Notes: generated from the letters alone by a model not told the origin. Shown: positions 1 through 64,000, counted from the first letter of the stretch. The stretch is 64,000 bases of DNA from Bacteroidia bacterium (GCA_039931675.1 JBDTRM010000260.1:10620-74619); one strand, 5' to 3'. Numbers and translations: made by a program.

Positions 1-1035
1 CGCATTTACATTGCTTATGCAGGGCATCAAGGAGGAACTACTTCGGCAAAAGGTGTTATTTATGTTAGATATTCTGATAACCAGGGAACAACATGGTCGG
101 CTGCTACAGAGGTAAGCATTTCAACAGGCCGTCAAAATTGGTTTCCATGGATAACTGTTGATGATGCTACAGGTACCGTAAGTGTTGCATACCTCACTTT
201 TGATACACCTTCGGGATTTATTACCAATACTTATCTTGCTTATTCATTCAACTGGGGATTTTCCTGGAGTAATATTAAAGTGAGCGATGTTGGGCATACA
301 GTAGCATCTATCCCGGGTTTCGCAACAGGTTATTGTGGCGATTATATTGCCAATACCGCTTATGGAAATAAAAATTATGTATGCTGGAATGATGATCGAA
401 CGGGTCAATGGCAGAACTATGTATCACGAATTGATTTTGATAAGCCTGCGGTTTATTCATCAAATACAGATTTGAATCTTAATGGTCCTGTTAATCATAT
501 ATTGCCTTATTCAGGCGACATTGACTATGAAGCAACAAATAATATTAACTCACCGATAGGAAGCACATTTACAATTCAGGCAGGTGCGAATGTTGAAATG
601 CGCGCAGAGGGTCATATCATACTAAACCCGGGCTTTGATGCAAAAAGCGGTTCGCATTATGACGCTGCGATAGTAACGGTAAGTGGTTGTATAAATACGG
701 TAAACCGCGATGGAGTAATTGATGAAATTGAAGAACATGAGAAACTACTCAAGCCAGCCTATAGCGGTGATGCTACTGTGCAGTTCTCCTGCTATCCCAA
801 TCCTGCAAACAATACAATTACTTTCGAATATCTTGTAACTGAACGCAGCGATGTAACTTTAATTCTTACTGATTTGCAAGGCCGCGAGGTAAAACGTTTA
901 TTGAATAATGTTACAATCGAACCGGGTCTTGAAAAAAACAGTTATGATATTTCTGCTCTACCTTCTGGAGTTTACACATATAAATTGGTAACGGGTAACT
1001 ACGTAAAAACCGGTAAGTTTACCAGGATAGATTAA
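1..1035 (+). CDS. T9SS-secreted BNR/Asp-box (sialidase-like propeller) protein, 5' end outside the window
   Basis: Frame +1 is open from base 1 (RIYIAYAG...YSDNQGTTWS...YSFNWGFSWS, Asp-box-like) and continues into ORF 280..1035. The C-terminus has a type A CTD (YPNP...LPSGVYTYKL...KFTRID). Confidence 0.8.
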   Translation, partial: RIYIAYAGHQGGTTSAKGVIYVRYSDNQGTTWSAATEVSISTGRQNWFPWITVDDATGTVSVAYLTFDTPSGFITNTYLAYSFNWGFSWSNIKVSDVGHTVASIPGFATGYCGDYIANTAYGNKNYVCWNDDRTGQWQNYVSRIDFDKPAVYSSNTDLNLNGPVNHILPYSGDIDYEATNNINSPIGSTFTIQAGANVEMRAEGHIILNPGFDAKSGSHYDAAIVTVSGCINTVNRDGVIDEIEEHEKLLKPAYSGDATVQFSCYPNPANNTITFEYLVTERSDVTLILTDLQGREVKRLLNNVTIEPGLEKNSYDISALPSGVYTYKLVTGNYVKTGKFTRID

Positions 1036-1054
1036 ACATAAATCTTGTTTTAAT

Positions 1055-1086
1055 AAAAAAGGCAGCTGTTAATGGTTGCCTTTTTT
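1055..1086 (+). terminator. Rho-independent terminator
   Basis: AAAAAAGGCAGC-loop-GTTGCCTTTTTT about 20 bp after the stop codon. Confidence 0.75.
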
Positions 1087-1163
1087 GTTGAACAAACAAG
1101 CCTGATGAAAATCATAGACTAAAAACCAAAATCAAATATTAAATTCGCATCCGCTTTTATAAA

Positions 1164-1245
1164 AGCTTTTGGCTGTTAGCCTTTTGCTATTAGCAAATTC
1201 AACATTCGTAATTCATAATTCAACATTCATAATTTATAATTCCAT
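1164..1245. repeat. Heptamer arrays (GCTTTTG/GCTGTTA type, then ATTCATA/ATTCAAC type) in the gcvP leader
   Basis: 7-bp periodic degenerate repeats running up to the gcvP ATG. Confidence 0.7.
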
Positions 1246-1247
1246 TC

Positions 1248-4133
1248 ATGTCCTACTTCAGTTTTGCCGACCGGCACATAGGTCCCGATAGTGAGCAGGT
1301 TGCTCAGATGCTTAATTTAATTGGTGTTTCATCGCTCGAGCAATTGATTGATGAAACCGTTCCTGCTGCTATACGCATTAAGGGTGATTTGAATTTGCCC
1401 GATGCGCTCAGCGAAACGGCATATCTCAAACACATTAAATCCGTTTCACTTAAAAATAAAGTGTTCCGTTCTTACATTGGTTTGGGTTATTACAATACCG
1501 TGGTGCCGGGAGTGGTGCAACGCAATGTTTTTGAGAATCCGGGTTGGTACACGGCTTACACACCTTACCAGGCTGAGATTGCGCAAGGCCGCATGGAAGC
1601 CTTGTTGAATTTTCAAACAATGGTTTGTGATTTAACAGGCATGGAATTAGCCAATGCGTCATTACTCGATGAAGCCACAGCCGCAGCCGAAACCATGCAC
1701 ATGTTTTATGCATCACGAAGCAAAGAGCAGGAAAAAAATAATTGCAAAAAGTATTTTGTTTCGGACAAATGTTTTCCGCAAACCATTTCAGTTTTAAAAA
1801 CCCGCTCTAATCCTGTTGGTGTTGAATTGGTGGTTGGCGATTATGCAACAACAAAATTAGACGATACTTATTTTGGTGCGCTGTTGCAATATCCCGATAT
1901 AGATGGCGAAGTGCATAACTATATGCCTTTTGTAAAACATGCTCATGAGCATAATATTTATGTTGCAGTGGCTGCCGATATCATGAGCCTTGCCATGTTG
2001 ATGCCTCCTGGCGAGTGGGGCGCTGATGCTGTTGTAGGTTCAACACAACGCTTTGGTGTACCGCTCGGTTATGGCGGGCCACATGCAGCCTACTTTGCAA
2101 CGCATGATAAATTCAAGCGCGATATACCCGGTCGCATCATTGGTGTGTCTGTAGATACCACCGGCAAACGTGCGCTGCGCATGGCTTTGCAAACACGCGA
2201 GCAACACATCAAACGGGAAAAGGCAACTTCAAATATTTGCACTGCACAGGTTTTACTCGCAGTGATGAGTAGCATGTATGCAGTTTATCACGGACCAAAA
2301 GGTATTCGTTCAATAGCTGAAAATATTCATGAAAATACTTTTCGTTTGAAGGAAGGACTAACCAACCTTGGATACGAAGTTTTGAATAAATACTTTTTCG
2401 ATACTATAAAAGTTGCTGCAAGTGGAAAGGTTCCACGCATTCAGCAATTAGCTTTAGAAAAGAAAATAAATTTCCGTTATAACAGTGATGAAACTGTTTG
2501 CATAAGCCTGGATGAAACTGTGGATGCAACAGACTTAAAAGATATTTTAAATGTATTTGAAGCTGCTGCCGGCAAACAGCTTGACGGCTATGAATCAAAA
2601 AACTTGCAAAACATTTTTATGCGCAGCGAATCATTCCTCATGCGCAGGCAATCTGCTTTTCTTACGCATCCTGTCTTTAATAAATATCACAGTGAGCACG
2701 AAATGTTGCGTTACATGAAGCGCTTGGAAGATAAAGACCTTGCAATGAATCACAGCATGATTTCGCTTGGTTCGTGTACGATGAAATTAAATGCAACTGC
2801 TGAAATGTCTCCGTTAAGCTGGCCTGAATTTGGGGCAATGCATCCATTTGTTCCGATTGACCAGGCTGCGGGTTATCAGCAAATGATTAAGGAATTGGAA
2901 AATTATTTGAGTGAGATAACAGGATTTGCTGCTGCATCGCTGCAACCAAATTCAGGCGCGCAAGGTGAGTATGCAGGCTTGCTCGTGATTCGTGAATACC
3001 TGAAACAAAAAGGCGAAGGTCATCGCTACATTGTATTGATTCCACAATCTGCTCACGGTACTAATCCTGCAAGTGCAGTAATGTGCGGTTATAAAATTGA
3101 AGTGGTTAAGACGGATGATAAAGGCAACATTGACATTCACGATTTAAAACTGAAGGCGGAACGTCATGCTGCAAATCTTGCTGCATTGATGGTTACCTAT
3201 CCTTCAACACATGGTGTGTATGAGGAGGGCATCAAGGAAATAACCTCTATTATACACGCCAATGGCGGACAGGTTTACATGGATGGCGCTAACATGAATG
3301 CCCAGGTGGGATTGACTTCGCCCGGCATGATTGGCGCTGATGTTTGTCACCTTAATCTCCATAAAACATTTTCTATTCCTCATGGCGGTGGCGGACCCGG
3401 CATGGGACCTATCGGTGTGGCTAAGCATCTTGCACCATATTTACCTACGCATCCTTTAACAACTACAGGTGGAGAAAAAGGAGTTGATGCAGTTTCAGCA
3501 GCCCCGTGGGGAAGTGCAAGTATTCTGCATATTTCTTACGCATACATTCGCATGTTAGGAAAGAAAGGTGTGCGTAATGCTACCATTGCCGCTATACTCA
3601 ATGCTAACTATATTCAGAAGCGTTTGGAAAATCATTATCCTATTTTGTATCGCGGAAGCAAAGGACGCTCTGCACATGAAATGATTTTAGATTGCCGTGC
3701 ATTTAAAACCAATGCTGGTGTGGAAGTAACTGATATTGCAAAACGCCTTATGGATTACGGTTTCCACGCACCTACGGTTTCATTCCCTGTGGCAGGTACT
3801 TTAATGGTTGAACCAACAGAGAGCGAAACGATGGAAGAGTTAGACCGTTTTTGTGACGCTATGATTTCTATCCGCAAAGAAATTGATGATATTGAAAAGG
3901 GCATTGCCGATAAACTTGATAACGTGCTCGCTAACTCACCCCATACCGTAACTGAAGTAACAGCAAACGATTGGCATCATCCTTACACGCGCCAGCAGGC
4001 TGCATTTCCTGCGCATTATGTTTCAGAGAATAAATTCTGGCCAAGCGTTAAGCGTGTTGACAATGCTTTCGGTGACCGCAATTTGGTTTGCACTTGCCCG
4101 CCAATGGAGGAGTATATGGAAGAGGTGGCGTAA
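1248..4133 (+). CDS. gcvP: Glycine dehydrogenase (aminomethyl-transferring), glycine cleavage P protein
   Basis: 961 aa; [30 protein letters not shown]-lysine motif [16 protein letters not shown]. Confidence 0.98.
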
Positions 4134-4155
4134 TGTGAAAGAGGTTTCATTTAAT

Positions 4156-4200
4156 AACAAAAAAGTCCAAAGATTTTAAAAACCTTCGGACTTTTTTGTT
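4156..4200. terminator. Bidirectional terminator between convergent genes
   Basis: AACAAAAAAGTCC...GGACTTTTTTGTT inverted repeat with A/T tails. Confidence 0.8.
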
Positions 4201-4215
4201 TAGAGAAATTTCAAC

Positions 4216-5754
4216 TCAATTAATCATCACTTTCGAATCGTAAACCTGGTTATTGATTTCCATCTTTAACAGGTAAATTCCATTTTTAACTGAACCATTT
4301 AAGTTGAGTTCTTTTGAAACATGTCCATTTTGAACACCAATACTAAACTCGTAAACTTTTTGACCAACTGAATTATAAAGTTGAATTGTTGCTGTTCCGT
4401 TTTCATCTTCGCTTAAACCTGCGTATTCAAATGTAAACGAACCCGCATTGGGATTTGGATAAAGGTTTATGGGATTGGTTATTGATGATTCACTTTCTAT
4501 GCTGCCAGTGCTCAGATTAGGATTTGCCATGCGGCAATTAACAGTAGTAGTAACGCTACCTGCACTGATTCGCGAACAACCGGTTGTATTATTTTTTGAA
4601 ACCACTTTATATGTACCCGGTTGCTTGGCTATATAATTATGCGCTGAGTCACCAGTCAATGAAGCATCATTGCGATACCATTGTAGAGAATAACTGGTTC
4701 CGGTGCCACTTGCATTTATGGTAACTGAATCACCCGCGCAAAAAGCCGCGCTGCCCGATGTTGTTAGTGTAACGATAGCATTAGCCTTTGATGTTACAGC
4801 AATAACATTAGAAGTTACTGTGCCGCAGGAATTAGTTACCAAACATTTATAATTGCCTGATGTAGTTACATTATAGGTACTTGATGTCGCTCCGCTTATG
4901 TTGCTGTTATTTTTCTTCCATTGATAAGTCAATCCGAAGCCGGGTGAGCATTTTAAAAGTACGTCACCTCCGGCACAAAATGAAGTATTCCCAATGGCGG
5001 TTATTGCTGCAGTTGGCGCACCGGTACAACTTGAATATAATGCATCAATTTCTGATTGGGATAGCGCGCGGTTATAAATGCATATATCATCAAGAATTTC
5101 TCCGTAAGAATAAGTTACCCCGCAAACACTTACATTACCATGTCCAAAAATTAAGGGATCCTGACTCGTACCAATGGGGCCAAAAGTTAATGTGTAGGAA
5201 GCTCCTAAATCGGCAGCGCCATCAACATAAATTACAGTTTGAGGTTTGTACCATGCGATGGCAACATGGTGCCACTTATTATCAGCAACTACAATACTAC
5301 CGTATTGATAATTATTATTTCCAGCAGGATCAAATAATTGCACCGACAACTTACCATTTGATAAAATGCTGACCGCATAAGCATCGTCACCTGTAATGTA
5401 ACAGCCTGTTGATTTTGAAATAAGAATATTTGGAGCGGTCACCGCAGGAAGTTTAACCCAAAATGAAATGGTTAGTCCTAAAGTCATTCCATCTAAATAA
5501 TCAGAATCGGGTACAACGATAGTTTGGCTTACATTAAACTGGTAGGCCTTATTAGTCTTTGCAAATCTGTCTTGCACTAATATGGCACCATTAACAGCGC
5601 CATTATTTCCCTTGGCGGAATAGTCATGCGCATTTCCGGTAAAACCCCAATAACCAAGTAACCCTGTTGTTGGTACATAAGAAGGTAAAATTTGCGCAAT
5701 AGTTGTTGAAAGAGCTATGCATGCAACAGTAGTTAAGATAATCAATTTCTTCAT
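4216..5754 (-). CDS. T9SS cargo protein: LamG-like jelly-roll, Ig-like repeats, type A CTD
   Basis: Signal peptide; LamG motifs (TISFWVK, KWHHVAI, LDDICIYNRALS); YQWKKN/YSLQWYRN Ig-like repeats; LYPNPN...GIYLLK...KVMIN. Confidence 0.85.
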   Translation of the reverse strand: MKKLIILTTVACIALSTTIAQILPSYVPTTGLLGYWGFTGNAHDYSAKGNNGAVNGAILVQDRFAKTNKAYQFNVSQTIVVPDSDYLDGMTLGLTISFWVKLPAVTAPNILISKSTGCYITGDDAYAVSILSNGKLSVQLFDPAGNNNYQYGSIVVADNKWHHVAIAWYKPQTVIYVDGAADLGASYTLTFGPIGTSQDPLIFGHGNVSVCGVTYSYGEILDDICIYNRALSQSEIDALYSSCTGAPTAAITAIGNTSFCAGGDVLLKCSPGFGLTYQWKKNNSNISGATSSTYNVTTSGNYKCLVTNSCGTVTSNVIAVTSKANAIVTLTTSGSAAFCAGDSVTINASGTGTSYSLQWYRNDASLTGDSAHNYIAKQPGTYKVVSKNNTTGCSRISAGSVTTTVNCRMANPNLSTGSIESESSITNPINLYPNPNAGSFTFEYAGLSEDENGTATIQLYNSVGQKVYEFSIGVQNGHVSKELNLNGSVKNGIYLLKMEINNQVYDSKVMIN

Positions 5755-6020
5755 GGTGTAATTATGTTTAATGTATGGATGTATCTCGTTTTTTAAAGTG
5801 GTTCCTGAACTCCACTAACTTTTTATTCAGAATAGGAAACCTTATTATTTAGGTTTGGCAAGGCCGATGATTTCTTTGTCTTTTGTCTTCCCGGCCAATC
5901 ATTCTGCACTGTTGCGCAACAAATATATCTAAATTACTTTTTATTTGTTTATTTTGGGGTAGAATTATCTCCCCAACAAAAAACCCCACCCTGTCCTCGC
6001 AGCGTAGGTTTTTTACAGAG

Positions 6021-6070
6021 TCCAAACTCACAGGCGCAAATGAAATTCAATCTGATTTTAAAGTTGGGGG
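6021..6070 (+). repeat. 50-bp direct copy of an internal segment (7151-7200) of the SRPBCC gene
   Basis: 45/50 identical by manual alignment. Confidence 0.9.
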
Positions 6071-6143
6071 TTTCAAAGATTTATAAAGTTGCACACAAAC
6101 CATAAGTTGTTTTATCCAAAAAAATTTCTGAATAATAGCAGCG

Positions 6144-6932
6144 ATGAAAAAAGCAGAAGCAAAACCATCAGCAAATTATTTTTTTGTAGATGAATCGGGC
6201 GACCCGAATTTTTATGATGCAAAAGGTAATTTTATTGTCGGGCAGGATGGTTGCTCCAAAATACTTCTTCTCGGATTTATCAATGTACCGGAACCTGAAT
6301 CTATTCGCAAAATGGTTGCTTCACTGAAAGAAGATATTGCCAAAGATGCTTACCTATCATCCATTCCTTCTGTACAAAAATCCATTCGGGCTTTTCATGC
6401 CAAAGACGATTGCCCCGAAGTGAGGGAAAGATTTTTCAAAGAAATTGTAAAAATGAATTTTAAAGCTGAGTTTGTTGTAGCCCGTAAAAGAGAGGATATT
6501 TTTAAAAGCAGGCATAGGTCAAACGAGAATGTCTTTTATGATGATTTGATTTCAAAGCTTTTTGAAAACCAATTGCACAAGGCACTGCAATCTGTTATAT
6601 ATTTTGCTACACGCGGTAATCGAAACCGCACCGGTAATCTTGCCAACGCTATTCAAACAGCCAAACTGACTTTTGAAAATAAATGGAAAATACAAATTGA
6701 GAGTGATATTAATATCCTGTCTCAAAACACCATCGGTGAACCATGCCTTCAGGTAATTGACTATATGAACTGGGCTGTGCAACGAGCATTTATACGTGGG
6801 GAAGACCGCTACCTCAAATTTGTTGAATCTAAAATAAGTTTGATTATAGATATTTATGACTTTAAAAAATATCCCTCCAATTATTATAATCGGAAAAATA
6901 AGTTTGAACTAAAAAAGATAAGCCCTCTATAG
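6144..6932 (+). CDS. DUF3800 domain protein
   Basis: N-terminal FVDESG, central FHAKD and C-terminal LQVIDY (QxxD) motifs characteristic of DUF3800; 262 aa. Confidence 0.85.
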   Translation: MKKAEAKPSANYFFVDESGDPNFYDAKGNFIVGQDGCSKILLLGFINVPEPESIRKMVASLKEDIAKDAYLSSIPSVQKSIRAFHAKDDCPEVRERFFKEIVKMNFKAEFVVARKREDIFKSRHRSNENVFYDDLISKLFENQLHKALQSVIYFATRGNRNRTGNLANAIQTAKLTFENKWKIQIESDINILSQNTIGEPCLQVIDYMNWAVQRAFIRGEDRYLKFVESKISLIIDIYDFKKYPSNYYNRKNKFELKKISPL

Positions 6933-6993
6933 GCTAGTCCCGTTTGAACGGGAGCAGGGCATGGAGCCCGCTTTCACCTGTAAAGGACTTATT
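6911..6993 (-). ncRNA. Candidate structured ncRNA antisense to the DUF3800 3' end
   Basis: A 16-bp closing stem (6918-6933 with 6977-6992; two G-U pairs and one mismatch on the minus strand) encloses two hairpins (6938-6953, 6954-6971). It is preceded by TATCTTTG and followed by U6. Confidence 0.7.
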
Positions 6994-6997
6994 GAGG

Positions 6998-7005
6998 CAA
7001 AGATA
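6998..7005 (-). promoter_or_regulatory. Bacteroidota sigma-A -7 element for the antisense RNA
   Basis: TATCTTTG matches TAnnTTTG, 5 nt before the stem start. Confidence 0.65.
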
Positions 7006-7060
7006 GATAAAAAATGGACGTTGTCTTTCGCATTGCAGATAATTATTAACAAGACTCATA

Positions 7061-7474
7061 ATGTCAAGCACCAATCACAATATCCATATAACAAAAAACA
7101 TTTCCGCATCACGCGAAGCTGTTTTTAATCTCTTCAGAGATAACACCGTATTCAAACTTACAGGAGCAAATGAAATTGAATCTGATTTTAAAGTTGGAGG
7201 AAAGTTTTCTTTGCTATTTAAAAACAGGGGAACAATAAGCGGGCGCTTTATCAAATTAACTGAAAGCGAAATTATTTTAGAGTGGGATGTAGAAGGTTTT
7301 AATCTTCCGAAAGAAACAAATACGATTTTGAAAATATCCCTAATGCAAGAAGAGCAAATGTGTTTGATTGAACTTATCCACTCTAACATAAATAATGCTG
7401 ATTCAGCAGCAGCAAAAAAAAGAGCATGGACAGAAATATTAGATGATATTGAAAAGGCGATTGGCAACAAGTGA
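7061..7474 (+). CDS. SRPBCC/AHSA1-like domain protein
   Basis: ITKNISASREAVF...DFKVGGKF...I.LEW...LIELIH...W..IL pattern; 137 aa. Confidence 0.8.
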   Translation: MSSTNHNIHITKNISASREAVFNLFRDNTVFKLTGANEIESDFKVGGKFSLLFKNRGTISGRFIKLTESEIILEWDVEGFNLPKETNTILKISLMQEEQMCLIELIHSNINNADSAAAKKRAWTEILDDIEKAIGNK

Positions 7475-7510
7475 TATCAGATCAGGAATATTTAACATGT
7501 GATCATCTTC

Positions 7511-7546
7511 AAAAAGAAAAAGCCGCATTGCAATTGCAATACGGCT
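7511..7546 (-). terminator. Terminator downstream of ftsZ
   Basis: AGCCGCATTGC/GCAATACGGCT hairpin followed by a U-rich tail on the minus strand. Confidence 0.65.
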
Positions 7547-7580
7547 CACTAAAGTCAAACTCAACAACTTTTATTTTTAT

Positions 7581-7687
7581 AAATGATGAATAACGAATTT
7601 CGAATAATGAATTTTGAAGTAAGGCAAATTTTTCAAGAGTTCATCTCCTTCGTTATTCAATATTCATCATTCAAAATTCAACATTTC
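7581..7687. repeat. Inverted pair of heptamer arrays (GAATnnn...GAAGT / CTTC...nnnATTC)
   Basis: GAATAAC GAATTTC GAATAAT GAATTTT GAAGT faces CTTC GTTATTC AATATTC ATCATTC AAAATTC. Confidence 0.8.
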
Positions 7688-7690
7688 TTT

Positions 7691-9340
7691 TCAGTCAACC
7701 CTGTCGTGCAGAAAGGTGTTGTTTGATTTGATCTCTACATTTTTATTTTCGTTTTCGCCAAGCGTTAATCTTGAGACCTGCGATTCGCTTGAATCGGGTA
7801 CATTCGCCAATTGCACATTACGCCTTTTATATGCCGGCTCTTTTTCAAGATCGTTAATCACATTGCTGTTGCTGCTTTGAAATTTGTAGCTCAGCTCGCG
7901 CAGTTTCATAATGCGCTCGCGTGTTTTCTTAAACTGATCTTCTGATGTTGCAGCCTCTTCCTCATCAGCAGTTGGGACAATGCTTGCAGTATTAATATCC
8001 GTAACATTTTCAACAGGCGATGCCAGCGTAAATGCTTCCTGGTAAGTTTCGTTGATTGTATTCACTTCGGGTGGAGCAGTTTGCTCTACCGATGTAGTTA
8101 GATCAAATTCAAAACTCATGGTGCCTTCTGTATCAGTTACAGTAAGATGAGAAGGTTTTTCATAAGTATTGTTTTTTTCCTCAGTAACCAGGGGCTTATT
8201 TAATGCCGAGGCCCTTGCATATTCATACGATTTAGGAGCAGCAGGTTTATCAGGCTCCACAGGATTATCGTTGATCAGCGTAGGCTCCATGTTAGTAACC
8301 GGTTTTTCTTTCGGAGTTTCTGTTTTATTGTCTAACGTATGGACTACACGTATTGGCTTGTTTTTCTCAGCAATAATTTCAGTGTGTGTTTTAAAGCCTG
8401 TAGCAATTACGGTTACTGCAATTTTATCACCAAGTGTTGCATCAGTTCCTGTGCCCATAATAATGTCGGCAGTGAGGCCGGCCTGTTCCTGGATGTAATC
8501 GGTAATTTCTCCTATTTCATCCATAGTCACTTCAGTTTTTCCTGAGGTGATGTTAAGCAGGATATAACGTGCCCCATTAATATTGCTGTCATTAAGCAAG
8601 GGTGAGTCAAGCACTAATTGAGCTGCTATCTTGGCTCGCTCAGTACCTTCGGCAAAGGCACAACCCATAATGGCTACACCGCTGTCTTTAAGCACTGTCT
8701 GCACATCGGCAAAGTCAACGTTTATATACCCGGTTACAGTAATAATTTCAGCAATGCTTCGTGCAGCAATGGTTAAAATATCATCAGCACGGCCAAACGC
8801 CTCGGTGAGTTTAAGATCACCGTGAATTTCGCGCAGCTTATCATTGCTGATGATAAGCAATGTGTCAACGCTCTTTTTCAATTCTTCTATCCCGGTGTTG
8901 GCTTGTAACTTTCTCTTTTTTCCTTCAAAAGCAAAAGGTACGGTTACAATACCAACGGTTAGGATCCCCATTTCTTTAGCAACACCTGCTATAATCGGTG
9001 CAGCACCTGTGCCGGTGCCACCGCCCATACCTGCGGTTATAAAAACCATCTTAATATCTTTAGCTAAAGCGCGTTGTATCTCCTCAATATTTTCAATTGC
9101 TGCATTTTTTCCCACTTCGGGGAGTGAACCTGCACCGCGGCCTTCTGTAAGGCTGGGCCCGAGTTGAATTTTAAATGGCACAGGGCTTATTTCAAGTGCC
9201 TGTGCATCAGTGTTGCAAATCATAAAGTCAACACCACGAATGCCTTGGTGGTACATGTGATTTACGGCATTGCTGCCACCACCGCCCACGCCAATCACTT
9301 TAATGATAGAGGGTCTTTCTTTTGAGATTTCGAATTCCAT
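7691..9340 (-). CDS. ftsZ: Cell division protein FtsZ
   Basis: GVGGGGSNAVN, GMGGGTGTG, INVDFADV; Bacteroidota-type tail EPAYKRR...FLHDRVD; start moved to ATG 9340. Confidence 0.98.
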   Translation of the reverse strand: MEFEISKERPSIIKVIGVGGGGSNAVNHMYHQGIRGVDFMICNTDAQALEISPVPFKIQLGPSLTEGRGAGSLPEVGKNAAIENIEEIQRALAKDIKMVFITAGMGGGTGTGAAPIIAGVAKEMGILTVGIVTVPFAFEGKKRKLQANTGIEELKKSVDTLLIISNDKLREIHGDLKLTEAFGRADDILTIAARSIAEIITVTGYINVDFADVQTVLKDSGVAIMGCAFAEGTERAKIAAQLVLDSPLLNDSNINGARYILLNITSGKTEVTMDEIGEITDYIQEQAGLTADIIMGTGTDATLGDKIAVTVIATGFKTHTEIIAEKNKPIRVVHTLDNKTETPKEKPVTNMEPTLINDNPVEPDKPAAPKSYEYARASALNKPLVTEEKNNTYEKPSHLTVTDTEGTMSFEFDLTTSVEQTAPPEVNTINETYQEAFTLASPVENVTDINTASIVPTADEEEAATSEDQFKKTRERIMKLRELSYKFQSSNSNVINDLEKEPAYKRRNVQLANVPDSSESQVSRLTLGENENKNVEIKSNNTFLHDRVD

Positions 9341-9419
9341 TGCTTGATTATTAAGTTTCAATATATATGATGAGAAGACAGGAGTGAATTCCTTTTTTGT
9401 TTATTCTTTTTGATTTTGT

Positions 9420-9556
9420 TGATGATTTGAATTTCGAATTTCGAACAAATGAATTTTGAATATTGAAGTTTAATCCTTCGTGTTTCAACATTATTATATT
9501 CTTTTAATACTGGATTCTTAATTCGTTATTCTATTGTTCTCCCGGACTAATCGGGA
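9420..9556. repeat. Inverted heptamer arrays plus a degenerate TCCCG..ATCGGGA palindrome (9540-9556) in the ftsA-ftsZ spacer
   Basis: GAATTTC GAATTTC...GAATTTT GAATATT GAAGT / CTTC...; TCCCGGACTAATCGGGA. Confidence 0.65.
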
Positions 9557-9584
9557 TATTAATTCAAAATTTATAATCTAAAAT

Positions 9585-10886
9585 TTATAATGACTTATCA
9601 TCTTCGTCATCCTGGAACAGATCCTTGATGAGCGTGATAAAATCACTTTTCTTTTTTGTAGGCTGCACGGGCGTTTTAATCGGCTCATGTTTTGCCTCAA
9701 CCATAACCAGCGGCTGCGTTTTATTTTTTGTGCGTTCAGCATCATTCAATCCCATAATCACTAAACCAACTGCAGTGGCATACATGGGACTTTTAATTTC
9801 ATCATTGCCTTTGCTGATATGCTCATTAGGATAACCAATGCGCGTATCCATGCCTGTAATTAATTCGAACAACTGCTGTATGTGTTTAAGCTGAGCACCA
9901 CCACCGGTAATAACTAAACCGGCAATCAGTTTTTTCTCAAAGCCTGAATTTTTTATTTCATAATACACATGTTCAATAATTTCTTCCATTCTCGCCTGTA
10001 TGATATGCGCAAGATTTTTTACAGAAATTTCTTTCGGTTCGCGGCCTCTTAAACCGGGTATGGAAACAATATCATTATCGCTTGTTTGTGATGCCAAGGC
10101 AGAACCAAATTTTGTTTTTAATGATTCAGCCTGTGCACGTATAATGGTGCAACCTTCTTTTATATCATCGGTAATCACATTACCACCAAAGGGAATCACG
10201 GCAGTATGACGAATTATTCCATCCTGGAAAATAGCAATGTCAGTAGTTCCTCCTCCAATATCAACTAATACAACACCTGCTTCTTTTTCTTCATCGGTTA
10301 ATACAGCTTCGGCAGATGCCAATGGTTCAAGAATTAAATCAACAGGATTTAAACCTGCTTTGCGCACACACTTCTCAATGTTTTTTGCTGCGGTTACCAA
10401 CCCTGTTATGATGTGGCAATTGGCTTCAAGACGAATGCCCGACATACCTATCGGGTCTTTGATACTTGCTTCTTTATCAACAATATATTCCTGTGGTATT
10501 ACGTGAATAATTTCTTCACCAGGCGCCATAGCGAGTTTATACATGTCATCAATAATTGCATCAATGTCCACCTGTGCTATTTCTTCATCAATATTATGAC
10601 GTGTGCGCATGCCGCGATGCTGCAAACTTTTAATATGCTGACCGGCTATACCAACATGCACATCTTTTATGCTCACGTCTGATTCAGCATCAGCATCTTT
10701 AACTGCAAGCTTTATTGCCTGAACAGTTTTTTCAATGTTAGCCACAACGCCACGCATTACACCGAATGATTCAGCCTTGCCTTTGCCAAGTATTTCTATC
10801 TTGCCGTACTGATCTCTGCGGCCAACGATGGCGCATATTTTTGTGGTGCCTATATCAAGTCCCACTATTAAATTTGAATCTTCCAT
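9585..10886 (-). CDS. ftsA: Cell division protein FtsA
   Basis: VGLDIGTTKI, VDIGGGTTD, ITGGGAQL, YATAVGL. Confidence 0.98.
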   Translation of the reverse strand: MEDSNLIVGLDIGTTKICAIVGRRDQYGKIEILGKGKAESFGVMRGVVANIEKTVQAIKLAVKDADAESDVSIKDVHVGIAGQHIKSLQHRGMRTRHNIDEEIAQVDIDAIIDDMYKLAMAPGEEIIHVIPQEYIVDKEASIKDPIGMSGIRLEANCHIITGLVTAAKNIEKCVRKAGLNPVDLILEPLASAEAVLTDEEKEAGVVLVDIGGGTTDIAIFQDGIIRHTAVIPFGGNVITDDIKEGCTIIRAQAESLKTKFGSALASQTSDNDIVSIPGLRGREPKEISVKNLAHIIQARMEEIIEHVYYEIKNSGFEKKLIAGLVITGGGAQLKHIQQLFELITGMDTRIGYPNEHISKGNDEIKSPMYATAVGLVIMGLNDAERTKNKTQPLVMVEAKHEPIKTPVQPTKKKSDFITLIKDLFQDDEDDKSL

Positions 10887-10891
10887 ATCTG

Positions 10892-10969
10892 GATTTACAA
10901 TTTACAATTTTTGATTTACGATTTTCTCTTCGTCATTGCGATCCCGATAGCTATCGGGAGAAGCAATCT
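10892..10969. repeat. GATTTAC heptamers followed by a GTCATTGCGA-[TCCCGATAGCTATCGGGA]-GAAGCAATCT element
   Basis: Read directly; element 10932-10969, palindrome 10942-10959. Confidence 0.9.
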
Positions 10970-10988
10970 TTTCTTGTTATGCGAATTC

Positions 10989-11849
10989 TTAATTTATAAT
11001 TTCTCTTTTTACACTATCCCTAACCGCTACCGGCAAAGTTGATTTCACAACTCCCTTCTTTGTACACACCACTTGATTTTCAAACTCAAGATTGATAGTG
11101 CTGTATTGCGTCCATCCGGTTTTATTTAAACCTTTGCGGTAGAACACCAGCAGCTTTTCAATTTTCTTTTCAAGATCGCCTGCATCTCCAATCAGTATAT
11201 TCTGATCTCCAATGCGTGAAATCAATTCAATCTCATTGTTTTCATTTACATATACCTGTGTGAATAATGCATTGGCAACTGAATCGCGCTGCAGGTATTC
11301 AGCTATGGCATACAATTGTTCAATGATCAATTTTTTATTGGCAGTATCATTTGCAATAAATGCCTGTTCTTTAATTCTTCTTCTTGTATATCTTTCATTG
11401 ATCACTCCGCTTGCAACAATAACATTAGGAGTGTACTTATCTGACACCGGCATCAAATATCCTTCATCATCTATATAAAAATTTTCACCTTCAGTATTGA
11501 TAATCCTTATAATTGGTGTGCGTTGCTTTACCCTAATATTCAGCTTTCCGTTAAGGGTTGAAAATACTTCTGCATTTGCCACGAAAGGATTTGTATTGAT
11601 GATAGTTTCTAACAAAGCCGTGTTAATTTCATTTATAGGTTTTCCGAGGGGTTGCTTGCCTTTGCTGTTTAGTAATTCTAACACATCATTATTCTCAATA
11701 AAATAATTGCCTGCATCATCGGCAATGTCAATCTGAACCGCATTGCATTTTACATCATTCTGTTTTACATTAACGAATGCAACCGACAGTATCACTGCGA
11801 ATCCGAGCAGTGTCCATAAAATATACGGTATGTATTTTTTGAATTTCAT
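10989..11849 (-). CDS. ftsQ: Cell division protein FtsQ/DivIB
   Basis: N-terminal TM helix, VKQRTPIIRI, INLEFENQVVCTK; lies between murC and ftsA. Confidence 0.9.
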   Translation of the reverse strand: MKFKKYIPYILWTLLGFAVILSVAFVNVKQNDVKCNAVQIDIADDAGNYFIENNDVLELLNSKGKQPLGKPINEINTALLETIINTNPFVANAEVFSTLNGKLNIRVKQRTPIIRIINTEGENFYIDDEGYLMPVSDKYTPNVIVASGVINERYTRRRIKEQAFIANDTANKKLIIEQLYAIAEYLQRDSVANALFTQVYVNENNEIELISRIGDQNILIGDAGDLEKKIEKLLVFYRKGLNKTGWTQYSTINLEFENQVVCTKKGVVKSTLPVAVRDSVKREIIN

Positions 11850-11856
11850 GGCTTAA

Positions 11857-13251
11857 TTAATTTGAATTTTCGTTAACCTTTCCTGATAACATTTGCTGTA
11901 TAGACTGTACCAATTGATCAATATCTCCAGCACCGAGTGTGAGTAAAACCTCTAATTTTTTATTCTTTAAAATGCTGAGTAAGTCACTTTTATTGCACAA
12001 TATTTTTTGTGTTGTTATTTTACCGAGGATCATTTCTGAGTCCACGCCTTCAATCGGCAACTCGCGGGCGGGATAGATGGGCAGCAAAATTGTTTCATCA
12101 GGAAGACTGAGACTTGCTGCAAATTCATCTGCAAAATCACGTGTGCGTGTAAACAGATGAGGCTGAAATACAACCGTTATTTTTTTATCAGGATATAATT
12201 CTTTAACAGAATTTATAGCAGCGCTCAACTCTTGCGGATGGTGAGCATAGTCATCAATGTAAACTAAATCTTCGTTTTTTAATTGATAATCAAACCTTCG
12301 TTTTACCCCACTATATGTGCTTAGGCCTCTTTTAATCTCATCAGCACTTAACCTATAATGGAGGGCTACCGTTACGGCTGCAACTGCATTTTCCACGTTA
12401 TGCCTTCCGGGTAACCCTAACTGTAAACCGGTTATGGTATGCGATGGACTTACATAATCAAAAACATATTGACGATTTTCGATCCTGATATTTTTCGCTG
12501 TTGCTGATGCTGATTCTGTTATTGAATAATCAAGAATTTTTACTTCACCAGGTTTAACTGCCAATCCTTTTTTAAGGATGAGCAAACCCTTTTTATCAAC
12601 CTGTTCAGCAAATTGACGATAGCAATCTACCAGCGTTTGGAGGTCCCCATATATATCAAGGTGATCGGCATCCATTGAAGTGATTATAGCAGCATGTGGA
12701 TGAAGTGTTAAAAAAGAACGATCAAATTCATCAGCCTCAACGATGGTGACATGATCCTCTTTTTGCACAGCTCCCAATAAGAAATTGGAGTTGTAATTTT
12801 TTGCAATGCCGCCTAAAAATGCGGAACAATTTCTTCCACTACTTTTAAGCAAATGAGTTACAATTGAAGATGTCGTTGTTTTTCCATGAGTACCTGCAAC
12901 AGCAATCGTATTGCTGTTTTCAGTAATAAGACCTAATATTTCAGAGCGCTTATAAAGCTGAAACTTTGAAGCGAGGTAATTAAATTCACCATGATCATTC
13001 GGAATGGCAGGCGTATAGATAATCAGGAAATGCGCTGGATTTTCATTTTCAATAAACTCAGGCAACAGTTTCATGTCATCCTCAAAATGAACAGCAATTT
13101 TTTCAGCAATCAATTCATTGGTAAGTGGAGTAGGGGTTTTGTCATAACCGGCTACGGTTTTTCCCATAGCATTAAAATAGCGTGCCAGGGCACTCATGCC
13201 AATGCCGCCAATGCCTAACATATATACGCTGTTTATTTTTGAGAAATCCAC
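11857..13251 (-). CDS. murC: UDP-N-acetylmuramate--L-alanine ligase
   Basis: GIGGIGMSALA, AGTHGKTTTS, EADEFDRSF, DDYAHHP, FQPHLFTRT; GTG start. Confidence 0.98.
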   Translation of the reverse strand: MDFSKINSVYMLGIGGIGMSALARYFNAMGKTVAGYDKTPTPLTNELIAEKIAVHFEDDMKLLPEFIENENPAHFLIIYTPAIPNDHGEFNYLASKFQLYKRSEILGLITENSNTIAVAGTHGKTTTSSIVTHLLKSSGRNCSAFLGGIAKNYNSNFLLGAVQKEDHVTIVEADEFDRSFLTLHPHAAIITSMDADHLDIYGDLQTLVDCYRQFAEQVDKKGLLILKKGLAVKPGEVKILDYSITESASATAKNIRIENRQYVFDYVSPSHTITGLQLGLPGRHNVENAVAAVTVALHYRLSADEIKRGLSTYSGVKRRFDYQLKNEDLVYIDDYAHHPQELSAAINSVKELYPDKKITVVFQPHLFTRTRDFADEFAASLSLPDETILLPIYPARELPIEGVDSEMILGKITTQKILCNKSDLLSILKNKKLEVLLTLGAGDIDQLVQSIQQMLSGKVNENSN

Positions 13252-13325
13252 TTTGATTTACGATTTACGATTTTTGATTTACGATTTTTCCCTCTTAACC
13301 GTCATTGCGAGGAACGAAGCAATCT
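13252..13325. repeat. GATTTAC heptamers followed by the 'empty' GTCATTGCGAGGAACGAAGCAATCT element
   Basis: Element at 13301-13325, identical to 50641-50665 and to 58210-58234 (reverse). Confidence 0.9.
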
Positions 13326-13367
13326 GTTTTTGATTTAAGATTTTACTACCAACTGCCACCACCACTA

Positions 13368-14486
13368 CTACTTCTTCCCCACTGCCAGCCTAATAACTTC
13401 TTCAGCAATTTTCAACGCAGAGTTGGGTAATGCTAATTTTCTGATGTTGCTGGTGAGACTTAATAATTTATTTGTGTTATTAATTAATTGCAATGCTTCG
13501 TCAACTAATTTATTCTGTGCATCTGCATCACTTACAATAATTGCTGCGTGATTATTCACTAAAGCCATTGCATTTTTTGTCTGATGATCTTCTGCTACGT
13601 TAGGTGATGGAACCAGCACACATGGCTTGCTCACTATGCACAATTCAGAGATTGTACTTGCACCTGCACGTGAAATCACTACATCAGCCATTGCGTATGC
13701 ATAATCCATTTTTGAAATGAAGTCATATACTTTCACATCTATGAATGGTTTCGATGATTCCATTGCTTCTTTATAAAATGCTTTTCCTGTTTGCCATATT
13801 AACTGCACATCCTGTTTTGCAAATGCCAGTAAAGCGGCCCTAATACTCTGATTAATGGTGCGCGCTCCCAAACTTCCACCAACTACTAACACCGTTTTTT
13901 TTTGTGCATTCAACTCAAAATATTTTGCTGCTTCATTTCTTTTGCCTTCAATTTTCAAAATGTCTTCGCGCACGGGATTTCCCAACTTCATTAATTTCTC
14001 TGTAGGAAAATATTTTTCCATTCCATCGTAAGCCACGCAAATTTTTTCAACTTGTCGCGCAAGAATTTTATTGGTAACACCGGGGTATGAATTCTGTTCC
14101 TGTATCAAACACGGAATTCCTTTTCGTGCAGCTTGTTGCAATAAAGGCCCGCTTGCATATCCGCCAACTCCAACTGCTACATCCGGCTTGAACTTTTTAA
14201 TTATTGAACCTGCTTTCAACAAACTTGAGACCACCTTAAATGGAAATGAAAGATTGTCTAACGTAAGTTTGCGTTGAAATCCACTGATCCATAATCCTTC
14301 AATTTTATAACCTGCTGCAGGTATTTTTTCCATTTCCATTCTTCCTTTTGCTCCAACAAAAAGAATTTCATTAGCCGGATTTATTGCCTTTAATGCATTG
14401 GCAATCGCAAGTGCAGGAAATATATGCCCGCCTGTTCCTCCTCCACTGATGATTACTCTTATATTAGGCTGCTGCGGGTTGCTCAT
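13368..14486 (-). CDS. murG: Undecaprenyl-PP-MurNAc-pentapeptide N-acetylglucosaminyltransferase
   Basis: GGGTGGHIFP, GGYASGP, GNPVR, GGSLGA, RAGAST, DHQTKNA. Confidence 0.98.
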   Translation of the reverse strand: MSNPQQPNIRVIISGGGTGGHIFPALAIANALKAINPANEILFVGAKGRMEMEKIPAAGYKIEGLWISGFQRKLTLDNLSFPFKVVSSLLKAGSIIKKFKPDVAVGVGGYASGPLLQQAARKGIPCLIQEQNSYPGVTNKILARQVEKICVAYDGMEKYFPTEKLMKLGNPVREDILKIEGKRNEAAKYFELNAQKKTVLVVGGSLGARTINQSIRAALLAFAKQDVQLIWQTGKAFYKEAMESSKPFIDVKVYDFISKMDYAYAMADVVISRAGASTISELCIVSKPCVLVPSPNVAEDHQTKNAMALVNNHAAIIVSDADAQNKLVDEALQLINNTNKLLSLTSNIRKLALPNSALKIAEEVIRLAVGKK

Positions 14487-15612
14487 TTTCTTCTTTTACA
14501 ATATCACGACTAACGCTTAACAATATACCAAGAGATAAACTTGTAAACCAGATGGAAGTACCACCCATGCTGAGCATGGGCAGCGGCTGTCCTGTAACTG
14601 GAAATAAATTGGTAGCTACTGCCATGTTGATCATGGCCTGAAATACTAAACCAAAACTGCAACCTGCAGCAAACAGTGTTGCAAATGCTTTGGGACTTTG
14701 TTTAATCAATACCACCGTTCGATATAATAACAGTACATATAAACCTATTACGACAAATGCTCCCCACAATCCATACTCTTCGCAAATGATTGCAAAAATC
14801 ATATCGGAGTAGGGATGTGGAAGGAAGTTGCGTTGTGTACTGTTTCCCGGTCCTTTACCTAATGCACCACCCGTAGCAATAGCAATTTTTGCTTGTTCTG
14901 TTTGATAGTTGCCATCACTGTCCCCACTTTTAAAATTTTCAATGCGGTGCATCCAGGTATCAATGCGTCCTGTGTAACCTGTGAGTTTGGCAATGCCAAT
15001 AAATAATCCAAAACAAACTACGCCAATTCCAACTAACCCAGCGATATACTTAAAATTGATCCGACCTATGAACATTAAACATAAGCTGCATGCGAATAGT
15101 ACCGCAGCAGTTGAGAAGTTGGCCGGAAGAATTAATCCGCATACAACTAATACGGGAAGCATAATTGGAACGAATGCTGATTTGAAATCTTTAATGTTAT
15201 CCTGCTTAAGCGATAACATGCGTGAGACATAAAGTAATAATCCAAGCTTGGCAAAATCAGAAGTTTGAAACGATAGACCGATACCTGGTAATGTTAGCCA
15301 TCGGCTTGCTTCGTTAAGATTGGTACCACTTACTAAAGTGAGTATGAGTAATGGAATTACAATAACGAGTGCAATACGCGAAAGCTTTGCATAAAAGGTA
15401 TATTTTACCAAATGTGCACCATACATGATGGCAAGTCCTAATAACAGGATAACGAAATGTTTAAACATGTAATACTCCGTATTGCCCGACTGATAGCGAT
15501 AAGCAAGCGTTCCTGTTGAACTGTAAACAGCAAGTAATGAAAAGATAGATAGTATGAATACAATCAACCAGATCACCCTGTCACCTTTAAAATATGAATC
15601 TATCCAGGTCAT
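14464..15612 (-). CDS. ftsW: FtsW/RodA SEDS peptidoglycan polymerase
   Basis: FQTSDFAK, LPHPYSDMIF, PVTGQPLPMLSMGGTS. Start set at ATG 15612 because the upstream extension is translated heptamer repeat. Confidence 0.95.
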   Translation of the reverse strand: MTWIDSYFKGDRVIWLIVFILSIFSLLAVYSSTGTLAYRYQSGNTEYYMFKHFVILLLGLAIMYGAHLVKYTFYAKLSRIALVIVIPLLILTLVSGTNLNEASRWLTLPGIGLSFQTSDFAKLGLLLYVSRMLSLKQDNIKDFKSAFVPIMLPVLVVCGLILPANFSTAAVLFACSLCLMFIGRINFKYIAGLVGIGVVCFGLFIGIAKLTGYTGRIDTWMHRIENFKSGDSDGNYQTEQAKIAIATGGALGKGPGNSTQRNFLPHPYSDMIFAIICEEYGLWGAFVVIGLYVLLLYRTVVLIKQSPKAFATLFAAGCSFGLVFQAMINMAVATNLFPVTGQPLPMLSMGGTSIWFTSLSLGILLSVSRDIVKEENEQPAAA

Positions 15613-15698
15613 TTTTGATTTACGATTTACGATTTTTGATTTACGATTTGCTTTATTCACGTCATTGCGATCCCGATAGCTATCGGGAGAAGCAATCT
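15613..15698. repeat. GATTTAC heptamers followed by the palindrome-filled GTCATTGCGA...GAAGCAATCT element
   Basis: Element 15661-15698, identical to 10932-10969. Confidence 0.9.
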
Positions 15699-15721
15699 GT
15701 TATTGTCAAGCACATGCTTTT

Positions 15722-17065
15722 TTATAAAGCCTTAACTGCAGCCTTAAACTGACGGCCTCTGTCTTCGTAATTTTTGAACAAGTCGAAACTTGCATTGGCA
15801 GGAGATAACAATACGATATCACCTTTCCTTGCAAATTTGAAAGCGGCTTTTACTGCATCCTCTGCATTATCGGTTTCAACAATTGTTTCTACCATTCCGC
15901 CAAATTCTTCAATGATTTTTTTATTGTCTTTACCAAGACAAACTATTGCTTTCACTTTATCTTTCACCATATCATGTAGCATTTCATATTCATTGCCTTT
16001 ATCCTGTCCTCCTGCAATCCAGATTACAGGACGGTTCATACTTTCTAACGCATACCATGTACTGTTTACATTAGTTGCTTTTGAATCGTTAATAAAGTCA
16101 ACACCTGAAATAGTGTTTACAAACTCAAGCCGGTGTTCAACAGATCTGAAATCCATTAAACTGTCGCGCACAATTTCATTGCGAAGATCTAACAGTCTGC
16201 CTGAAATGCCTGCAGCCATTGAATTGTAGAGATTGTGTTTGCCCTGGATTGCAAGTTCGAATATCGTCATAGTGAGTGGATTTGATTTGATATTAATTAT
16301 TAAGTTTTCGTTTTCAATATATGCTGCCATGCCATCACTTCGTTTTATTGAGAAGGGATACCATTGGCTTTTGGGACTATGTTTTAACATTTCCATGTTG
16401 ATGTACTCATCATCAGCATTGTAAATGATAGCATCATCTTCTGTCTGATTTTGAATGATGCGCATCTTTGAATCAATGTATTTCTGCATTGAGTAATCGT
16501 AACGATCAAGATGGTCGGGAGTGATGTTTAGCAACACTGCTATTTCTGCCTTGAACTGATGCATGTCATCTAACTGAAAACTGCTCAGTTCAATAACATA
16601 GTACTCGAAATCACTCTCCGCTACCTGTTTTGCAAAACTCTGTCCTACATTACCGGCAAGTCCAACTTTTAAACCGGCTTTAGTAAGTATATGGTAGGTG
16701 AGCATAGTGGTAGTTGTTTTACCATTAGTGCCTGTGATGCAAATTTTCTTTGCTTTTGTATAACGTGCTGCAAATTCAATTTCGGAAATGATAGGGATGT
16801 TTTTTTCTTCGAAGAATTTAATCACATCAGCCTTGGTCGGAATACCCGGACTTTTAATTACCTCCGCTGCATCAGCCATTAAATCGTAAGAATGTTTTCC
16901 TTCCTCGAATGAAATATTATGCGCTGTTAAAACTTTTTTAAACTCATCTTTAATCACCCCCTTATCAGAAACAAAAACATCAAACCCTTGCTGTTGTGCA
17001 AGCACAGCAGCACCGGTTCCGCTTTCAGCAGCACCAAGGATGATTATTTTTTTTGTTTGAGACAT
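15722..17065 (-). CDS. murD: UDP-N-acetylmuramoyl-L-alanine--D-glutamate ligase
   Basis: SPGIP, ITGTNGKTTTT, ELSSFQL, DHLDRY, NDSKATN, LLSPA.ASFD. Confidence 0.98.
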   Translation of the reverse strand: MSQTKKIIILGAAESGTGAAVLAQQQGFDVFVSDKGVIKDEFKKVLTAHNISFEEGKHSYDLMADAAEVIKSPGIPTKADVIKFFEEKNIPIISEIEFAARYTKAKKICITGTNGKTTTTMLTYHILTKAGLKVGLAGNVGQSFAKQVAESDFEYYVIELSSFQLDDMHQFKAEIAVLLNITPDHLDRYDYSMQKYIDSKMRIIQNQTEDDAIIYNADDEYINMEMLKHSPKSQWYPFSIKRSDGMAAYIENENLIINIKSNPLTMTIFELAIQGKHNLYNSMAAGISGRLLDLRNEIVRDSLMDFRSVEHRLEFVNTISGVDFINDSKATNVNSTWYALESMNRPVIWIAGGQDKGNEYEMLHDMVKDKVKAIVCLGKDNKKIIEEFGGMVETIVETDNAEDAVKAAFKFARKGDIVLLSPANASFDLFKNYEDRGRQFKAAVKAL

Positions 17066-17130
17066 GTTGGGTATTTGGTATTAGTTACTTGTTATTGAAT
17101 AATTACTTTTTTTAGTACCGCGTTTTATTC

Positions 17131-18387
17131 TTATCTTAATTTCAGTGTAACCAACGTCAGCACTGCCAGCATAATTCCAATGATCCAGAATCGTGATACA
17201 ATTTTTGATTCGTGATAACCTTTCTTTTGATAGTGATGATGAAGGGGTGACATCAGGAATATCCTGCGGCCTTCGCCAAATCTTTTACGGGTATATTTAA
17301 AGTAACTAACCTGGATCATTACCGATAAAGTTTCAATTAAGAAGATGCCACACATGATGGGAATGAGAAATTCCTTGCGTATGCAGATGGCGAAAACTGC
17401 AATGATTCCACCTAATGCAAGGCTGCCGGTATCACCCATAAAAACTTGTGCGGGATAAGCATTGTACCATAAGAAACCTACGCAGGCACCAATAAATGCT
17501 CCACTGAAAACCATCATCTCTCCTGCATTGGGTATGTACATAATGCCGAGGTAGTTTGCGAATACGGTGTTACCCGCTACATAAGCAAGCACTGCAAGGC
17601 TGGTTCCAATGATGGCCGAAGTGCCTGTAGCAAGTCCATCTATTCCATCTGTTATGTTGGCTCCGTTTGAAACAGCAGTGATGATGAAGATAGATACCAG
17701 TATAAACGCAACCCATGTATATTTTTTCATTTCAGGACTGATCCACGTAACCAGCCATGCATAATCGAATTCGTGATTTTTGAGAAAGGGCAAAGTGGTC
17801 CTGGTTGACTTTACGTTTTTTCTTGAATACAATGCACCTTCATTTCTGCTTATTTCATCAATTACTGATCTTTGAGAAGTAAGGTTGATTTCACCTGCCG
17901 GAATTTTTTCGCGCACTACAACAAACTGGTTGAAGCAAAGAATACATCCAACGATTATCCCAAGCCCCACCTGTCCCAATATTTTAAACCTTCCGGCAAG
18001 CCCTTCTTTATCTTTTTTAAATACTTTTATGTAATCATCTAAAAGCCCTATAAAACCTAACCATACTGTGGAAATGAGGAGTGTAACGATATATACATTA
18101 TCAAGCCGTGCGAATAAAAGTGTAGGCAGCAGGATAGATGAAAGGATTATTAACCCGCCCATGGTTGGTGTTCCGTGTTTTTGTTTTTCCCCTTCAAGAC
18201 CGAGATCCCGAATAGTTTCACCAACCTGTTTTCTGTACAATAAATCAATAATGCGCTTGCCGATGAAAAGCGAAAACAACAACGACACAATAAGTGACAT
18301 AGCCGCACGGAAACTGATATAGCGGAATACGCCTGCCCCCGGGAAGTCATAGTGTTTGTTAAGATATTCGAATAGATAGTAGAGCAT
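17131..18387 (-). CDS. mraY: Phospho-N-acetylmuramoyl-pentapeptide transferase
   Basis: [41 protein letters not shown]; start at MLYYLF. Confidence 0.98.
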
Positions 18388-18429
18388 AATTGCACTCAAT
18401 CACATTCCACCGGGAGTGTGATTTTTATT

Positions 18430-19884
18430 TTAATCGTTTAATGTTTCCGTTAATATTTCCATATCGTCAAATGGATATTTTACTCCTTTTATTTCCTGGT
18501 ATTTCTCATGTCCCTTGCCGGCTACAAGAATTATATCTCCCTTGCCTGCAAGGCTTGACGCTGTTTTAATTGCTTCGCGCCTGTCGGTTATTGACAATAC
18601 TTTTTTCCCCTGGGCCACAGGAACACCTTCTTTCATTTGCCTGATAATGGTATCAGCATCTTCGCTACGCGGATTATCGGAAGTGAGAATTACTTTATCA
18701 CTTAACTCACATGCTATACGCGACATAATTGGCCGCTTGGCCGCATCACGATCACCACCACAACCAACTACAGTTATTACTTTTTCATTACCTGTACGAA
18801 TATCTTTTATGGTTTGAAGAACATTCTGCAATGCATCAGGTGTATGCGCATAATCAACAATTCCGGTAATCTTTTTTTCTGAAATGATATATTCAAACCT
18901 GCCTTCGGGCGGATTGAGATTACTAAGAAATTGGAGTGTCTTTATTTTATCAATTTCAAAAAGCACTGCAGTTGCATAAGCACAGGTAAGATTGTACGCA
19001 TTAAAGGTGCCGATGAGTTTGCACAATACTTCATGATTATCAATATTCAATAACAATCCCTGGAAATTATTTTCAATTACACGGCATTTAAAATCACAAT
19101 TGCGAAGCAAACCATAGCTGTATTTTTTTGCATTTGTGTTTTGCAACATCACCATCCCATTTTTATCATCCTTATTTACCAATGCAAAAGCATTGTGAGT
19201 GAGCATGTCAAAGAATCCCTTTTTTGCTTTTATGTATTCATCAAATGTTTTGTGATAATCTAAATGGTCGTGAGTGATATTGGTAAATACCCCTGCTGCA
19301 AAAGTTAAACCTGTAATGCGGTGTTGAACCACTGCATGCGAACTCACTTCCATGAACACATAACTGCAACCCTTTGCTACCATCTCACTCAATAGTTTAT
19401 TAAGTGATAATGCATCAGGAGTGGTATGTGTTGAAGGAATTACTTCATCGTTGATTTGATTTTTAACAGTAGAAAGCAGTCCTGCATTGTAACCAAGATT
19501 TCTGAAGAGATTAAAAAGTAATGTTACTGTAGTTGTTTTACCATTAGTACCGGTAACTCCAACCAACTTTAATTTTTCGGAAGGATTGTTATAAAAGTTG
19601 GCAGCGATGTAGCCTAATGCTAGTGAAGAATCTTTTACTCTTATATATGTAATACCGCTTTCAATTGCATCAGGCATTATTTCGCACACAATTACTTTTG
19701 CGCCCTTTGCGATACACTGTTCAATATACTTATGCCCGTCAACCTGCGTTCCTTTAATGGCAATAAAAAGACAACCCGGCTTAACTAAGCGGGAATCAAA
19801 GAACACTTCATTGACAGCAATGCTGGTATAACCAATCACTTCTTCAATGGGCGCTTTGTATAATATGTCTTTTAATATCGGCAT
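18430..19884 (-). CDS. murE: UDP-MurNAc-dipeptide--meso-DAP ligase
   Basis: GVTGTNGKTT, MEVSSH, DHLDYH, VDYAHTPD, DNPRSE, AGKGHE. Confidence 0.98.
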   Translation of the reverse strand: MPILKDILYKAPIEEVIGYTSIAVNEVFFDSRLVKPGCLFIAIKGTQVDGHKYIEQCIAKGAKVIVCEIMPDAIESGITYIRVKDSSLALGYIAANFYNNPSEKLKLVGVTGTNGKTTTVTLLFNLFRNLGYNAGLLSTVKNQINDEVIPSTHTTPDALSLNKLLSEMVAKGCSYVFMEVSSHAVVQHRITGLTFAAGVFTNITHDHLDYHKTFDEYIKAKKGFFDMLTHNAFALVNKDDKNGMVMLQNTNAKKYSYGLLRNCDFKCRVIENNFQGLLLNIDNHEVLCKLIGTFNAYNLTCAYATAVLFEIDKIKTLQFLSNLNPPEGRFEYIISEKKITGIVDYAHTPDALQNVLQTIKDIRTGNEKVITVVGCGGDRDAAKRPIMSRIACELSDKVILTSDNPRSEDADTIIRQMKEGVPVAQGKKVLSITDRREAIKTASSLAGKGDIILVAGKGHEKYQEIKGVKYPFDDMEILTETLND

Positions 19885-19890
19885 TGCCCT

Positions 19891-22002
19891 TTATGTTAGT
19901 TCAATAATAATTTGCTGACCTTTTGTTATTGTTGTTCCGGGAGTGATGGATTGCTTGCTTACCGAACCGCGTCCAACTGCTTTTACTGACAGGCCGTTAC
20001 TTTCTAACAATTGCACTGCATCGCGTAATCCCATGCCTTTTACATCTGGAACTTTATTTATTTCAACTTTTATTGCCGTAGCTTTTTTATCAGTAACATT
20101 ATAGGTAAACCATGATACATCTTGCGGCATGTCAGCTTTTATTCCGGTAGCTGCAATAGCCTGTTGAGTAAAGCGTGAAGCACCTGCTTTAGGCATTGGA
20201 AGCTTTTGTGATAGCAAAGAATCTTTTTCCACTTCCTCATGCATGTCAATGCGTGTGGAATAAACCTTATCGGCAATTTCTTTAAACACAGGACCTGAAA
20301 CTACATTGCCATAATAAAACTTAGGCGACAAATCATAGATTACAACAATGCAACTGTAAAGAGGATTATCAGCAGGGAAGTAACCGCAGAAAGAAGCCTG
20401 GTATCTGACAGAATCATTAGAGCTGTAACCGCCTTTATCAAAAGCCATTTTTGCTGTACCTGTTTTACCGGCAATCTGAAATGTTTCAAATTTCAGATTG
20501 GTAGCAGTACCTCGCTGAACTACGCCTTCCATCATGATGCGTGCCTTTGCAACGGTTTTTGCAGAGCATATTGAATCAACTAAAACTTCAGTAGGGAAAC
20601 TCTTAACCAATTTTCCTTTTTGTAAAATCTCTTTTACAAACTTTGGTTTAACCATGCGGCCACCATTAGCAACTGCATTGTAAAAAGTTAAAGTTTGCAA
20701 CGGGGTTAATTTTGTTTCATAACCAATTGATGTAAAAGGCAACGTAACATTTGACCAGCCATGCTTTATGCTGCGCTCTGCCGGTGTGTGGATAACAGGC
20801 ATTGCTTCACCCGGAATCTGTAGGCCCAGCGGCTTGTCAAGATGCATGTAGCTTAAACGATTGGTAAACTTTTCAGGATTTTTCTGATAATATTTATAGA
20901 TCAGTTTTGATACCGCCACATTGGACGAGATTTCAAATGCATGCTGCACGCTAACTCTTCCATTATACCTGTGTGAATCTTTAATCGGAATTCCTGAGAA
21001 CATTTCATAGCCTGCACTGATGTCAACACTATCATCCAGGTCAACATAACCATCTTCTAAAGCAGTGATGAGTGAAGCGAGTTTGAAAGTAGAACCTGGT
21101 TCTGAACCGTAACCTACAGCGTAATTAAAACCTTCGTAGTAGCTGCCATCTTTGCCACGTGTAAGATTCGCTATGGCTTTTATCTCACCTGTTTGCACTT
21201 CCATCAGCACGGCACAGCCTCTTGGTGAATCGTGTGTAGAGAGTTGGGTATAAAGAGCATGTTCGGCAACATCCTGTATGTTTACGTCAATGGTAGTGAT
21301 TACATCATTGCCATCCTGCGGTTCAATTTCATTGTCATCATTGATGGGTTTGTAAATCCCACCTGCCATTTTTTGCATGATGCGTTTACCTACAACCCCA
21401 CTTAATGTCGTGTCAAATGCGCCTTCAATCCCCACAGGTTTTACTCCATCTATTTTATAACCTACAGTGCGAGCAGCAAGTTCGCGATATGGGCGTTCTC
21501 TGCGGCTGTCAGCAATTACAATGAGTCCGCCTTTGTAGCGACCTGCATTGAATACCGGTAATTTCTGAAGCGCTTTGTATTCTTTAAAGCTTGCATCTTT
21601 CTTTAGTAAGAAATATCGCTCGCCATCTCTGCGGGCATCACGCAATATTTTTTTATAGTCCTGTGAAGAATGATCCCCAAATATTTTTGATAGGCCATCA
21701 GCAAGCGAATCAACTTTTGCATTAAAATTCTCTTTATTAAATCCATCAGCTTTTGTATCAATACGGAGTTCATAAATAGGAGTAGAGGTAGCGAGTAAAC
21801 TTCCATCGCTTGAATAAACATTGCCACGTGAAGGTTGTATGGTCATCATCTTAAGCATCAGGCTGTCGGCTTTTGCAGCCCATTTTTTACCTTCTACAAA
21901 TTTTATTTTCACTACCTGTATAAGAATAGCAAGAGCGAATGCACAGATAAAACTGTACACTAACCATACCCTCCACATAATATCCTTTTTGGTAGTACTC
22001 AT
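19891..22002 (-). CDS. ftsI: Penicillin-binding transpeptidase with C-terminal PASTA domain
   Basis: EPGSTFK, SSN and KTGT motifs; VPDVKGMGLRDA PASTA repeat. Confidence 0.93.
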   Translation of the reverse strand: MSTTKKDIMWRVWLVYSFICAFALAILIQVVKIKFVEGKKWAAKADSLMLKMMTIQPSRGNVYSSDGSLLATSTPIYELRIDTKADGFNKENFNAKVDSLADGLSKIFGDHSSQDYKKILRDARRDGERYFLLKKDASFKEYKALQKLPVFNAGRYKGGLIVIADSRRERPYRELAARTVGYKIDGVKPVGIEGAFDTTLSGVVGKRIMQKMAGGIYKPINDDNEIEPQDGNDVITTIDVNIQDVAEHALYTQLSTHDSPRGCAVLMEVQTGEIKAIANLTRGKDGSYYEGFNYAVGYGSEPGSTFKLASLITALEDGYVDLDDSVDISAGYEMFSGIPIKDSHRYNGRVSVQHAFEISSNVAVSKLIYKYYQKNPEKFTNRLSYMHLDKPLGLQIPGEAMPVIHTPAERSIKHGWSNVTLPFTSIGYETKLTPLQTLTFYNAVANGGRMVKPKFVKEILQKGKLVKSFPTEVLVDSICSAKTVAKARIMMEGVVQRGTATNLKFETFQIAGKTGTAKMAFDKGGYSSNDSVRYQASFCGYFPADNPLYSCIVVIYDLSPKFYYGNVVSGPVFKEIADKVYSTRIDMHEEVEKDSLLSQKLPMPKAGASRFTQQAIAATGIKADMPQDVSWFTYNVTDKKATAIKVEINKVPDVKGMGLRDAVQLLESNGLSVKAVGRGSVSKQSITPGTTITKGQQIIIELT

Positions 22003-22011
22003 TTGTTTGAT

Positions 22012-22060
22012 GCTTTTGGCTTTTGGCCTTTGGCTATTTGCTATTTGCTATTTGCTATTT
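22012..22060. repeat. Heptamer array GCTTTTG/GCTATTT x7 overlapping the ftsL stop
   Basis: Read directly; supplies the last codons (IANSK*) of ftsL. Confidence 0.9.
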
Positions 22061-22457
22061 GTTGTACCACTATTTTGCGTGGCGGCACTATTGATTCTTT
22101 TAAATTATATTTTGAAACTTCGGCTGCTACTGCCGATTGCTTGCTCTTTTGCATCAACTCTGTTTTGCTTGCTATATATTCTGAGCGTAATTCCTTAATG
22201 TCTTTTCCTGTTTTATCAATGGCGCGAACCATTTTATCAGCATGATAACTGTTGCCTATATAAAGCAATGCAAACACCATCAGGAAAAATATATAAGGCA
22301 TTACACTTACCATCATGTCTTTGCTTACATAGCCCATGATGTTCATGCTGCTGATAATTTTTCCTACCGCACCTTTTCCTTCGGCTGCTGCCTGCGCAGG
22401 CTGTGGTGCGGGTTGCTCTTCAACTTCAGGTGCTTCCTGTTTTTTAAACTCATTCAT
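22041..22457 (-). CDS. ftsL: FtsL-like cell division protein
   Basis: Single TM helix then coiled coil (IKELRSEYI), PPRKI; lies between rsmH and ftsI. Confidence 0.8.
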   Translation of the reverse strand: MNEFKKQEAPEVEEQPAPQPAQAAAEGKGAVGKIISSMNIMGYVSKDMMVSVMPYIFFLMVFALLYIGNSYHADKMVRAIDKTGKDIKELRSEYIASKTELMQKSKQSAVAAEVSKYNLKESIVPPRKIVVQQIANSK

Positions 22458-22548
22458 AATCTGGTGATGGAACAGGGTATAACGTAACTGTTAGTAATTT
22501 TTAATCTTTAATAACTTTCTCGTAAGCCATTGAAATTTTATTGTTGCC

Positions 22549-23445
22549 TTAAATCTTAATTGCAACTCTTAATTTTGCGCTTCGCGATCTCGGATTAGTG
22601 CTTTGCTCTGCTGCTGTGGGAGTGACAGGCTTTTTATATGCTGCCTTAAATTGTACATTGATGCGGTTGCCGTAAAAATCTTTTTCATCCTCACCTTCAA
22701 AATTTCCTTTACTGATAAAATTTTTAACCAACCTGTCTTCTAAAGAGTGGTAACTCATTACTACTAATCTTCCTCCGCTTATAAGCACTTCCGCACTTTG
22801 TTCTAAAAAATCCTTCAATGCATCCAACTCTTCATTAACTTCGATACGCAGTGCCTGGAAAACCTGTGCGTAATATTGATTTGCTTTTGCCGCGCTCACA
22901 CATTTTGCCAACACGTTTTTTAAATCATCAGTGGTGCTTATTGGATGTGTGTTTCGCGCTTCCACTATTGCTGCTGCCAATGTTTTTGCATTTCGTATTT
23001 CACCGTAAGCTGAGAACAATTGCTGTAATTTTTTTTCATCGTAACCGGCCAGAATTTGCTTTGCAGTTTTAGCTGCATTGCGATTCATCCGCATATCCAG
23101 GTCACTGTTAAACCTTGTACTGAAACCCCTTGAAGCTGTATCAAACTGGTGTGATGAAACGCCCAGGTCGGCCAGAATTCCATCTACAGGGAGTGCATTG
23201 TGAAATTTTAAAAACTGCCTGAGGTATTTAAAATTCTGATTAACCAATGTGAACCGATCATCATCAATTTTATTTTTCAAAGCATCTTCATCCTGGTCAA
23301 AGGCAATCAATCTTCCGTTTTTCAATCGCTCCATTATCGCCCTGCTGTGACCTCCTCCTCCATAAGTTACATCAACATAAATTCCGTTTTCTTTTATCTC
23401 AAGTGCATCTATACACTCCTGCAACATCACCGGTTGATGGTACAT
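22549..23445 (-). CDS. rsmH: 16S rRNA m4C1402 methyltransferase
   Basis: YHQPVML, GGGGHS, DLGVSSHQ, FQALRIEVN, SYHSLEDR, NPRSRSAKLR. Confidence 0.98.
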   Translation of the reverse strand: MYHQPVMLQECIDALEIKENGIYVDVTYGGGGHSRAIMERLKNGRLIAFDQDEDALKNKIDDDRFTLVNQNFKYLRQFLKFHNALPVDGILADLGVSSHQFDTASRGFSTRFNSDLDMRMNRNAAKTAKQILAGYDEKKLQQLFSAYGEIRNAKTLAAAIVEARNTHPISTTDDLKNVLAKCVSAAKANQYYAQVFQALRIEVNEELDALKDFLEQSAEVLISGGRLVVMSYHSLEDRLVKNFISKGNFEGEDEKDFYGNRINVQFKAAYKKPVTPTAAEQSTNPRSRSAKLRVAIKI

Positions 23446-23448
23446 TGT

Positions 23449-23916
23449 TTACTGCGGAATATTAAAATTCAATTTGCCCATCACCTCTTCAGTCAATGCA
23501 TTCATTTCTTCGGCATTGATATCAGCGTGCATCTTTTCAAACTTTTTCACATCCCATATTTCAACGCTGTGACCATAAGCAAATAAGACACAGTCTTTAT
23601 CAATGCCTGCCAGGTCGAGCAATCGCTTGGGAATCTGTATGCGACTCACGCTGTCTAACTCAACTTCAACCACACCTTTAAAAAATGAACGGACGAAATC
23701 ACGGTTCTTTTTAATCCAGGTATTGAGCTGACCTAACTGCGCTGCAATTTTTTTCCATTCATCCATAGGATAAAGCACAAGACAATCTTCAAAACCTTTT
23801 TTCAACACAAACTTTTCCTGCGCCTCGCTCGAAAGCTGCCTGCGCAAAGCCACAGGAAATGAGATGCGCCCTTTGGCATCTATCCTCACTTCATGTTCGC
23901 CTAAAAACTGTGTCAT
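23449..23916 (-). CDS. mraZ: Transcriptional regulator MraZ
   Basis: IDAKGRISFP and ELDSVSRIQIP repeats, VEIWD; first gene of the dcw cluster. Confidence 0.95.
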   Translation of the reverse strand: MTQFLGEHEVRIDAKGRISFPVALRRQLSSEAQEKFVLKKGFEDCLVLYPMDEWKKIAAQLGQLNTWIKKNRDFVRSFFKGVVEVELDSVSRIQIPKRLLDLAGIDKDCVLFAYGHSVEIWDVKKFEKMHADINAEEMNALTEEVMGKLNFNIPQ

Positions 23917-24020
23917 TATTGAATTGAATTTTTTAATAACCTCCCCACTAAACCCCTCTTTTGAATGGAGGGGAGTAAGTGCGGAGTGTTTACTTTTTCA
24001 TGCTTCCCTTTTAGCGGTGT

Positions 24021-24064
24021 CAAATATAAATGAGAATAATCCACTAAATCACATAAAAATCCAC
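24021..24064 (-). promoter_or_regulatory. dcw promoter -7 box with probable MraZ repeats
   Basis: TATATTTG at 24021-24028 (minus); GTGG boxes at 24041-44 and 24061-64, 20 bp apart. Confidence 0.55.
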
Positions 24065-24245
24065 TTTTGTTAATAAATTGTTTCCTGTAGCTGTTGAAAC
24101 TGTTATGACCTCCTGTATCTTAAACGCCTGTGTATGATGAGCAAAGTCATTAAAAGGCAATATTCACAATAGTCTTCATTTGATTTAATTAACTTGTTTA
24201 TGTCATTAACGCAACATAATGTTAAAAATTATGTGAAAAAATATG

Positions 24246-24260
24246 GTGGGAGTGAGTGGG
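24246..24260 (+). promoter_or_regulatory. Second MraZ-type repeat GTGGG-N5-GTGGG
   Basis: TGGG direct repeats spaced 10 bp apart, like described MraZ operators. Confidence 0.45.
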
Positions 24261-24409
24261 GGTAAAATACAAAATATTACTTTTCGCTCACTTAAATTAA
24301 TGCACATTGCATTTTATAAGGCCTGAACGAAAGCCCGGGCAACAAAAAATTATTTGTGGTTTAAACTTAATGGTGTAGGTTTGAAAAGCATTACTAAACA
24401 CTTTTTATT

Positions 24410-25180
24410 ATGCAATACGAAATAAAAAAAGAAGGCGAGTTTCAGTTTATTGATGAAGGCCAGGGGCCGGTTATGTTGTTGTTGCACGGCCTCTTTGGTG
24501 CATTGAGTAACTGGGTGGATGTGGTGGAAAAATTCAGGCACAACTTCAGGGTGGTGATTCCGCTTATGCCTATTTATGCCTTACCTGTGCTTTCTACCAA
24601 CGTGAAGGAGCTTGAAAAATTTATACAGAAATTTATTGAATTCAAAAACTTTCGCAATATTAATCTGGTGGGCAACTCGCTTGGCGGCCATGTGGCATTG
24701 GTGCATGTATCAAGACACCAGGACAATGTAAATACGTTGATACTTACCGGCAGTTCGGGTTTATATGAAAACGCTATGGGCGGCAGTTTTCCCCGCAGGG
24801 AAGATTATGATTTTATCAGAAAGAAAGTAGAAGTTACTTTTTATGACCCCAAATCGGCTACCAAGGAATTGGTTGATGAATGTTTTACCATTATTAACGA
24901 CCGCAATAAACTCATACGCATACTTGCTTTGGCCAAGAGTGCAATAAGGCATAACATGACTAAGGAGATACATATTATAGCAGTACCCACTTGCCTTATA
25001 TGGGGACGCAACGATACCATTACTCCGCCTGATGTTGCTGAAGAATTCCATAAACTGATCAAGGACAGTGATTTGTATTGGATAGATAAATGCGGCCATG
25101 CAGCCATGATGGAACATCCGCATGAGTTTAATGAGGTGCTTGAGAAGTGGCTTGTTATGAAGGGTGTGATGGTGGTGTGA
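24410..25180 (+). CDS. Alpha/beta-fold hydrolase
   Basis: LLHGLFG, nucleophile elbow GNSLGG, IWGRND, CGHAAMMEHP. Confidence 0.92.
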   Translation: MQYEIKKEGEFQFIDEGQGPVMLLLHGLFGALSNWVDVVEKFRHNFRVVIPLMPIYALPVLSTNVKELEKFIQKFIEFKNFRNINLVGNSLGGHVALVHVSRHQDNVNTLILTGSSGLYENAMGGSFPRREDYDFIRKKVEVTFYDPKSATKELVDECFTIINDRNKLIRILALAKSAIRHNMTKEIHIIAVPTCLIWGRNDTITPPDVAEEFHKLIKDSDLYWIDKCGHAAMMEHPHEFNEVLEKWLVMKGVMVV

Positions 25181-25209
25181 TTTTAGTTAATAGAAAGAAT
25201 TTATTTTTT

Positions 25210-25446
25210 AATCAGCTTAATCATATAAATCATACGAATCATAGTTCAGACAATTATTCGCCATCACCTGTCTGAATTGTGATTCTTCTGATTCCTTTGA
25301 TTGATGTAATTATTTATCTGATTATGATTTTTTTTCTTTTGCAATTACGTATGATTTTTCTCATTAATCATTTTTTTTGTCACACGAATCACAAAAATTA
25401 TAGTTCAGTCATTTTCTATGCGATTCATGAAATCAAAGTTCAGACA
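25210..25446. repeat. Left repeat block of the GxxExxY cassette (9-bp AATCA periodicity, AGTTCAGACA ends)
   Basis: 25337-25446 matches 25904-26012 with about 4 substitutions and 1 indel. Confidence 0.85.
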
Positions 25447-25835
25447 GCCTTATATTTCTTGTTCGTAAATCTCTTAAATTTCAAACTTGTTTCACCGAAG
25501 TTAATCAGCAACCCGATTTCTAAATTGTATGCTTCTAAATAGTTTATGGCTTGTGCAAAATTTGTATCGTCTAATTTAGTGGTTGCTTTTAACTCAACAG
25601 AAATTATTTCTTCAACCAAGAAGTCAACCCGTCTCGTTTCGAGAGGACGCTCTTTATAAAAAATTGGCATCTAAAATTCTCTTTTAAATTTAATCCCTTG
25701 CAATTCCATTTCAATAGCCAATGCCCGTTGGTAAATTACTTCCTGAAATCCATTGCCAAGAATTTTATGTACTTCCATTGCACACCCAATTATTTTGGAA
25801 GTAAGTTCTGAGTATTTGTATCGTTCTTTTATCAT
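25440..25835 (-). pseudogene. GxxExxY protein (PD-(D/E)xK-like) interrupted by an in-frame TAG
   Basis: MIKERYKYSELTSKIIGCAMEVHKILGNGFQEVIYQRAL...KREF*MPIFY...RRVDFLVE...VELKA...QAINYL...GLLINFG; TAG at 25671-25673. Confidence 0.9.
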
Positions 25836-25884
25836 GACTGTAATTGTGGTCTTAACTATAATTCGTTTGATTCCTGCGTTTTAT

Positions 25885-26063
25885 TGTCTGAACTGTGATT
25901 TTTTTTTGCAATTACGCATGATTTTTCTCATTAATCATTTTTTTGTCACACGAATCACAAAAATCATAGTTCAGACATTTTCTATGCGAATCATGAAATC
26001 AAAGTTCAGACATTTTTATTCAATCAAAGTTCAGACATTTTTATGCGAATCACAGTTCAGACA
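25885..26063. repeat. Right repeat block: TGTCTGAACT...AGTTCAGACA inverted element plus three extra right ends
   Basis: AGTTCAGACA at 25968, 26003, 26028 and 26054; inverse copy at 25885. Confidence 0.85.
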
Positions 26064-26291
26064 ATTTACCCAGCAATTGCAACATTTATTTCCTGGATAA
26101 TATTTTCATAATCCGCAGGAAAAACTTTCTTGAATTTGCTTAAACCTCCCCTTATCAGCAAAGACGGGCAATTCTATTAAATCATTTTCATCCAACGTCA
26201 TGTTTTGTTTTAAATGTTATTTTGAAATTCGTATTATGCCGGAAATTTATTAAGATGCTTATATTTACGCAGTTTTAAAGATTGATTAATT

Positions 26292-29200
26292 ATGACAGGA
26301 AGCCCTATTGTTGATGTTACACCTACTTCAAACGTTGTTCAGTTTTTTGATGAGCAACGTGCGAAAACGCCTATGGCACCCGCCATCCAGTTTCATGACA
26401 AGGTTTTGACTTATGATGAATTAAATGAAGCTGCCAACCGTCTTGCAAATTTTCTGATTGAAAAAAACATTGGTAAGAATAACCTTGTTGGTTTGTGCCT
26501 GGAGCGTTCTCTTGCGCTTGGAATAGGGGTGTTAGGAATTTTGAAATCGGGCGCAGCATATATTCCTTTCGATTCTGAATATCCCGCTGACAGAATTTCC
26601 AATATGCTGCAAACAGCAAAGTGTGATATTATCATCACGCAGCAAAATTTTTTAGGCTTGTTTAAAGATTCAAATTGCCGGGTATTTGCATGGGAGGATG
26701 CGGCTGAAAAAATAAATCAGCAATCAGCAATGAATCCTGAAGTAGCAATAACTAAAGATGATTTATTGTATGTATTGTTTACTTCGGGAAGCACCGGTGT
26801 ACCTAAGGGTGTTGCTATGCGTCACGAGCCATTGGTAAATTTAATGCGATGGCAAAAAAAGGAAGGTGTTTTAGTTGAGCCTGCACGTACTTTACAATAT
26901 TGCTCTATCAATTTTGATGTTTCGTTCCAAGAAATATTAACCTGCTGGTCAACAGGCGGATGTTTGTATATAATAGACGATATACTGCGATATAATCCAC
27001 TGATGCTTTTAAAATTTATTGAGGCCAATAAAATCGAACGATTGTTTTTGGTGTTCAGTTCGCTACAGCAGCTTTGCCAGGTGGCTGTTGAAAATAAAAT
27101 TTTTCCATCATCATTAAAAGACATCATAACAGGTGGTGAGCAATTGGAGATTACTCCTCATATAATTTCATTTTTTGAAAATATTGAAGGCTGCGTGCTG
27201 CATAATCATTACGGCCCCACAGAAACAAATGTTGTAACAACTTATACATTTAAAGGAAATCCTTCTCAGTGGAATAGCCTGCCGCCAATCGGGAAACCAA
27301 TTGCCAATGACCTGGTTTATATTCTGGATGAAAACCTTTATCCTGTTAAGCATGGCAATGAAGGTGAATTGTATGTTGGCGGAGTATGCCTTGCCAGGGG
27401 TTATGTGAACAGGGATGATTTGACGAGAAAACACTTTATTAAAGATCCGTTTTCAGATAGCAGGAATGCACGCATGTATAAGACAGGCGATCTTGTAAAA
27501 GTATTGACTGATGGCAATATTCAATACACGGGGCGAAAAGACGAACAGGTTAAAATTCGCGGTTACAGGATTGAACTTGCCGAGGTTGAGCTTGCTATTT
27601 CCTCGAGCGAAGATTTCAAACAGGTTGTTGTAGTGATGCGCGAGGATCAGCCCGGACTGAAACGATTAGTAGCTTACATTGATCCCGGTGTGAATTCGAA
27701 AATCAATATTAATAACTTGAGAAAAAAAATAAGCGGCAAGCTTCCTGATTATATGATTCCTTCCGCATTTGTTTTTCTGGAAAAATTTCCGCGCATGGCG
27801 AGCGGAAAAATTGATCGCAGAAATCTTCCGGTTCCGGAAATAAAACGTCCTGAAATTTCAACTTCGTATATCGCTCCTGTTACAGCCACTGAAAAAGAAA
27901 TTGCAAAAATATGGAGCGAATTATTATTGATTGATAAAACGGGAGTGAATGATAATTTTTTTGATTTGGGAGGAAACTCGCTGTTAGCAGTGCAATTCAT
28001 CACGCGTTATGCAAAACAAGCAGGAATTGATATTCCGATTGTGAAATTGTATGAGCATTCAAGTATAAAAGAATTATGTGATCACCTCCAGGATAAATCA
28101 ACGCCATTAAATGTGCTCGAAAAAGCTATTGAACGAAAAGTGCTTGCGGGTGCAGGACGAGGCCATGAAAATAAAACGATTGAAGACGGCATAGCAATCA
28201 TTGGCATGAGCGGCCGTTTTCCCGGTGCGCGAAATGTTGAAGAGCTTTGGAATAATTTATTGAATGGAGTTGAAAGCACTTCATTTTTTAAACCCGGAGA
28301 TATTGATCCGTATGTTGATGATGAAACTAAAAATGATCCTAATTATATTGGTGCGAGAGGAATAATGGATGATGCCGATAAGTTTGATGCAGGTTTTTTT
28401 GGAATGAATCCAAGGGTTGCAGAAATAACCGATCCGCAACAGCGCATATTTTTAGAACTAGCATGGGAGGCATTGGAGCATGCAGGTTATGCTGCTGATT
28501 CGCATAGGGGTTTGGTTGGAACTTTTGCAGGAGCCGGTTACAATTCATACTATATTAACAATGTGTTGTCTCGCAAAGATGTGATGAATCGTGTGGGTTC
28601 ATTCCAGGCAATATTGAGCAATGAAAAAGATTATCTCGCCACGCTAACTTCTTACCTGCTTGATTTAAAAGGACCGGCAATGAGCATTCACACGGCTTGC
28701 TCCACTTCGCTGGTAGCAGTAATAGAAGCTGTAAAATCATTGCGTGGATTTGAATGTGACCTGGCTATTGCCGGTGGCATTGCCATTACATCACCTGTAA
28801 AAAGCGGTCACATTTATTCTGAAGGATCGTTATATTCAAAAGACGGGCACACGCGCTCTTTCAGTGCAGATGCCACCGGTACTACCTTCAGCGATGGTGG
28901 CGGCATAGTTGTTTTAAAAAGATATAAAGATGCATTGAAGGATGGCGACCAGGTATATGCAGTGTTGCGTGGAGTTGGCATAAATAATGACGGGCATGAT
29001 AAGGCAAGTTTTACAGCGCCAAGCGTGCAGGGGCAGGCATCGGTTATTGCAACAGCACAGGCAGATGCCGGCATTGATGCCGAAACAATTTCATACATAG
29101 AAGCTCATGGTACGGCAACTCCTATAGGTGATCCTATTGAGGTGGAGGCATTAACAAATGCATTCAGAAGCCAGACACAGGAAAAACAATTTTGTGCAAT

Positions 29201-30863
29201 CGGTTCCATTAAAAGCAACTTCGGGCATCTTACAGCAGCAGCAGGAGTTGCAGGATTAATAAAAACAGCACTTGCATTAAAGCATAAAATTATCCCCGCT
29301 TCAATAAATTATTCAAATCCAAATCCTGCTATTGATTTTGCCAACTCTCCTTTTTATGTTAACACAAGTTCAGCCGATTGGAAAGCAAGAAAATTTCCGA
29401 GGCGTGCAGGTGTAAGCGCTTTTGGTTTGGGCGGTACTAATGCACATGTTATTTTAGAAGAAGCGCCTGAAATAAATCAGCCCGCTTTTGATTCAAAGCA
29501 GCCGCAGCTATTAATACTCTCTGCTAAAACGCAGGAAGCATTAACAGAAAGTGCAAGCAATTTGGTTAAGTACCTGGAAAAAAATCAGGAGAACGGGGAA
29601 ATGAATCTTGCAGATGTTGCATACTCACTGCAAACAGGTCGCAAGTCTTTCAATCATAAAAAAATTGTTGTTGCCTGCGATGTTGATGAAGCCATTGAAC
29701 TTTTGCAATCACCAGATCAGGGAAAAACTTTTTCAAAAATCACTGATGGAAATGCTGCTGAGGTTATATTGATATTCCCACAACAAAGTGATTATTATCC
29801 AAACTTATGTTTGGAATTGTATGAGAACGAAAATGTTTTTCGTGATGCAGTTAATGAATGTTGCGAACTACTTCAACCATTGATCGGGGAAGATTTGGGC
29901 AACATATTATTCTCCCCAAAAGATAATGATGACACTGCAAAGGTTTCATTGAAAAAAACTCAATACCTGCAACCGGCATCATTCATCATCAACTATGCAT
30001 CGGCAAAATTGTTTATGAGTGCGGGCCTTATTCCCAAAGCATTGCTGGGCGATGGAATTGGCGAATTGGTTGCAGCCTGTATTTCGGAGGTGATGAGTTT
30101 GAATGATGCTTTGAAATTAGTTGCGGCTTACTCAAAAATAAACACCTCGCAAACTAATAATCCAATGTTATCTGAAATTGTAAAAACTGTTCAACTTCAT
30201 AAGCCGCAAATTCCAGTTCTATCATCTGTTGATGCAGAACCCCTGAGCATTTCTGAGGCAACTGATCCAATGTATTGGACAAGACAAAATGTAACGAATA
30301 GTTTTTCTGATTGTATTCAAACATTGTGGAAAGAAAATCCAAACTATGTATTGCTGGTATGCGCACCTGATGTATCAACTTTTTCACAATCAGTAATCAA
30401 TAAAAAACAATTGGTAATTTCTTTGTTCAACAATGATCCAAATGAAAATAATGACCGCACTTCGCTGCTTATGGCTCTCGGTCAGTTATGGATGAATAGT
30501 GTTTCGATAGACTGGAAAAAAATTGATAGCAACCAAACAAGAATGAAAATTCCGCTGCCAACTTATCCGTTTGATCGTAAACGTTATTGGATAGATCCAC
30601 CTGCTGTTAGTGAAGAGGTAATTGTCAAGGGGCAAGAGGCAATTGTCAAGGGGCAAGAGGCAACAGATGAGGTTATTCAACCAGGGCAAGAGATTGCTGT
30701 GACAGAAAATCAACCGGTAAATCTTACTGGCGAAAACATGATGCTTGCTTTATTGATGCAGCAAATGCAATTGCAGCAACAGCTTATTACCATGATGATG
30801 TTAGAGAATAAAGCAGTTTCGCCAGACGCACCGGATAAACTGAGCGCACTCCATGTAAATTAA
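26292..30863 (+). CDS. Hybrid NRPS/type I PKS: A - PCP - KS - degenerate AT
   Basis: A domain YVLFTSGSTGVPKG, YGPTE, YKTGD, KIRGYRIE; PCP FFDLGGNSL; KS TACSTSL, EAHGTAT, KSNFGH; AT motif altered to GDGIGE; LPTYPF post-AT linker. Confidence 0.93.
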   Translation: MTGSPIVDVTPTSNVVQFFDEQRAKTPMAPAIQFHDKVLTYDELNEAANRLANFLIEKNIGKNNLVGLCLERSLALGIGVLGILKSGAAYIPFDSEYPADRISNMLQTAKCDIIITQQNFLGLFKDSNCRVFAWEDAAEKINQQSAMNPEVAITKDDLLYVLFTSGSTGVPKGVAMRHEPLVNLMRWQKKEGVLVEPARTLQYCSINFDVSFQEILTCWSTGGCLYIIDDILRYNPLMLLKFIEANKIERLFLVFSSLQQLCQVAVENKIFPSSLKDIITGGEQLEITPHIISFFENIEGCVLHNHYGPTETNVVTTYTFKGNPSQWNSLPPIGKPIANDLVYILDENLYPVKHGNEGELYVGGVCLARGYVNRDDLTRKHFIKDPFSDSRNARMYKTGDLVKVLTDGNIQYTGRKDEQVKIRGYRIELAEVELAISSSEDFKQVVVVMREDQPGLKRLVAYIDPGVNSKININNLRKKISGKLPDYMIPSAFVFLEKFPRMASGKIDRRNLPVPEIKRPEISTSYIAPVTATEKEIAKIWSELLLIDKTGVNDNFFDLGGNSLLAVQFITRYAKQAGIDIPIVKLYEHSSIKELCDHLQDKSTPLNVLEKAIERKVLAGAGRGHENKTIEDGIAIIGMSGRFPGARNVEELWNNLLNGVESTSFFKPGDIDPYVDDETKNDPNYIGARGIMDDADKFDAGFFGMNPRVAEITDPQQRIFLELAWEALEHAGYAADSHRGLVGTFAGAGYNSYYINNVLSRKDVMNRVGSFQAILSNEKDYLATLTSYLLDLKGPAMSIHTACSTSLVAVIEAVKSLRGFECDLAIAGGIAITSPVKSGHIYSEGSLYSKDGHTRSFSADATGTTFSDGGGIVVLKRYKDALKDGDQVYAVLRGVGINNDGHDKASFTAPSVQGQASVIATAQADAGIDAETISYIEAHGTATPIGDPIEVEALTNAFRSQTQEKQFCAIGSIKSNFGHLTAAAGVAGLIKTALALKHKIIPASINYSNPNPAIDFANSPFYVNTSSADWKARKFPRRAGVSAFGLGGTNAHVILEEAPEINQPAFDSKQPQLLILSAKTQEALTESASNLVKYLEKNQENGEMNLADVAYSLQTGRKSFNHKKIVVACDVDEAIELLQSPDQGKTFSKITDGNAAEVILIFPQQSDYYPNLCLELYENENVFRDAVNECCELLQPLIGEDLGNILFSPKDNDDTAKVSLKKTQYLQPASFIINYASAKLFMSAGLIPKALLGDGIGELVAACISEVMSLNDALKLVAAYSKINTSQTNNPMLSEIVKTVQLHKPQIPVLSSVDAEPLSISEATDPMYWTRQNVTNSFSDCIQTLWKENPNYVLLVCAPDVSTFSQSVINKKQLVISLFNNDPNENNDRTSLLMALGQLWMNSVSIDWKKIDSNQTRMKIPLPTYPFDRKRYWIDPPAVSEEVIVKGQEAIVKGQEATDEVIQPGQEIAVTENQPVNLTGENMMLALLMQQMQLQQQLITMMMLENKAVSPDAPDKLSALHVN

Positions 30864-30977
30864 TGCGAACCTGCTAAAAGGGAACTCCTGAAAAAGATCA
30901 AAATAAATTATGTTTAAAAAATAAATTGACGCTTATTTGCAATCAACAAAACGAATAACAATTAAATCCCCCAAAAA

Positions 30978-32186
30978 TTGATTGTGATTAAAGTGTTACA
31001 TCTTTTCGGTGCCTACCTGAATACTACTGAAAACTGGGCTTACAGGCTTATGGACAGCCTTAATAGCTGCAAAATATATATAGGTTCCGCTATTTTTCTC
31101 AGGCACAATTTTTATAGCAGCAAGTTTACTTTCATTCCTAACCCGCTCGACAGTGTTACACAGCACGTGCTCGAATATAAACGCGGTACAGCTATATCAT
31201 TTTATAAAAATTCGCTGCTTAAAATAACCCGTTTTTTTTTCGGAAGCTATACTCATCATCTTTTAAAAACTGCAGGTAAGGAGAACATACAATTAATTCA
31301 TTCTCATTTTTCTTTTGTGGGATATGAATATCTTCCTTTATCCCGAAAACTCAACATTCCTCATCTTGTTTCGTTTTATGGATTTGATTACGAATGGCTG
31401 CCTTATAATTTTCCGGAGTGGAATAAAAAATATAAGAAGCTTTTCAACGAAGCGGATTTATTTATATGCGAAGGAAATTACAGCGCCATGCGGTTGCAAA
31501 GCATCGGCTGCAATAGTTCAAAAATAAGGGTGGTGAGGCTGGGTGTTAATCCTGAAAAAATTGTTTACCACCCGCGAAAGAAAAATCCGGGTGAATTAAA
31601 ACTGCTGCAGGTTGCTGCATTCAATGCCAAGAAGGGGCATAGGCATGCAGTTGAGGCTTTTGCCGCGGCACTTGAAAGTTGCCCCAATATGACCATGACA
31701 TTTGTTGGTAAAGATGGGATGGACAACATAGAGCAACTCACTAAAGAATTGGTAGCAGAGTTAAAGCTCGAGGACAAAATATTTTTTGAAGGGTTGATTG
31801 ATTTTGAAAAGCTGCATGATTTTATGCATGATTACCAGGTTTTTATTCACCCGAGTTGCCATACACCAAAAAAAGATTGCGAAGGAGGAGCGCCTGTGGT
31901 GTTGCTTGATGCACAGGCTACGGGAATGCCTGTAATAAGCACTAACCATTGTGATATACCTGATGAAGTAATTCAGAATTCAACAGGTTTGCTTGCTGAT
32001 GAGTTTGATGTGGAAGCGCTTGCAAAACATATCTCGCATTTTTACAACATGGGGCAGCAGGAGTTTGATGGATTTGCAAAAAATGCACGTGAGCACATAG
32101 AGAAGAATTATGACATCAGTAAAAATGCATTAGTGCTTGAAGATATTTATCACGAAGCTTTGCAAAAGAGAAAGAATGTTGAATGA
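30978..32186 (+). CDS. Glycosyltransferase family 4 (WcaL-like)
   Basis: HSHF, VSFYGFD, KKGH, DCEGGAPVVLLDAQATGMPVIST. Start is TTG 30978 or GTG 30984. Confidence 0.9.
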   Translation: MIVIKVLHLFGAYLNTTENWAYRLMDSLNSCKIYIGSAIFLRHNFYSSKFTFIPNPLDSVTQHVLEYKRGTAISFYKNSLLKITRFFFGSYTHHLLKTAGKENIQLIHSHFSFVGYEYLPLSRKLNIPHLVSFYGFDYEWLPYNFPEWNKKYKKLFNEADLFICEGNYSAMRLQSIGCNSSKIRVVRLGVNPEKIVYHPRKKNPGELKLLQVAAFNAKKGHRHAVEAFAAALESCPNMTMTFVGKDGMDNIEQLTKELVAELKLEDKIFFEGLIDFEKLHDFMHDYQVFIHPSCHTPKKDCEGGAPVVLLDAQATGMPVISTNHCDIPDEVIQNSTGLLADEFDVEALAKHISHFYNMGQQEFDGFAKNAREHIEKNYDISKNALVLEDIYHEALQKRKNVE

Positions 32187-32388
32187 TGAATGATAAATAA
32201 TGAATGTTGAAGTTTGCACATCCTAATTTATTCTCCCGATAACTACCGGAGTCAAAATTCATTATTTGTTTTCATTGCCTTCAACATTCAAAGTTCAACA
32301 TTCAACATTCGTCATTCCTCTGATTCATTTTTTGTTTTCATTGCCTTCAACATTCAATATTCATCATTCATCATTCATCATTCAACAT
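32175..32388. repeat. Inverted heptamer arrays (GAATGAT/ATCATTC) with a duplicated right arm and a degenerate 18-bp palindrome
   Basis: GAATGTT GAATGAT...GAAGT; two copies of TTTGTTTTCATTGCCTTCAACATTCAA; TCCCGATAACTACCGGAG at 32234. Confidence 0.8.
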
Positions 32389-32394
32389 TATCTA

Positions 32395-33123
32395 ATGCAA
32401 CAAACCGAAGGCGATCTTTTTATAAATAAATATCCTTACAAAAGGATTTATCACAACAAGCTTATTACTTTTATCAATAAGGTTTTGTTCTTTTTGAGAA
32501 TACGTTACCAGTTGCAGCCCCTGCCCAATCCCATGATTGAAATGAATACTATAGAGCAGCGCATCAATTTTTTTCATTTGCTTAAATCTGTTTTAGATTT
32601 TAAAGTGCCGGGCGATATTATAGAGTTTGGATGCTACACCGGGCAGTGCGCCACATTGTTTCAAAAAGTAATTGCTGATTATGACCCTGATCGAAAGTTG
32701 TTGCTGTTCGATAGTTTTGAAGCAAAGTTTACTGATAATATTAATGTAGAAAAAGAACTCGAACTTAATTTTGAACGCGCTCATTTGAATAAACCAATTT
32801 TGATTAAAGGAAGATTTGAAGCAACAGTTCCGCAAAAGCTACCCATCCAAATCGCATTTGCACACATTGATTGCGGTGGAGGACATGAAGTGGAAGATCA
32901 CAAAAAGCTAATCCTGTTTTTGCTTAATCATATTTACCCACGGCTTACCGCTGGGGCTATAGTTTTTTTTATGGATTATACCGATAAGGAAAAGGGACAT
33001 GATGTTACAGAATACTATCCTGGTGTAAAACAAGCCTGCGATGTTTTTTTTGCTGATAAGCCTGAATCAGTTATCCCGCTTTATGGGAATCAATTGCCTG
33101 CCGGGTATGTGAGGAAGGTGTGA
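32395..33123 (+). CDS. TylF/MycF/NovP-family O-methyltransferase
   Basis: VPGDIIEFGCYTG, LFDSFE, IKGRF, FAHIDC, PGVKQACD. Start moved to ATG 32395 because the upstream part is translated repeat. Confidence 0.85.
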   Translation: MQQTEGDLFINKYPYKRIYHNKLITFINKVLFFLRIRYQLQPLPNPMIEMNTIEQRINFFHLLKSVLDFKVPGDIIEFGCYTGQCATLFQKVIADYDPDRKLLLFDSFEAKFTDNINVEKELELNFERAHLNKPILIKGRFEATVPQKLPIQIAFAHIDCGGGHEVEDHKKLILFLLNHIYPRLTAGAIVFFMDYTDKEKGHDVTEYYPGVKQACDVFFADKPESVIPLYGNQLPAGYVRKV

Positions 33124-33183
33124 TTACTCTGTAGAGCAGCAGGGGGGTAATGTGACTCCGGGGCTAAAACTTTATACCTAATG

Positions 33184-34704
33184 TTACTCCTTAATAAACT
33201 TACCTACTAAGTTTTCTCTTTCTGTTATTAAGCTAACAATGTACATACCTTTAGAAAACAAAGTACAATCAACATCCTCTGTCAAGTAAGGCGGATTTGT
33301 TTTTGATAAAGAAGAAAAGACAATTCTTCCATTCATATCAAAAATTTTAAGCATTGCATTTTTACCTTTTATGTTTTGTGCATTCACAAAAAGTTTCTGC
33401 CACGCTGAATGATAAAACAGATGTAATTGATTCTTGTTAATTGCAGGTTGCCAACTGCTTGCTGATATTATAGTATCGCAAACACTGCCACTATCTGGAC
33501 CTAAATCATAATCAGGATTATTGGGCAAGCCCCAGTAAGTTCGCTTACCTCCAAGATAAAAACTATAAGGCAAAAAATTACATGCTGCGCCTAAACTATC
33601 AGGTGTATTGATTACAGAAAGGTTCATGTTATACATATTATAAATGCTATCTGCATAAGGGTACATAGGTGCAGTTAGCGGCACATAAGCACAGGTAAAA
33701 TAAATTTTATAATCAGGTGCTCTGCGTAAATGACCTGCTCCATAAATGGGGGAGCTTTGTGTCCATAATGTATCTACACTTGCTGCAATGTTGGGCGCTG
33801 TTAAATCATATTGGAATAAATAAGAGGTGGTGCTTACTTGATAACTTACATAAAGTACATTGCCAGACGGTGAAAGTGCAGAACCAAAATAAAAATTAAA
33901 TCCCGTAGGTGGTATTTGTTTGATAGTTACAGGATTAGATATAATACCTGTGCAACGGTCGAAATCATACTTTTCAATCAGCCCTTCCCAATTGGTATAA
34001 ACAATTTTTTTACCATCTTTTGTAAATGCAATATTACCACCACCGCTTGTAATTAGCGAACCAACATTTTGAATGGTGTAATTTGTAATACCGTTAGGAG
34101 TGATAAGATACGAATGAAATTCATTATTGGGGGTATTGCCTATGCCATCCCACCGCCTGAAAAACAACCACCAATCTCTGCCATTGCCGTGCTTTACAGC
34201 ATTTAAACAATCAACTTGTGGAAAACTTTGCAATTGAATATTTTTTTGAGTTACTCCGCCAAGACCGCTGTTAAGCTGTATATTAACAATACTATAATAC
34301 AATCCGAAAATAGCAGTATTAACAACGTCAGCACATATTACATAACATTGATTACTATCATTTGGAAATGGGATAATTAGCAATTCATTATACCAACCTT
34401 CGCCCACCAGACTATCACCACCCGTCATAATAATATTATTTTTATTATAAACTTTCGCTCCTTTAATAGTTGATGCAAGCAATGCGGATGTATCGTCAGC
34501 AACATAAAATTGAAGCATTCCGTTTTTATCAGCAATGGATGCGCAACTTCCTCTTGAAACAACAGCAGAAGTAAATGTATCTATTTGAGAGTTTATAAAT
34601 TTTAAGCCTGCTTGATGACCGAAGCACCATACTACATTTCTTTTTTGGGCAAAACCACCAAATGAAATGAGAATTAGAAATAAAATAATATGAATGTACT
34701 TCAT
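33184..34704 (-). CDS. T9SS cargo, probable beta-propeller protein
   Basis: Signal peptide, WCFG, HGNGRDWW, FDRCTG, GLPNNP; CTD IFDMNGRIV...KGMYIV...KFIKE. Confidence 0.8.
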   Translation of the reverse strand: MKYIHIILFLILISFGGFAQKRNVVWCFGHQAGLKFINSQIDTFTSAVVSRGSCASIADKNGMLQFYVADDTSALLASTIKGAKVYNKNNIIMTGGDSLVGEGWYNELLIIPFPNDSNQCYVICADVVNTAIFGLYYSIVNIQLNSGLGGVTQKNIQLQSFPQVDCLNAVKHGNGRDWWLFFRRWDGIGNTPNNEFHSYLITPNGITNYTIQNVGSLITSGGGNIAFTKDGKKIVYTNWEGLIEKYDFDRCTGIISNPVTIKQIPPTGFNFYFGSALSPSGNVLYVSYQVSTTSYLFQYDLTAPNIAASVDTLWTQSSPIYGAGHLRRAPDYKIYFTCAYVPLTAPMYPYADSIYNMYNMNLSVINTPDSLGAACNFLPYSFYLGGKRTYWGLPNNPDYDLGPDSGSVCDTIISASSWQPAINKNQLHLFYHSAWQKLFVNAQNIKGKNAMLKIFDMNGRIVFSSLSKTNPPYLTEDVDCTLFSKGMYIVSLITERENLVGKFIKE

Positions 34705-34837
34705 GGATTAAAAATATTCAAGGCTTCACAACTGGAAGCCTCTTGTGTGATTATCGTAAATAAATGCAACCGATGCTAAATGCAAAAATAGAATTCAATT
34801 TTTCTTTTAATCAAGTTTAACTTCTATTTTAAGTTTT

Positions 34838-36607
34838 TCACATTATCCTTTCCAGCAACTCCTCATAACTATGCACACCGCCAATGGTTCCGTTCTTTAA
34901 TTCATAAATTCGGTTGCAGTTTTTTAATGTGGTGATACGGTGGGCTATAACAAAAATGGTTTTGTTGGTATCAGAAAGCTTATCTATCGCTTCGGTTACT
35001 TCAGCTTCGGTTTCATTATCGAGTGCAGAGGTGGCTTCGTCAAACACTAATATTTCAGCATCTCGGTATAATGCACGCGCTATACCAATGCGCTGCCGCT
35101 GTCCCCCGCTCAGGCGGCTTCCTTTTTCGCCCACTTCGCTGTTAACGCCATCGGGTAATGATTTTACAAGATCGCTCAACGATGCCTGTGTTACAGCGCG
35201 CCATAATCTTTCTTCGTTTACTTCGCTATCACCAAAAGCAATATTTTCTTTTATGCTTCCATCTAAAATAAAAATATCCTGCTTAACATATCCTATATGC
35301 CTGCGCCAGTTTCTTAAGTTGTTGTCATTAAGTTTAACACCATCCACCAAAATTTCACCGCTCTCTTCTTCAATAAATCTCAGTAGTAAATTTATGAGGG
35401 TTGTTTTACCCGAACCTGATGGGCCAACAAAGCCAACCTTCTCGCCTTTTTTTATGTTGAGATTAATATTCTTTAAAACATATTGCCCCTCACCGGGGAA
35501 ACGATAACTGATATTTTTAAATTCAATAGTATGGTTAAATTCAATTGGCAAATCTTCAATAACAGGCTTGCGGCCCGGTATGGCTTCTTTATAATAATTA
35601 AGATTTGCCACACTGCTCTGGCTTCGCTTTATGTACATAAGATTGCCAACGATGCGGTTCATAGAAGGCATTAAACGGTAAGCGGCAGCGGCAAATAAAC
35701 CTACCAGCAAAACTGCACTGCTTATATTACTTGCAGAAATAAAAAGTATGTAAACAAATATTACCACTATGCCCAGCATGGCTACAATCTCATAACCACG
35801 CATGGGCACCAAACCTAAGAAGGCGCTCTTTTGTGTTAGGTCATGGTATTTACTCACATGTTCCATATACTCCTGCCTGAAGTCATTTTCCTTGCCTGCA
35901 AGTTTTACATCTGTATATCCGTAAACTGAATTGTTGAGCGAAGCATAAACTTTAGGAATTACTTTATCCAATTCGCGGCCATGCACGCTGCTTTTGTTTT
36001 TAAGCGAATAGTAAATAAGCCAGGTAGCCGGTCCCACCGTGGCTAGTATGCACATAAACAAAGTAAAGTTGAAAAGGATGATGGAAATTACCATGATCAA
36101 CACAATCACACCTTCAGAAAAAATGATGATGAGCGGGTTAATAATCCATGCCATATACGATGACGGGTTAATAAAAACATGCATCGTAATGATGGATGAT
36201 TTTATATTGGTAAAGTCAGTATAAGAAAGTGAGTAATATTTATCGTACTGGTTTTTGGTAATGTAGATGGCAACTTCAGTAGTGTAGCGTGCAAGTATCC
36301 AGCTTACAAATAATCCGAATATCGTCTTGAGAATATAAAAAACCAAAACCGATAACACGATAAATAAAATGAATGTATTTACGGATGTGAAACCAAGCCA
36401 ATGATAAATATCCCCCATGTAATATTTATTATCTGCAACCACTAAAGGGTCGGAAGCAATTTTAATAATGGGCAAAATCAATCCGAGGCCGAACACATCA
36501 AGAACACCTTGCACGAAAATCAACCCGGCCAGCCATACCATTTTTCTTTTCTGGCCCGTGCTCAGGTGCTCTTTTATGCTTTGAATAGTTTCCTGGTATG
36601 TTGTCAT
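34838..36607 (-). CDS. ABC exporter, fused TMD-NBD (PglK/MsbA-like, glycan-locus type)
   Basis: TM helices, YRLMPS, GPSGSGKT, LSGGQRQRIGIARA, DEATSALD, AHR. Confidence 0.9.
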   Translation of the reverse strand: MTTYQETIQSIKEHLSTGQKRKMVWLAGLIFVQGVLDVFGLGLILPIIKIASDPLVVADNKYYMGDIYHWLGFTSVNTFILFIVLSVLVFYILKTIFGLFVSWILARYTTEVAIYITKNQYDKYYSLSYTDFTNIKSSIITMHVFINPSSYMAWIINPLIIIFSEGVIVLIMVISIILFNFTLFMCILATVGPATWLIYYSLKNKSSVHGRELDKVIPKVYASLNNSVYGYTDVKLAGKENDFRQEYMEHVSKYHDLTQKSAFLGLVPMRGYEIVAMLGIVVIFVYILFISASNISSAVLLVGLFAAAAYRLMPSMNRIVGNLMYIKRSQSSVANLNYYKEAIPGRKPVIEDLPIEFNHTIEFKNISYRFPGEGQYVLKNINLNIKKGEKVGFVGPSGSGKTTLINLLLRFIEEESGEILVDGVKLNDNNLRNWRRHIGYVKQDIFILDGSIKENIAFGDSEVNEERLWRAVTQASLSDLVKSLPDGVNSEVGEKGSRLSGGQRQRIGIARALYRDAEILVFDEATSALDNETEAEVTEAIDKLSDTNKTIFVIAHRITTLKNCNRIYELKNGTIGGVHSYEELLERIM

Positions 36608-36871
36608 TTATTCCCTTTACTACTTTAACTTGCGGGGGAGGCAATTTAATTGTTTGTGATTTGTAAATTGAAAAATGAAAGGTAAGTTACAGCATCAAAG
36701 TTCCATCTCTTTTTAAAATGCAAAGTTGTGAAACCATTTCAAATAAAAAATTTTAAAAAAAAGGTGCAGGGTTTAAACATGTTTTGTTAATGCTGTTATG
36801 TCTTTATTATATAAAAATGGGATAAATTATAACACCTTTAAACCTTATCCCGATGGCTATCGGGAGAATCC

Positions 36872-36991
36872 AAACCTTAGTAGAAAACCAATAGCAAAAT
36901 CAAGACCTCCCGACCAATCTGGAACCTTATTTTCTCAGAAAAATAAGGTAATAAGGTTGTTATTGAGGGCAGTATATTTCTACTAAGGTTT
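36872..36991. repeat. 120-bp element with perfect 15-bp terminal inverted repeats
   Basis: AAACCTTAGTAGAAA (36872-36886) and TTTCTACTAAGGTTT (36977-36991). Confidence 0.8.
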
Positions 36992-37078
36992 TTTATTCGC
37001 ACCGGAATTTTCAGAGCAATTAATAGTACTTTTTTATTCCATTTTTAATATAATAATCAGAAACCTACACTACTATCA

Positions 37079-37117
37079 ATAACATTCACAATATAGGTTG
37101 GTTAATAGCTGGTGGTG
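37079..37117 (+). repeat. att-like direct repeat, copy 1
   Basis: ATAACATTCACAATATAGGTTGGTTAATAGCTGGTGGTG; 32/39 identical to 38053-38091 and 20/22 identical to 41961-41982. Confidence 0.75.
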
Positions 37118-37127
37118 CAAAGCCGCG

Positions 37128-37964
37128 TTATATTTTTACAATTTCAACTCTTCTGTTCTTCGCTTTCCCGTCTTCGGTGTCATTATCAGCAACAGGTTTT
37201 GTTTGGCCCCAGCCTTTTGCAGAAAGCCGGCTCTTGTCAATACCTTTTGCAATCAAAGCATTCATTACTGATTTAGCCCGGCTTTCAGATAGCGTTTGAT
37301 TTGATGCCGGTGTGCCCACATTGTCCGTATGTCCGTTAATGCTGATTTTTAAAGTTGGATTTGCTTTTAGCATTTCGGTAATCTGATCAATTATGTTTTG
37401 CGATTCGGGTTTAATATCAGCCTTGCCTGTTTCGAAGTTAATATAAAGCGCAACAGAACCCGTTTTATTGAGAGCTTCCAGCATTTCGCCTGCTACAATA
37501 TCCTGCTTCATTGCTTCTATTTCCAAAATGGCCAACAAAAAATTTCCCTTCTTTCCTCCACCATAATCAGTAAGCACCACCCAAACATCCTTGCCTGCCG
37601 ATTTGGTGAAGAGAGTGGCAGTTCCAGCTTCGTTATTATAATAAATCCTTTTACCACCGGTTTTCATCATTGCATTTTCAAAATTCTTTACAATCTGAAA
37701 AAAAGAAGGGGCTGTTGCTTCCTCAAGATTATAATTGTATTGAATGGTTGTTTTGGTGCCTTCTTTCTTTACCGTATTTTCAGCACTCATTGCGATTTCC
37801 ATTTCATCATAATTTGACGAACATTCAGCAATTACGGTATTTGGCATGCGATTGAACATGGGACTGTCTTTGCAGCCGGGTGCATCTGTTGGTACATCAT
37901 CCTGCGCGAATGCACGAACTAAAAATATTGACATTAGAATAATTGTTGTAATTACTTTTTTCAT
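37128..37964 (-). CDS. OmpA-family peptidoglycan-binding protein
   Basis: Signal peptide MKKVITT; INFETGKA, GHTDNVG, NQTLSESRA, KNRRVEI. Confidence 0.92.
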   Translation of the reverse strand: MKKVITTIILMSIFLVRAFAQDDVPTDAPGCKDSPMFNRMPNTVIAECSSNYDEMEIAMSAENTVKKEGTKTTIQYNYNLEEATAPSFFQIVKNFENAMMKTGGKRIYYNNEAGTATLFTKSAGKDVWVVLTDYGGGKKGNFLLAILEIEAMKQDIVAGEMLEALNKTGSVALYINFETGKADIKPESQNIIDQITEMLKANPTLKISINGHTDNVGTPASNQTLSESRAKSVMNALIAKGIDKSRLSAKGWGQTKPVADNDTEDGKAKNRRVEIVKI

Positions 37965-38052
37965 GATAGTTATTTTTTTAAAATTATTTGAGATGAAATA
38001 TTTCAATGCTTTTTAATTTTATTAAATGAGGTCTCCCTGAGAAAAACCATCT

Positions 38053-38091
38053 ATAACTTTTACGCTATAGGTTGGTTAACAGCAGGTGGCG
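38053..38091 (+). repeat. att-like direct repeat, copy 2
   Basis: ATAACTTTTACGCTATAGGTTGGTTAACAGCAGGTGGCG. Confidence 0.75.
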
Positions 38092-38301
38092 TGTTAAATA
38101 TTTAATTCAGTAAATATAAAAACAAAACAATATGCATCGCAGTGATAAATAATTGATAAAAGGAGAGGTAATGAAAGTGTTTTTTATCGCTGCGTTGAGT
38201 AATTTTGTTTAATTAGTTAGCTCAATGGTGGTTGAACATCTGACAAAAAAAATGAAAGTTCAGAAGCCTTCATTTACCTGAATTTCTTTTTTAATATTTT
38301 T

Positions 38302-40169
38302 TTATTTTTGAATGATCAGCTTGCCTTTTGATTGCAATTCATTATGACTATTCAGAAGCTGGTAAAATAAATTCCGTTTGCAATTTGTTTTGCTTTGATA
38401 GCTGCATTATCACTTTTCTCAAACTTCTTATCATAAATTATTCTTCCCAATGCATCGGTTAATATAAAACGGCCAGGGAAATCATGATAACCTTTCAATG
38501 AAATATTAAAATCTCCATCAGAAGGATTAGGATAAATCAAGAGCATGTTATCTGAACTTTGCAATAAAGGAATTGCTGTGGATGTATAAGCAACGGTATC
38601 TGTAACTGTGTTGGTTGCGATAGGCGCATTGGCATCAAAAAATATGGAAGCATAATTTTTGATCTGAGTGCCGTCAGGAAGATTAGGCTTTTGCTTTATT
38701 GAATATTTCACAAAGCCGTGGCTAGCAGGTTCATTTACATTGCTGTCGGGTAAATAAATTCCATAATAGTAAAATTCGAGCTGGTTATTATTTAAAAGAT
38801 AATTGCATGAATGGCTGAATGAAATGATATTTAAAGACGATACATCAAGATTAGTGTCAAGCATATCTTTCAGTATGACATTATTTGCAGTATCGGTTCC
38901 TGTATTTTGAAAACGTATAGTGTAGGTTAGCATTTGCGTGGTATCAATAATTCCGGCAGGCTCCACAGTTTTTCCATTAGGATCAAAAGGGTAACCATAA
39001 TTTACTATCAGCGAATCAAAATTGTCAGCGGGTGTTGTATCATTTAAGTAAGGATTAATGGTGGCGTAAAATTTTACAGGATTTGTGTCGGGAAGCGTTT
39101 TAAAAAAATATGACATTACATTTCCAAACCCACCGGGCTGCAGATTATTAAAATTCCATACAAGTGATTTACCATAAATGCTATCAGGAATAAGTGTGCC
39201 TCCAGAGAAATTGAGTATAGAATCGTAATCAAGATGCACACTGCCATTTAAAACTGTTGTTCCATAATTGTGATAAAACAACGTGATGTATGTGTTGCCC
39301 CCTGACGTACCGAATAACTCAAGGTCAATAGCTAAATCATTAATCGCACCTGCCGGTCTAACTGCAAAATCATTTGATGATGAATTGCCTACACCTGGAA
39401 AATTTATTGTGTAATAAGGTACTGCAACCGGGCAGGTTTGCAAATAATATTTTCGGGGAATCACATTTAGCGTATAGGTTCCTGAATCAACATAAGCGGA
39501 ATAATGACCTGCGCTGTCAGGAATAATGTAAAAGGCCCCGGAATCAACAGATACTAAAGCGGTTCTGGTGGCGGGGTCAGATGCAGATTGCACGCAGTCG
39601 GAGTCGTTATCAATATAAACTGTACCGTCAATATAATTGCCGAGAAACATAAGTGGGGAATTTATGAAAGTGATGGTGTAACCATTAACGGAACTTGAAA
39701 ACTGGCTTACGTTAATTACATAAGTATGTCCTGCTGTTACCTGAAACAGGGGTTCGCTTTGGCCTCCTGGCTGTCCGTTAGGCCCGGTTACACCTGGCAC
39801 TCCGCTGTAGTTGCATGAAACTTGCAAAGCAGGGTTGGTGTCAATAGCTGCACATGAGGTTCCCGTTATATCAAATACTGCCCAATCGTAATCATCTGTT
39901 ATATTATTTGGTGTTAAATTAAAACCCCAGGTTCCGGATGCAACTGTTGTAAAACGGTACCATACATCATTCTTTTCGCCTGATTGAAGGCAAGAAAGAG
40001 TTGGATCAATTTCATGCACATAATTTCCTGTACCACTGTATGCATTGGCTTCATAATAAATGCTGCTAACTATTGGTATAGCTCCAAGGCAATCCTGAAC
40101 CGTAGGAGTTTGAGCTGATGCTGTTGAAAATATGGAGAACAGAAATAAAATGGTAAGATGTATTTTCAT
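38302..40169 (-). pseudogene. T9SS cargo protein with a 1-nt frameshift in the CTD
   Basis: Signal peptide, DYDWAVFD, DPNGK...YTIRFQNTGT...ASIFFD. The ORF ends GIYFTSF* at 38352; adding one base to the run at 38364-38367 restores GIYFYQLLNSHNELQSKGKLIIQK* ending at 38302. Confidence 0.75.
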
Positions 40170-40323
40170 GAGCGTTTTTTTATTTGTGAATTTACCTGAG
40201 ATGTTAACAGTTAAGTGTAATGGTTTTGTAAACTTCAGGCACTAAAGATATAATTTTTTGTACCAGGTTATGCCTTTGTAATTTCTGATGCAACTTTCTG
40301 AAAAATTTATAATCATACTTTAT

Positions 40324-40346
40324 CCACGCGATACAATCGCGCGCAA
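40324..40346 (+). repeat. CACGCGATACAATCGCGCGCA REP-like element
   Basis: Further copies near 41737, 41835, 48656 and 48826, and an inverted copy near 48875. Confidence 0.85.
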
Positions 40347-40422
40347 GAATGACAAGAATGAACTTATGAAAATTAAAATCAGTTCATATATTTTTCCTTA
40401 TTTTATAAAAAATTTATCCATC

Positions 40423-41724
40423 ATGAAAAAGGCAATTTCTATTTTATCATTAATTCTTATTGCTGCTATTTGCAAAGCGCAACTAATAGTAACGGGGGGA
40501 GCAGCCGTAACTCCGGCACAGATGATTAATCATATTCTCGGTTGGGGAGTAATGGCAACCAATATCACTTACACAGGGTCATCGCAGGCTCACGGAATAT
40601 TTAACGGGGGAAATTTATTTATAGCAGGCGGTGGAATAATTCTATCGACCGGTATTGTTGACTATAACATCGGATGGGCCGCAACTAATTTACTTACAAC
40701 TAACTTAGCCCAGAGTGGAGATACTATTTTTTCACCGGCCAATACTTATGATGCAACTGTTTTAGAATTTGATTTTGATGCAGCAAGCGATTCAATTAGA
40801 CTGAATTTTATTTTTGCTTCCGAAGAGTATAACGAATTTGTTAATGCACCTGCAAATGATTTATTCGGAATATTTATCAGCGGTCCTGGTTATAACAATA
40901 CGCAAAATATTGCTTTGATTCCGGGTACTTCAACACCTGTTTCAATTAACAATGTAAATAATGGAGTGTCGAGTGGCAGCGCTACGGGGCCTTGCATGAA
41001 CTGCCAATATTTTATAGATAACTATGGCCTTAACAATTTTGCTTTTGATGGCTATACAATACCTTTAACAGCAACAGCCGTTGTAAACCCTTGCGAAACT
41101 TATCATTTAAAAATTGTAATAGCTGATGCAAATAATCCTGATTTCGATTCGGCACTACTTATTGAAGATGGAAGTTTTTCATCAGCAGGTGGTATTGATT
41201 TATTTGTGGATAACGTACCTGCATTAGCAAACGATACTGTTTCAGCCTGTCCGGGTGATACCATTATACTTTTAGTAAACCAGGCTTCAAATTATAATTG
41301 GAGCACCGGTGCTTCCACTCAAAGTATAATGGTTGTTGCTCCTCCACTCGGATTTCCAATCTATCAATATTCAGCATTTGTTACCAATCCTCCCTTCTAT
41401 TCGTGTTTTGCTTACACTCCGGCTATCTGGATTAAAAGTGATACGTGCAGTGCAACAGCAATTAATCCTATTGAAAATAAAAGTGAAGTGTCTTTTTTTC
41501 CGAATCCTTTTAACGATCGGGCGAAATTAATTTTCAAAAATTCAAATCATGAACATATAAGTTTAAAGATTTTTGATGTCGCACACAAGTTGATTAAAGT
41601 TTTTGAAACTACCGGTGAAGAGTTCGAAATACAAAAAGGAAATATTGAACCCGGGATTTATTTTTACGAGCTAACCAATTCCACATCGCAAATTATTTAC
41701 GATGGAAAAATGGTTGTTCAATAG
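40423..41724 (+). CDS. Choice-of-anchor L domain T9SS cargo protein
   Basis: GIILSTG, LEFDF, FIFASEEY, FGIFISGPG, FDGYT, YHLKIVIAD..DSA; CTD FPNPF...GIYFY...KMVVQ; start at MKKAI. Confidence 0.85.
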   Translation: MKKAISILSLILIAAICKAQLIVTGGAAVTPAQMINHILGWGVMATNITYTGSSQAHGIFNGGNLFIAGGGIILSTGIVDYNIGWAATNLLTTNLAQSGDTIFSPANTYDATVLEFDFDAASDSIRLNFIFASEEYNEFVNAPANDLFGIFISGPGYNNTQNIALIPGTSTPVSINNVNNGVSSGSATGPCMNCQYFIDNYGLNNFAFDGYTIPLTATAVVNPCETYHLKIVIADANNPDFDSALLIEDGSFSSAGGIDLFVDNVPALANDTVSACPGDTIILLVNQASNYNWSTGASTQSIMVVAPPLGFPIYQYSAFVTNPPFYSCFAYTPAIWIKSDTCSATAINPIENKSEVSFFPNPFNDRAKLIFKNSNHEHISLKIFDVAHKLIKVFETTGEEFEIQKGNIEPGIYFYELTNSTSQIIYDGKMVVQ

Positions 41725-41735
41725 CTTGTACGATC

Positions 41736-41930
41736 TGCACGTGATACAATCGCGCGCACGAATAAATTAACGGCAATTTACTTCCGGAAATTCCGATAGC
41801 TATCGGGATTCAACTTTCCGAAAGTTTACAGACTACACGCAATATAATCGTGGGCAAGATTGAAATGAAAATGGAACGTAAGTTTTTAGAGCGAACTGAA
41901 GTTCACTGTTACAGGCTGCGCATGTGAACT
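41736..41930. repeat. Cluster of REP-like elements, including a palindrome-filled ACTTTCGGAAAGT hairpin
   Basis: CTGCACGTGATACAATCGCGCGC; TACTTCCGGAAA-TTCCGATAGCTATCGGGA-TTCAACTTTCCGAAAGT; CTACACGCAATATAATCG; GAACTGAAGTTC. Confidence 0.75.
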
Positions 41931-41960
41931 GCCTTTTGGAAAAATTTTGACAAGCAAACA

Positions 41961-41982
41961 ATAACTATCACAATATAGGTTG
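41961..41982 (+). repeat. att-like direct repeat, copy 3
   Basis: ATAACTATCACAATATAGGTTG, 11 bp beyond the TonB-receptor stop. Confidence 0.7.
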
Positions 41983-41993
41983 ATATAAAAAAA

Positions 41994-44312
41994 TCAAAAA
42001 GTCATGTTTACACCTAATGCCGGCATGATAGGCAGTTGATCAACACGTTGATAACGTACACGATCGAAGTAAAAAATATTACTCCTGTTAAGCACATTGA
42101 TCACACTTGCAGTGGCTTCGAGGTTTGAATTTTTACCTATTACAAAAGTGCGTTTAAGTGTAATATCCAAACGGGCATAATCAGGCAGGCGGTAGCTGTT
42201 TAAGTCTCCATAAATGATTCCGAGGTAACCATTATCAGTAGTATAATTAGTATTTATGCCACCGGCAAAATTAAGGTATGGATAAAAGCCTTGCGTAGGT
42301 GTAAATGGAAACCCCGAACCGTAATTAAAACGTGCATTAGCTTCCCACAATAAGCTTTTACCAAAGGTGTAAGCGCCAACCAGGTTAACATTATGCCTGC
42401 GGTCAAACACCGGTGAATAAGTATTCACACCATCATAACGGTCAACATAACCTAATGAATATACGGCCCACAGGTAGTAACGCTTGTATTCAAATTTAAG
42501 AGCAAAATCAATTCCCTTTGCAATGCCCGATTCTACTATAAAATCTTTTTTCAACTCATCAGGTTTGTTTGCATTAGCTGCAACATCATCATAAATTTTA
42601 TTCTTGTTTACATTAATTAATTGCTTGAAATTTTTAATGTAGGCTTCCACATTAAGGCTGAAGTGAAAGGGCAGATCAAACTCTGTTCCTAACAACAAAT
42701 GATTGGCCTGTTGCAAATGCGAATCAACAGATTTACCATCAAATTCAGCAGGCAGGTTATCTGGTGCTGAAAGAAATCCGTAGAAAAAGTTAACCACATC
42801 CCGGTCGCTGGTGGTGCTCAAAAAATTTTGTTTGTAGATTCCTGTTGCAGCTTTTATCCTGATTTTATCAGTTACATTATACTTTGCACTCAGGCGCGGT
42901 TCAATGGCTAATTCAGTAAGTGATGAATAATATTGAAACCTGATGCCCGGCTCTATAACCAATTTGCCGATAATCTTTTTGTAGTTAAAGTAAGTGCCGA
43001 ATTCAGTAGTGTTTTCTTCCTGTCCTAATTTATTTCCGGCAATGTTATAAAATTCAAAGCTGGTGCGAAAACCAGCTACTTCCAAACCATATTTAAATTC
43101 GTCCTGCCCGAAAAAGTAAGTGAAATTAAGACCCATGTTAAAACCATTAATATCACTTTTACGTGGTTTTTCATCTGCTTCCTGCAATTCCATTTGATAT
43201 TTTGAAAATGCAAAGATTCCATCCATAAGCATTGATGAGCCATTGGGCACTACAATAAACTTTGCGCCAAAGCCGCCTGATTTCCAGTTGAATTTTGAGA
43301 CGGGTGAATAGTCAACCTGGTCTTGGAAATTAAAGCCAAACAAATTAAGCTTGCTTCCGTTGGCGCCATTAAAAGAAACCTTGCCGTATAAATCGCCAAA
43401 GCTGTAAGGCAACCCATTTTCGTTAGCGTATTTGTAAAAAGTTTTTGAGGTCTGATCTAAATAAGAATTCTTGTACGAAAGCACAAAAGATGAACTGCCT
43501 CCTCCATCTTCTTTTTGTTTTTTAAGCGGACCCTCAAGGGTAAGTTTAGCCGCAAACGGATTAACAGAAACTTTACCGGCAAATCTTTTTTTATTTCCAT
43601 CACGGGTGGTAACGTCCATCACCGCTGATATACGGCCACCATACTGTGCAGGAAATCCTCCTGTATAAATATCGGCATTGCTGATAATGTCAGTATCAAA
43701 AACCGAAAACAACCCGATGGAATGAAAAGGATTGTAAATGATCATTCCATCAAGCAATACTTTATTTTGGATGGGAGTGCCGCCACGTATGTAAAGCTGG
43801 CCGCCCTGGTCACCGGTAAAAATTACACCGGGCACTACCTGAAGGTATTGTGCAAGGTCAGGCTCGCCACCTATTGCGGGGATTTGTTTTATTTCGCGTG
43901 GAGTAACCTTTGTGACCGACATTTTCACATCGGTTTTATAATCCTGTTTTTCGGCACTTACATCAACAGCTTTAATGTTGATTGCATTTTTAACAAGGAA
44001 TAATTTTTTAGAAATGATTTCACCGGCTGCAACTTTGACCTCGTTTCGGAGCGTATCGAAACCTAAAGAAGTAACCATTATCGTATAGGTTCCAGGTGCA
44101 ACCTTGGTGATGCTGAAATATCCATTAACATCAGTGGCAGCTCCAATGGTGGTTCCCTTTAAATAAACAGTTGTAAAAATTACAGGTTCGCCCGATGATT
44201 TATCATACACAAAACCCCGTATGTTGCCTGTTTGAGCAGAGGAAGTTTTTAAAATAATGCAGGCAATTAAAAAACACAGAAAATATAATGAAGTAAGTTT
44301 TTTGGAAATCAT
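41994..44312 (-). CDS. TonB-dependent receptor with N-terminal carboxypeptidase-regulatory-like domain
   Basis: GFVYD...TDVNGYFSI; plug LQVVPGV, YIRGG, GGFPAQYGGRIS; barrel end NVLNR...MTF. Confidence 0.9.
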   Translation of the reverse strand: MISKKLTSLYFLCFLIACIILKTSSAQTGNIRGFVYDKSSGEPVIFTTVYLKGTTIGAATDVNGYFSITKVAPGTYTIMVTSLGFDTLRNEVKVAAGEIISKKLFLVKNAINIKAVDVSAEKQDYKTDVKMSVTKVTPREIKQIPAIGGEPDLAQYLQVVPGVIFTGDQGGQLYIRGGTPIQNKVLLDGMIIYNPFHSIGLFSVFDTDIISNADIYTGGFPAQYGGRISAVMDVTTRDGNKKRFAGKVSVNPFAAKLTLEGPLKKQKEDGGGSSSFVLSYKNSYLDQTSKTFYKYANENGLPYSFGDLYGKVSFNGANGSKLNLFGFNFQDQVDYSPVSKFNWKSGGFGAKFIVVPNGSSMLMDGIFAFSKYQMELQEADEKPRKSDINGFNMGLNFTYFFGQDEFKYGLEVAGFRTSFEFYNIAGNKLGQEENTTEFGTYFNYKKIIGKLVIEPGIRFQYYSSLTELAIEPRLSAKYNVTDKIRIKAATGIYKQNFLSTTSDRDVVNFFYGFLSAPDNLPAEFDGKSVDSHLQQANHLLLGTEFDLPFHFSLNVEAYIKNFKQLINVNKNKIYDDVAANANKPDELKKDFIVESGIAKGIDFALKFEYKRYYLWAVYSLGYVDRYDGVNTYSPVFDRRHNVNLVGAYTFGKSLLWEANARFNYGSGFPFTPTQGFYPYLNFAGGINTNYTTDNGYLGIIYGDLNSYRLPDYARLDITLKRTFVIGKNSNLEATASVINVLNRSNIFYFDRVRYQRVDQLPIMPALGVNMTF

Positions 44313-44427
44313 CGAAAAAATCAAAATTAATAACCGGGCTAAGATGGAAAATAAAATGCTTACGCCTAATCATGAATATGTAAAAGTTGATTTCAGCATA
44401 TAAACAAACGTCTAATGACGCGAATGC

Positions 44428-44874
44428 TTATGTCGTAAGCAATTGCTTCACCAAAATCGAAACAACCTTGTTATCAGCCTTGCCTGCAAAATGTTTAGTA
44501 GCTGCACCCATCACCTTTCCAAGATCGCCAAGACCTTTTGCATCCACCTGTGCAATCAGTTTTTGCAATTCTGATTTTATCTCGTCTTCGCTCATCATTG
44601 AAGGCAGGTATTTTTCAATTACTGCTACCTCTTCAATTTCTGTTTGGGCAAGGTCAGCGCGGTTTTGCTGCTGGTATATTTCAATGCTGTCTTTGCGCTG
44701 CTTGACTAATTTCTGCAATAATTTAGATTCAGTTGTCTCATCTAACTCGCCTTTGCCGCTGGTGTTTTCTAATAATATAGCCGATTTTATCGCACGCAAT
44801 GCCCGCAGTGCTGCTTCATTCTTCGACTTCATAGCTTCCTTTAAATCGTTGTTTATTTTTTCCTGTAAGTTCAT
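44428..44874 (-). CDS. GatB/YqeY domain protein
   Basis: INNDLKEAMK, LRAIKSA, KQRKDS, YLP, DLGKVMG. Confidence 0.92.
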   Translation of the reverse strand: MNLQEKINNDLKEAMKSKNEAALRALRAIKSAILLENTSGKGELDETTESKLLQKLVKQRKDSIEIYQQQNRADLAQTEIEEVAVIEKYLPSMMSEDEIKSELQKLIAQVDAKGLGDLGKVMGAATKHFAGKADNKVVSILVKQLLTT

Positions 44875-45057
44875 TGTAGAAATTTTGAGCTTTAAATTTT
44901 AAATTTTGAATGAGTTATCCTCCGCTTATCGCAGCGAAATTATAAATTAGTTGGTAAGATGATAAATAAGTAAATCAATCTTGAGGAAGAATTCAAAAAT
45001 TTATATGATTCAGAGAATGATGGAAGGCACCAAAATTTTTCTCCGATACAGATTTGA

Positions 45058-48000
45058 TCATCTAATAACAAACGTTGCTGTGTAAATCACATCACCCGAA
45101 AATATTTGCAGGGAATAAATTCCTTTTGCAGCACCAATTACTTCTACATCAATTTTATTTTGACTGATAAGTTTGCTCCGGGTTTTTAAAATTCGGCCAA
45201 GAGCGTCAATGATATGAATGGAGTAATCATTTCTGATAGGTTGATTTATGGATATAGAAAAACTGCCAGAGTTTGGATTGGGAGTGATTGCTAATTGCCA
45301 ATTGCCAATTGACAATTGTGAAATTCCTGTAATTGTGATCACATTGCTCACACCTTCACAACCTACAGTGTCAGTAATAATTACATAATAGTCTCCGGCT
45401 TGTTGAGGTATGTAGTAGCTGTTAGTAGCTCCGGGTATGATACCTCCTGCAACATTGTACCATTGATAAGCAACTCCGTAAGATGAAAACAGTGTATCAC
45501 CTGACTGCGTGATTGTAGCCAATGGCGCTTGATATTCCTGGATAAAGTTTACAAGCAATATTGAATCGCATCCTGCCGCATTACAGGCAATAAGCTTTAC
45601 ATCAAAGCTGCCGTAATTATTGTAGCAAATATTAGCAGGATTTTGCAGCGTGCTTGAGGTACTATCGGCACCGGGAAAATACCATTGCCATGAAGTTGGA
45701 TTATTTGTGCTGAGATCATAAAAGTCAATGCAGCGTTTCTCACAGAAGGTGGTATCATTGCTCATAAAATTAACCAGCAGAGCCAAGGCTGTAATTGATA
45801 TGATATTTGAAGTTGCACTGCATCCTGCACTGCTGGTTACGATTACGTAATAATCCCCAACCGATGGTGGAACAAGATAACTACTTGTAGATCCGGCTAT
45901 AATCCCTGTGGCAACACTATACCATTGATAACTAAAGGCGAACGATGAATATAATACTCCTCCTGATAATGAAATCACAGCCGTAGGTATAGGGCTTGCG
46001 TTAATAAAACCGGGCATCACTAATGTATCGCAGCCGACACTATTGCATGAAATCAAGGTTACATCAAAACTTCCATAACTGTTATAACATAGGTTGGATG
46101 GATTTTGAACTGTGCTTGTTGCAGGAACTGCTCCCGGGAAAAACCATTGCCATGAAGTAGGACTGTTGGTGCTCAGATCATAAAAGTCAACGCATTTGTA
46201 TCCGCAGAAGCTGGTATCATTGCTCATCAGGTTAACCACAGGAAGTACAGCGTTAACTGTCAGTGTATTTGAAGTTGCGCTGCATCCTGAACTGTTGGTT
46301 ACCACAACATAATAATTGCCAACCGTAGCTGGAGTAAAAGAACTGCCTGTTGCTCCCGGAATGAGTCCTGATACGCTGTACCACTGGTAAGTAAATGCCG
46401 GAGATGCATATAAAGTGCCTGCTGATTGTGTGATTATAACTGTTGGCGGAGCAATCGTATTAATAAATCCGGGTATCACCAATGTATCACAACCACCACC
46501 ATTACATGCAATCAACGTTACATCAAAGCTCCCGTAACTGTTATAACATACGTTGGTTGGATTTTGAACTGTGCTTGATGCCGGAACTGCTCCGGGAAAA
46601 CTCCAGTTCCATGATGTTGGATTGTTGGTGCTGAGATCATAAAAGCCAATGCAATTGTTGACGCAAAAAACGGTATCAGATGAATATAAATTTATAACAG
46701 GCACATTACACAGAATTGTATTGAGCATAATACTGTCGGTAGCAAAGCAGCCGCTGTCTTCAACCGTAACAAAATAAGTTCCGGCTGCAGTTGCAGTAAA
46801 GGTTGAATTAGTGGAACCATTTTGCCACTGGTAAGAATGATGCGCACCTGCATTTATAAGAAATGCTGTGCCTGAACAAAATGTTGTGTCAGGGCCTAAG
46901 TTTAGCGTGGGCAAGGGATGTATTGTTACCTCGATTTGCATTGAATCTGTACCACCCATGTAATATAAAATAACATCTACATTATAGGTTCCGGGAGCGG
47001 TAAAAATATGTGAGGGATTAAAAAAGGTGGAGAAGTTATCTGCGCCTGATGCGGGATCATCAAAATCCCACTGTGCTCCAAAAAGGCTTGCGCCAAATGA
47101 AAATACAAACTGTGTAGTATCACCAAAACAGTTGTTATAGTAATAAGTGGTGGTGTCAGAAAACTTAACAACCCAGTAGTCACTGCCGCCAGAATGTGGT
47201 GGATGGGTGCAGTAACCGCCAGTACTGTATGGATTAAATGAAGCAGCAATTATACTCCTGTTTTCTCCTTCCATGGCGAGGCTTAATTCATGATGGCCAT
47301 TAGTTAATACAGTTTTGTCCCAAAGAATAGTTCCCGAATTATCAATTTTAAAAACCCAGGGTTGTTCTGTACCGAGTGTGTTAGCTTCAGTTTTATCTCC
47401 GCTGATATTACTGTAAGATGTACTGGTCACAACAAAATTACCATCGTGTGTTTTAGAAGCCATTACATTTTCGTCTTCATCGGAATTACCACCGCATGAT
47501 CTATCCCATAACTTATTTCCTAAGGCATCTATTTTAACAAGCCAGACATCGGTATTGCTTCCTCCATGTAGGGGGCTTGTTTTATTACCGCTTACATTTG
47601 AAGTTGAATTTCCGGATAATAGAAAACCTCCATCATCACAAAGTATTACACTATAAAGATTGTCATAACTGTTACCACCAAATCTTTTATCCCAAAGCTT
47701 GTTTCCCATCGAATCAATTCTTACTACCCAATAATCATTACCTCCCCATGCAGGTTGACTAACATCACCTGAAATCCCAGATTGAGTGATACCCCCAATT
47801 AAGAAACCATGATCTGCTGTTTGAACAACAGACATTACATTTTCAGTACTTGAACCTCCGAAATCAACATCCCATAACTTGTTAAGGGTATGATCTGTTT
47901 TAATAATCCAAAAGTCATTGCCCCCTTTACCGGGAACAGATTTGTCACCATCAATTCCTGCATTTGTGGAGCAAATTATTAAAACTCCATTATCGGCAGT

Positions 48001-48504
48001 AGGTAATACCTTCGCATTCAATCCTTCAGATTGTGAGGTGCCGAAATTAGCTTGATCGAGCAATGCACCTGAACTGTCAATCCTGATTACCCATACATCA
48101 CTGTAACCAAAATTAGCTTGCATTTTATCACCACCTATACCAGAATTGCTTGCACCCACAACAAGATAGGTAGTATTACTTTCAACAACTATATTGTATG
48201 CGTAGTCGTCACTGGTTCCTCCAAATCGCTTGTCCCATTTCTTAATCCCATTTTGATCAACTTTTATAACCCAAAAATCACCTGATGCATTCCAACTACC
48301 TTGTGTCTTTTCAAAACTGATTGGAGAATTTGATTGTCCGGCAATCAGATAATTAAAATCAGGAGTTAAAGTCATATCATAAGGATAGTCATAAGCACTC
48401 CCGCCATAAATATTGTCCCACATTTTTACTAACGGGGCTTGGGCATATAAAGCGTTAGAAAAAAAAATAAGAAAAAACACTGATATTAAGGTAGAAGGTT
48501 TCAT
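45058..48504 (-). CDS. T9SS cargo: GD(K)-repeat beta-propeller plus PKD/Ig-like modules and CTD
   Basis: Repeats DxWxxKxDxxGNKxWDxxxGG; three DLSTNxPTSWxWxFPGA...YGSFDV modules; PNPN...GIY CTD; start at MKPST. Confidence 0.85.
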   Translation of the reverse strand: MKPSTLISVFFLIFFSNALYAQAPLVKMWDNIYGGSAYDYPYDMTLTPDFNYLIAGQSNSPISFEKTQGSWNASGDFWVIKVDQNGIKKWDKRFGGTSDDYAYNIVVESNTTYLVVGASNSGIGGDKMQANFGYSDVWVIRIDSSGALLDQANFGTSQSEGLNAKVLPTADNGVLIICSTNAGIDGDKSVPGKGGNDFWIIKTDHTLNKLWDVDFGGSSTENVMSVVQTADHGFLIGGITQSGISGDVSQPAWGGNDYWVVRIDSMGNKLWDKRFGGNSYDNLYSVILCDDGGFLLSGNSTSNVSGNKTSPLHGGSNTDVWLVKIDALGNKLWDRSCGGNSDEDENVMASKTHDGNFVVTSTSYSNISGDKTEANTLGTEQPWVFKIDNSGTILWDKTVLTNGHHELSLAMEGENRSIIAASFNPYSTGGYCTHPPHSGGSDYWVVKFSDTTTYYYNNCFGDTTQFVFSFGASLFGAQWDFDDPASGADNFSTFFNPSHIFTAPGTYNVDVILYYMGGTDSMQIEVTIHPLPTLNLGPDTTFCSGTAFLINAGAHHSYQWQNGSTNSTFTATAAGTYFVTVEDSGCFATDSIMLNTILCNVPVINLYSSDTVFCVNNCIGFYDLSTNNPTSWNWSFPGAVPASSTVQNPTNVCYNSYGSFDVTLIACNGGGCDTLVIPGFINTIAPPTVIITQSAGTLYASPAFTYQWYSVSGLIPGATGSSFTPATVGNYYVVVTNSSGCSATSNTLTVNAVLPVVNLMSNDTSFCGYKCVDFYDLSTNSPTSWQWFFPGAVPATSTVQNPSNLCYNSYGSFDVTLISCNSVGCDTLVMPGFINASPIPTAVISLSGGVLYSSFAFSYQWYSVATGIIAGSTSSYLVPPSVGDYYVIVTSSAGCSATSNIISITALALLVNFMSNDTTFCEKRCIDFYDLSTNNPTSWQWYFPGADSTSSTLQNPANICYNNYGSFDVKLIACNAAGCDSILLVNFIQEYQAPLATITQSGDTLFSSYGVAYQWYNVAGGIIPGATNSYYIPQQAGDYYVIITDTVGCEGVSNVITITGISQLSIGNWQLAITPNPNSGSFSISINQPIRNDYSIHIIDALGRILKTRSKLISQNKIDVEVIGAAKGIYSLQIFSGDVIYTATFVIR

Positions 48505-48596
48505 GGAAGCGGAGCTTAGTTGTAATAAATAATTAATAAGTAAATGTATAAGAATTATTTTATGGCAAGGCAAAAAATATTTGACATTGTCGGTTC

Positions 48597-48897
48597 AACT
48601 TTCGGAAAGTGGAAGGAACTTTCCGAAAGTCTCCACCAGAAAAACTTTGTTGACTGCACGCGATACAATCGCGCGCGAGATTGACGGGTTCTACTTTCGG
48701 AAAGTTCCTTCAACTTTCCGAAAGTTTAGGAAAGGGGAATTTCTTTTGTTGCAGGTTTTGGAAAGTTGTGCAGATCAAAATGTCTGACACCCGAAAAAGG
48801 TGTCTGACATTGAACTTCACTGACTGCACGCGATACAATCGCGCGCAAGAATTAATCGCGCGCAAGAATTAATCGCGCGCGATTGTATCGCGTGCGA
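48597..48897. repeat. Dense cluster of at least three REP-like families
   Basis: ACTTTCGGAAAGT hairpins (48597-48630, 48693-48725), GCACGCGATACAATCGCGCGC copies, TGTCTGACAC pair, and a 17-bp tandem AATCGCGCGCAAGAATT. Confidence 0.85.
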
Positions 48898-48905
48898 GAA
48901 TGAAT

Positions 48906-50582
48906 TCACCCCAGATACTTAGCCACAATAGGCATTCTGCGGCCAAGACCAAAAGCGTGTGGTGATACACGTAAAATAGGTGCAAACTGGTATCGTTTAA
49001 ATTCATTGTTGTTTACTAATCGCAAAACTCGTTTTACAAGAGCCTCATCAATCCCCAAACTGATAATATCATTTATGCTTTTTCGGTTTTCGATATACTG
49101 AAATAAAATATTGTCGAGCACTTCATAAGCGGGTAATGAATCAGAATCTTTTTGCCCGGGGCGCAGTTCTGCTGATGGTGCTTTGGTAATTATGTTGGCA
49201 GGAATAATTTCTTTATTGCGATTAATATAATGCGCCAATTCATATACATCGGTTTTGTACAGATCGCCTATTACAGATAATCCACCGCACATATCACCGT
49301 ACAAAGTTCCGTAGCCTACGGCTAATTCACTTTTGTTGGATGTGTTGAGGAGGATGTGACCAAATTTATTGGCTAACGTCATGAGTAAACTACCGCGTAT
49401 GCGCGCCTGCAGATTTTCTTCAGCAACATTAAAAGGTAAACCTTTAAAAAGCGGATTCAATTCATTTTCGAAACTTTGAAAAATATCTGCAACAGGTATT
49501 TTGTAAAATGTAGTGCCAAGATTTGTAATCATTCGTTCAGAATCCATAACAGAATGTTCAGATGAAAACTGCGAAGGCATCATCACAGGGAACACATTTT
49601 CTTTTCTAAGTGCTTCCACAGTTAGCGCATAAACCACAGCGGAGTCAATACCTCCACTCATGCCTAACGCTGCGGTTTTAAAATTCATTTTTGTAAAAAA
49701 ATCTTTGATACCGAGAAGCAAAGCAGAATGAATGCGTTCTGGCTTTGTTGTTTGTGCACTTCGACTTCTCCCGATAGCTATCGGGACAGTGTGACCCAAA
49801 TTTCGAATTTCGAATTTCGAATTTCCAACTTCAAAGTCCACCACCCTAACCTCTTCTTCAAAATAATTTAATTCTTCAACTATACTTCCATCTTTATCCA
49901 ACACCATTGAACCGCCATCAAAAATAATATCAGTTTGTGCGCCTACCTGGTGTATGTAAAAAATGGGTAGATGATATTTCAGCGCATTTTTTTTCAGTGT
50001 GTCTTTCCTTATTTCTGCATGTACGTAACTGAATGGCGATGCTGCTATGTTTACAATAAAATCAGGATGCTCATTCACCAAATCATCCATCGGACAATAA
50101 GTGTATAATGGATCATCTTCAAGATTCCATAAATCTTCGCATATAGTGAGTGCTATTTTTTTTCCTGCACAGGTGATACATTCAAAACTTTTCGCAGGTT
50201 CAAAATAACGGTACTCATCAAACACATCATAAGTGGGGAGCAATGCTTTATGTGTTACCGATTTAATTTTTCCATCTTCAAGAAAATAAGCAGAATTGTA
50301 TAAATTCTTTCCATCCATAACAGGGTTTATAGTGGGAGAGCCTACAATGGCTGCAATACCTTTACATGCCAATGCAATTTCATCTATCGCTTTTAGACAT
50401 TTATAAATAAAATCATCAAACTCTAAAAAATCAAGTGGGGGATATCCGCACACGCTTAACTCTCCAAACACAATTAAATCAACCTTTTGTGCTTTAGCAT
50501 CATTAATGGCATTGATAATTTTCTTCGTGTTGTATTCGAAGTTACCGATGTGATAGTTAAGTTGTGCAAGTGCTATACGCAT
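48906..50582 (-). CDS. nadE: Glutamine-dependent NAD+ synthetase
   Basis: Nitrilase domain (ELSVCGYPP, ICEDLW) plus synthetase domain (SGGIDS, ENLQARIR, NKSE, PSAELRP); start at MRIALAQ. Confidence 0.97.
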   Translation of the reverse strand: MRIALAQLNYHIGNFEYNTKKIINAINDAKAQKVDLIVFGELSVCGYPPLDFLEFDDFIYKCLKAIDEIALACKGIAAIVGSPTINPVMDGKNLYNSAYFLEDGKIKSVTHKALLPTYDVFDEYRYFEPAKSFECITCAGKKIALTICEDLWNLEDDPLYTYCPMDDLVNEHPDFIVNIAASPFSYVHAEIRKDTLKKNALKYHLPIFYIHQVGAQTDIIFDGGSMVLDKDGSIVEELNYFEEEVRVVDFEVGNSKFEIRNLGHTVPIAIGRSRSAQTTKPERIHSALLLGIKDFFTKMNFKTAALGMSGGIDSAVVYALTVEALRKENVFPVMMPSQFSSEHSVMDSERMITNLGTTFYKIPVADIFQSFENELNPLFKGLPFNVAEENLQARIRGSLLMTLANKFGHILLNTSNKSELAVGYGTLYGDMCGGLSVIGDLYKTDVYELAHYINRNKEIIPANIITKAPSAELRPGQKDSDSLPAYEVLDNILFQYIENRKSINDIISLGIDEALVKRVLRLVNNNEFKRYQFAPILRVSPHAFGLGRRMPIVAKYLG

Positions 50583-50584
50583 GT

Positions 50585-50665
50585 GGGGATTGGGTAATTG
50601 AGGTAATTCGGAAATTGGGTTACTCGTTATTGGATGATTCGTCATTGCGAGGAACGAAGCAATCT
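50585..50665. repeat. 8-bp periodic repeats plus the GTCATTGCGAGGAACGAAGCAATCT element upstream of nadE
   Basis: GGATTGGG TAATTGAG GTAATTCG GAAATTGG...; element at 50641-50665. Confidence 0.75.
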
Positions 50666-50744
50666 GTTGATGTATAAAACTGATTTAAAGATTTGGTGAT
50701 TTTTTATTCTTAATTCAATTCATCGGACAAATAACAATAAAAAA

Positions 50745-50779
50745 ACAAATCCGCAGAAAAAATATTTCTGCGGATTTGT
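50745..50779 (-). terminator. Rho-independent terminator after the porT-like gene
   Basis: ACAAATCCGCAGAAA-loop-TTTCTGCGGATTTGT with an A-run on its left (U-tail on minus). Confidence 0.8.
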
Positions 50780-50801
50780 GAATCGAATGTTTTTATGAAT
50801 A

Positions 50802-51389
50802 TTAAAACAAAATTCCAATCTCTAATTCAACAGAATTGTTTTTAACGCTAATGTCGCTTGATTTAAAAGCATCAATAAATCCATTATTCCAAACCAATCC
50901 TGCAAAGATCATGGTCTGATCTGAAATTTCATATTCAGCTCCGCCACCTATTTTCAAAGCCAGGTAAAAATCATTTACGCCACCAGGTACTTCATCTCCT
51001 TTGGTGCCAAGGCTCCAGCCCGGTGATAAACCAAACTTTGCATAAAAAAGTTTTTTATCCATTTCTTTGGTATGCATTTTTATGGTTATTGGTACTTCAA
51101 GATATTGTAAGTTGTAATTATACTTAGTATCAGCATACTTAAGATTACCACCACGGTATGAAAAATCAATTCCCGAGCAAAAAGAATACCTGCTTCCAAA
51201 GAAATATTCGGCAACTAATCCATACGAAAAACCTACTTTCGCCCCCCCGCTTTTAACTCCATCGGTTGTTGAAGTCAGCCATTTAACTGAAGGTGTGGCA
51301 TGTAAGCCAAACTTCCATTGAGATTCAGGTTGACTGTAAGATGAAAAAGTAGTTAGCGCAATAATTAATAACAGAAATAGTTTTTTCAT
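50802..51389 (-). CDS. Outer-membrane beta-barrel protein (PorT-like/porin family)
   Basis: Signal peptide, YLEVPITIK, terminal ELEIGILF. Confidence 0.8.
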   Translation of the reverse strand: MKKLFLLLIIALTTFSSYSQPESQWKFGLHATPSVKWLTSTTDGVKSGGAKVGFSYGLVAEYFFGSRYSFCSGIDFSYRGGNLKYADTKYNYNLQYLEVPITIKMHTKEMDKKLFYAKFGLSPGWSLGTKGDEVPGGVNDFYLALKIGGGAEYEISDQTMIFAGLVWNNGFIDAFKSSDISVKNNSVELEIGILF

Positions 51390-51417
51390 AATTAAGTGTC
51401 GTTTTTATTTTGATGCA

Positions 51418-52470
51418 ATGTTAAATAATATTTTCCAAAAACAATTTTTAGCTATAACTGTGTTTCTTTTTTTTGTGCTGTGCATAACATCATGCACGCA
51501 TCAAAACAAAACCGATGAAAAGAAACACATTGATGTTAGTGAAGTTCCATTAAAATTAAATTTTGATCGCTTTGATAATGACTTGATGAGTCCCGATTCG
51601 CTCAATGAAAAAAATGTGCCAGCACTGAAAAGAAAATACGGATCCTTCTTTACCATATTTTGTCGTAAGATATGTCCCATACCGGTACACATGACCAGTG
51701 ATACAGCAATTGCACGACAGCTTAACTTTTTCAAGTTCGATAAAGACATAAAAGAAATTTATTCGAGCATTGATACAATGTATAAAGATGATCACCTGCT
51801 ACAGCAGCAGTTAACAGAAGTTTTTAAACATTATCATCATTATTATCCTGACAGCATTATACCACATGTAGTTACTTTTTTTTCTGCTTTTAATTATGCC
51901 ACTATTACAACAGATAGTATATTGGGTATAGGTCTTGATTTTTATCTCGGCAGCGACTGCCCTTTTTATACGGGCACTAATTTTCCCACTTATTTAACGA
52001 AGCGTTTACGGGGTGAATATATTGTGCCCAATTGTGTACAAGGCTGGTATCAAAAGTCAAATGATATCAATAAAGTAAAAAATGATTTGTTGTCGCAGAT
52101 GGTTTATTATGGCAAGATGATGTATTACACAGACCTGATGATGCCTGATGCACCTGATAGTATAAAGTTAGGCTATAGTGATATGCAGGTGAAATGGTGT
52201 GCCGGTAACGAAGCCAATATGTGGGCTGCATTAATCGAACAAAATTTATTGTACTCCACTAACATGCGTCAATACATGAAATTCATTAGTGACGGACCTA
52301 CTACGCAAGGCTTCCCGAAAGAATCACCTTCGCGTATCGGTTACTATGTTGGCTGGCAAATTGTAAAAGCCTACATGGAAAAGCATCCTGAAATAACACT
52401 TGCGCAATTATGCAAAGAAGAAGATGCACAAAAAATATTAAATGAATCGAAGTATAAACCGAATAAATGA
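51418..52470 (+). CDS. gldB: Gliding motility lipoprotein GldB
   Basis: Lipobox ITSC, IGLDFYLG, MVYYGK, SPSRIGYYVGWQIVKAYM, SKYKP. Confidence 0.9.
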   Translation: MLNNIFQKQFLAITVFLFFVLCITSCTHQNKTDEKKHIDVSEVPLKLNFDRFDNDLMSPDSLNEKNVPALKRKYGSFFTIFCRKICPIPVHMTSDTAIARQLNFFKFDKDIKEIYSSIDTMYKDDHLLQQQLTEVFKHYHHYYPDSIIPHVVTFFSAFNYATITTDSILGIGLDFYLGSDCPFYTGTNFPTYLTKRLRGEYIVPNCVQGWYQKSNDINKVKNDLLSQMVYYGKMMYYTDLMMPDAPDSIKLGYSDMQVKWCAGNEANMWAALIEQNLLYSTNMRQYMKFISDGPTTQGFPKESPSRIGYYVGWQIVKAYMEKHPEITLAQLCKEEDAQKILNESKYKPNK

Positions 52471-52502
52471 TTTACGATTTTTGATTTACAATTTACGATT
52501 TG
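52469..52502. repeat. GATTTAC heptamer array overlapping the gldB stop
   Basis: TGATTTACGATTTTTGATTTACAATTTACGATTTG. Confidence 0.8.
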
Positions 52503-52622
52503 CGTGAGCATTAAAAGTATCTGATCCATCATCTTCAAAAATATACTTGCTTCAATTGAAAAGTGACTGGAATAAAAAAAATAATCGGTGTAATCATATT
52601 TAATCATTGAAATCCTTTATAA

Positions 52623-52952
52623 ATGAAACAAACAGAAATAAAATTCAACATTACATTAGATGAGCAAAGTCATCCTGAAAAAATTGAATGGATGGCCACA
52701 GACTCAGGCGTGGAAGGTCTGAAAGAAGCAAAGGCATTTATGCTTTCGGTATGGGATGCAAAAGACCCCGGCACACTGCGCATTGATTTATGGAATAAAG
52801 ATATGATGGTGGAAGAAATGAAACGTTTTGTTTACGATACCATGCAAAGCCTTGCATCTACTTATGCCAATGCAACCAACGATGAAGCAATAGCAAAAGA
52901 GATTCGTGATTTCAGTATTTCGATTGGAAAGAAAACGGGAGTGATTGGGTAA
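52623..52952 (+). CDS. gldC: Gliding motility protein GldC
   Basis: EIKFNITLDE..PEKIEW.A, AKAFMLSVWD, TLRIDLW.KDM.VEEMKRF. Confidence 0.93.
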   Translation: MKQTEIKFNITLDEQSHPEKIEWMATDSGVEGLKEAKAFMLSVWDAKDPGTLRIDLWNKDMMVEEMKRFVYDTMQSLASTYANATNDEAIAKEIRDFSISIGKKTGVIG

Positions 52953-52989
52953 GGTAGAGCTATCGAGTTTGGGGTTACACTGTAGCAAT

Positions 52990-55560
52990 CTACTGCACCA
53001 TAACCTTCCCCCGATAAACTTTACCTCCATTAATTACTTCAACAAGGTAAGGCCCTTTTGCTGCACTTTCCATATTTACATCAACCACATTTTGCCCTTT
53101 GCTTCTTGCTTCTTGCCTCTTGCTTATTGTCTGACCAAGTGGATTAGTGATGTGAAGTGAAAAATCTTTGGTAATGGATAAGGTTAGGATAATTGTAAAA
53201 TTTCCATCATTAGGATTAGGCACAATTGCCATTTGCCCCTTGCCTCTTGCCTCTTCGTTTATTCCCATAATTACAATTGTATTACTCGCGCCTTCGCAGC
53301 CGGTGGTATCTGTAACGATAACATAGTAGCTGCCGCCATGTGTTGGTATGTAGTAATAGTTATTGGCTCCTGCTATGATGCCGCTATCAACACTCCACCA
53401 TTGATAAGCAACACCGGGCGATGAAAACAAAGTATCGTTTGATTGCGTAATGGTTGGTGTTGGTGCAGGGTACTCATTAATAAAACCCGGCAGCACCAGC
53501 GTATCACAACCCGCAGCATTGCAGGCTATAAGCGTTACATCAAAGCTGCCGTAATTGTTGTAACAAATGTTGGTAGGATATTGCAGAGGGCTTGTTGCAC
53601 TATCTGCACCCGGGAAAAACCATTGCCATGAGGTGGGGTTGTTGGTGGAGAGATCGAAAAAGTCGAGGCAATGCTTTTCGCAGAAGGAGGTGTCGGTGCT
53701 CATTAAATTTATGGAAGGTATAACTGCAGTTATTGAAACTGTATCAGAAATTCCTGCACAACCAGTACTATCTGTAACTATTACAAAGTAATCACCAACT
53801 TGAGATGGAATAAAATAATTGTTTGTGGCTCCGGTAATAAGACCATTTGTTACACTCCACCATTGATATGTGACCGCAAGAGATGAAAACAAAGTATCAA
53901 ATGATGTAAAGATAACAGGTGAAGGCAAAGGATACGCATTAATGAAATTTGTAAGTACTAAAGTATCACAACCCGCAGCATTGCAGGCTATAAGCGTTAC
54001 ATCAAAGCTGCCGTATTGATTGTAGCAAATGTTGGTTGGGTTTTGCAGTGTGCTTGTTGTACTATCAGCACCTGGAAAAGACCATTGCCACGAGGTTGGG
54101 TTGTTGGTGCTTAAATCGAAGAAATCAAGGCAATGCTTTTCGCAGAAGGAGGTGTCGGAGCATGATAAATAAATTGTAGGCAAAGTTACTTGTATTGTAT
54201 CCCAAAACTTAATTATCCAGTAATCATCTGCTCCTTGTGCGGGCTGTGTTTTGTCACCTCCTATTCCCCCATACGTAAAATTAGCTATTGCATAGCCTCC
54301 GTCATTTGTCTGAATTGCCAAACCAATTTCTTCATGTCCTAAGGTTAAGGTTGTTTTGTCCCACTGTTTATTCCCAATTGAGTCGGTTTTAATTACCCAT
54401 GTTTGTTCCGTTCCTAAATTGTTTTCTGTTTTGTCACCACTAATCGGAGAATAAGAAGTTCCGGCAATCAAATAACCTCCGTCAGAAGTTTGCGAGATAT
54501 TTCCAAATTCATCCTCATTTGCATTTCCTCCATAATCCTTATCCCATTGCTTATTCCCAAATGAATCAACTTTTACAATCCAATAATCTGTAGCTCCCCC
54601 CCATAAAGGTTGTGTTTTATCACCTCCTATACCTGAATATGATGCCCCTCCTAAAATATACCCTCCATCTGTAGTTTGTTTCAATGAAATAAGGACATCG
54701 TTATCAACTCCCCCATAACATTTGTCCCATTGCTTGTTTCCAATAGAATCAATCTTTACTATCCAATAATCGCTATAACCGTTCCAAGCAGGTTGCGTTT
54801 TATCTCCACTAATCGGAGACGATGATTTCCCGCCTAAAATATATCCTCCATCGGTGGTTTGTTGTAACGAATAAAGCCAATCAGCGCTCGATCCACCATA
54901 TCTTTTATCCCATTGTTTAATTCCAATAGAATCAACTTTTATTATCCAGAAATCAGCGTTCCCCCATGAGGGTTGGCTTTTATCACCGTTATTTCCTGAG
55001 TATGACCAACCTCCTAAAATAAATCCTCCATCAGTAGTTTCTTTTATACACTGAAGTGCATCATTATCTGTTCCTCCGTAATCTTTATCCCATTGTTTAT
55101 TGCCTTGGGAATCAATTTTTATTATCCAGAAATCATTTGATCCCCATGAAAGTTGTGTTTTATTTCCTGTTATATTGGAAGCGGACCATCCTCCTAAAAT
55201 ATATCCTCCATCAACAGTTTGTTGCAATGACGACATAAAATCTCCCGCATTCCCACCAAATCTTCTGTCCCATTGCTTAATGCCAAGGGAATCAATTTTT
55301 ACTACCCAGTAATCAGAGATCCCCCAGCTTCCCTGTGATTTATCACCACCCTTTTTTGAATCGGAATACCCTCCTAAAATATATCCCAAGTCTGTTGTTT
55401 GTTGAAATGATCGAAGGTATTCAGTGCTCGTCCCTCCAAACCTTTTATCCCACTGCTTCACCAACGGATTCTGCGCACGCAGCACCCCGCAACTCATCCC
55501 AAACAAAAACAGGAGACCAATCACTTTTAACCTTTGCCGTATAGGTAGATGCAATTTCAT
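52990..55560 (-). CDS. T9SS cargo: GDK-repeat beta-propeller plus two PKD/Ig-like modules and CTD (paralog of 45058-48504)
   Basis: QQTTDGGYILGG...GDKTQ...DYWIVKID repeats; start at MKLHLP. Confidence 0.85.
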   Translation of the reverse strand: MKLHLPIRQRLKVIGLLFLFGMSCGVLRAQNPLVKQWDKRFGGTSTEYLRSFQQTTDLGYILGGYSDSKKGGDKSQGSWGISDYWVVKIDSLGIKQWDRRFGGNAGDFMSSLQQTVDGGYILGGWSASNITGNKTQLSWGSNDFWIIKIDSQGNKQWDKDYGGTDNDALQCIKETTDGGFILGGWSYSGNNGDKSQPSWGNADFWIIKVDSIGIKQWDKRYGGSSADWLYSLQQTTDGGYILGGKSSSPISGDKTQPAWNGYSDYWIVKIDSIGNKQWDKCYGGVDNDVLISLKQTTDGGYILGGASYSGIGGDKTQPLWGGATDYWIVKVDSFGNKQWDKDYGGNANEDEFGNISQTSDGGYLIAGTSYSPISGDKTENNLGTEQTWVIKTDSIGNKQWDKTTLTLGHEEIGLAIQTNDGGYAIANFTYGGIGGDKTQPAQGADDYWIIKFWDTIQVTLPTIYLSCSDTSFCEKHCLDFFDLSTNNPTSWQWSFPGADSTTSTLQNPTNICYNQYGSFDVTLIACNAAGCDTLVLTNFINAYPLPSPVIFTSFDTLFSSLAVTYQWWSVTNGLITGATNNYFIPSQVGDYFVIVTDSTGCAGISDTVSITAVIPSINLMSTDTSFCEKHCLDFFDLSTNNPTSWQWFFPGADSATSPLQYPTNICYNNYGSFDVTLIACNAAGCDTLVLPGFINEYPAPTPTITQSNDTLFSSPGVAYQWWSVDSGIIAGANNYYYIPTHGGSYYVIVTDTTGCEGASNTIVIMGINEEARGKGQMAIVPNPNDGNFTIILTLSITKDFSLHITNPLGQTISKRQEARSKGQNVVDVNMESAAKGPYLVEVINGGKVYRGKVMVQ

Positions 55561-55605
55561 GGGTTGTTCTTTATGGTGTGAATCTAATAAAAAAAGCCCT
55601 TGTCG

Positions 55606-55796
55606 GTTAAACTTCAACAAAGTGAAAAAACTTTGTCGAAGTTATATGCGGACGAAAACTTTGCTGAAGTTCCTTCACTTCGGCAAAGTTGCTTTGGAAG
55701 ACTACCGTTAAACTTCAACAAAGTGAAAAAACTTTGTCGAAGTTATATGCGGACGAAAACTTTGCTGAAGTTCCTTCACTTCGGCAAAGTTGCTTT
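55606..55796. repeat. Exact duplication of a 90-bp double-hairpin unit (101-bp period)
   Basis: 55606-55695 is identical to 55707-55796. Confidence 0.92.
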
Positions 55797-55850
55797 ATAA
55801 GTCTGAATGTCATTATATTGATGATTTTCTGCCATAATGTGTGCTTTTTA

Positions 55851-56186
55851 ACAAATGAGGGGCATTTCCCTTGACCGGAAACCCCCTCCGTGGTCACGGA
55901 AGGGTGTTTTCCTTAACCGGAATGCCTCTCCATTGTCACGGAAGAGAGTTTTCCTTTACGGAAATGCTTCTCCATTGTCACGGAAGTGAGTTTTCCTTTA
56001 CGGGAATGCCTCTCCGTTGTCACGGAAGTGAGTTTTCCTTTACGGGAATGCCTCTCCATTGTCACGGAAGAGAGTTTTCCTTTACGGGAATGCCTCTCCG
56101 TTGTCACGGAAGAGAGCTTTCCCTTACAGAGATGCTTCTCCGTTGTCAAGGAACGGAGTTTTCCTTTGCAGAAATGCCTCTCCTAA
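55851..56186. repeat. 42-bp tandem array (7 units plus 1 degenerate unit)
   Basis: GTCACGGAAGWGAGTTTTCCTTTACGGGAATGCCTCTCCRTT units start at 55893, 55935, 55977, 56019, 56061, 56103 and 56145. Confidence 0.95.
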
Positions 56187-56573
56187 GTAAAGCGATAAAG
56201 ATTTTTTAAAAATTATTAAGCTGCTCATCATTAAGATAAGCGGGGTGGAGAGCTTAATTTCTGTGCGATTCAAAATTCAGAAGTGTGTGCTATATTATAA
56301 AGCACCTTCTGTGGGGGTGTGAGGGAGAGTCGTTTCTTTCTTATTTCATAAATGTTAAAGTGGGGGAGATTTTAATTGTCAGGATTTTTTTAAATAAAGT
56401 GTAAGCAATTGTAATTTTTAACTTGATAAATATTCTTAGTAATCGGAGTGTTTTTTCGAGCGGGCTAATGTAGATACGTTTTTATAATCTCCAAATTCTG
56501 AATTAAAATTTCGGCCGGGGAGGCTGAGGTAACATGAGTTGGGGATAAGACTTATACATGAAACGGGTTTGAA

Positions 56574-57182
56574 TCACTTCTTCAAACTAAATAGCTTATT
56601 CGATTTTTCAATAAAGTGAAGCACTTCATCGCGGCCTGTTTGTTTCTCGGCTGAGGTTACGAAGCATGGCGGCAGTTCTTCCCAGCTTTCGAGTACTGCT
56701 TTTTTAAATTTTTCCACTGATGCACGGGTCTTGTTAACTGTTTGCTTATCGGCTTTGGTAAAGGCTAACGCTATAGGTACACCTTGCCCGCCTAACCAGT
56801 TAATAAATGTCAAATCATTTTCCTGCGGATCAATGCGCGTATCTATTAAAATAAAAACGCACATCAGGTTATCGCGCGTGAGCAAATAGTTGCGAATCAT
56901 TTTTTCCCATGTGGCCGTAATTGTTTTTGGCACACGAGCAAAACCATAACCGGGTAAATCAACTATCCAGAAATTTTCATTTACTTCAAAATGATTAATC
57001 AGTTGTGTCTTGCCCGGTGTGGATGATGTTTTGGCAAGCTTATTCTGGTTAACCAGCATATTAATCAATGATGACTTGCCCACATTACTGCGACCTATAA
57101 AAGCGTACTCAGGCTTTATGGGTTTGGGACATTGCTCTGCTTTTTCAGAACTCTTAATAAAGGTGGCAGTCTTAATAATCAT
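56574..57182 (-). CDS. yihA: Ribosome biogenesis GTPase YihA/YsxC (EngB)
   Basis: GRSNVGKSS, PGKTQLIN, DLPGYG, TKADK, TSA. Confidence 0.96.
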   Translation of the reverse strand: MIIKTATFIKSSEKAEQCPKPIKPEYAFIGRSNVGKSSLINMLVNQNKLAKTSSTPGKTQLINHFEVNENFWIVDLPGYGFARVPKTITATWEKMIRNYLLTRDNLMCVFILIDTRIDPQENDLTFINWLGGQGVPIALAFTKADKQTVNKTRASVEKFKKAVLESWEELPPCFVTSAEKQTGRDEVLHFIEKSNKLFSLKK

Positions 57183-57281
57183 GGTTTTAATTTTATGCAA
57201 AACTATTTTTTTAATTGGAAGGGGAGTGAAAGTGAAACTGAAGGTGTTCGATAAGTGAACTAATCAGTCACCGCGCAATTT

Positions 57282-57498
57282 GGCATCCTGAAAGGAACCT
57301 CTGTGAAAATGAACGCATGTTTGTATTTGTCCCGATTTGGTCGGGATTGGTTGTTTGAAACCGCTTTTCATTTAAATTCGAAAGTCTAATAATCTCCTTT
57401 CAATCTAACAATATTGCGTAATCAGGGAATTCGTTTTCAAACACAGAAGTTCCTTTCAGGATGACAGTCGCGGGTAGCAAGGTTCCTTTCAGGATGAC
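57282..57498. mobile_element. MITE/REPIN-like element with 22-bp inverted ends
   Basis: CATCCTGAAAGGAACCTCTGTG (57284-57305) against CACAGAAGTTCCTTTCAGGATG (57442-57463), 21/22; extra end copy at 57481-57498. Confidence 0.6.
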
Positions 57499-57509
57499 AA
57501 TGTCTCAAG

Positions 57510-58133
57510 TTATTTAAAATCCTCCACATTCAAAGTAGCTTTACAAACAGCAGTTTCATCTTTTGTATTGTTGGAGCAGATGATGCAAATACGGTTTTGC
57601 AGATATTTTACGGTGAGATCGGCATACCATTGAAAGCCTTTGCTGTCGAGGTTTGCGAGAGGCTCATCTAAAAGCAATATGGGAGTATCAGCCAACACGG
57701 CTAATGATAATTTAAGCCGCTGTTTCATACCCGAAGAAAAAAATTTAACTTGTTTGTTTTCTGAACCTTCGAGAAAAGCAATGTGTACTAATTCTCTAAT
57801 AGAAATATTTTCTTTCAGTTTTTTAAATTGTGTGAAGAAGGAAATATTTTCCATCAACGTAAAATCATCAATCAAATCTAAATAAGGCGCAGCATAAGAA
57901 ATGTAATGAAAAATATTTTCCTGCTCAATTGTTTTTCCATTAATAACATAATTAACAACACCTTCTGTAGGCACTGTATAACCTGAAATGATTTTCAATA
58001 AAGTTGATTTGCCCGAACCGTTAAATCCAGTAATTGCCATCGGATCTCCGGCATTGATCTGCACATTGATATTTTTAAAAAGCCAATGCCCGGTGTATTT
58101 TTTGGAGATGTTATTTAGAGAGATGGAGTTCAT
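57510..58133 (-). CDS. ABC transporter ATP-binding protein
   Basis: GFNGSGKST, FSSGMKQR, LLLDEP; start at MNSISL. Confidence 0.9.
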   Translation of the reverse strand: MNSISLNNISKKYTGHWLFKNINVQINAGDPMAITGFNGSGKSTLLKIISGYTVPTEGVVNYVINGKTIEQENIFHYISYAAPYLDLIDDFTLMENISFFTQFKKLKENISIRELVHIAFLEGSENKQVKFFSSGMKQRLKLSLAVLADTPILLLDEPLANLDSKGFQWYADLTVKYLQNRICIICSNNTKDETAVCKATLNVEDFK

Positions 58134-58290
58134 GTTTGGGTGACGAGGTGACGAAGGGGTTTGATAATTTGGTAACGAGGTTGGAAATTGAAAACTGCAA
58201 ATCAACAAAAGATTGCTTCGTTCCTCGCAATGACGGATAAACTTAAACTAAAAACTGTGAACTCAAACTCAAAACTCAAAACCACAAACC
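58134..58290. repeat. 8-bp repeats, a reverse GTCATTGCGAGGAACGAAGCAATCT element and AAACTC-type repeats
   Basis: GGTGACGA x2; element at 58210-58234; AAACTC/AAAACTC runs at 58240-58290. Confidence 0.75.
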
Positions 58291-58291
58291 C

Positions 58292-59083
58292 TTACTCTTC
58301 CGCTTCTCCCACATAACCTTTCATCAATCCGCGTTGCGAAGATTTTACAAAGTTGAGAATCAGGTCTCTTTCTTCGCTGGGTGCTATTTGTTCTTCTATG
58401 ATTTTTACCGCCTTTGCAGTTGTATGCCCGTTTACAAAAAGATAGCGGTAAATTTCCTGCACGTTACTAATCTGGTCGCTGGTAAAACTTCTTCTGCGCA
58501 AGCCTATTGAATTTAATCCTACATAAGCTAATGGTTCGTGTGCTGATTTGGTAAACGGTGGCACATCTTTACGCACTAATGAACCGCCTGAAATCATTAC
58601 ATGTGAACCAACATGAACAAATTGGTGTACAGCACTCAATCCACCTATGATGGCAAAATCATCAATAGTAATATGTCCGGCAAGGGTAACACCATTTGCA
58701 AGAACGCATCCATTACCAATGATGCAATCGTGTGCAACATGCACATAAGCCATCAATAAGTTATTAGAACCAATAACTGTTTTGCCGATAGCAACTGTAC
58801 CTTTATTGATGGTTACAAACTCGCGTATAGTGTTGTTGTCGCCAATGATGGTTTCGGTAGCTTCGCCTTTATATTTTAAATCCTGAGGCACTGCAGAAAT
58901 AATTGAATATGGAAAAAATTTATTGTTTTTGCCAATGCGCGCTCCATCATAGATAACCACACCGGGGTGCAGTTCGCATCCATCGCCTATTTCAACATCA
59001 TCATGCACTACGCAATAAGGTCCAATATTTACGTTGGCACCAATCTTTGCTTTAGGACTTATAACGGAATGGACGGAATGCAT
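58292..59083 (-). CDS. lpxA: UDP-N-acetylglucosamine O-acyltransferase
   Basis: Hexapeptide repeats, PQDLKY, IREFVTINKGT, HVAHDC, VHQF, GLRRR. Confidence 0.97.
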   Translation of the reverse strand: MHSVHSVISPKAKIGANVNIGPYCVVHDDVEIGDGCELHPGVVIYDGARIGKNNKFFPYSIISAVPQDLKYKGEATETIIGDNNTIREFVTINKGTVAIGKTVIGSNNLLMAYVHVAHDCIIGNGCVLANGVTLAGHITIDDFAIIGGLSAVHQFVHVGSHVMISGGSLVRKDVPPFTKSAHEPLAYVGLNSIGLRRRSFTSDQISNVQEIYRYLFVNGHTTAKAVKIIEEQIAPSEERDLILNFVKSSQRGLMKGYVGEAEE

Positions 59084-59087
59084 TGAT

Positions 59088-59133
59088 AATTTTGAATTTT
59101 GAATTTTGAATTTTGAATTTTGAATTCAAATTC
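59088..59133. repeat. Perfect heptamer array AATTTTG x5
   Basis: Read directly; immediately upstream of the lpxA start. Confidence 0.9.
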
Positions 59134-59218
59134 AGTTGCGTTGCGCAAATAAAGTGTTTTAAAATTTAAATAGAAATTTTTACCGGAAACATCAGCTGAG
59201 GCAATCAAAAAAGTTGAT

Positions 59219-60673
59219 CTAAGATTTTCTTACGATCTGTGCCATCATTTCTGCTTCCATTACTGGCTTGTCGCCTACGTAAGCAATGCCTGTCATTAAA
59301 ACAATTCCTCTGCGAATAGGCACCTTCAGTTTGAGATCAAAAATTACGGTATCGCCCGGCATCACTTTTTGCTTAAAGCGCGCATTTTCAATTTTCAGAA
59401 AATAGGTCCAGTGATTATCAGGATCGGGAACAGTGCTCAATGCAAGTATGCCACCGGTTTGTGCCATTGCTTCAATCAATAACACGCCCGGCATTACAGG
59501 GTTGTTGGGAAAATGACCCTGGAAAAACCATTCATTCATGGTTACATTTTTTAAGCCAACAACATGGGTATCGCTAAGCTCCAATATTTTATCTATCAAT
59601 AAAAACGGAGGGCGGTGAGGAAGGTAGCTTGCAATTTTATTTATGTCGAATGCAGGTGTTTTGTTCAAATCAAAAACAGGCGATTTTATATTTGCCTTAT
59701 CGCGCTTTATAAGTGATTTGATTTTTTTTGCAAACTCCGTGTTGGCTTTATGACCCGGGCGTGCTGCAAGTATATGTGCGCGAACAGGCATTCCAATCAA
59801 AGCAAAATCGCCAACAATATCCAATAACTTATGACGGGCAGGTTCATTTTGAAAATGCAGCTTAATGTTATTCAATACTCCTTTTTCTTCAATCTTAACT
59901 TTTGGTTTATTAAAGACTGCAGCAAGCTCATCCAACTCTTCCTGAGGAATTAAATGGTCAACCAATATGATGGCATTATCCACATCACCGCCCTTAATTA
60001 AATTATGTTTTACTAATTGCTTTAACTCATGTAAAAAAACGAAGGTGCGGCAGCGGGCTATCTCATCTTTGAATTCATTCATCTGGTGAATCTGCGCATG
60101 TTGAGTACCTAGGATCTCAGAATTATAATCAACCATTACCGTTACTCGAAATTCATCGCTCGGTACTGCAAGCATTTCAACCTTGCGTGGTGTGTCTTCA
60201 TAAGTAAGATTTTCGGTAAGGACATAATATTTGCGTTCAGATTTTAATTGCTGTACACCGGCTTTTAAAATTGCCTCTACAAAAGGTTGTGCACTGCCAT
60301 CCAATATTGGCAATTCCTGTCCTGTTATTTCTATAAACGCATTGTCAACCTGCAGGCCCGAAAGTGCAGCAAGTGCATGTTCGGTAGTATAAACCCTTGC
60401 GCCATTTTGTTCTAATGTAGTGCCGCGGCTGGTATCTATCACATTATCCACATCACCATCTACAACAGGGTTGCCGGGCAAATCGGTGCGTTGAAATTTA
60501 TAACCGTGATGATCAGGTGCAGGACGAAAAGTTATGGTAACAGGACTTCCCGTATGCAAACCTACTCCTGAAATTGAAATCGAATCTTTTAAAGTAGTTT
60601 GAAATTCCTTAATTGGACTTCCGTTAGTATTTGCCATGCTACTTTTTTTAATTTGCTCTGCTACAGCTTCCAT
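59219..60673 (-). CDS. lpxC: Bifunctional LpxC deacetylase / FabZ dehydratase
   Basis: GVGLHTG, TEHALAAL, RHKLLDIVGD (LpxC); LPHRPPFLLID, GHFP, EAMAQ (FabZ). Confidence 0.96.
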   Translation of the reverse strand: MEAVAEQIKKSSMANTNGSPIKEFQTTLKDSISISGVGLHTGSPVTITFRPAPDHHGYKFQRTDLPGNPVVDGDVDNVIDTSRGTTLEQNGARVYTTEHALAALSGLQVDNAFIEITGQELPILDGSAQPFVEAILKAGVQQLKSERKYYVLTENLTYEDTPRKVEMLAVPSDEFRVTVMVDYNSEILGTQHAQIHQMNEFKDEIARCRTFVFLHELKQLVKHNLIKGGDVDNAIILVDHLIPQEELDELAAVFNKPKVKIEEKGVLNNIKLHFQNEPARHKLLDIVGDFALIGMPVRAHILAARPGHKANTEFAKKIKSLIKRDKANIKSPVFDLNKTPAFDINKIASYLPHRPPFLLIDKILELSDTHVVGLKNVTMNEWFFQGHFPNNPVMPGVLLIEAMAQTGGILALSTVPDPDNHWTYFLKIENARFKQKVMPGDTVIFDLKLKVPIRRGIVLMTGIAYVGDKPVMEAEMMAQIVRKS

Positions 60674-60723
60674 GTTTTTTATGTCTCATTTTTTATGACT
60701 TTCGGGAAAATTGATTTCCATAA

Positions 60724-60756
60724 ACTTTCGGAAAGTTGAAGGAACTTTCCGAAAGT
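60724..60756. repeat. ACTTTCGGAAAGTT-GAAGG-AACTTTCCGAAAGT REP-like hairpin
   Basis: Perfect 14-bp stem; same family as 48597, 48693 and 41779. Confidence 0.85.
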
Positions 60757-60830
60757 AAAAGTTCCATAACTTGTTTTGTTATTCTATTATTCCATCATTC
60801 CCGAACCCGGGGGCGGGATGGTATCCCGCA

Positions 60831-61865
60831 TTACACTCGTTCATCGCGCAAAGCCTTTTCCATTTCGCTTAAACGCTTTTCAAAGTCAGGTAATTTGCGG
60901 AACATTACATAGGCACGTTTAAAGTCAACGAGGCTGAATGCCGGTGAACCCTGCACTGCTGCACCTTCTTCGGTAATGCTTTGATTGATGCCGCTTTGTG
61001 CCTGTATCTTAACTTTATCGGCAATGGTGATGTGTCCTACTATGCCTACCTGTCCTCCAATCATACACTCACGGCCAATTTTGGTGGAGCCTGCAATGCC
61101 TGTTTGCGCAGCTATTACGGTATTCTCGCCAATATCAACATTATGTGCAATCTGAATAAGGTTATCTAATTTAACTCCTTTACGGATTATTGTTGAGCCT
61201 AAAGTAGCGCGGTCAATTGTAGTATTTGCGCCTATCTCCACCTTATCTTCAATCAATACATTTCCTGTTTGCGATACCTTATCGTAACCACCAAGAGCAT
61301 TGGGTACGAAGCCAAACCCGTCAGCACCTATTACTACACCACTGTGCAAAATACAATCGGAACCTATCTCGCACATTGCATATACACGCGCCCCGGCAAA
61401 TAAGGTTGTATTGTCTTTTATGGTCACATTATCTCCAACATAACAGTGGGGATATATTTTAACGTTATTGCCTAATTTTACATTTTTACCGAGGTAAGCA
61501 AAAGCGCCTATATATACATTGCTTCCAATCGCAGCACTTGAATCAATGTAGCTGGGCTGTTCGATTCCCGATTTATCGTTTTGAATCTTATTGTACAGGT
61601 CTAACAGTTTGGCAAAAGCAACATAAGCGTCATCAACTCTTACCAAAGTAGTTGTTACCGATTGCTCCAGCTCAAAGTTTTTATTGATTATTACAATGCT
61701 TGCTATGGTGTTATAGAGGTATTGATTGTACTTTGGATTGGCAAGGAAACTGAGTGAATTAGGCTCACCGGCTTCAATTTTGCTGAGCTTGTCAACCCAC
61801 ACGGTTGCATCACCTTCTATGGTGCCGTTAAGCAAATCGCTGATTTGTTGTGCTGTAAATTTCAA
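60831..61865 (-). CDS. lpxD: UDP-3-O-(3-hydroxyacyl)glucosamine N-acyltransferase
   Basis: [36 protein letters not shown]; TTG start. Confidence 0.96.
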
Positions 61866-62106
61866 CAGGTTAATGAGTATTAATGTAATGGGTTTTAATT
61901 TTATCGGTAATCAACTTTATTTTAAATTATATTATCCGCTATGCAGATCGGCCAGTTATGGTTACGAAATGAATAGGACAAACCTACACCAATTTCATAT
62001 AAAACACAATACAGAGGGCGTTTAGTATCAACAGTTTAATTCACAGCCCGAAAAAATGGAAATTATGTCGAAAATCTGACGTATTGTTGCATAAAGAAAA
62101 AGGTCA

Positions 62107-62234
62107 TTAGCTGTTAGCCTTTATCCTTTAGCTATTAGCAAAGGCAAAGAGTTAGAAACAAATTATAGGATCCCCAAATGCAAAACGTAAACAGCAATAC
62201 GCTAAAGGCCAAAGGCTAATAGCCAAAAGCTAAT
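62107..62234. repeat. Inverted heptamer arrays (TTAGCTG/TTAGCCT ... GCTAAAG/GCTAATA)
   Basis: 7-bp periodic arrays in opposite orientation upstream of the EVE gene. Confidence 0.75.
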
Positions 62235-62245
62235 AAAAAACTGTT

Positions 62246-62647
62246 ATGAACTACTGGCTTGTAAAATCAGAACCTACTGTTTATTCTTATAATCAATTGG
62301 TAAAAGACGGGCAAACCCATTGGGATGGTGTGCGCAATTATGCTGCACGGCTTCATTTGCGCGCCATGAAAAAAGGCGACCTCGTTTTATTTTATCATAG
62401 TAATGAAGGGCTGTGCATTGTAGGTATAGCTAAGGTGTTAAAGGAAGCCTACCAGGATCCCACAACTGATGAAGACTGGAGTGTAGTAGATATCAAACCT
62501 TTTAAAAAATTAATAAATCCGGTAACGCTTCAGCAACTGAAAGCTGACAAACGTTTTAAAGATATGGCATTGATTCGCATCGGCCGCCTGTCTGTATCAC
62601 CTGTTAAAGCCGAGGAGTTTGAAGCTATCCTGGAGCTTGGGACGTAG
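62246..62647 (+). CDS. EVE domain protein
   Basis: YWLVKSEP, WDGVRNYAAR, FYHS, RLSVSPV. Confidence 0.95.
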   Translation: MNYWLVKSEPTVYSYNQLVKDGQTHWDGVRNYAARLHLRAMKKGDLVLFYHSNEGLCIVGIAKVLKEAYQDPTTDEDWSVVDIKPFKKLINPVTLQQLKADKRFKDMALIRIGRLSVSPVKAEEFEAILELGT

Positions 62648-62939
62648 CAAACCTGTTAGGTTATCCTGTTATGCATCTCAAATCAGAACTTTCTATAGTG
62701 AATGATAGGCAGTTCACAAAAGAATTGCTAACATTGCATCCTCACTCTAAATAAATCAATAATATCTTAAAAATATAAATTCAAGAATCAGCAGTGCATT
62801 TATTTTGCCCCCTGGCATTGCCCCCCAAATTGATTTATTTACCCTCGAAATACAAGTGCAAATTCATTGAAGTACAGGTAAACAAAAGAACCCAATCACA
62901 TTGAATTTGTGTTAAATTGTTTTTAGTAACTTTTATTGA

Positions 62940-63131
62940 CAATAGTCCGGTATGATTTTTTGACAGTTTTACATATCTTGAATTTTAAAACCCAATAGAA
63001 TCAATAGTTTCAAAATACGGTTTAATAAAATGCAACTCATGATTTCACCTGAGTTGCAAAAAAATAAATTTAAATTTTCAGACATATTGACACTATTGAG
63101 TTTCACATTTAAAAAAACTACCGGACTATTG
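62940..63131. repeat. About 190-bp imperfect palindrome with perfect 13-bp ends
   Basis: CAATAGTCCGGTA / TACCGGACTATTG ends; inner TGCAACTCA / TGAGTTGCA. Confidence 0.75.
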
Positions 63132-63297
63132 ATTGACAGAGAATCTGTTAAATTATTTACCAATAAATATTTAATCCCCTGGCAGTGTATGCCCATAATA
63201 TTGACAATAGCAGTATCGGAAACTACATCAATAAGATCAATATCTTTATGTCTTATAATTATACTATTACCGATTCCCAAAAGTCAGATATCAAGCC

Positions 63298-63305
63298 TAT
63301 CTTTG
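63298..63305 (+). promoter_or_regulatory. -7 promoter box upstream of the sulfotransferase
   Basis: TATCTTTG 14 nt before ATG 63320. Confidence 0.55.
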
Positions 63306-63319
63306 GTACTTCACTTCTT

Positions 63320-64000
63320 ATGAAAAAAAAATTACACCCTCGCCCGGTAGATATAATGATTGCCGGGGCTCAAAAAGCTGCAACGAGTTCGCTGCAGCGA
63401 TATATGGGTGAACACCCTGATGTGATTACACACTTTGCGCATGAGTTCACTTACTTTTTTTTAGAAGAAGAATGGAAACAGGGATATGATAAGCGATACG
63501 AATACCAATTCGGAGAGATTGATAATTCAAAACATGTACTGGCCAAGAATGCGGGAATAATGTATTGGGAACCGGCTCTTCAACATCTGAAAGAACACAA
63601 TCCTGAAGTAAAAATAATAATTGTATTGCGCAACCCTGTTGACCGCGCTTACTCAGCATTCTGGTTTGCACGCTGGAGAGGGCATGAACCTTTGGAGTCA
63701 TTTGAAGAGGCAATTCGTTCTAATCCTAACCGCATGCACAGTTTTATTTCGAGGAGTATTGTGGACTATATTGGCAGAGGCGAATATGCACGACAAATAG
63801 AAAACGTTTATCGTTATTTTGATAAAAGCCAGGTTTTGATACTAATGGAAGATGAAATGAAGAGTGATTTGAAAAGAGTAATAAAACGTGCATTTTATTT
63901 TAGCGGATTAGACAGTTCGTTTGTACCTGATATAGAGAAAAAGTATAATGAATCTTCACGATCGGTTATTCCAAAAATTTCACAATGGATGCGTGATGAT
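63320..64000 (+). CDS. PAPS-dependent sulfotransferase, 3' end outside the window (absent from the ORF track)
   Basis: MKKKLHPRPVDIMIAGAQKAATSSL (5'-PSB loop), HP, IIIVLRNPVDRAYS (3'-PB motif). Confidence 0.9.
   Translation, partial: MKKKLHPRPVDIMIAGAQKAATSSLQRYMGEHPDVITHFAHEFTYFFLEEEWKQGYDKRYEYQFGEIDNSKHVLAKNAGIMYWEPALQHLKEHNPEVKIIIVLRNPVDRAYSAFWFARWRGHEPLESFEEAIRSNPNRMHSFISRSIVDYIGRGEYARQIENVYRYFDKSQVLILMEDEMKSDLKRVIKRAFYFSGLDSSFVPDIEKKYNESSRSVIPKISQWMRDD

What the first reader, a model, noticed from the sequence alone, without database searches (positions are those of the whole stretch)
9540..57346. An 18-bp palindrome nested inside unrelated host repeats: a minimal mobile element?
TCCCGATAGCTATCGGGA is exact at 10942, 15671 and 49769, with variants at 9540, 32234, 36848, 36908, 41791 and 57330. 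Filled and empty alleles of two hosts are both visible. Host 1: GTCATTGCGA-GGAAC-GAAGCAATCT (13301, 50641, 58210 reverse) versus GTCATTGCGA-palindrome-GAAGCAATCT (10932, 15661). Host 2: GGAAAGTTGAA-GGAAC-TTTCCG (60724, 48693 reverse) versus GGAAAGTTGAA-palindrome-TTTCCG (41779-41827 reverse). In both hosts the same 5-mer, GGAAC, is replaced, and six copies have GAA directly 3' on one strand. Inference: a very small sequence-targeted element acting by replacement with no target duplication, conceptually like the cyanobacterial small dispersed repeats, moved by an enzyme encoded elsewhere.
Basis: partly seen in the sequence, partly recalled or inferred. Interest (0 to 1): 0.75.

Follow-up and report, generated by a model that had tools for sequence, protein, structure and literature searches.

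The report
Tiny hairpin that swaps out hairpins
A 15-18-base DNA hairpin, present in over 200 copies in this genome and across Bacteroidota, stands in place of a small hairpin or three bases that sister copies still carry, even inside housekeeping genes, and likely spreads by a nuclease-assisted hairpin swap on single-stranded DNA.

Summary
Real. The 18-mer is exact at 10942, 15671 and 49769. The family (YYCCGA-N3-6-TCGGRR) has 236 copies in this genome. TCCCGA-N3-6-TCGGGA matches 175 of 201 Bacteroidota genomes. It makes no target duplication. It replaces 3-17 nt, not a fixed GGAAC. Replaced pieces of 4 nt or more are hairpins with paired ends: 25 of 33 junction classes here and 15 of 16 in tRNA copies, including whole anticodon arms. 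It also enters single-copy genes in frame (purB +5 residues) and itself.

Best model (0.55, inferred): a hairpin is cut out at its foot on one strand and this hairpin is ligated in its place. The enzyme is not shown. The best candidate is a small tRNA-linked GIY-YIG nuclease: 22 of 40 such loci carry the element (18 strict, 0.19 expected). Dead tRNA copies may, however, simply be ideal targets.

Closest known: cyanobacterial SDRs (recalled, paper not readable). The scan found this 18-mer before in another genome (e1-5139845); the paired-end replacement rule is added here.

The parts
10942..10959 (.). Exact 18-nt element in host repeat 1 (CGTC-type REP), between ftsQ-like and ftsA genes; stands in place of GGAAC
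10931..10969 (+). Filled host repeat 1; element forms the top of the host hairpin above an unpaired GA/GAA internal loop (predicted fold, z -4.0)
15671..15688 (.). Exact 18-nt element in host repeat 1 (15661-15698), between murD and ftsW
49769..49786 (-). Exact 18-nt element in a third host repeat (GGGTCACACTG..GAAGTCGAAGTG), replacing AGC, net +15; read in frame as VPIAIG in the NadE interdomain linker
48906..50645 (-). Glutamine-dependent NAD synthetase ORF carrying the nested insert (7-mer repeats, host repeat, element); its linker is longer than in 5 of 5 relatives
41791..41808 (-). One-mismatch 18-nt element in host repeat 2, replacing GGAAC
36848..36865 (+). One-mismatch 18-nt element in an AACCTT..CCAAACCTTAG repeat
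36908..36923 (.). Degenerate 16-nt family member (one arm mismatch)
57330..57346 (.). 17-nt family member; paralogous empty allele has TTCAA
9540..9556 (.). Degenerate 17-nt member in 7-mer tandem-repeat DNA between ftsA and ftsZ
32234..32251 (-). Decayed 18-nt member (4 mismatches) with GA/GAA flanks in 7-mer tandem-repeat DNA
13301..13325 (+). Empty host repeat 1 (GGAAC cap)
50641..50665 (+). Empty host repeat 1
58210..58234 (-). Empty host repeat 1
60724..60756 (+). Empty host repeat 2
48693..48725 (-). Empty host repeat 2
48598..48630 (+).

Best explanation
This is a 15-18-nt non-autonomous DNA hairpin that stands in place of a host hairpin or 3-nt loop without target duplication, and it likely spreads by a single-strand swap: a structure-specific nuclease (the best, unproven, candidate is a small tRNA-linked GIY-YIG protein) would cut both feet of a looped-out target hairpin, and a freed element hairpin would be ligated into the gap. 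SHOWN: replacement rather than insertion; paired ends of the replaced piece; unpaired neighbours; presence in single-copy genes, tRNA copies, RNase P RNA, a SAM riboswitch and in itself; strong clustering beside tRNA-linked GIY-YIG genes. INFERRED: a ssDNA or cruciform substrate; a free hairpin intermediate; sealing by host ligase; copy gain because the donor strand is refilled from its intact complement; the identity of the nuclease (about 0.35-0.4 for this GIY-YIG family).
For: Replacement: 117 of 236 copies pair with empty paralogues, with lengths 3 (12), 4 (3), 5 (47), 6 (13), 7 (28), 11 (5) and 12 (2); control positions pair in 29 of 470, with a flat spread. Paired ends: 45 of 57 junction types of 4 nt or more, against 22.4+-2.9 shuffled. 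After collapsing by host: 25 of 33; 23 of 31 without the ambiguous T..A cases; 21 of 22 among purine..pyrimidine pieces. Independent set in tRNA copies: 15 of 16 distinct pieces of 4 nt or more have paired ends. They include whole 17-nt anticodon arms and hairpins that do not exist in folded tRNA (CGAGTTCG, CCTGTCACGCAGG), which argues for DNA-level recognition rather than selection on RNA shape (anticodon arm). Neighbours -1/+1 avoid pairing (29 vs 61.8+-6.0 here; 31 vs 52.4+-5.4 elsewhere), and T is rare at -1 (8% and 6% vs 35% and 32%). The outer two pairs covary in five versions in 75 of 89 exact cores. 16-mer loops are polar relative to the flanks in this genome (34 vs 6 of 49). A sister family (YCCGCC..GGCGGR) replaces 10-12-nt hairpins in 5 of 5 pairable copies of 20. 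purB carries exactly 5 extra residues, absent in 5 of 5 relatives. 22 of 40 tRNA-linked GIY-YIG loci carry the element (18 strict vs 0.19 expected). By contrast, 0 of 15 Y1 loci carry it, and 1 of 34 ordinary tRNAs in this genome has one within 150 nt.
Against: No enzyme is shown. 20 of 64 genomes with 10 or more copies had no match to the tRNA-linked GIY-YIG profile, including the richest (G117, 237 copies). Y1 transposases (61/64 vs 86/136) and four-helix-bundle genes (62/64 vs 99/136) co-occur as well as this GIY-YIG (44/64 vs 28/136), so presence/absence does not choose among them. The profile was built from four genes found beside the element. Dead tRNA copies lie beside these genes and may simply be ideal neutral targets. 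This genome's own gene of that family has the sister hairpin, not this element, beside it. GIY-YIG enzymes are not known to do strand transfer (own knowledge). The 3-nt class has no paired ends (4 of 11), and 8 of 33 longer classes are unpaired. In host 2 the replaced piece overlaps the predicted main stem rather than capping it. The TGNN polarity was not reproduced in 117 metagenome sites, and the polar copies share hosts. No consistent replichore bias was seen (1 of 5 genomes p=0.02). 119 of 236 copies had no empty partner up to 12 nt, and none was convincing at 13-35 nt.
Confidence: 0.55

Rival explanations
1. Same single-strand hairpin swap, but catalysed by a HUH Y1 transposase (RAYT/TnpA-REP type), which both cleaves and rejoins ssDNA.
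For: TnpA-REP cleaves 5' or 3' of hairpins and does strand transfer on ssDNA (PMC8266576, passages). Y1 genes occur in 61 of 64 high-copy genomes. Host repeat 2 flanks a Y1 gene in this genome.
Against: No GTAG/GTGG foot and no fixed cleavage dinucleotide. The element flanks none of 15 Y1 loci in high-copy genomes. In this genome it lies only inside a broken Y1 gene pair. Three genomes with 14-43 copies had no Y1 match.
Confidence: 0.17
2. No dedicated enzyme: replication or repair template switching copies the hairpin from an ectopic donor when the fork skips a target hairpin, using 2-3 nt of flanking microhomology.
For: Weak half-site preferences are shared by all copies. No single enzyme family is present in all high-copy genomes.
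Against: Junctions are exact at the element ends in unrelated flanks, with no carried-over donor flank. The same 6-bp stem is kept across the phylum while loops vary, which suggests protein recognition (inference).
Confidence: 0.13
3. Twin target-primed synthesis: a staggered double-strand cut with 5' overhangs, both 3' ends extended with the same self-complementary tail by a reverse transcriptase or polymerase, and the tails annealed.
For: Explains a palindromic insert, target deletion and symmetric covariation of the outer pairs. Copies lie just upstream of a phage DGR-type reverse transcriptase gene in three viral loci.
Against: No RVT_1 match in this 100%-complete assembly. Replaced lengths run from 3 to 17 nt and track hairpin size. 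Flanks and loops are asymmetric.
Confidence: 0.08
4. Not mobile by itself: a variable loop of REP-like repeats, or a protein-binding or RNA-stabilising hairpin, spread as a passenger and kept by selection.
For: Many copies are passengers: 28 in host 1 and 22 in the GTCATCCTGA host; clusters in one long repeat of G117. Variable self-complementary REP loops are described (PMC3733652, passages).
Against: 44 different junction classes; insertion in single-copy purB, in tRNA copies and in itself.
Confidence: 0.06
5. Library or assembly artefact.
For: Logan contigs break at the palindrome.
Against: Both junctions at 49769 are present in independently assembled contigs with no other letters (that run may be the source sample). 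The element is found in named cultured isolates and about 25,000 stored stretches, 124 of 127 titles Bacteroidota. Decayed and covarying copies exist, and reading frames are kept.
Confidence: 0.01

Closest known systems
Cyanobacterial small dispersed repeats (SDR1-8; Elhai et al. 2008, PMC2527708). Paper not held; details recalled. Seen only as passages in PMC2884548 and PMC4390886.
   Same: About 20 nt, apparently mobile, no gene of their own, precise placement (SDR5 in HIP1). Recalled: nested in heptamer repeats, in mini-transposons and in themselves.
   Different: Shorter (15-18 nt), one perfect hairpin, Bacteroidota, no fixed target motif. It replaces a host hairpin or 3 nt. Whether SDRs do this could not be checked.
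REP/REPIN with RAYT (TnpA-REP) (PMC3116915, PMC8266576, PMC6006769; passages)
   Same: Short hairpins in ssDNA, high copy number, mostly intergenic, moved in trans.
   Different: No GTAG foot, acts as a singlet not a doublet, does not flank a Y1 gene, and removes target sequence.
CGTC-tagged REPs and Ssn (SsnA, cd10448) nucleases with NTS/SRM repeats (PMC3733652, PMC11893778; passages)
   Same: Host repeat 1 is a CGTC-type repeat and flanks a small GIY-YIG gene here. Ssn shows that single-domain GIY-YIG proteins cut ssDNA next to hairpins.
   Different: The element is a parasite of these repeats, has no CGTC tag, and is linked to another, tRNA-associated GIY-YIG subfamily: the profile hits only the tRNA-linked gene in this genome. 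The Ssn main text has no occurrence of 'tRNA'.
Rickettsia palindromic elements (RPE; as cited in PMC3733652)
   Same: Palindromes inserted in frame in housekeeping genes.
   Different: RPEs are several times longer (own knowledge). Here the net gain is 15 nt by replacing 3 nt.
Mobile GC clusters of yeast mitochondria (GC42; PMC4478555, passages)
   Same: Tiny GC-rich palindromes in AT-rich DNA, mechanism open, nuclease or reverse transcriptase suspected.
   Different: GC clusters carry AG/ACT target duplications; this element has none and deletes target bases.

Membership tests
REP/REPIN-RAYT | GTAG/GTGG tetranucleotide at the hairpin foot | tested here: not met
   Flanks have no fixed motif
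REP/REPIN-RAYT | Repeat flanks its cognate Y1 gene | tested here: not met
   0 of 15 loci in four genomes; in G000, 2 of 18 loci, both inside a broken gene
REP/REPIN-RAYT | Unit is an inverted doublet | tested here: not met
   Single copies in unrelated contexts
CGTC REP / Ssn-related motif | CGTC tag 5' of the stem and association with an Ssn-type gene | tested here: not met
   The tag belongs to the host repeat; no element within 500 bp of the 8 GIY-YIG genes examined in G000
Ssn nuclease (for the candidate enzyme) | cd10448 membership and ssDNA-specific cleavage | not testable with these tools
   No CDD library; nearest solved relatives are UPF0213 proteins 1ZG2 and 1YWL; NCBIfam gave only one weak TIGR01453 hit
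MITE / DDE-moved element | Target-site duplication | tested here: not met
   Target bases are lost, not duplicated, in 116 of 117 pairs and 33 of 33 tRNA pairs
IS200/IS605 derivatives (PATE-like) | Insertion 3' of a fixed tetra/pentanucleotide without loss of target | tested here: not met
   No fixed motif, and 3-17 nt lost
Cyanobacterial SDR | 20-30 nt dispersed structured repeat nested in heptamer repeats, mini-elements and itself (recalled) | tested here: met
   Heptamer hosts, REP hosts and self-nesting seen; length 15-18 nt is slightly below the recalled range
Cyanobacterial SDR | Sequence kinship with SDR1-8 and the same junction type | not testable with these tools
   Paper not held; no SDR sequences available
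Retro-mobile element | Reverse transcriptase in the genome | tested here: not met
   0 RVT_1 matches in G000, completeness 100%; an unassembled or lost gene is not excluded

The most novel reading that the evidence does not exclude
A phylum-wide class of 15-18-nt mobile DNA, near the lower size limit for a replicator, that moves by hairpin-for-hairpin exchange on single-stranded or cruciform DNA. It is driven by single-domain tRNA-linked GIY-YIG nucleases plus host ligase, is shared by several sister hairpin families, and writes five-residue inserts into housekeeping proteins.
Probability: 0.35. Interest if true: 0.92.

Novelty: new variant of a known kind. Interest (0 to 1): 0.78.

Why it matters
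How repeats of about 20 nt (SDRs, CGTC REPs, mitochondrial GC clusters) spread is an old open question. This element gives a precise junction rule (no duplication; a hairpin or 3-nt loop is replaced) and a candidate enzyme, both testable with oligonucleotides and in a laboratory Flavobacterium. Replacement of a folded segment differs from cut-and-paste, peel-and-paste and target-primed insertion as I know them. It also explains recurrent IPIAIG/PDSYRD peptides in Bacteroidota proteins and extra helices in their structured RNAs. A scarless hairpin-exchange activity could be a useful DNA tool.

Tried and rejected
Fixed GGAAC target and GAA flank: rejected as general rules. Cut '5' of a purine' on both strands: fits many junctions but not the T..A and C..G cases; pairing of ends fits better. 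Neighbour-gene clustering in this genome and in 179 fetched loci: no dominant family; the tRNA-linked GIY-YIG appeared in only 4 loci. Total GIY-YIG count correlates (rho 0.41), but 8 high-copy genomes have a single match. Y1 and four-helix-bundle presence: associated but not discriminating. Orientation to transcription: 38 antisense vs 22 sense, like the empty hosts. Replication-strand bias: uninformative in this fragmented genome, not supported in five closed genomes. Longer replaced pieces (13-35 nt) among 119 unpaired copies: none convincing. Orthologue tests for two more genes were too divergent to define a junction (L220, L221). The blastn part failed on its parameters; only its blastp part was used. 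Sequencing runs: no RNA holder listed; three contig sets from one study showed no filled/empty polymorphism in the rows shown for 36001-56000, and the tables were cut; the stretch 9001-17000 stayed unchecked. No outgroup-phylum sample was searched. Literature: 10 searches. No paper held the core sequence; the one peptide hit was an oak proteomics paper. Subscription papers and supplements were not seen and may describe the repeat.
Full report
OBSERVATION. All nine listed sites and both host pairs are in the window; 9540, 32234 and 36908 are decayed copies. In the 6.93-Mb assembly (300 contigs) the 18-mer is exact 47 times, and its 14-bp core is the commonest 14-bp palindrome (89, next 11). The family is wider: YYCCGA-N3-6-TCGGRR, 236 copies with both outer pairs complementary (115 18-mers, 101 16-mers, 14 17-mers, 6 15-mers). 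Control arm pairs give 13-48 such matches against 260. The outer two pairs vary but stay paired in 75 of 89 exact cores.

NOT AN ARTEFACT. The core occurs in 22 of 41 related genomes, control 0. TCCCGA-N3-6-TCGGGA occurs in 175 of 201 phylum genomes (control 0-4 per genome), with 10 or more copies in 64 of 200. The exact 18-mer has about 25,000 stored stretches in the GTDB collection, estimated from 1/64 of it. 124 of 127 fetched titles are Bacteroidota, including cultured isolates; the other three are unnamed or labelled Variovorax. It is also in 52 viral stretches. Independent contigs carry both junctions of the 49769 copy, though that run may be the source sample.

WHAT IS REPLACED. 117 of 236 copies have an empty paralogue. 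The piece missing from the filled allele is mostly 3, 5, 6 or 7 nt and up to 12; it is 0 in one low-complexity case. Control positions pair in 29 of 470 with a flat spread. There is no target duplication. Pieces of 4 nt or more have complementary first and last bases in 45 of 57 junction types (shuffled 22.4+-2.9). Collapsed by host, the count is 25 of 33, or 23 of 31 without the T..A cases where the boundary is ambiguous. Examples: G-GAA-C, GC-GAA-GC, AAAT-TGT-ATTT. The 3-nt class is not paired (4 of 11); I read it as a bare loop. The bases just outside avoid pairing with each other, and T is rare at -1, both here (195 sites) and in other genomes (169 sites). Only a minority sit on a longer flanking stem: 9 vs 3.1 and 13 vs 1.4 for 6 bp or more.

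INDEPENDENT TEST. In loci that hold both an intact tRNA and a filled copy, 33 of 60 hairpins could be paired; two of them belong to the sister family. Of 24 distinct events, 16 replace 4 nt or more, and 15 of these have paired ends. They include exact 17-nt anticodon arms, 15-nt sub-arms and hairpins absent from the native tRNA fold; the rest are D- or T-loop triplets. This genome's tRNA-Thr copies show the same arm swap. A sister family, YCCGCC..GGCGGR, replaces 10-12-nt hairpins in 5 of 5 pairable copies out of 20. In 117 metagenome sites of host 1 the same stem carries 63 different loops, TAGCTA only twice, in DNA of 29-66% GC. So the stem is the conserved part, and hosts beyond Bacteroidota are likely but were not shown.

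WHERE IT LANDS. REP-like repeats, 7-mer tandem repeats, terminator-like hairpins, itself, RNase P RNA, a SAM-I riboswitch and an RT-17 RNA. By crude ORF calling, 29 of 236 copies lie inside ORFs of 150 aa or more (list); some of these are chance matches or ORF over-extensions. purB has exactly five extra residues, absent in 5 of 5 relatives, one of them 87% identical. Two further proteins show a five-residue gap against paralogues. In the window, NadE carries a nested insert in its interdomain linker.

ENZYME. No RVT_1 in this genome. Across 200 genomes, Y1 transposases (61/64 high-copy vs 86/136), four-helix-bundle genes (62/64 vs 99/136) and a tRNA-linked GIY-YIG profile (44/64 vs 28/136) are all associated. 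Kin are not independent, so this does not choose among them. Position does. I took the best hit from 40 of the top-ranked of the 72 matching genomes (one skipped by oversight): 22 have the element within about 1 kb (18 strict, 0.19 expected) and 36 have a tRNA, including genomes with only 2-6 copies. Y1 loci: 0 of 15. Four-helix-bundle and other GIY-YIG genes in this genome: 0 within 500 bp. Ordinary tRNAs here: 1 of 34. Caveats: the profile came from four genes found beside the element; spare tRNA copies exist only beside such genes and may be ideal neutral targets; 20 high-copy genomes lack a match; and this genome's own gene has the sister hairpin beside it. I took this lead from note e1-5139845 and tested it here.

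MECHANISM (inferred). A target hairpin or 3-nt loop extrudes on one strand and is cut at both feet. A freed element hairpin, whose two ends already lie side by side, takes its place opposite the looped complement and is sealed by ligase. The donor strand is refilled from its complement, giving a net copy gain. This accounts for no duplication, paired ends, variable replaced length, unpaired neighbours and self-nesting. Polarity of 16-mer loops here (34 vs 6) fits a one-strand process, but it was not reproduced in the metagenome sites, and no replichore bias was found. Confidence 0.55 for the swap with a nuclease; about 0.35-0.4 that this GIY-YIG family is the enzyme. Rivals: Y1 transposase 0.17, template switching 0.13, twin primed synthesis 0.08, passenger only 0.06, artefact 0.01.

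KNOWN SYSTEMS. It works most like cyanobacterial SDRs; that paper was not readable, so this comparison is mostly recalled. It fails the defining features of REP/RAYT, MITE, IS200/IS605-type and retro-elements. Papers seen as passages only: PMC3733652, PMC2884548, PMC4390886, PMC6006769, PMC8266576, PMC11893778, PMC4478555, PMC3116915. No supplements were read. Ten searches found no description of the element; most subscription journals are not covered.

VERDICT. A real, phylum-wide, very small mobile hairpin; a new variant of the SDR-like kind, with a junction rule that may mark an undescribed mode of movement. Interest 0.78; 0.92 if the swap and its nuclease are confirmed.

Noticed in passing
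G000:C98:26562-27050 (L382): tRNA-Met, a small GIY-YIG gene, then a spare tRNA copy whose anticodon hairpin is replaced by a sister 16-mer.
   Followed up: yes
G000:C121:4630-4929 (L231): Three tandem tRNA-Thr(TGT) 5' copies with the anticodon arm swapped for the element, before the intact tRNA at the contig end.
   Followed up: yes
G000:C127:5250-6150; C289:55250-55950; C232: Host repeat 1 and the GTCATCCTGA repeat flank small GIY-YIG genes, Ssn-like in layout.
   Followed up: partly
G000:C275:40501 (L204) vs C30 (L210): A 22-nt double-hairpin element sits in a Y1 gene with no loss of target bases; a different junction type from the element studied.
   Followed up: partly
G000:C199, C176, C28, C45 repeat proteins: The same YD|GK turn of beta-propeller repeats has taken several different hairpin-derived peptides.
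   Followed up: no
G000:C107:48708, C126:49626 and others: Bulged 19-mer variant in host repeat 2, net +14, about a dozen copies.
   Followed up: partly
window 50643-50645: The mechanical start of the NadE ORF lies inside an empty host repeat 1; the true start is likely residue 23, where the Pfam match begins.
   Followed up: no
L152, L174, L175 (viral contigs): Element in a hairpin just upstream of a DGR-type reverse transcriptase gene; RT-17 RNA match in L175.
   Followed up: partly
G117, G125, G153 (L181, L182, L193): A repeat of about 150 nt with up to three hairpin slots, each filled by family members; 237 copies in a 2.4-Mb genome.
   Followed up: partly
G112:C2:365015-368832; G165:C1:2851929-2855113; G080:C19: Tandem arrays of 5-13 small GIY-YIG genes of the tRNA-linked type.
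   Followed up: no
L094 / G241: Record titled Variovorax paradoxus has a 3-Mb genome with 38 family copies; the title may be wrong.
   Followed up: no
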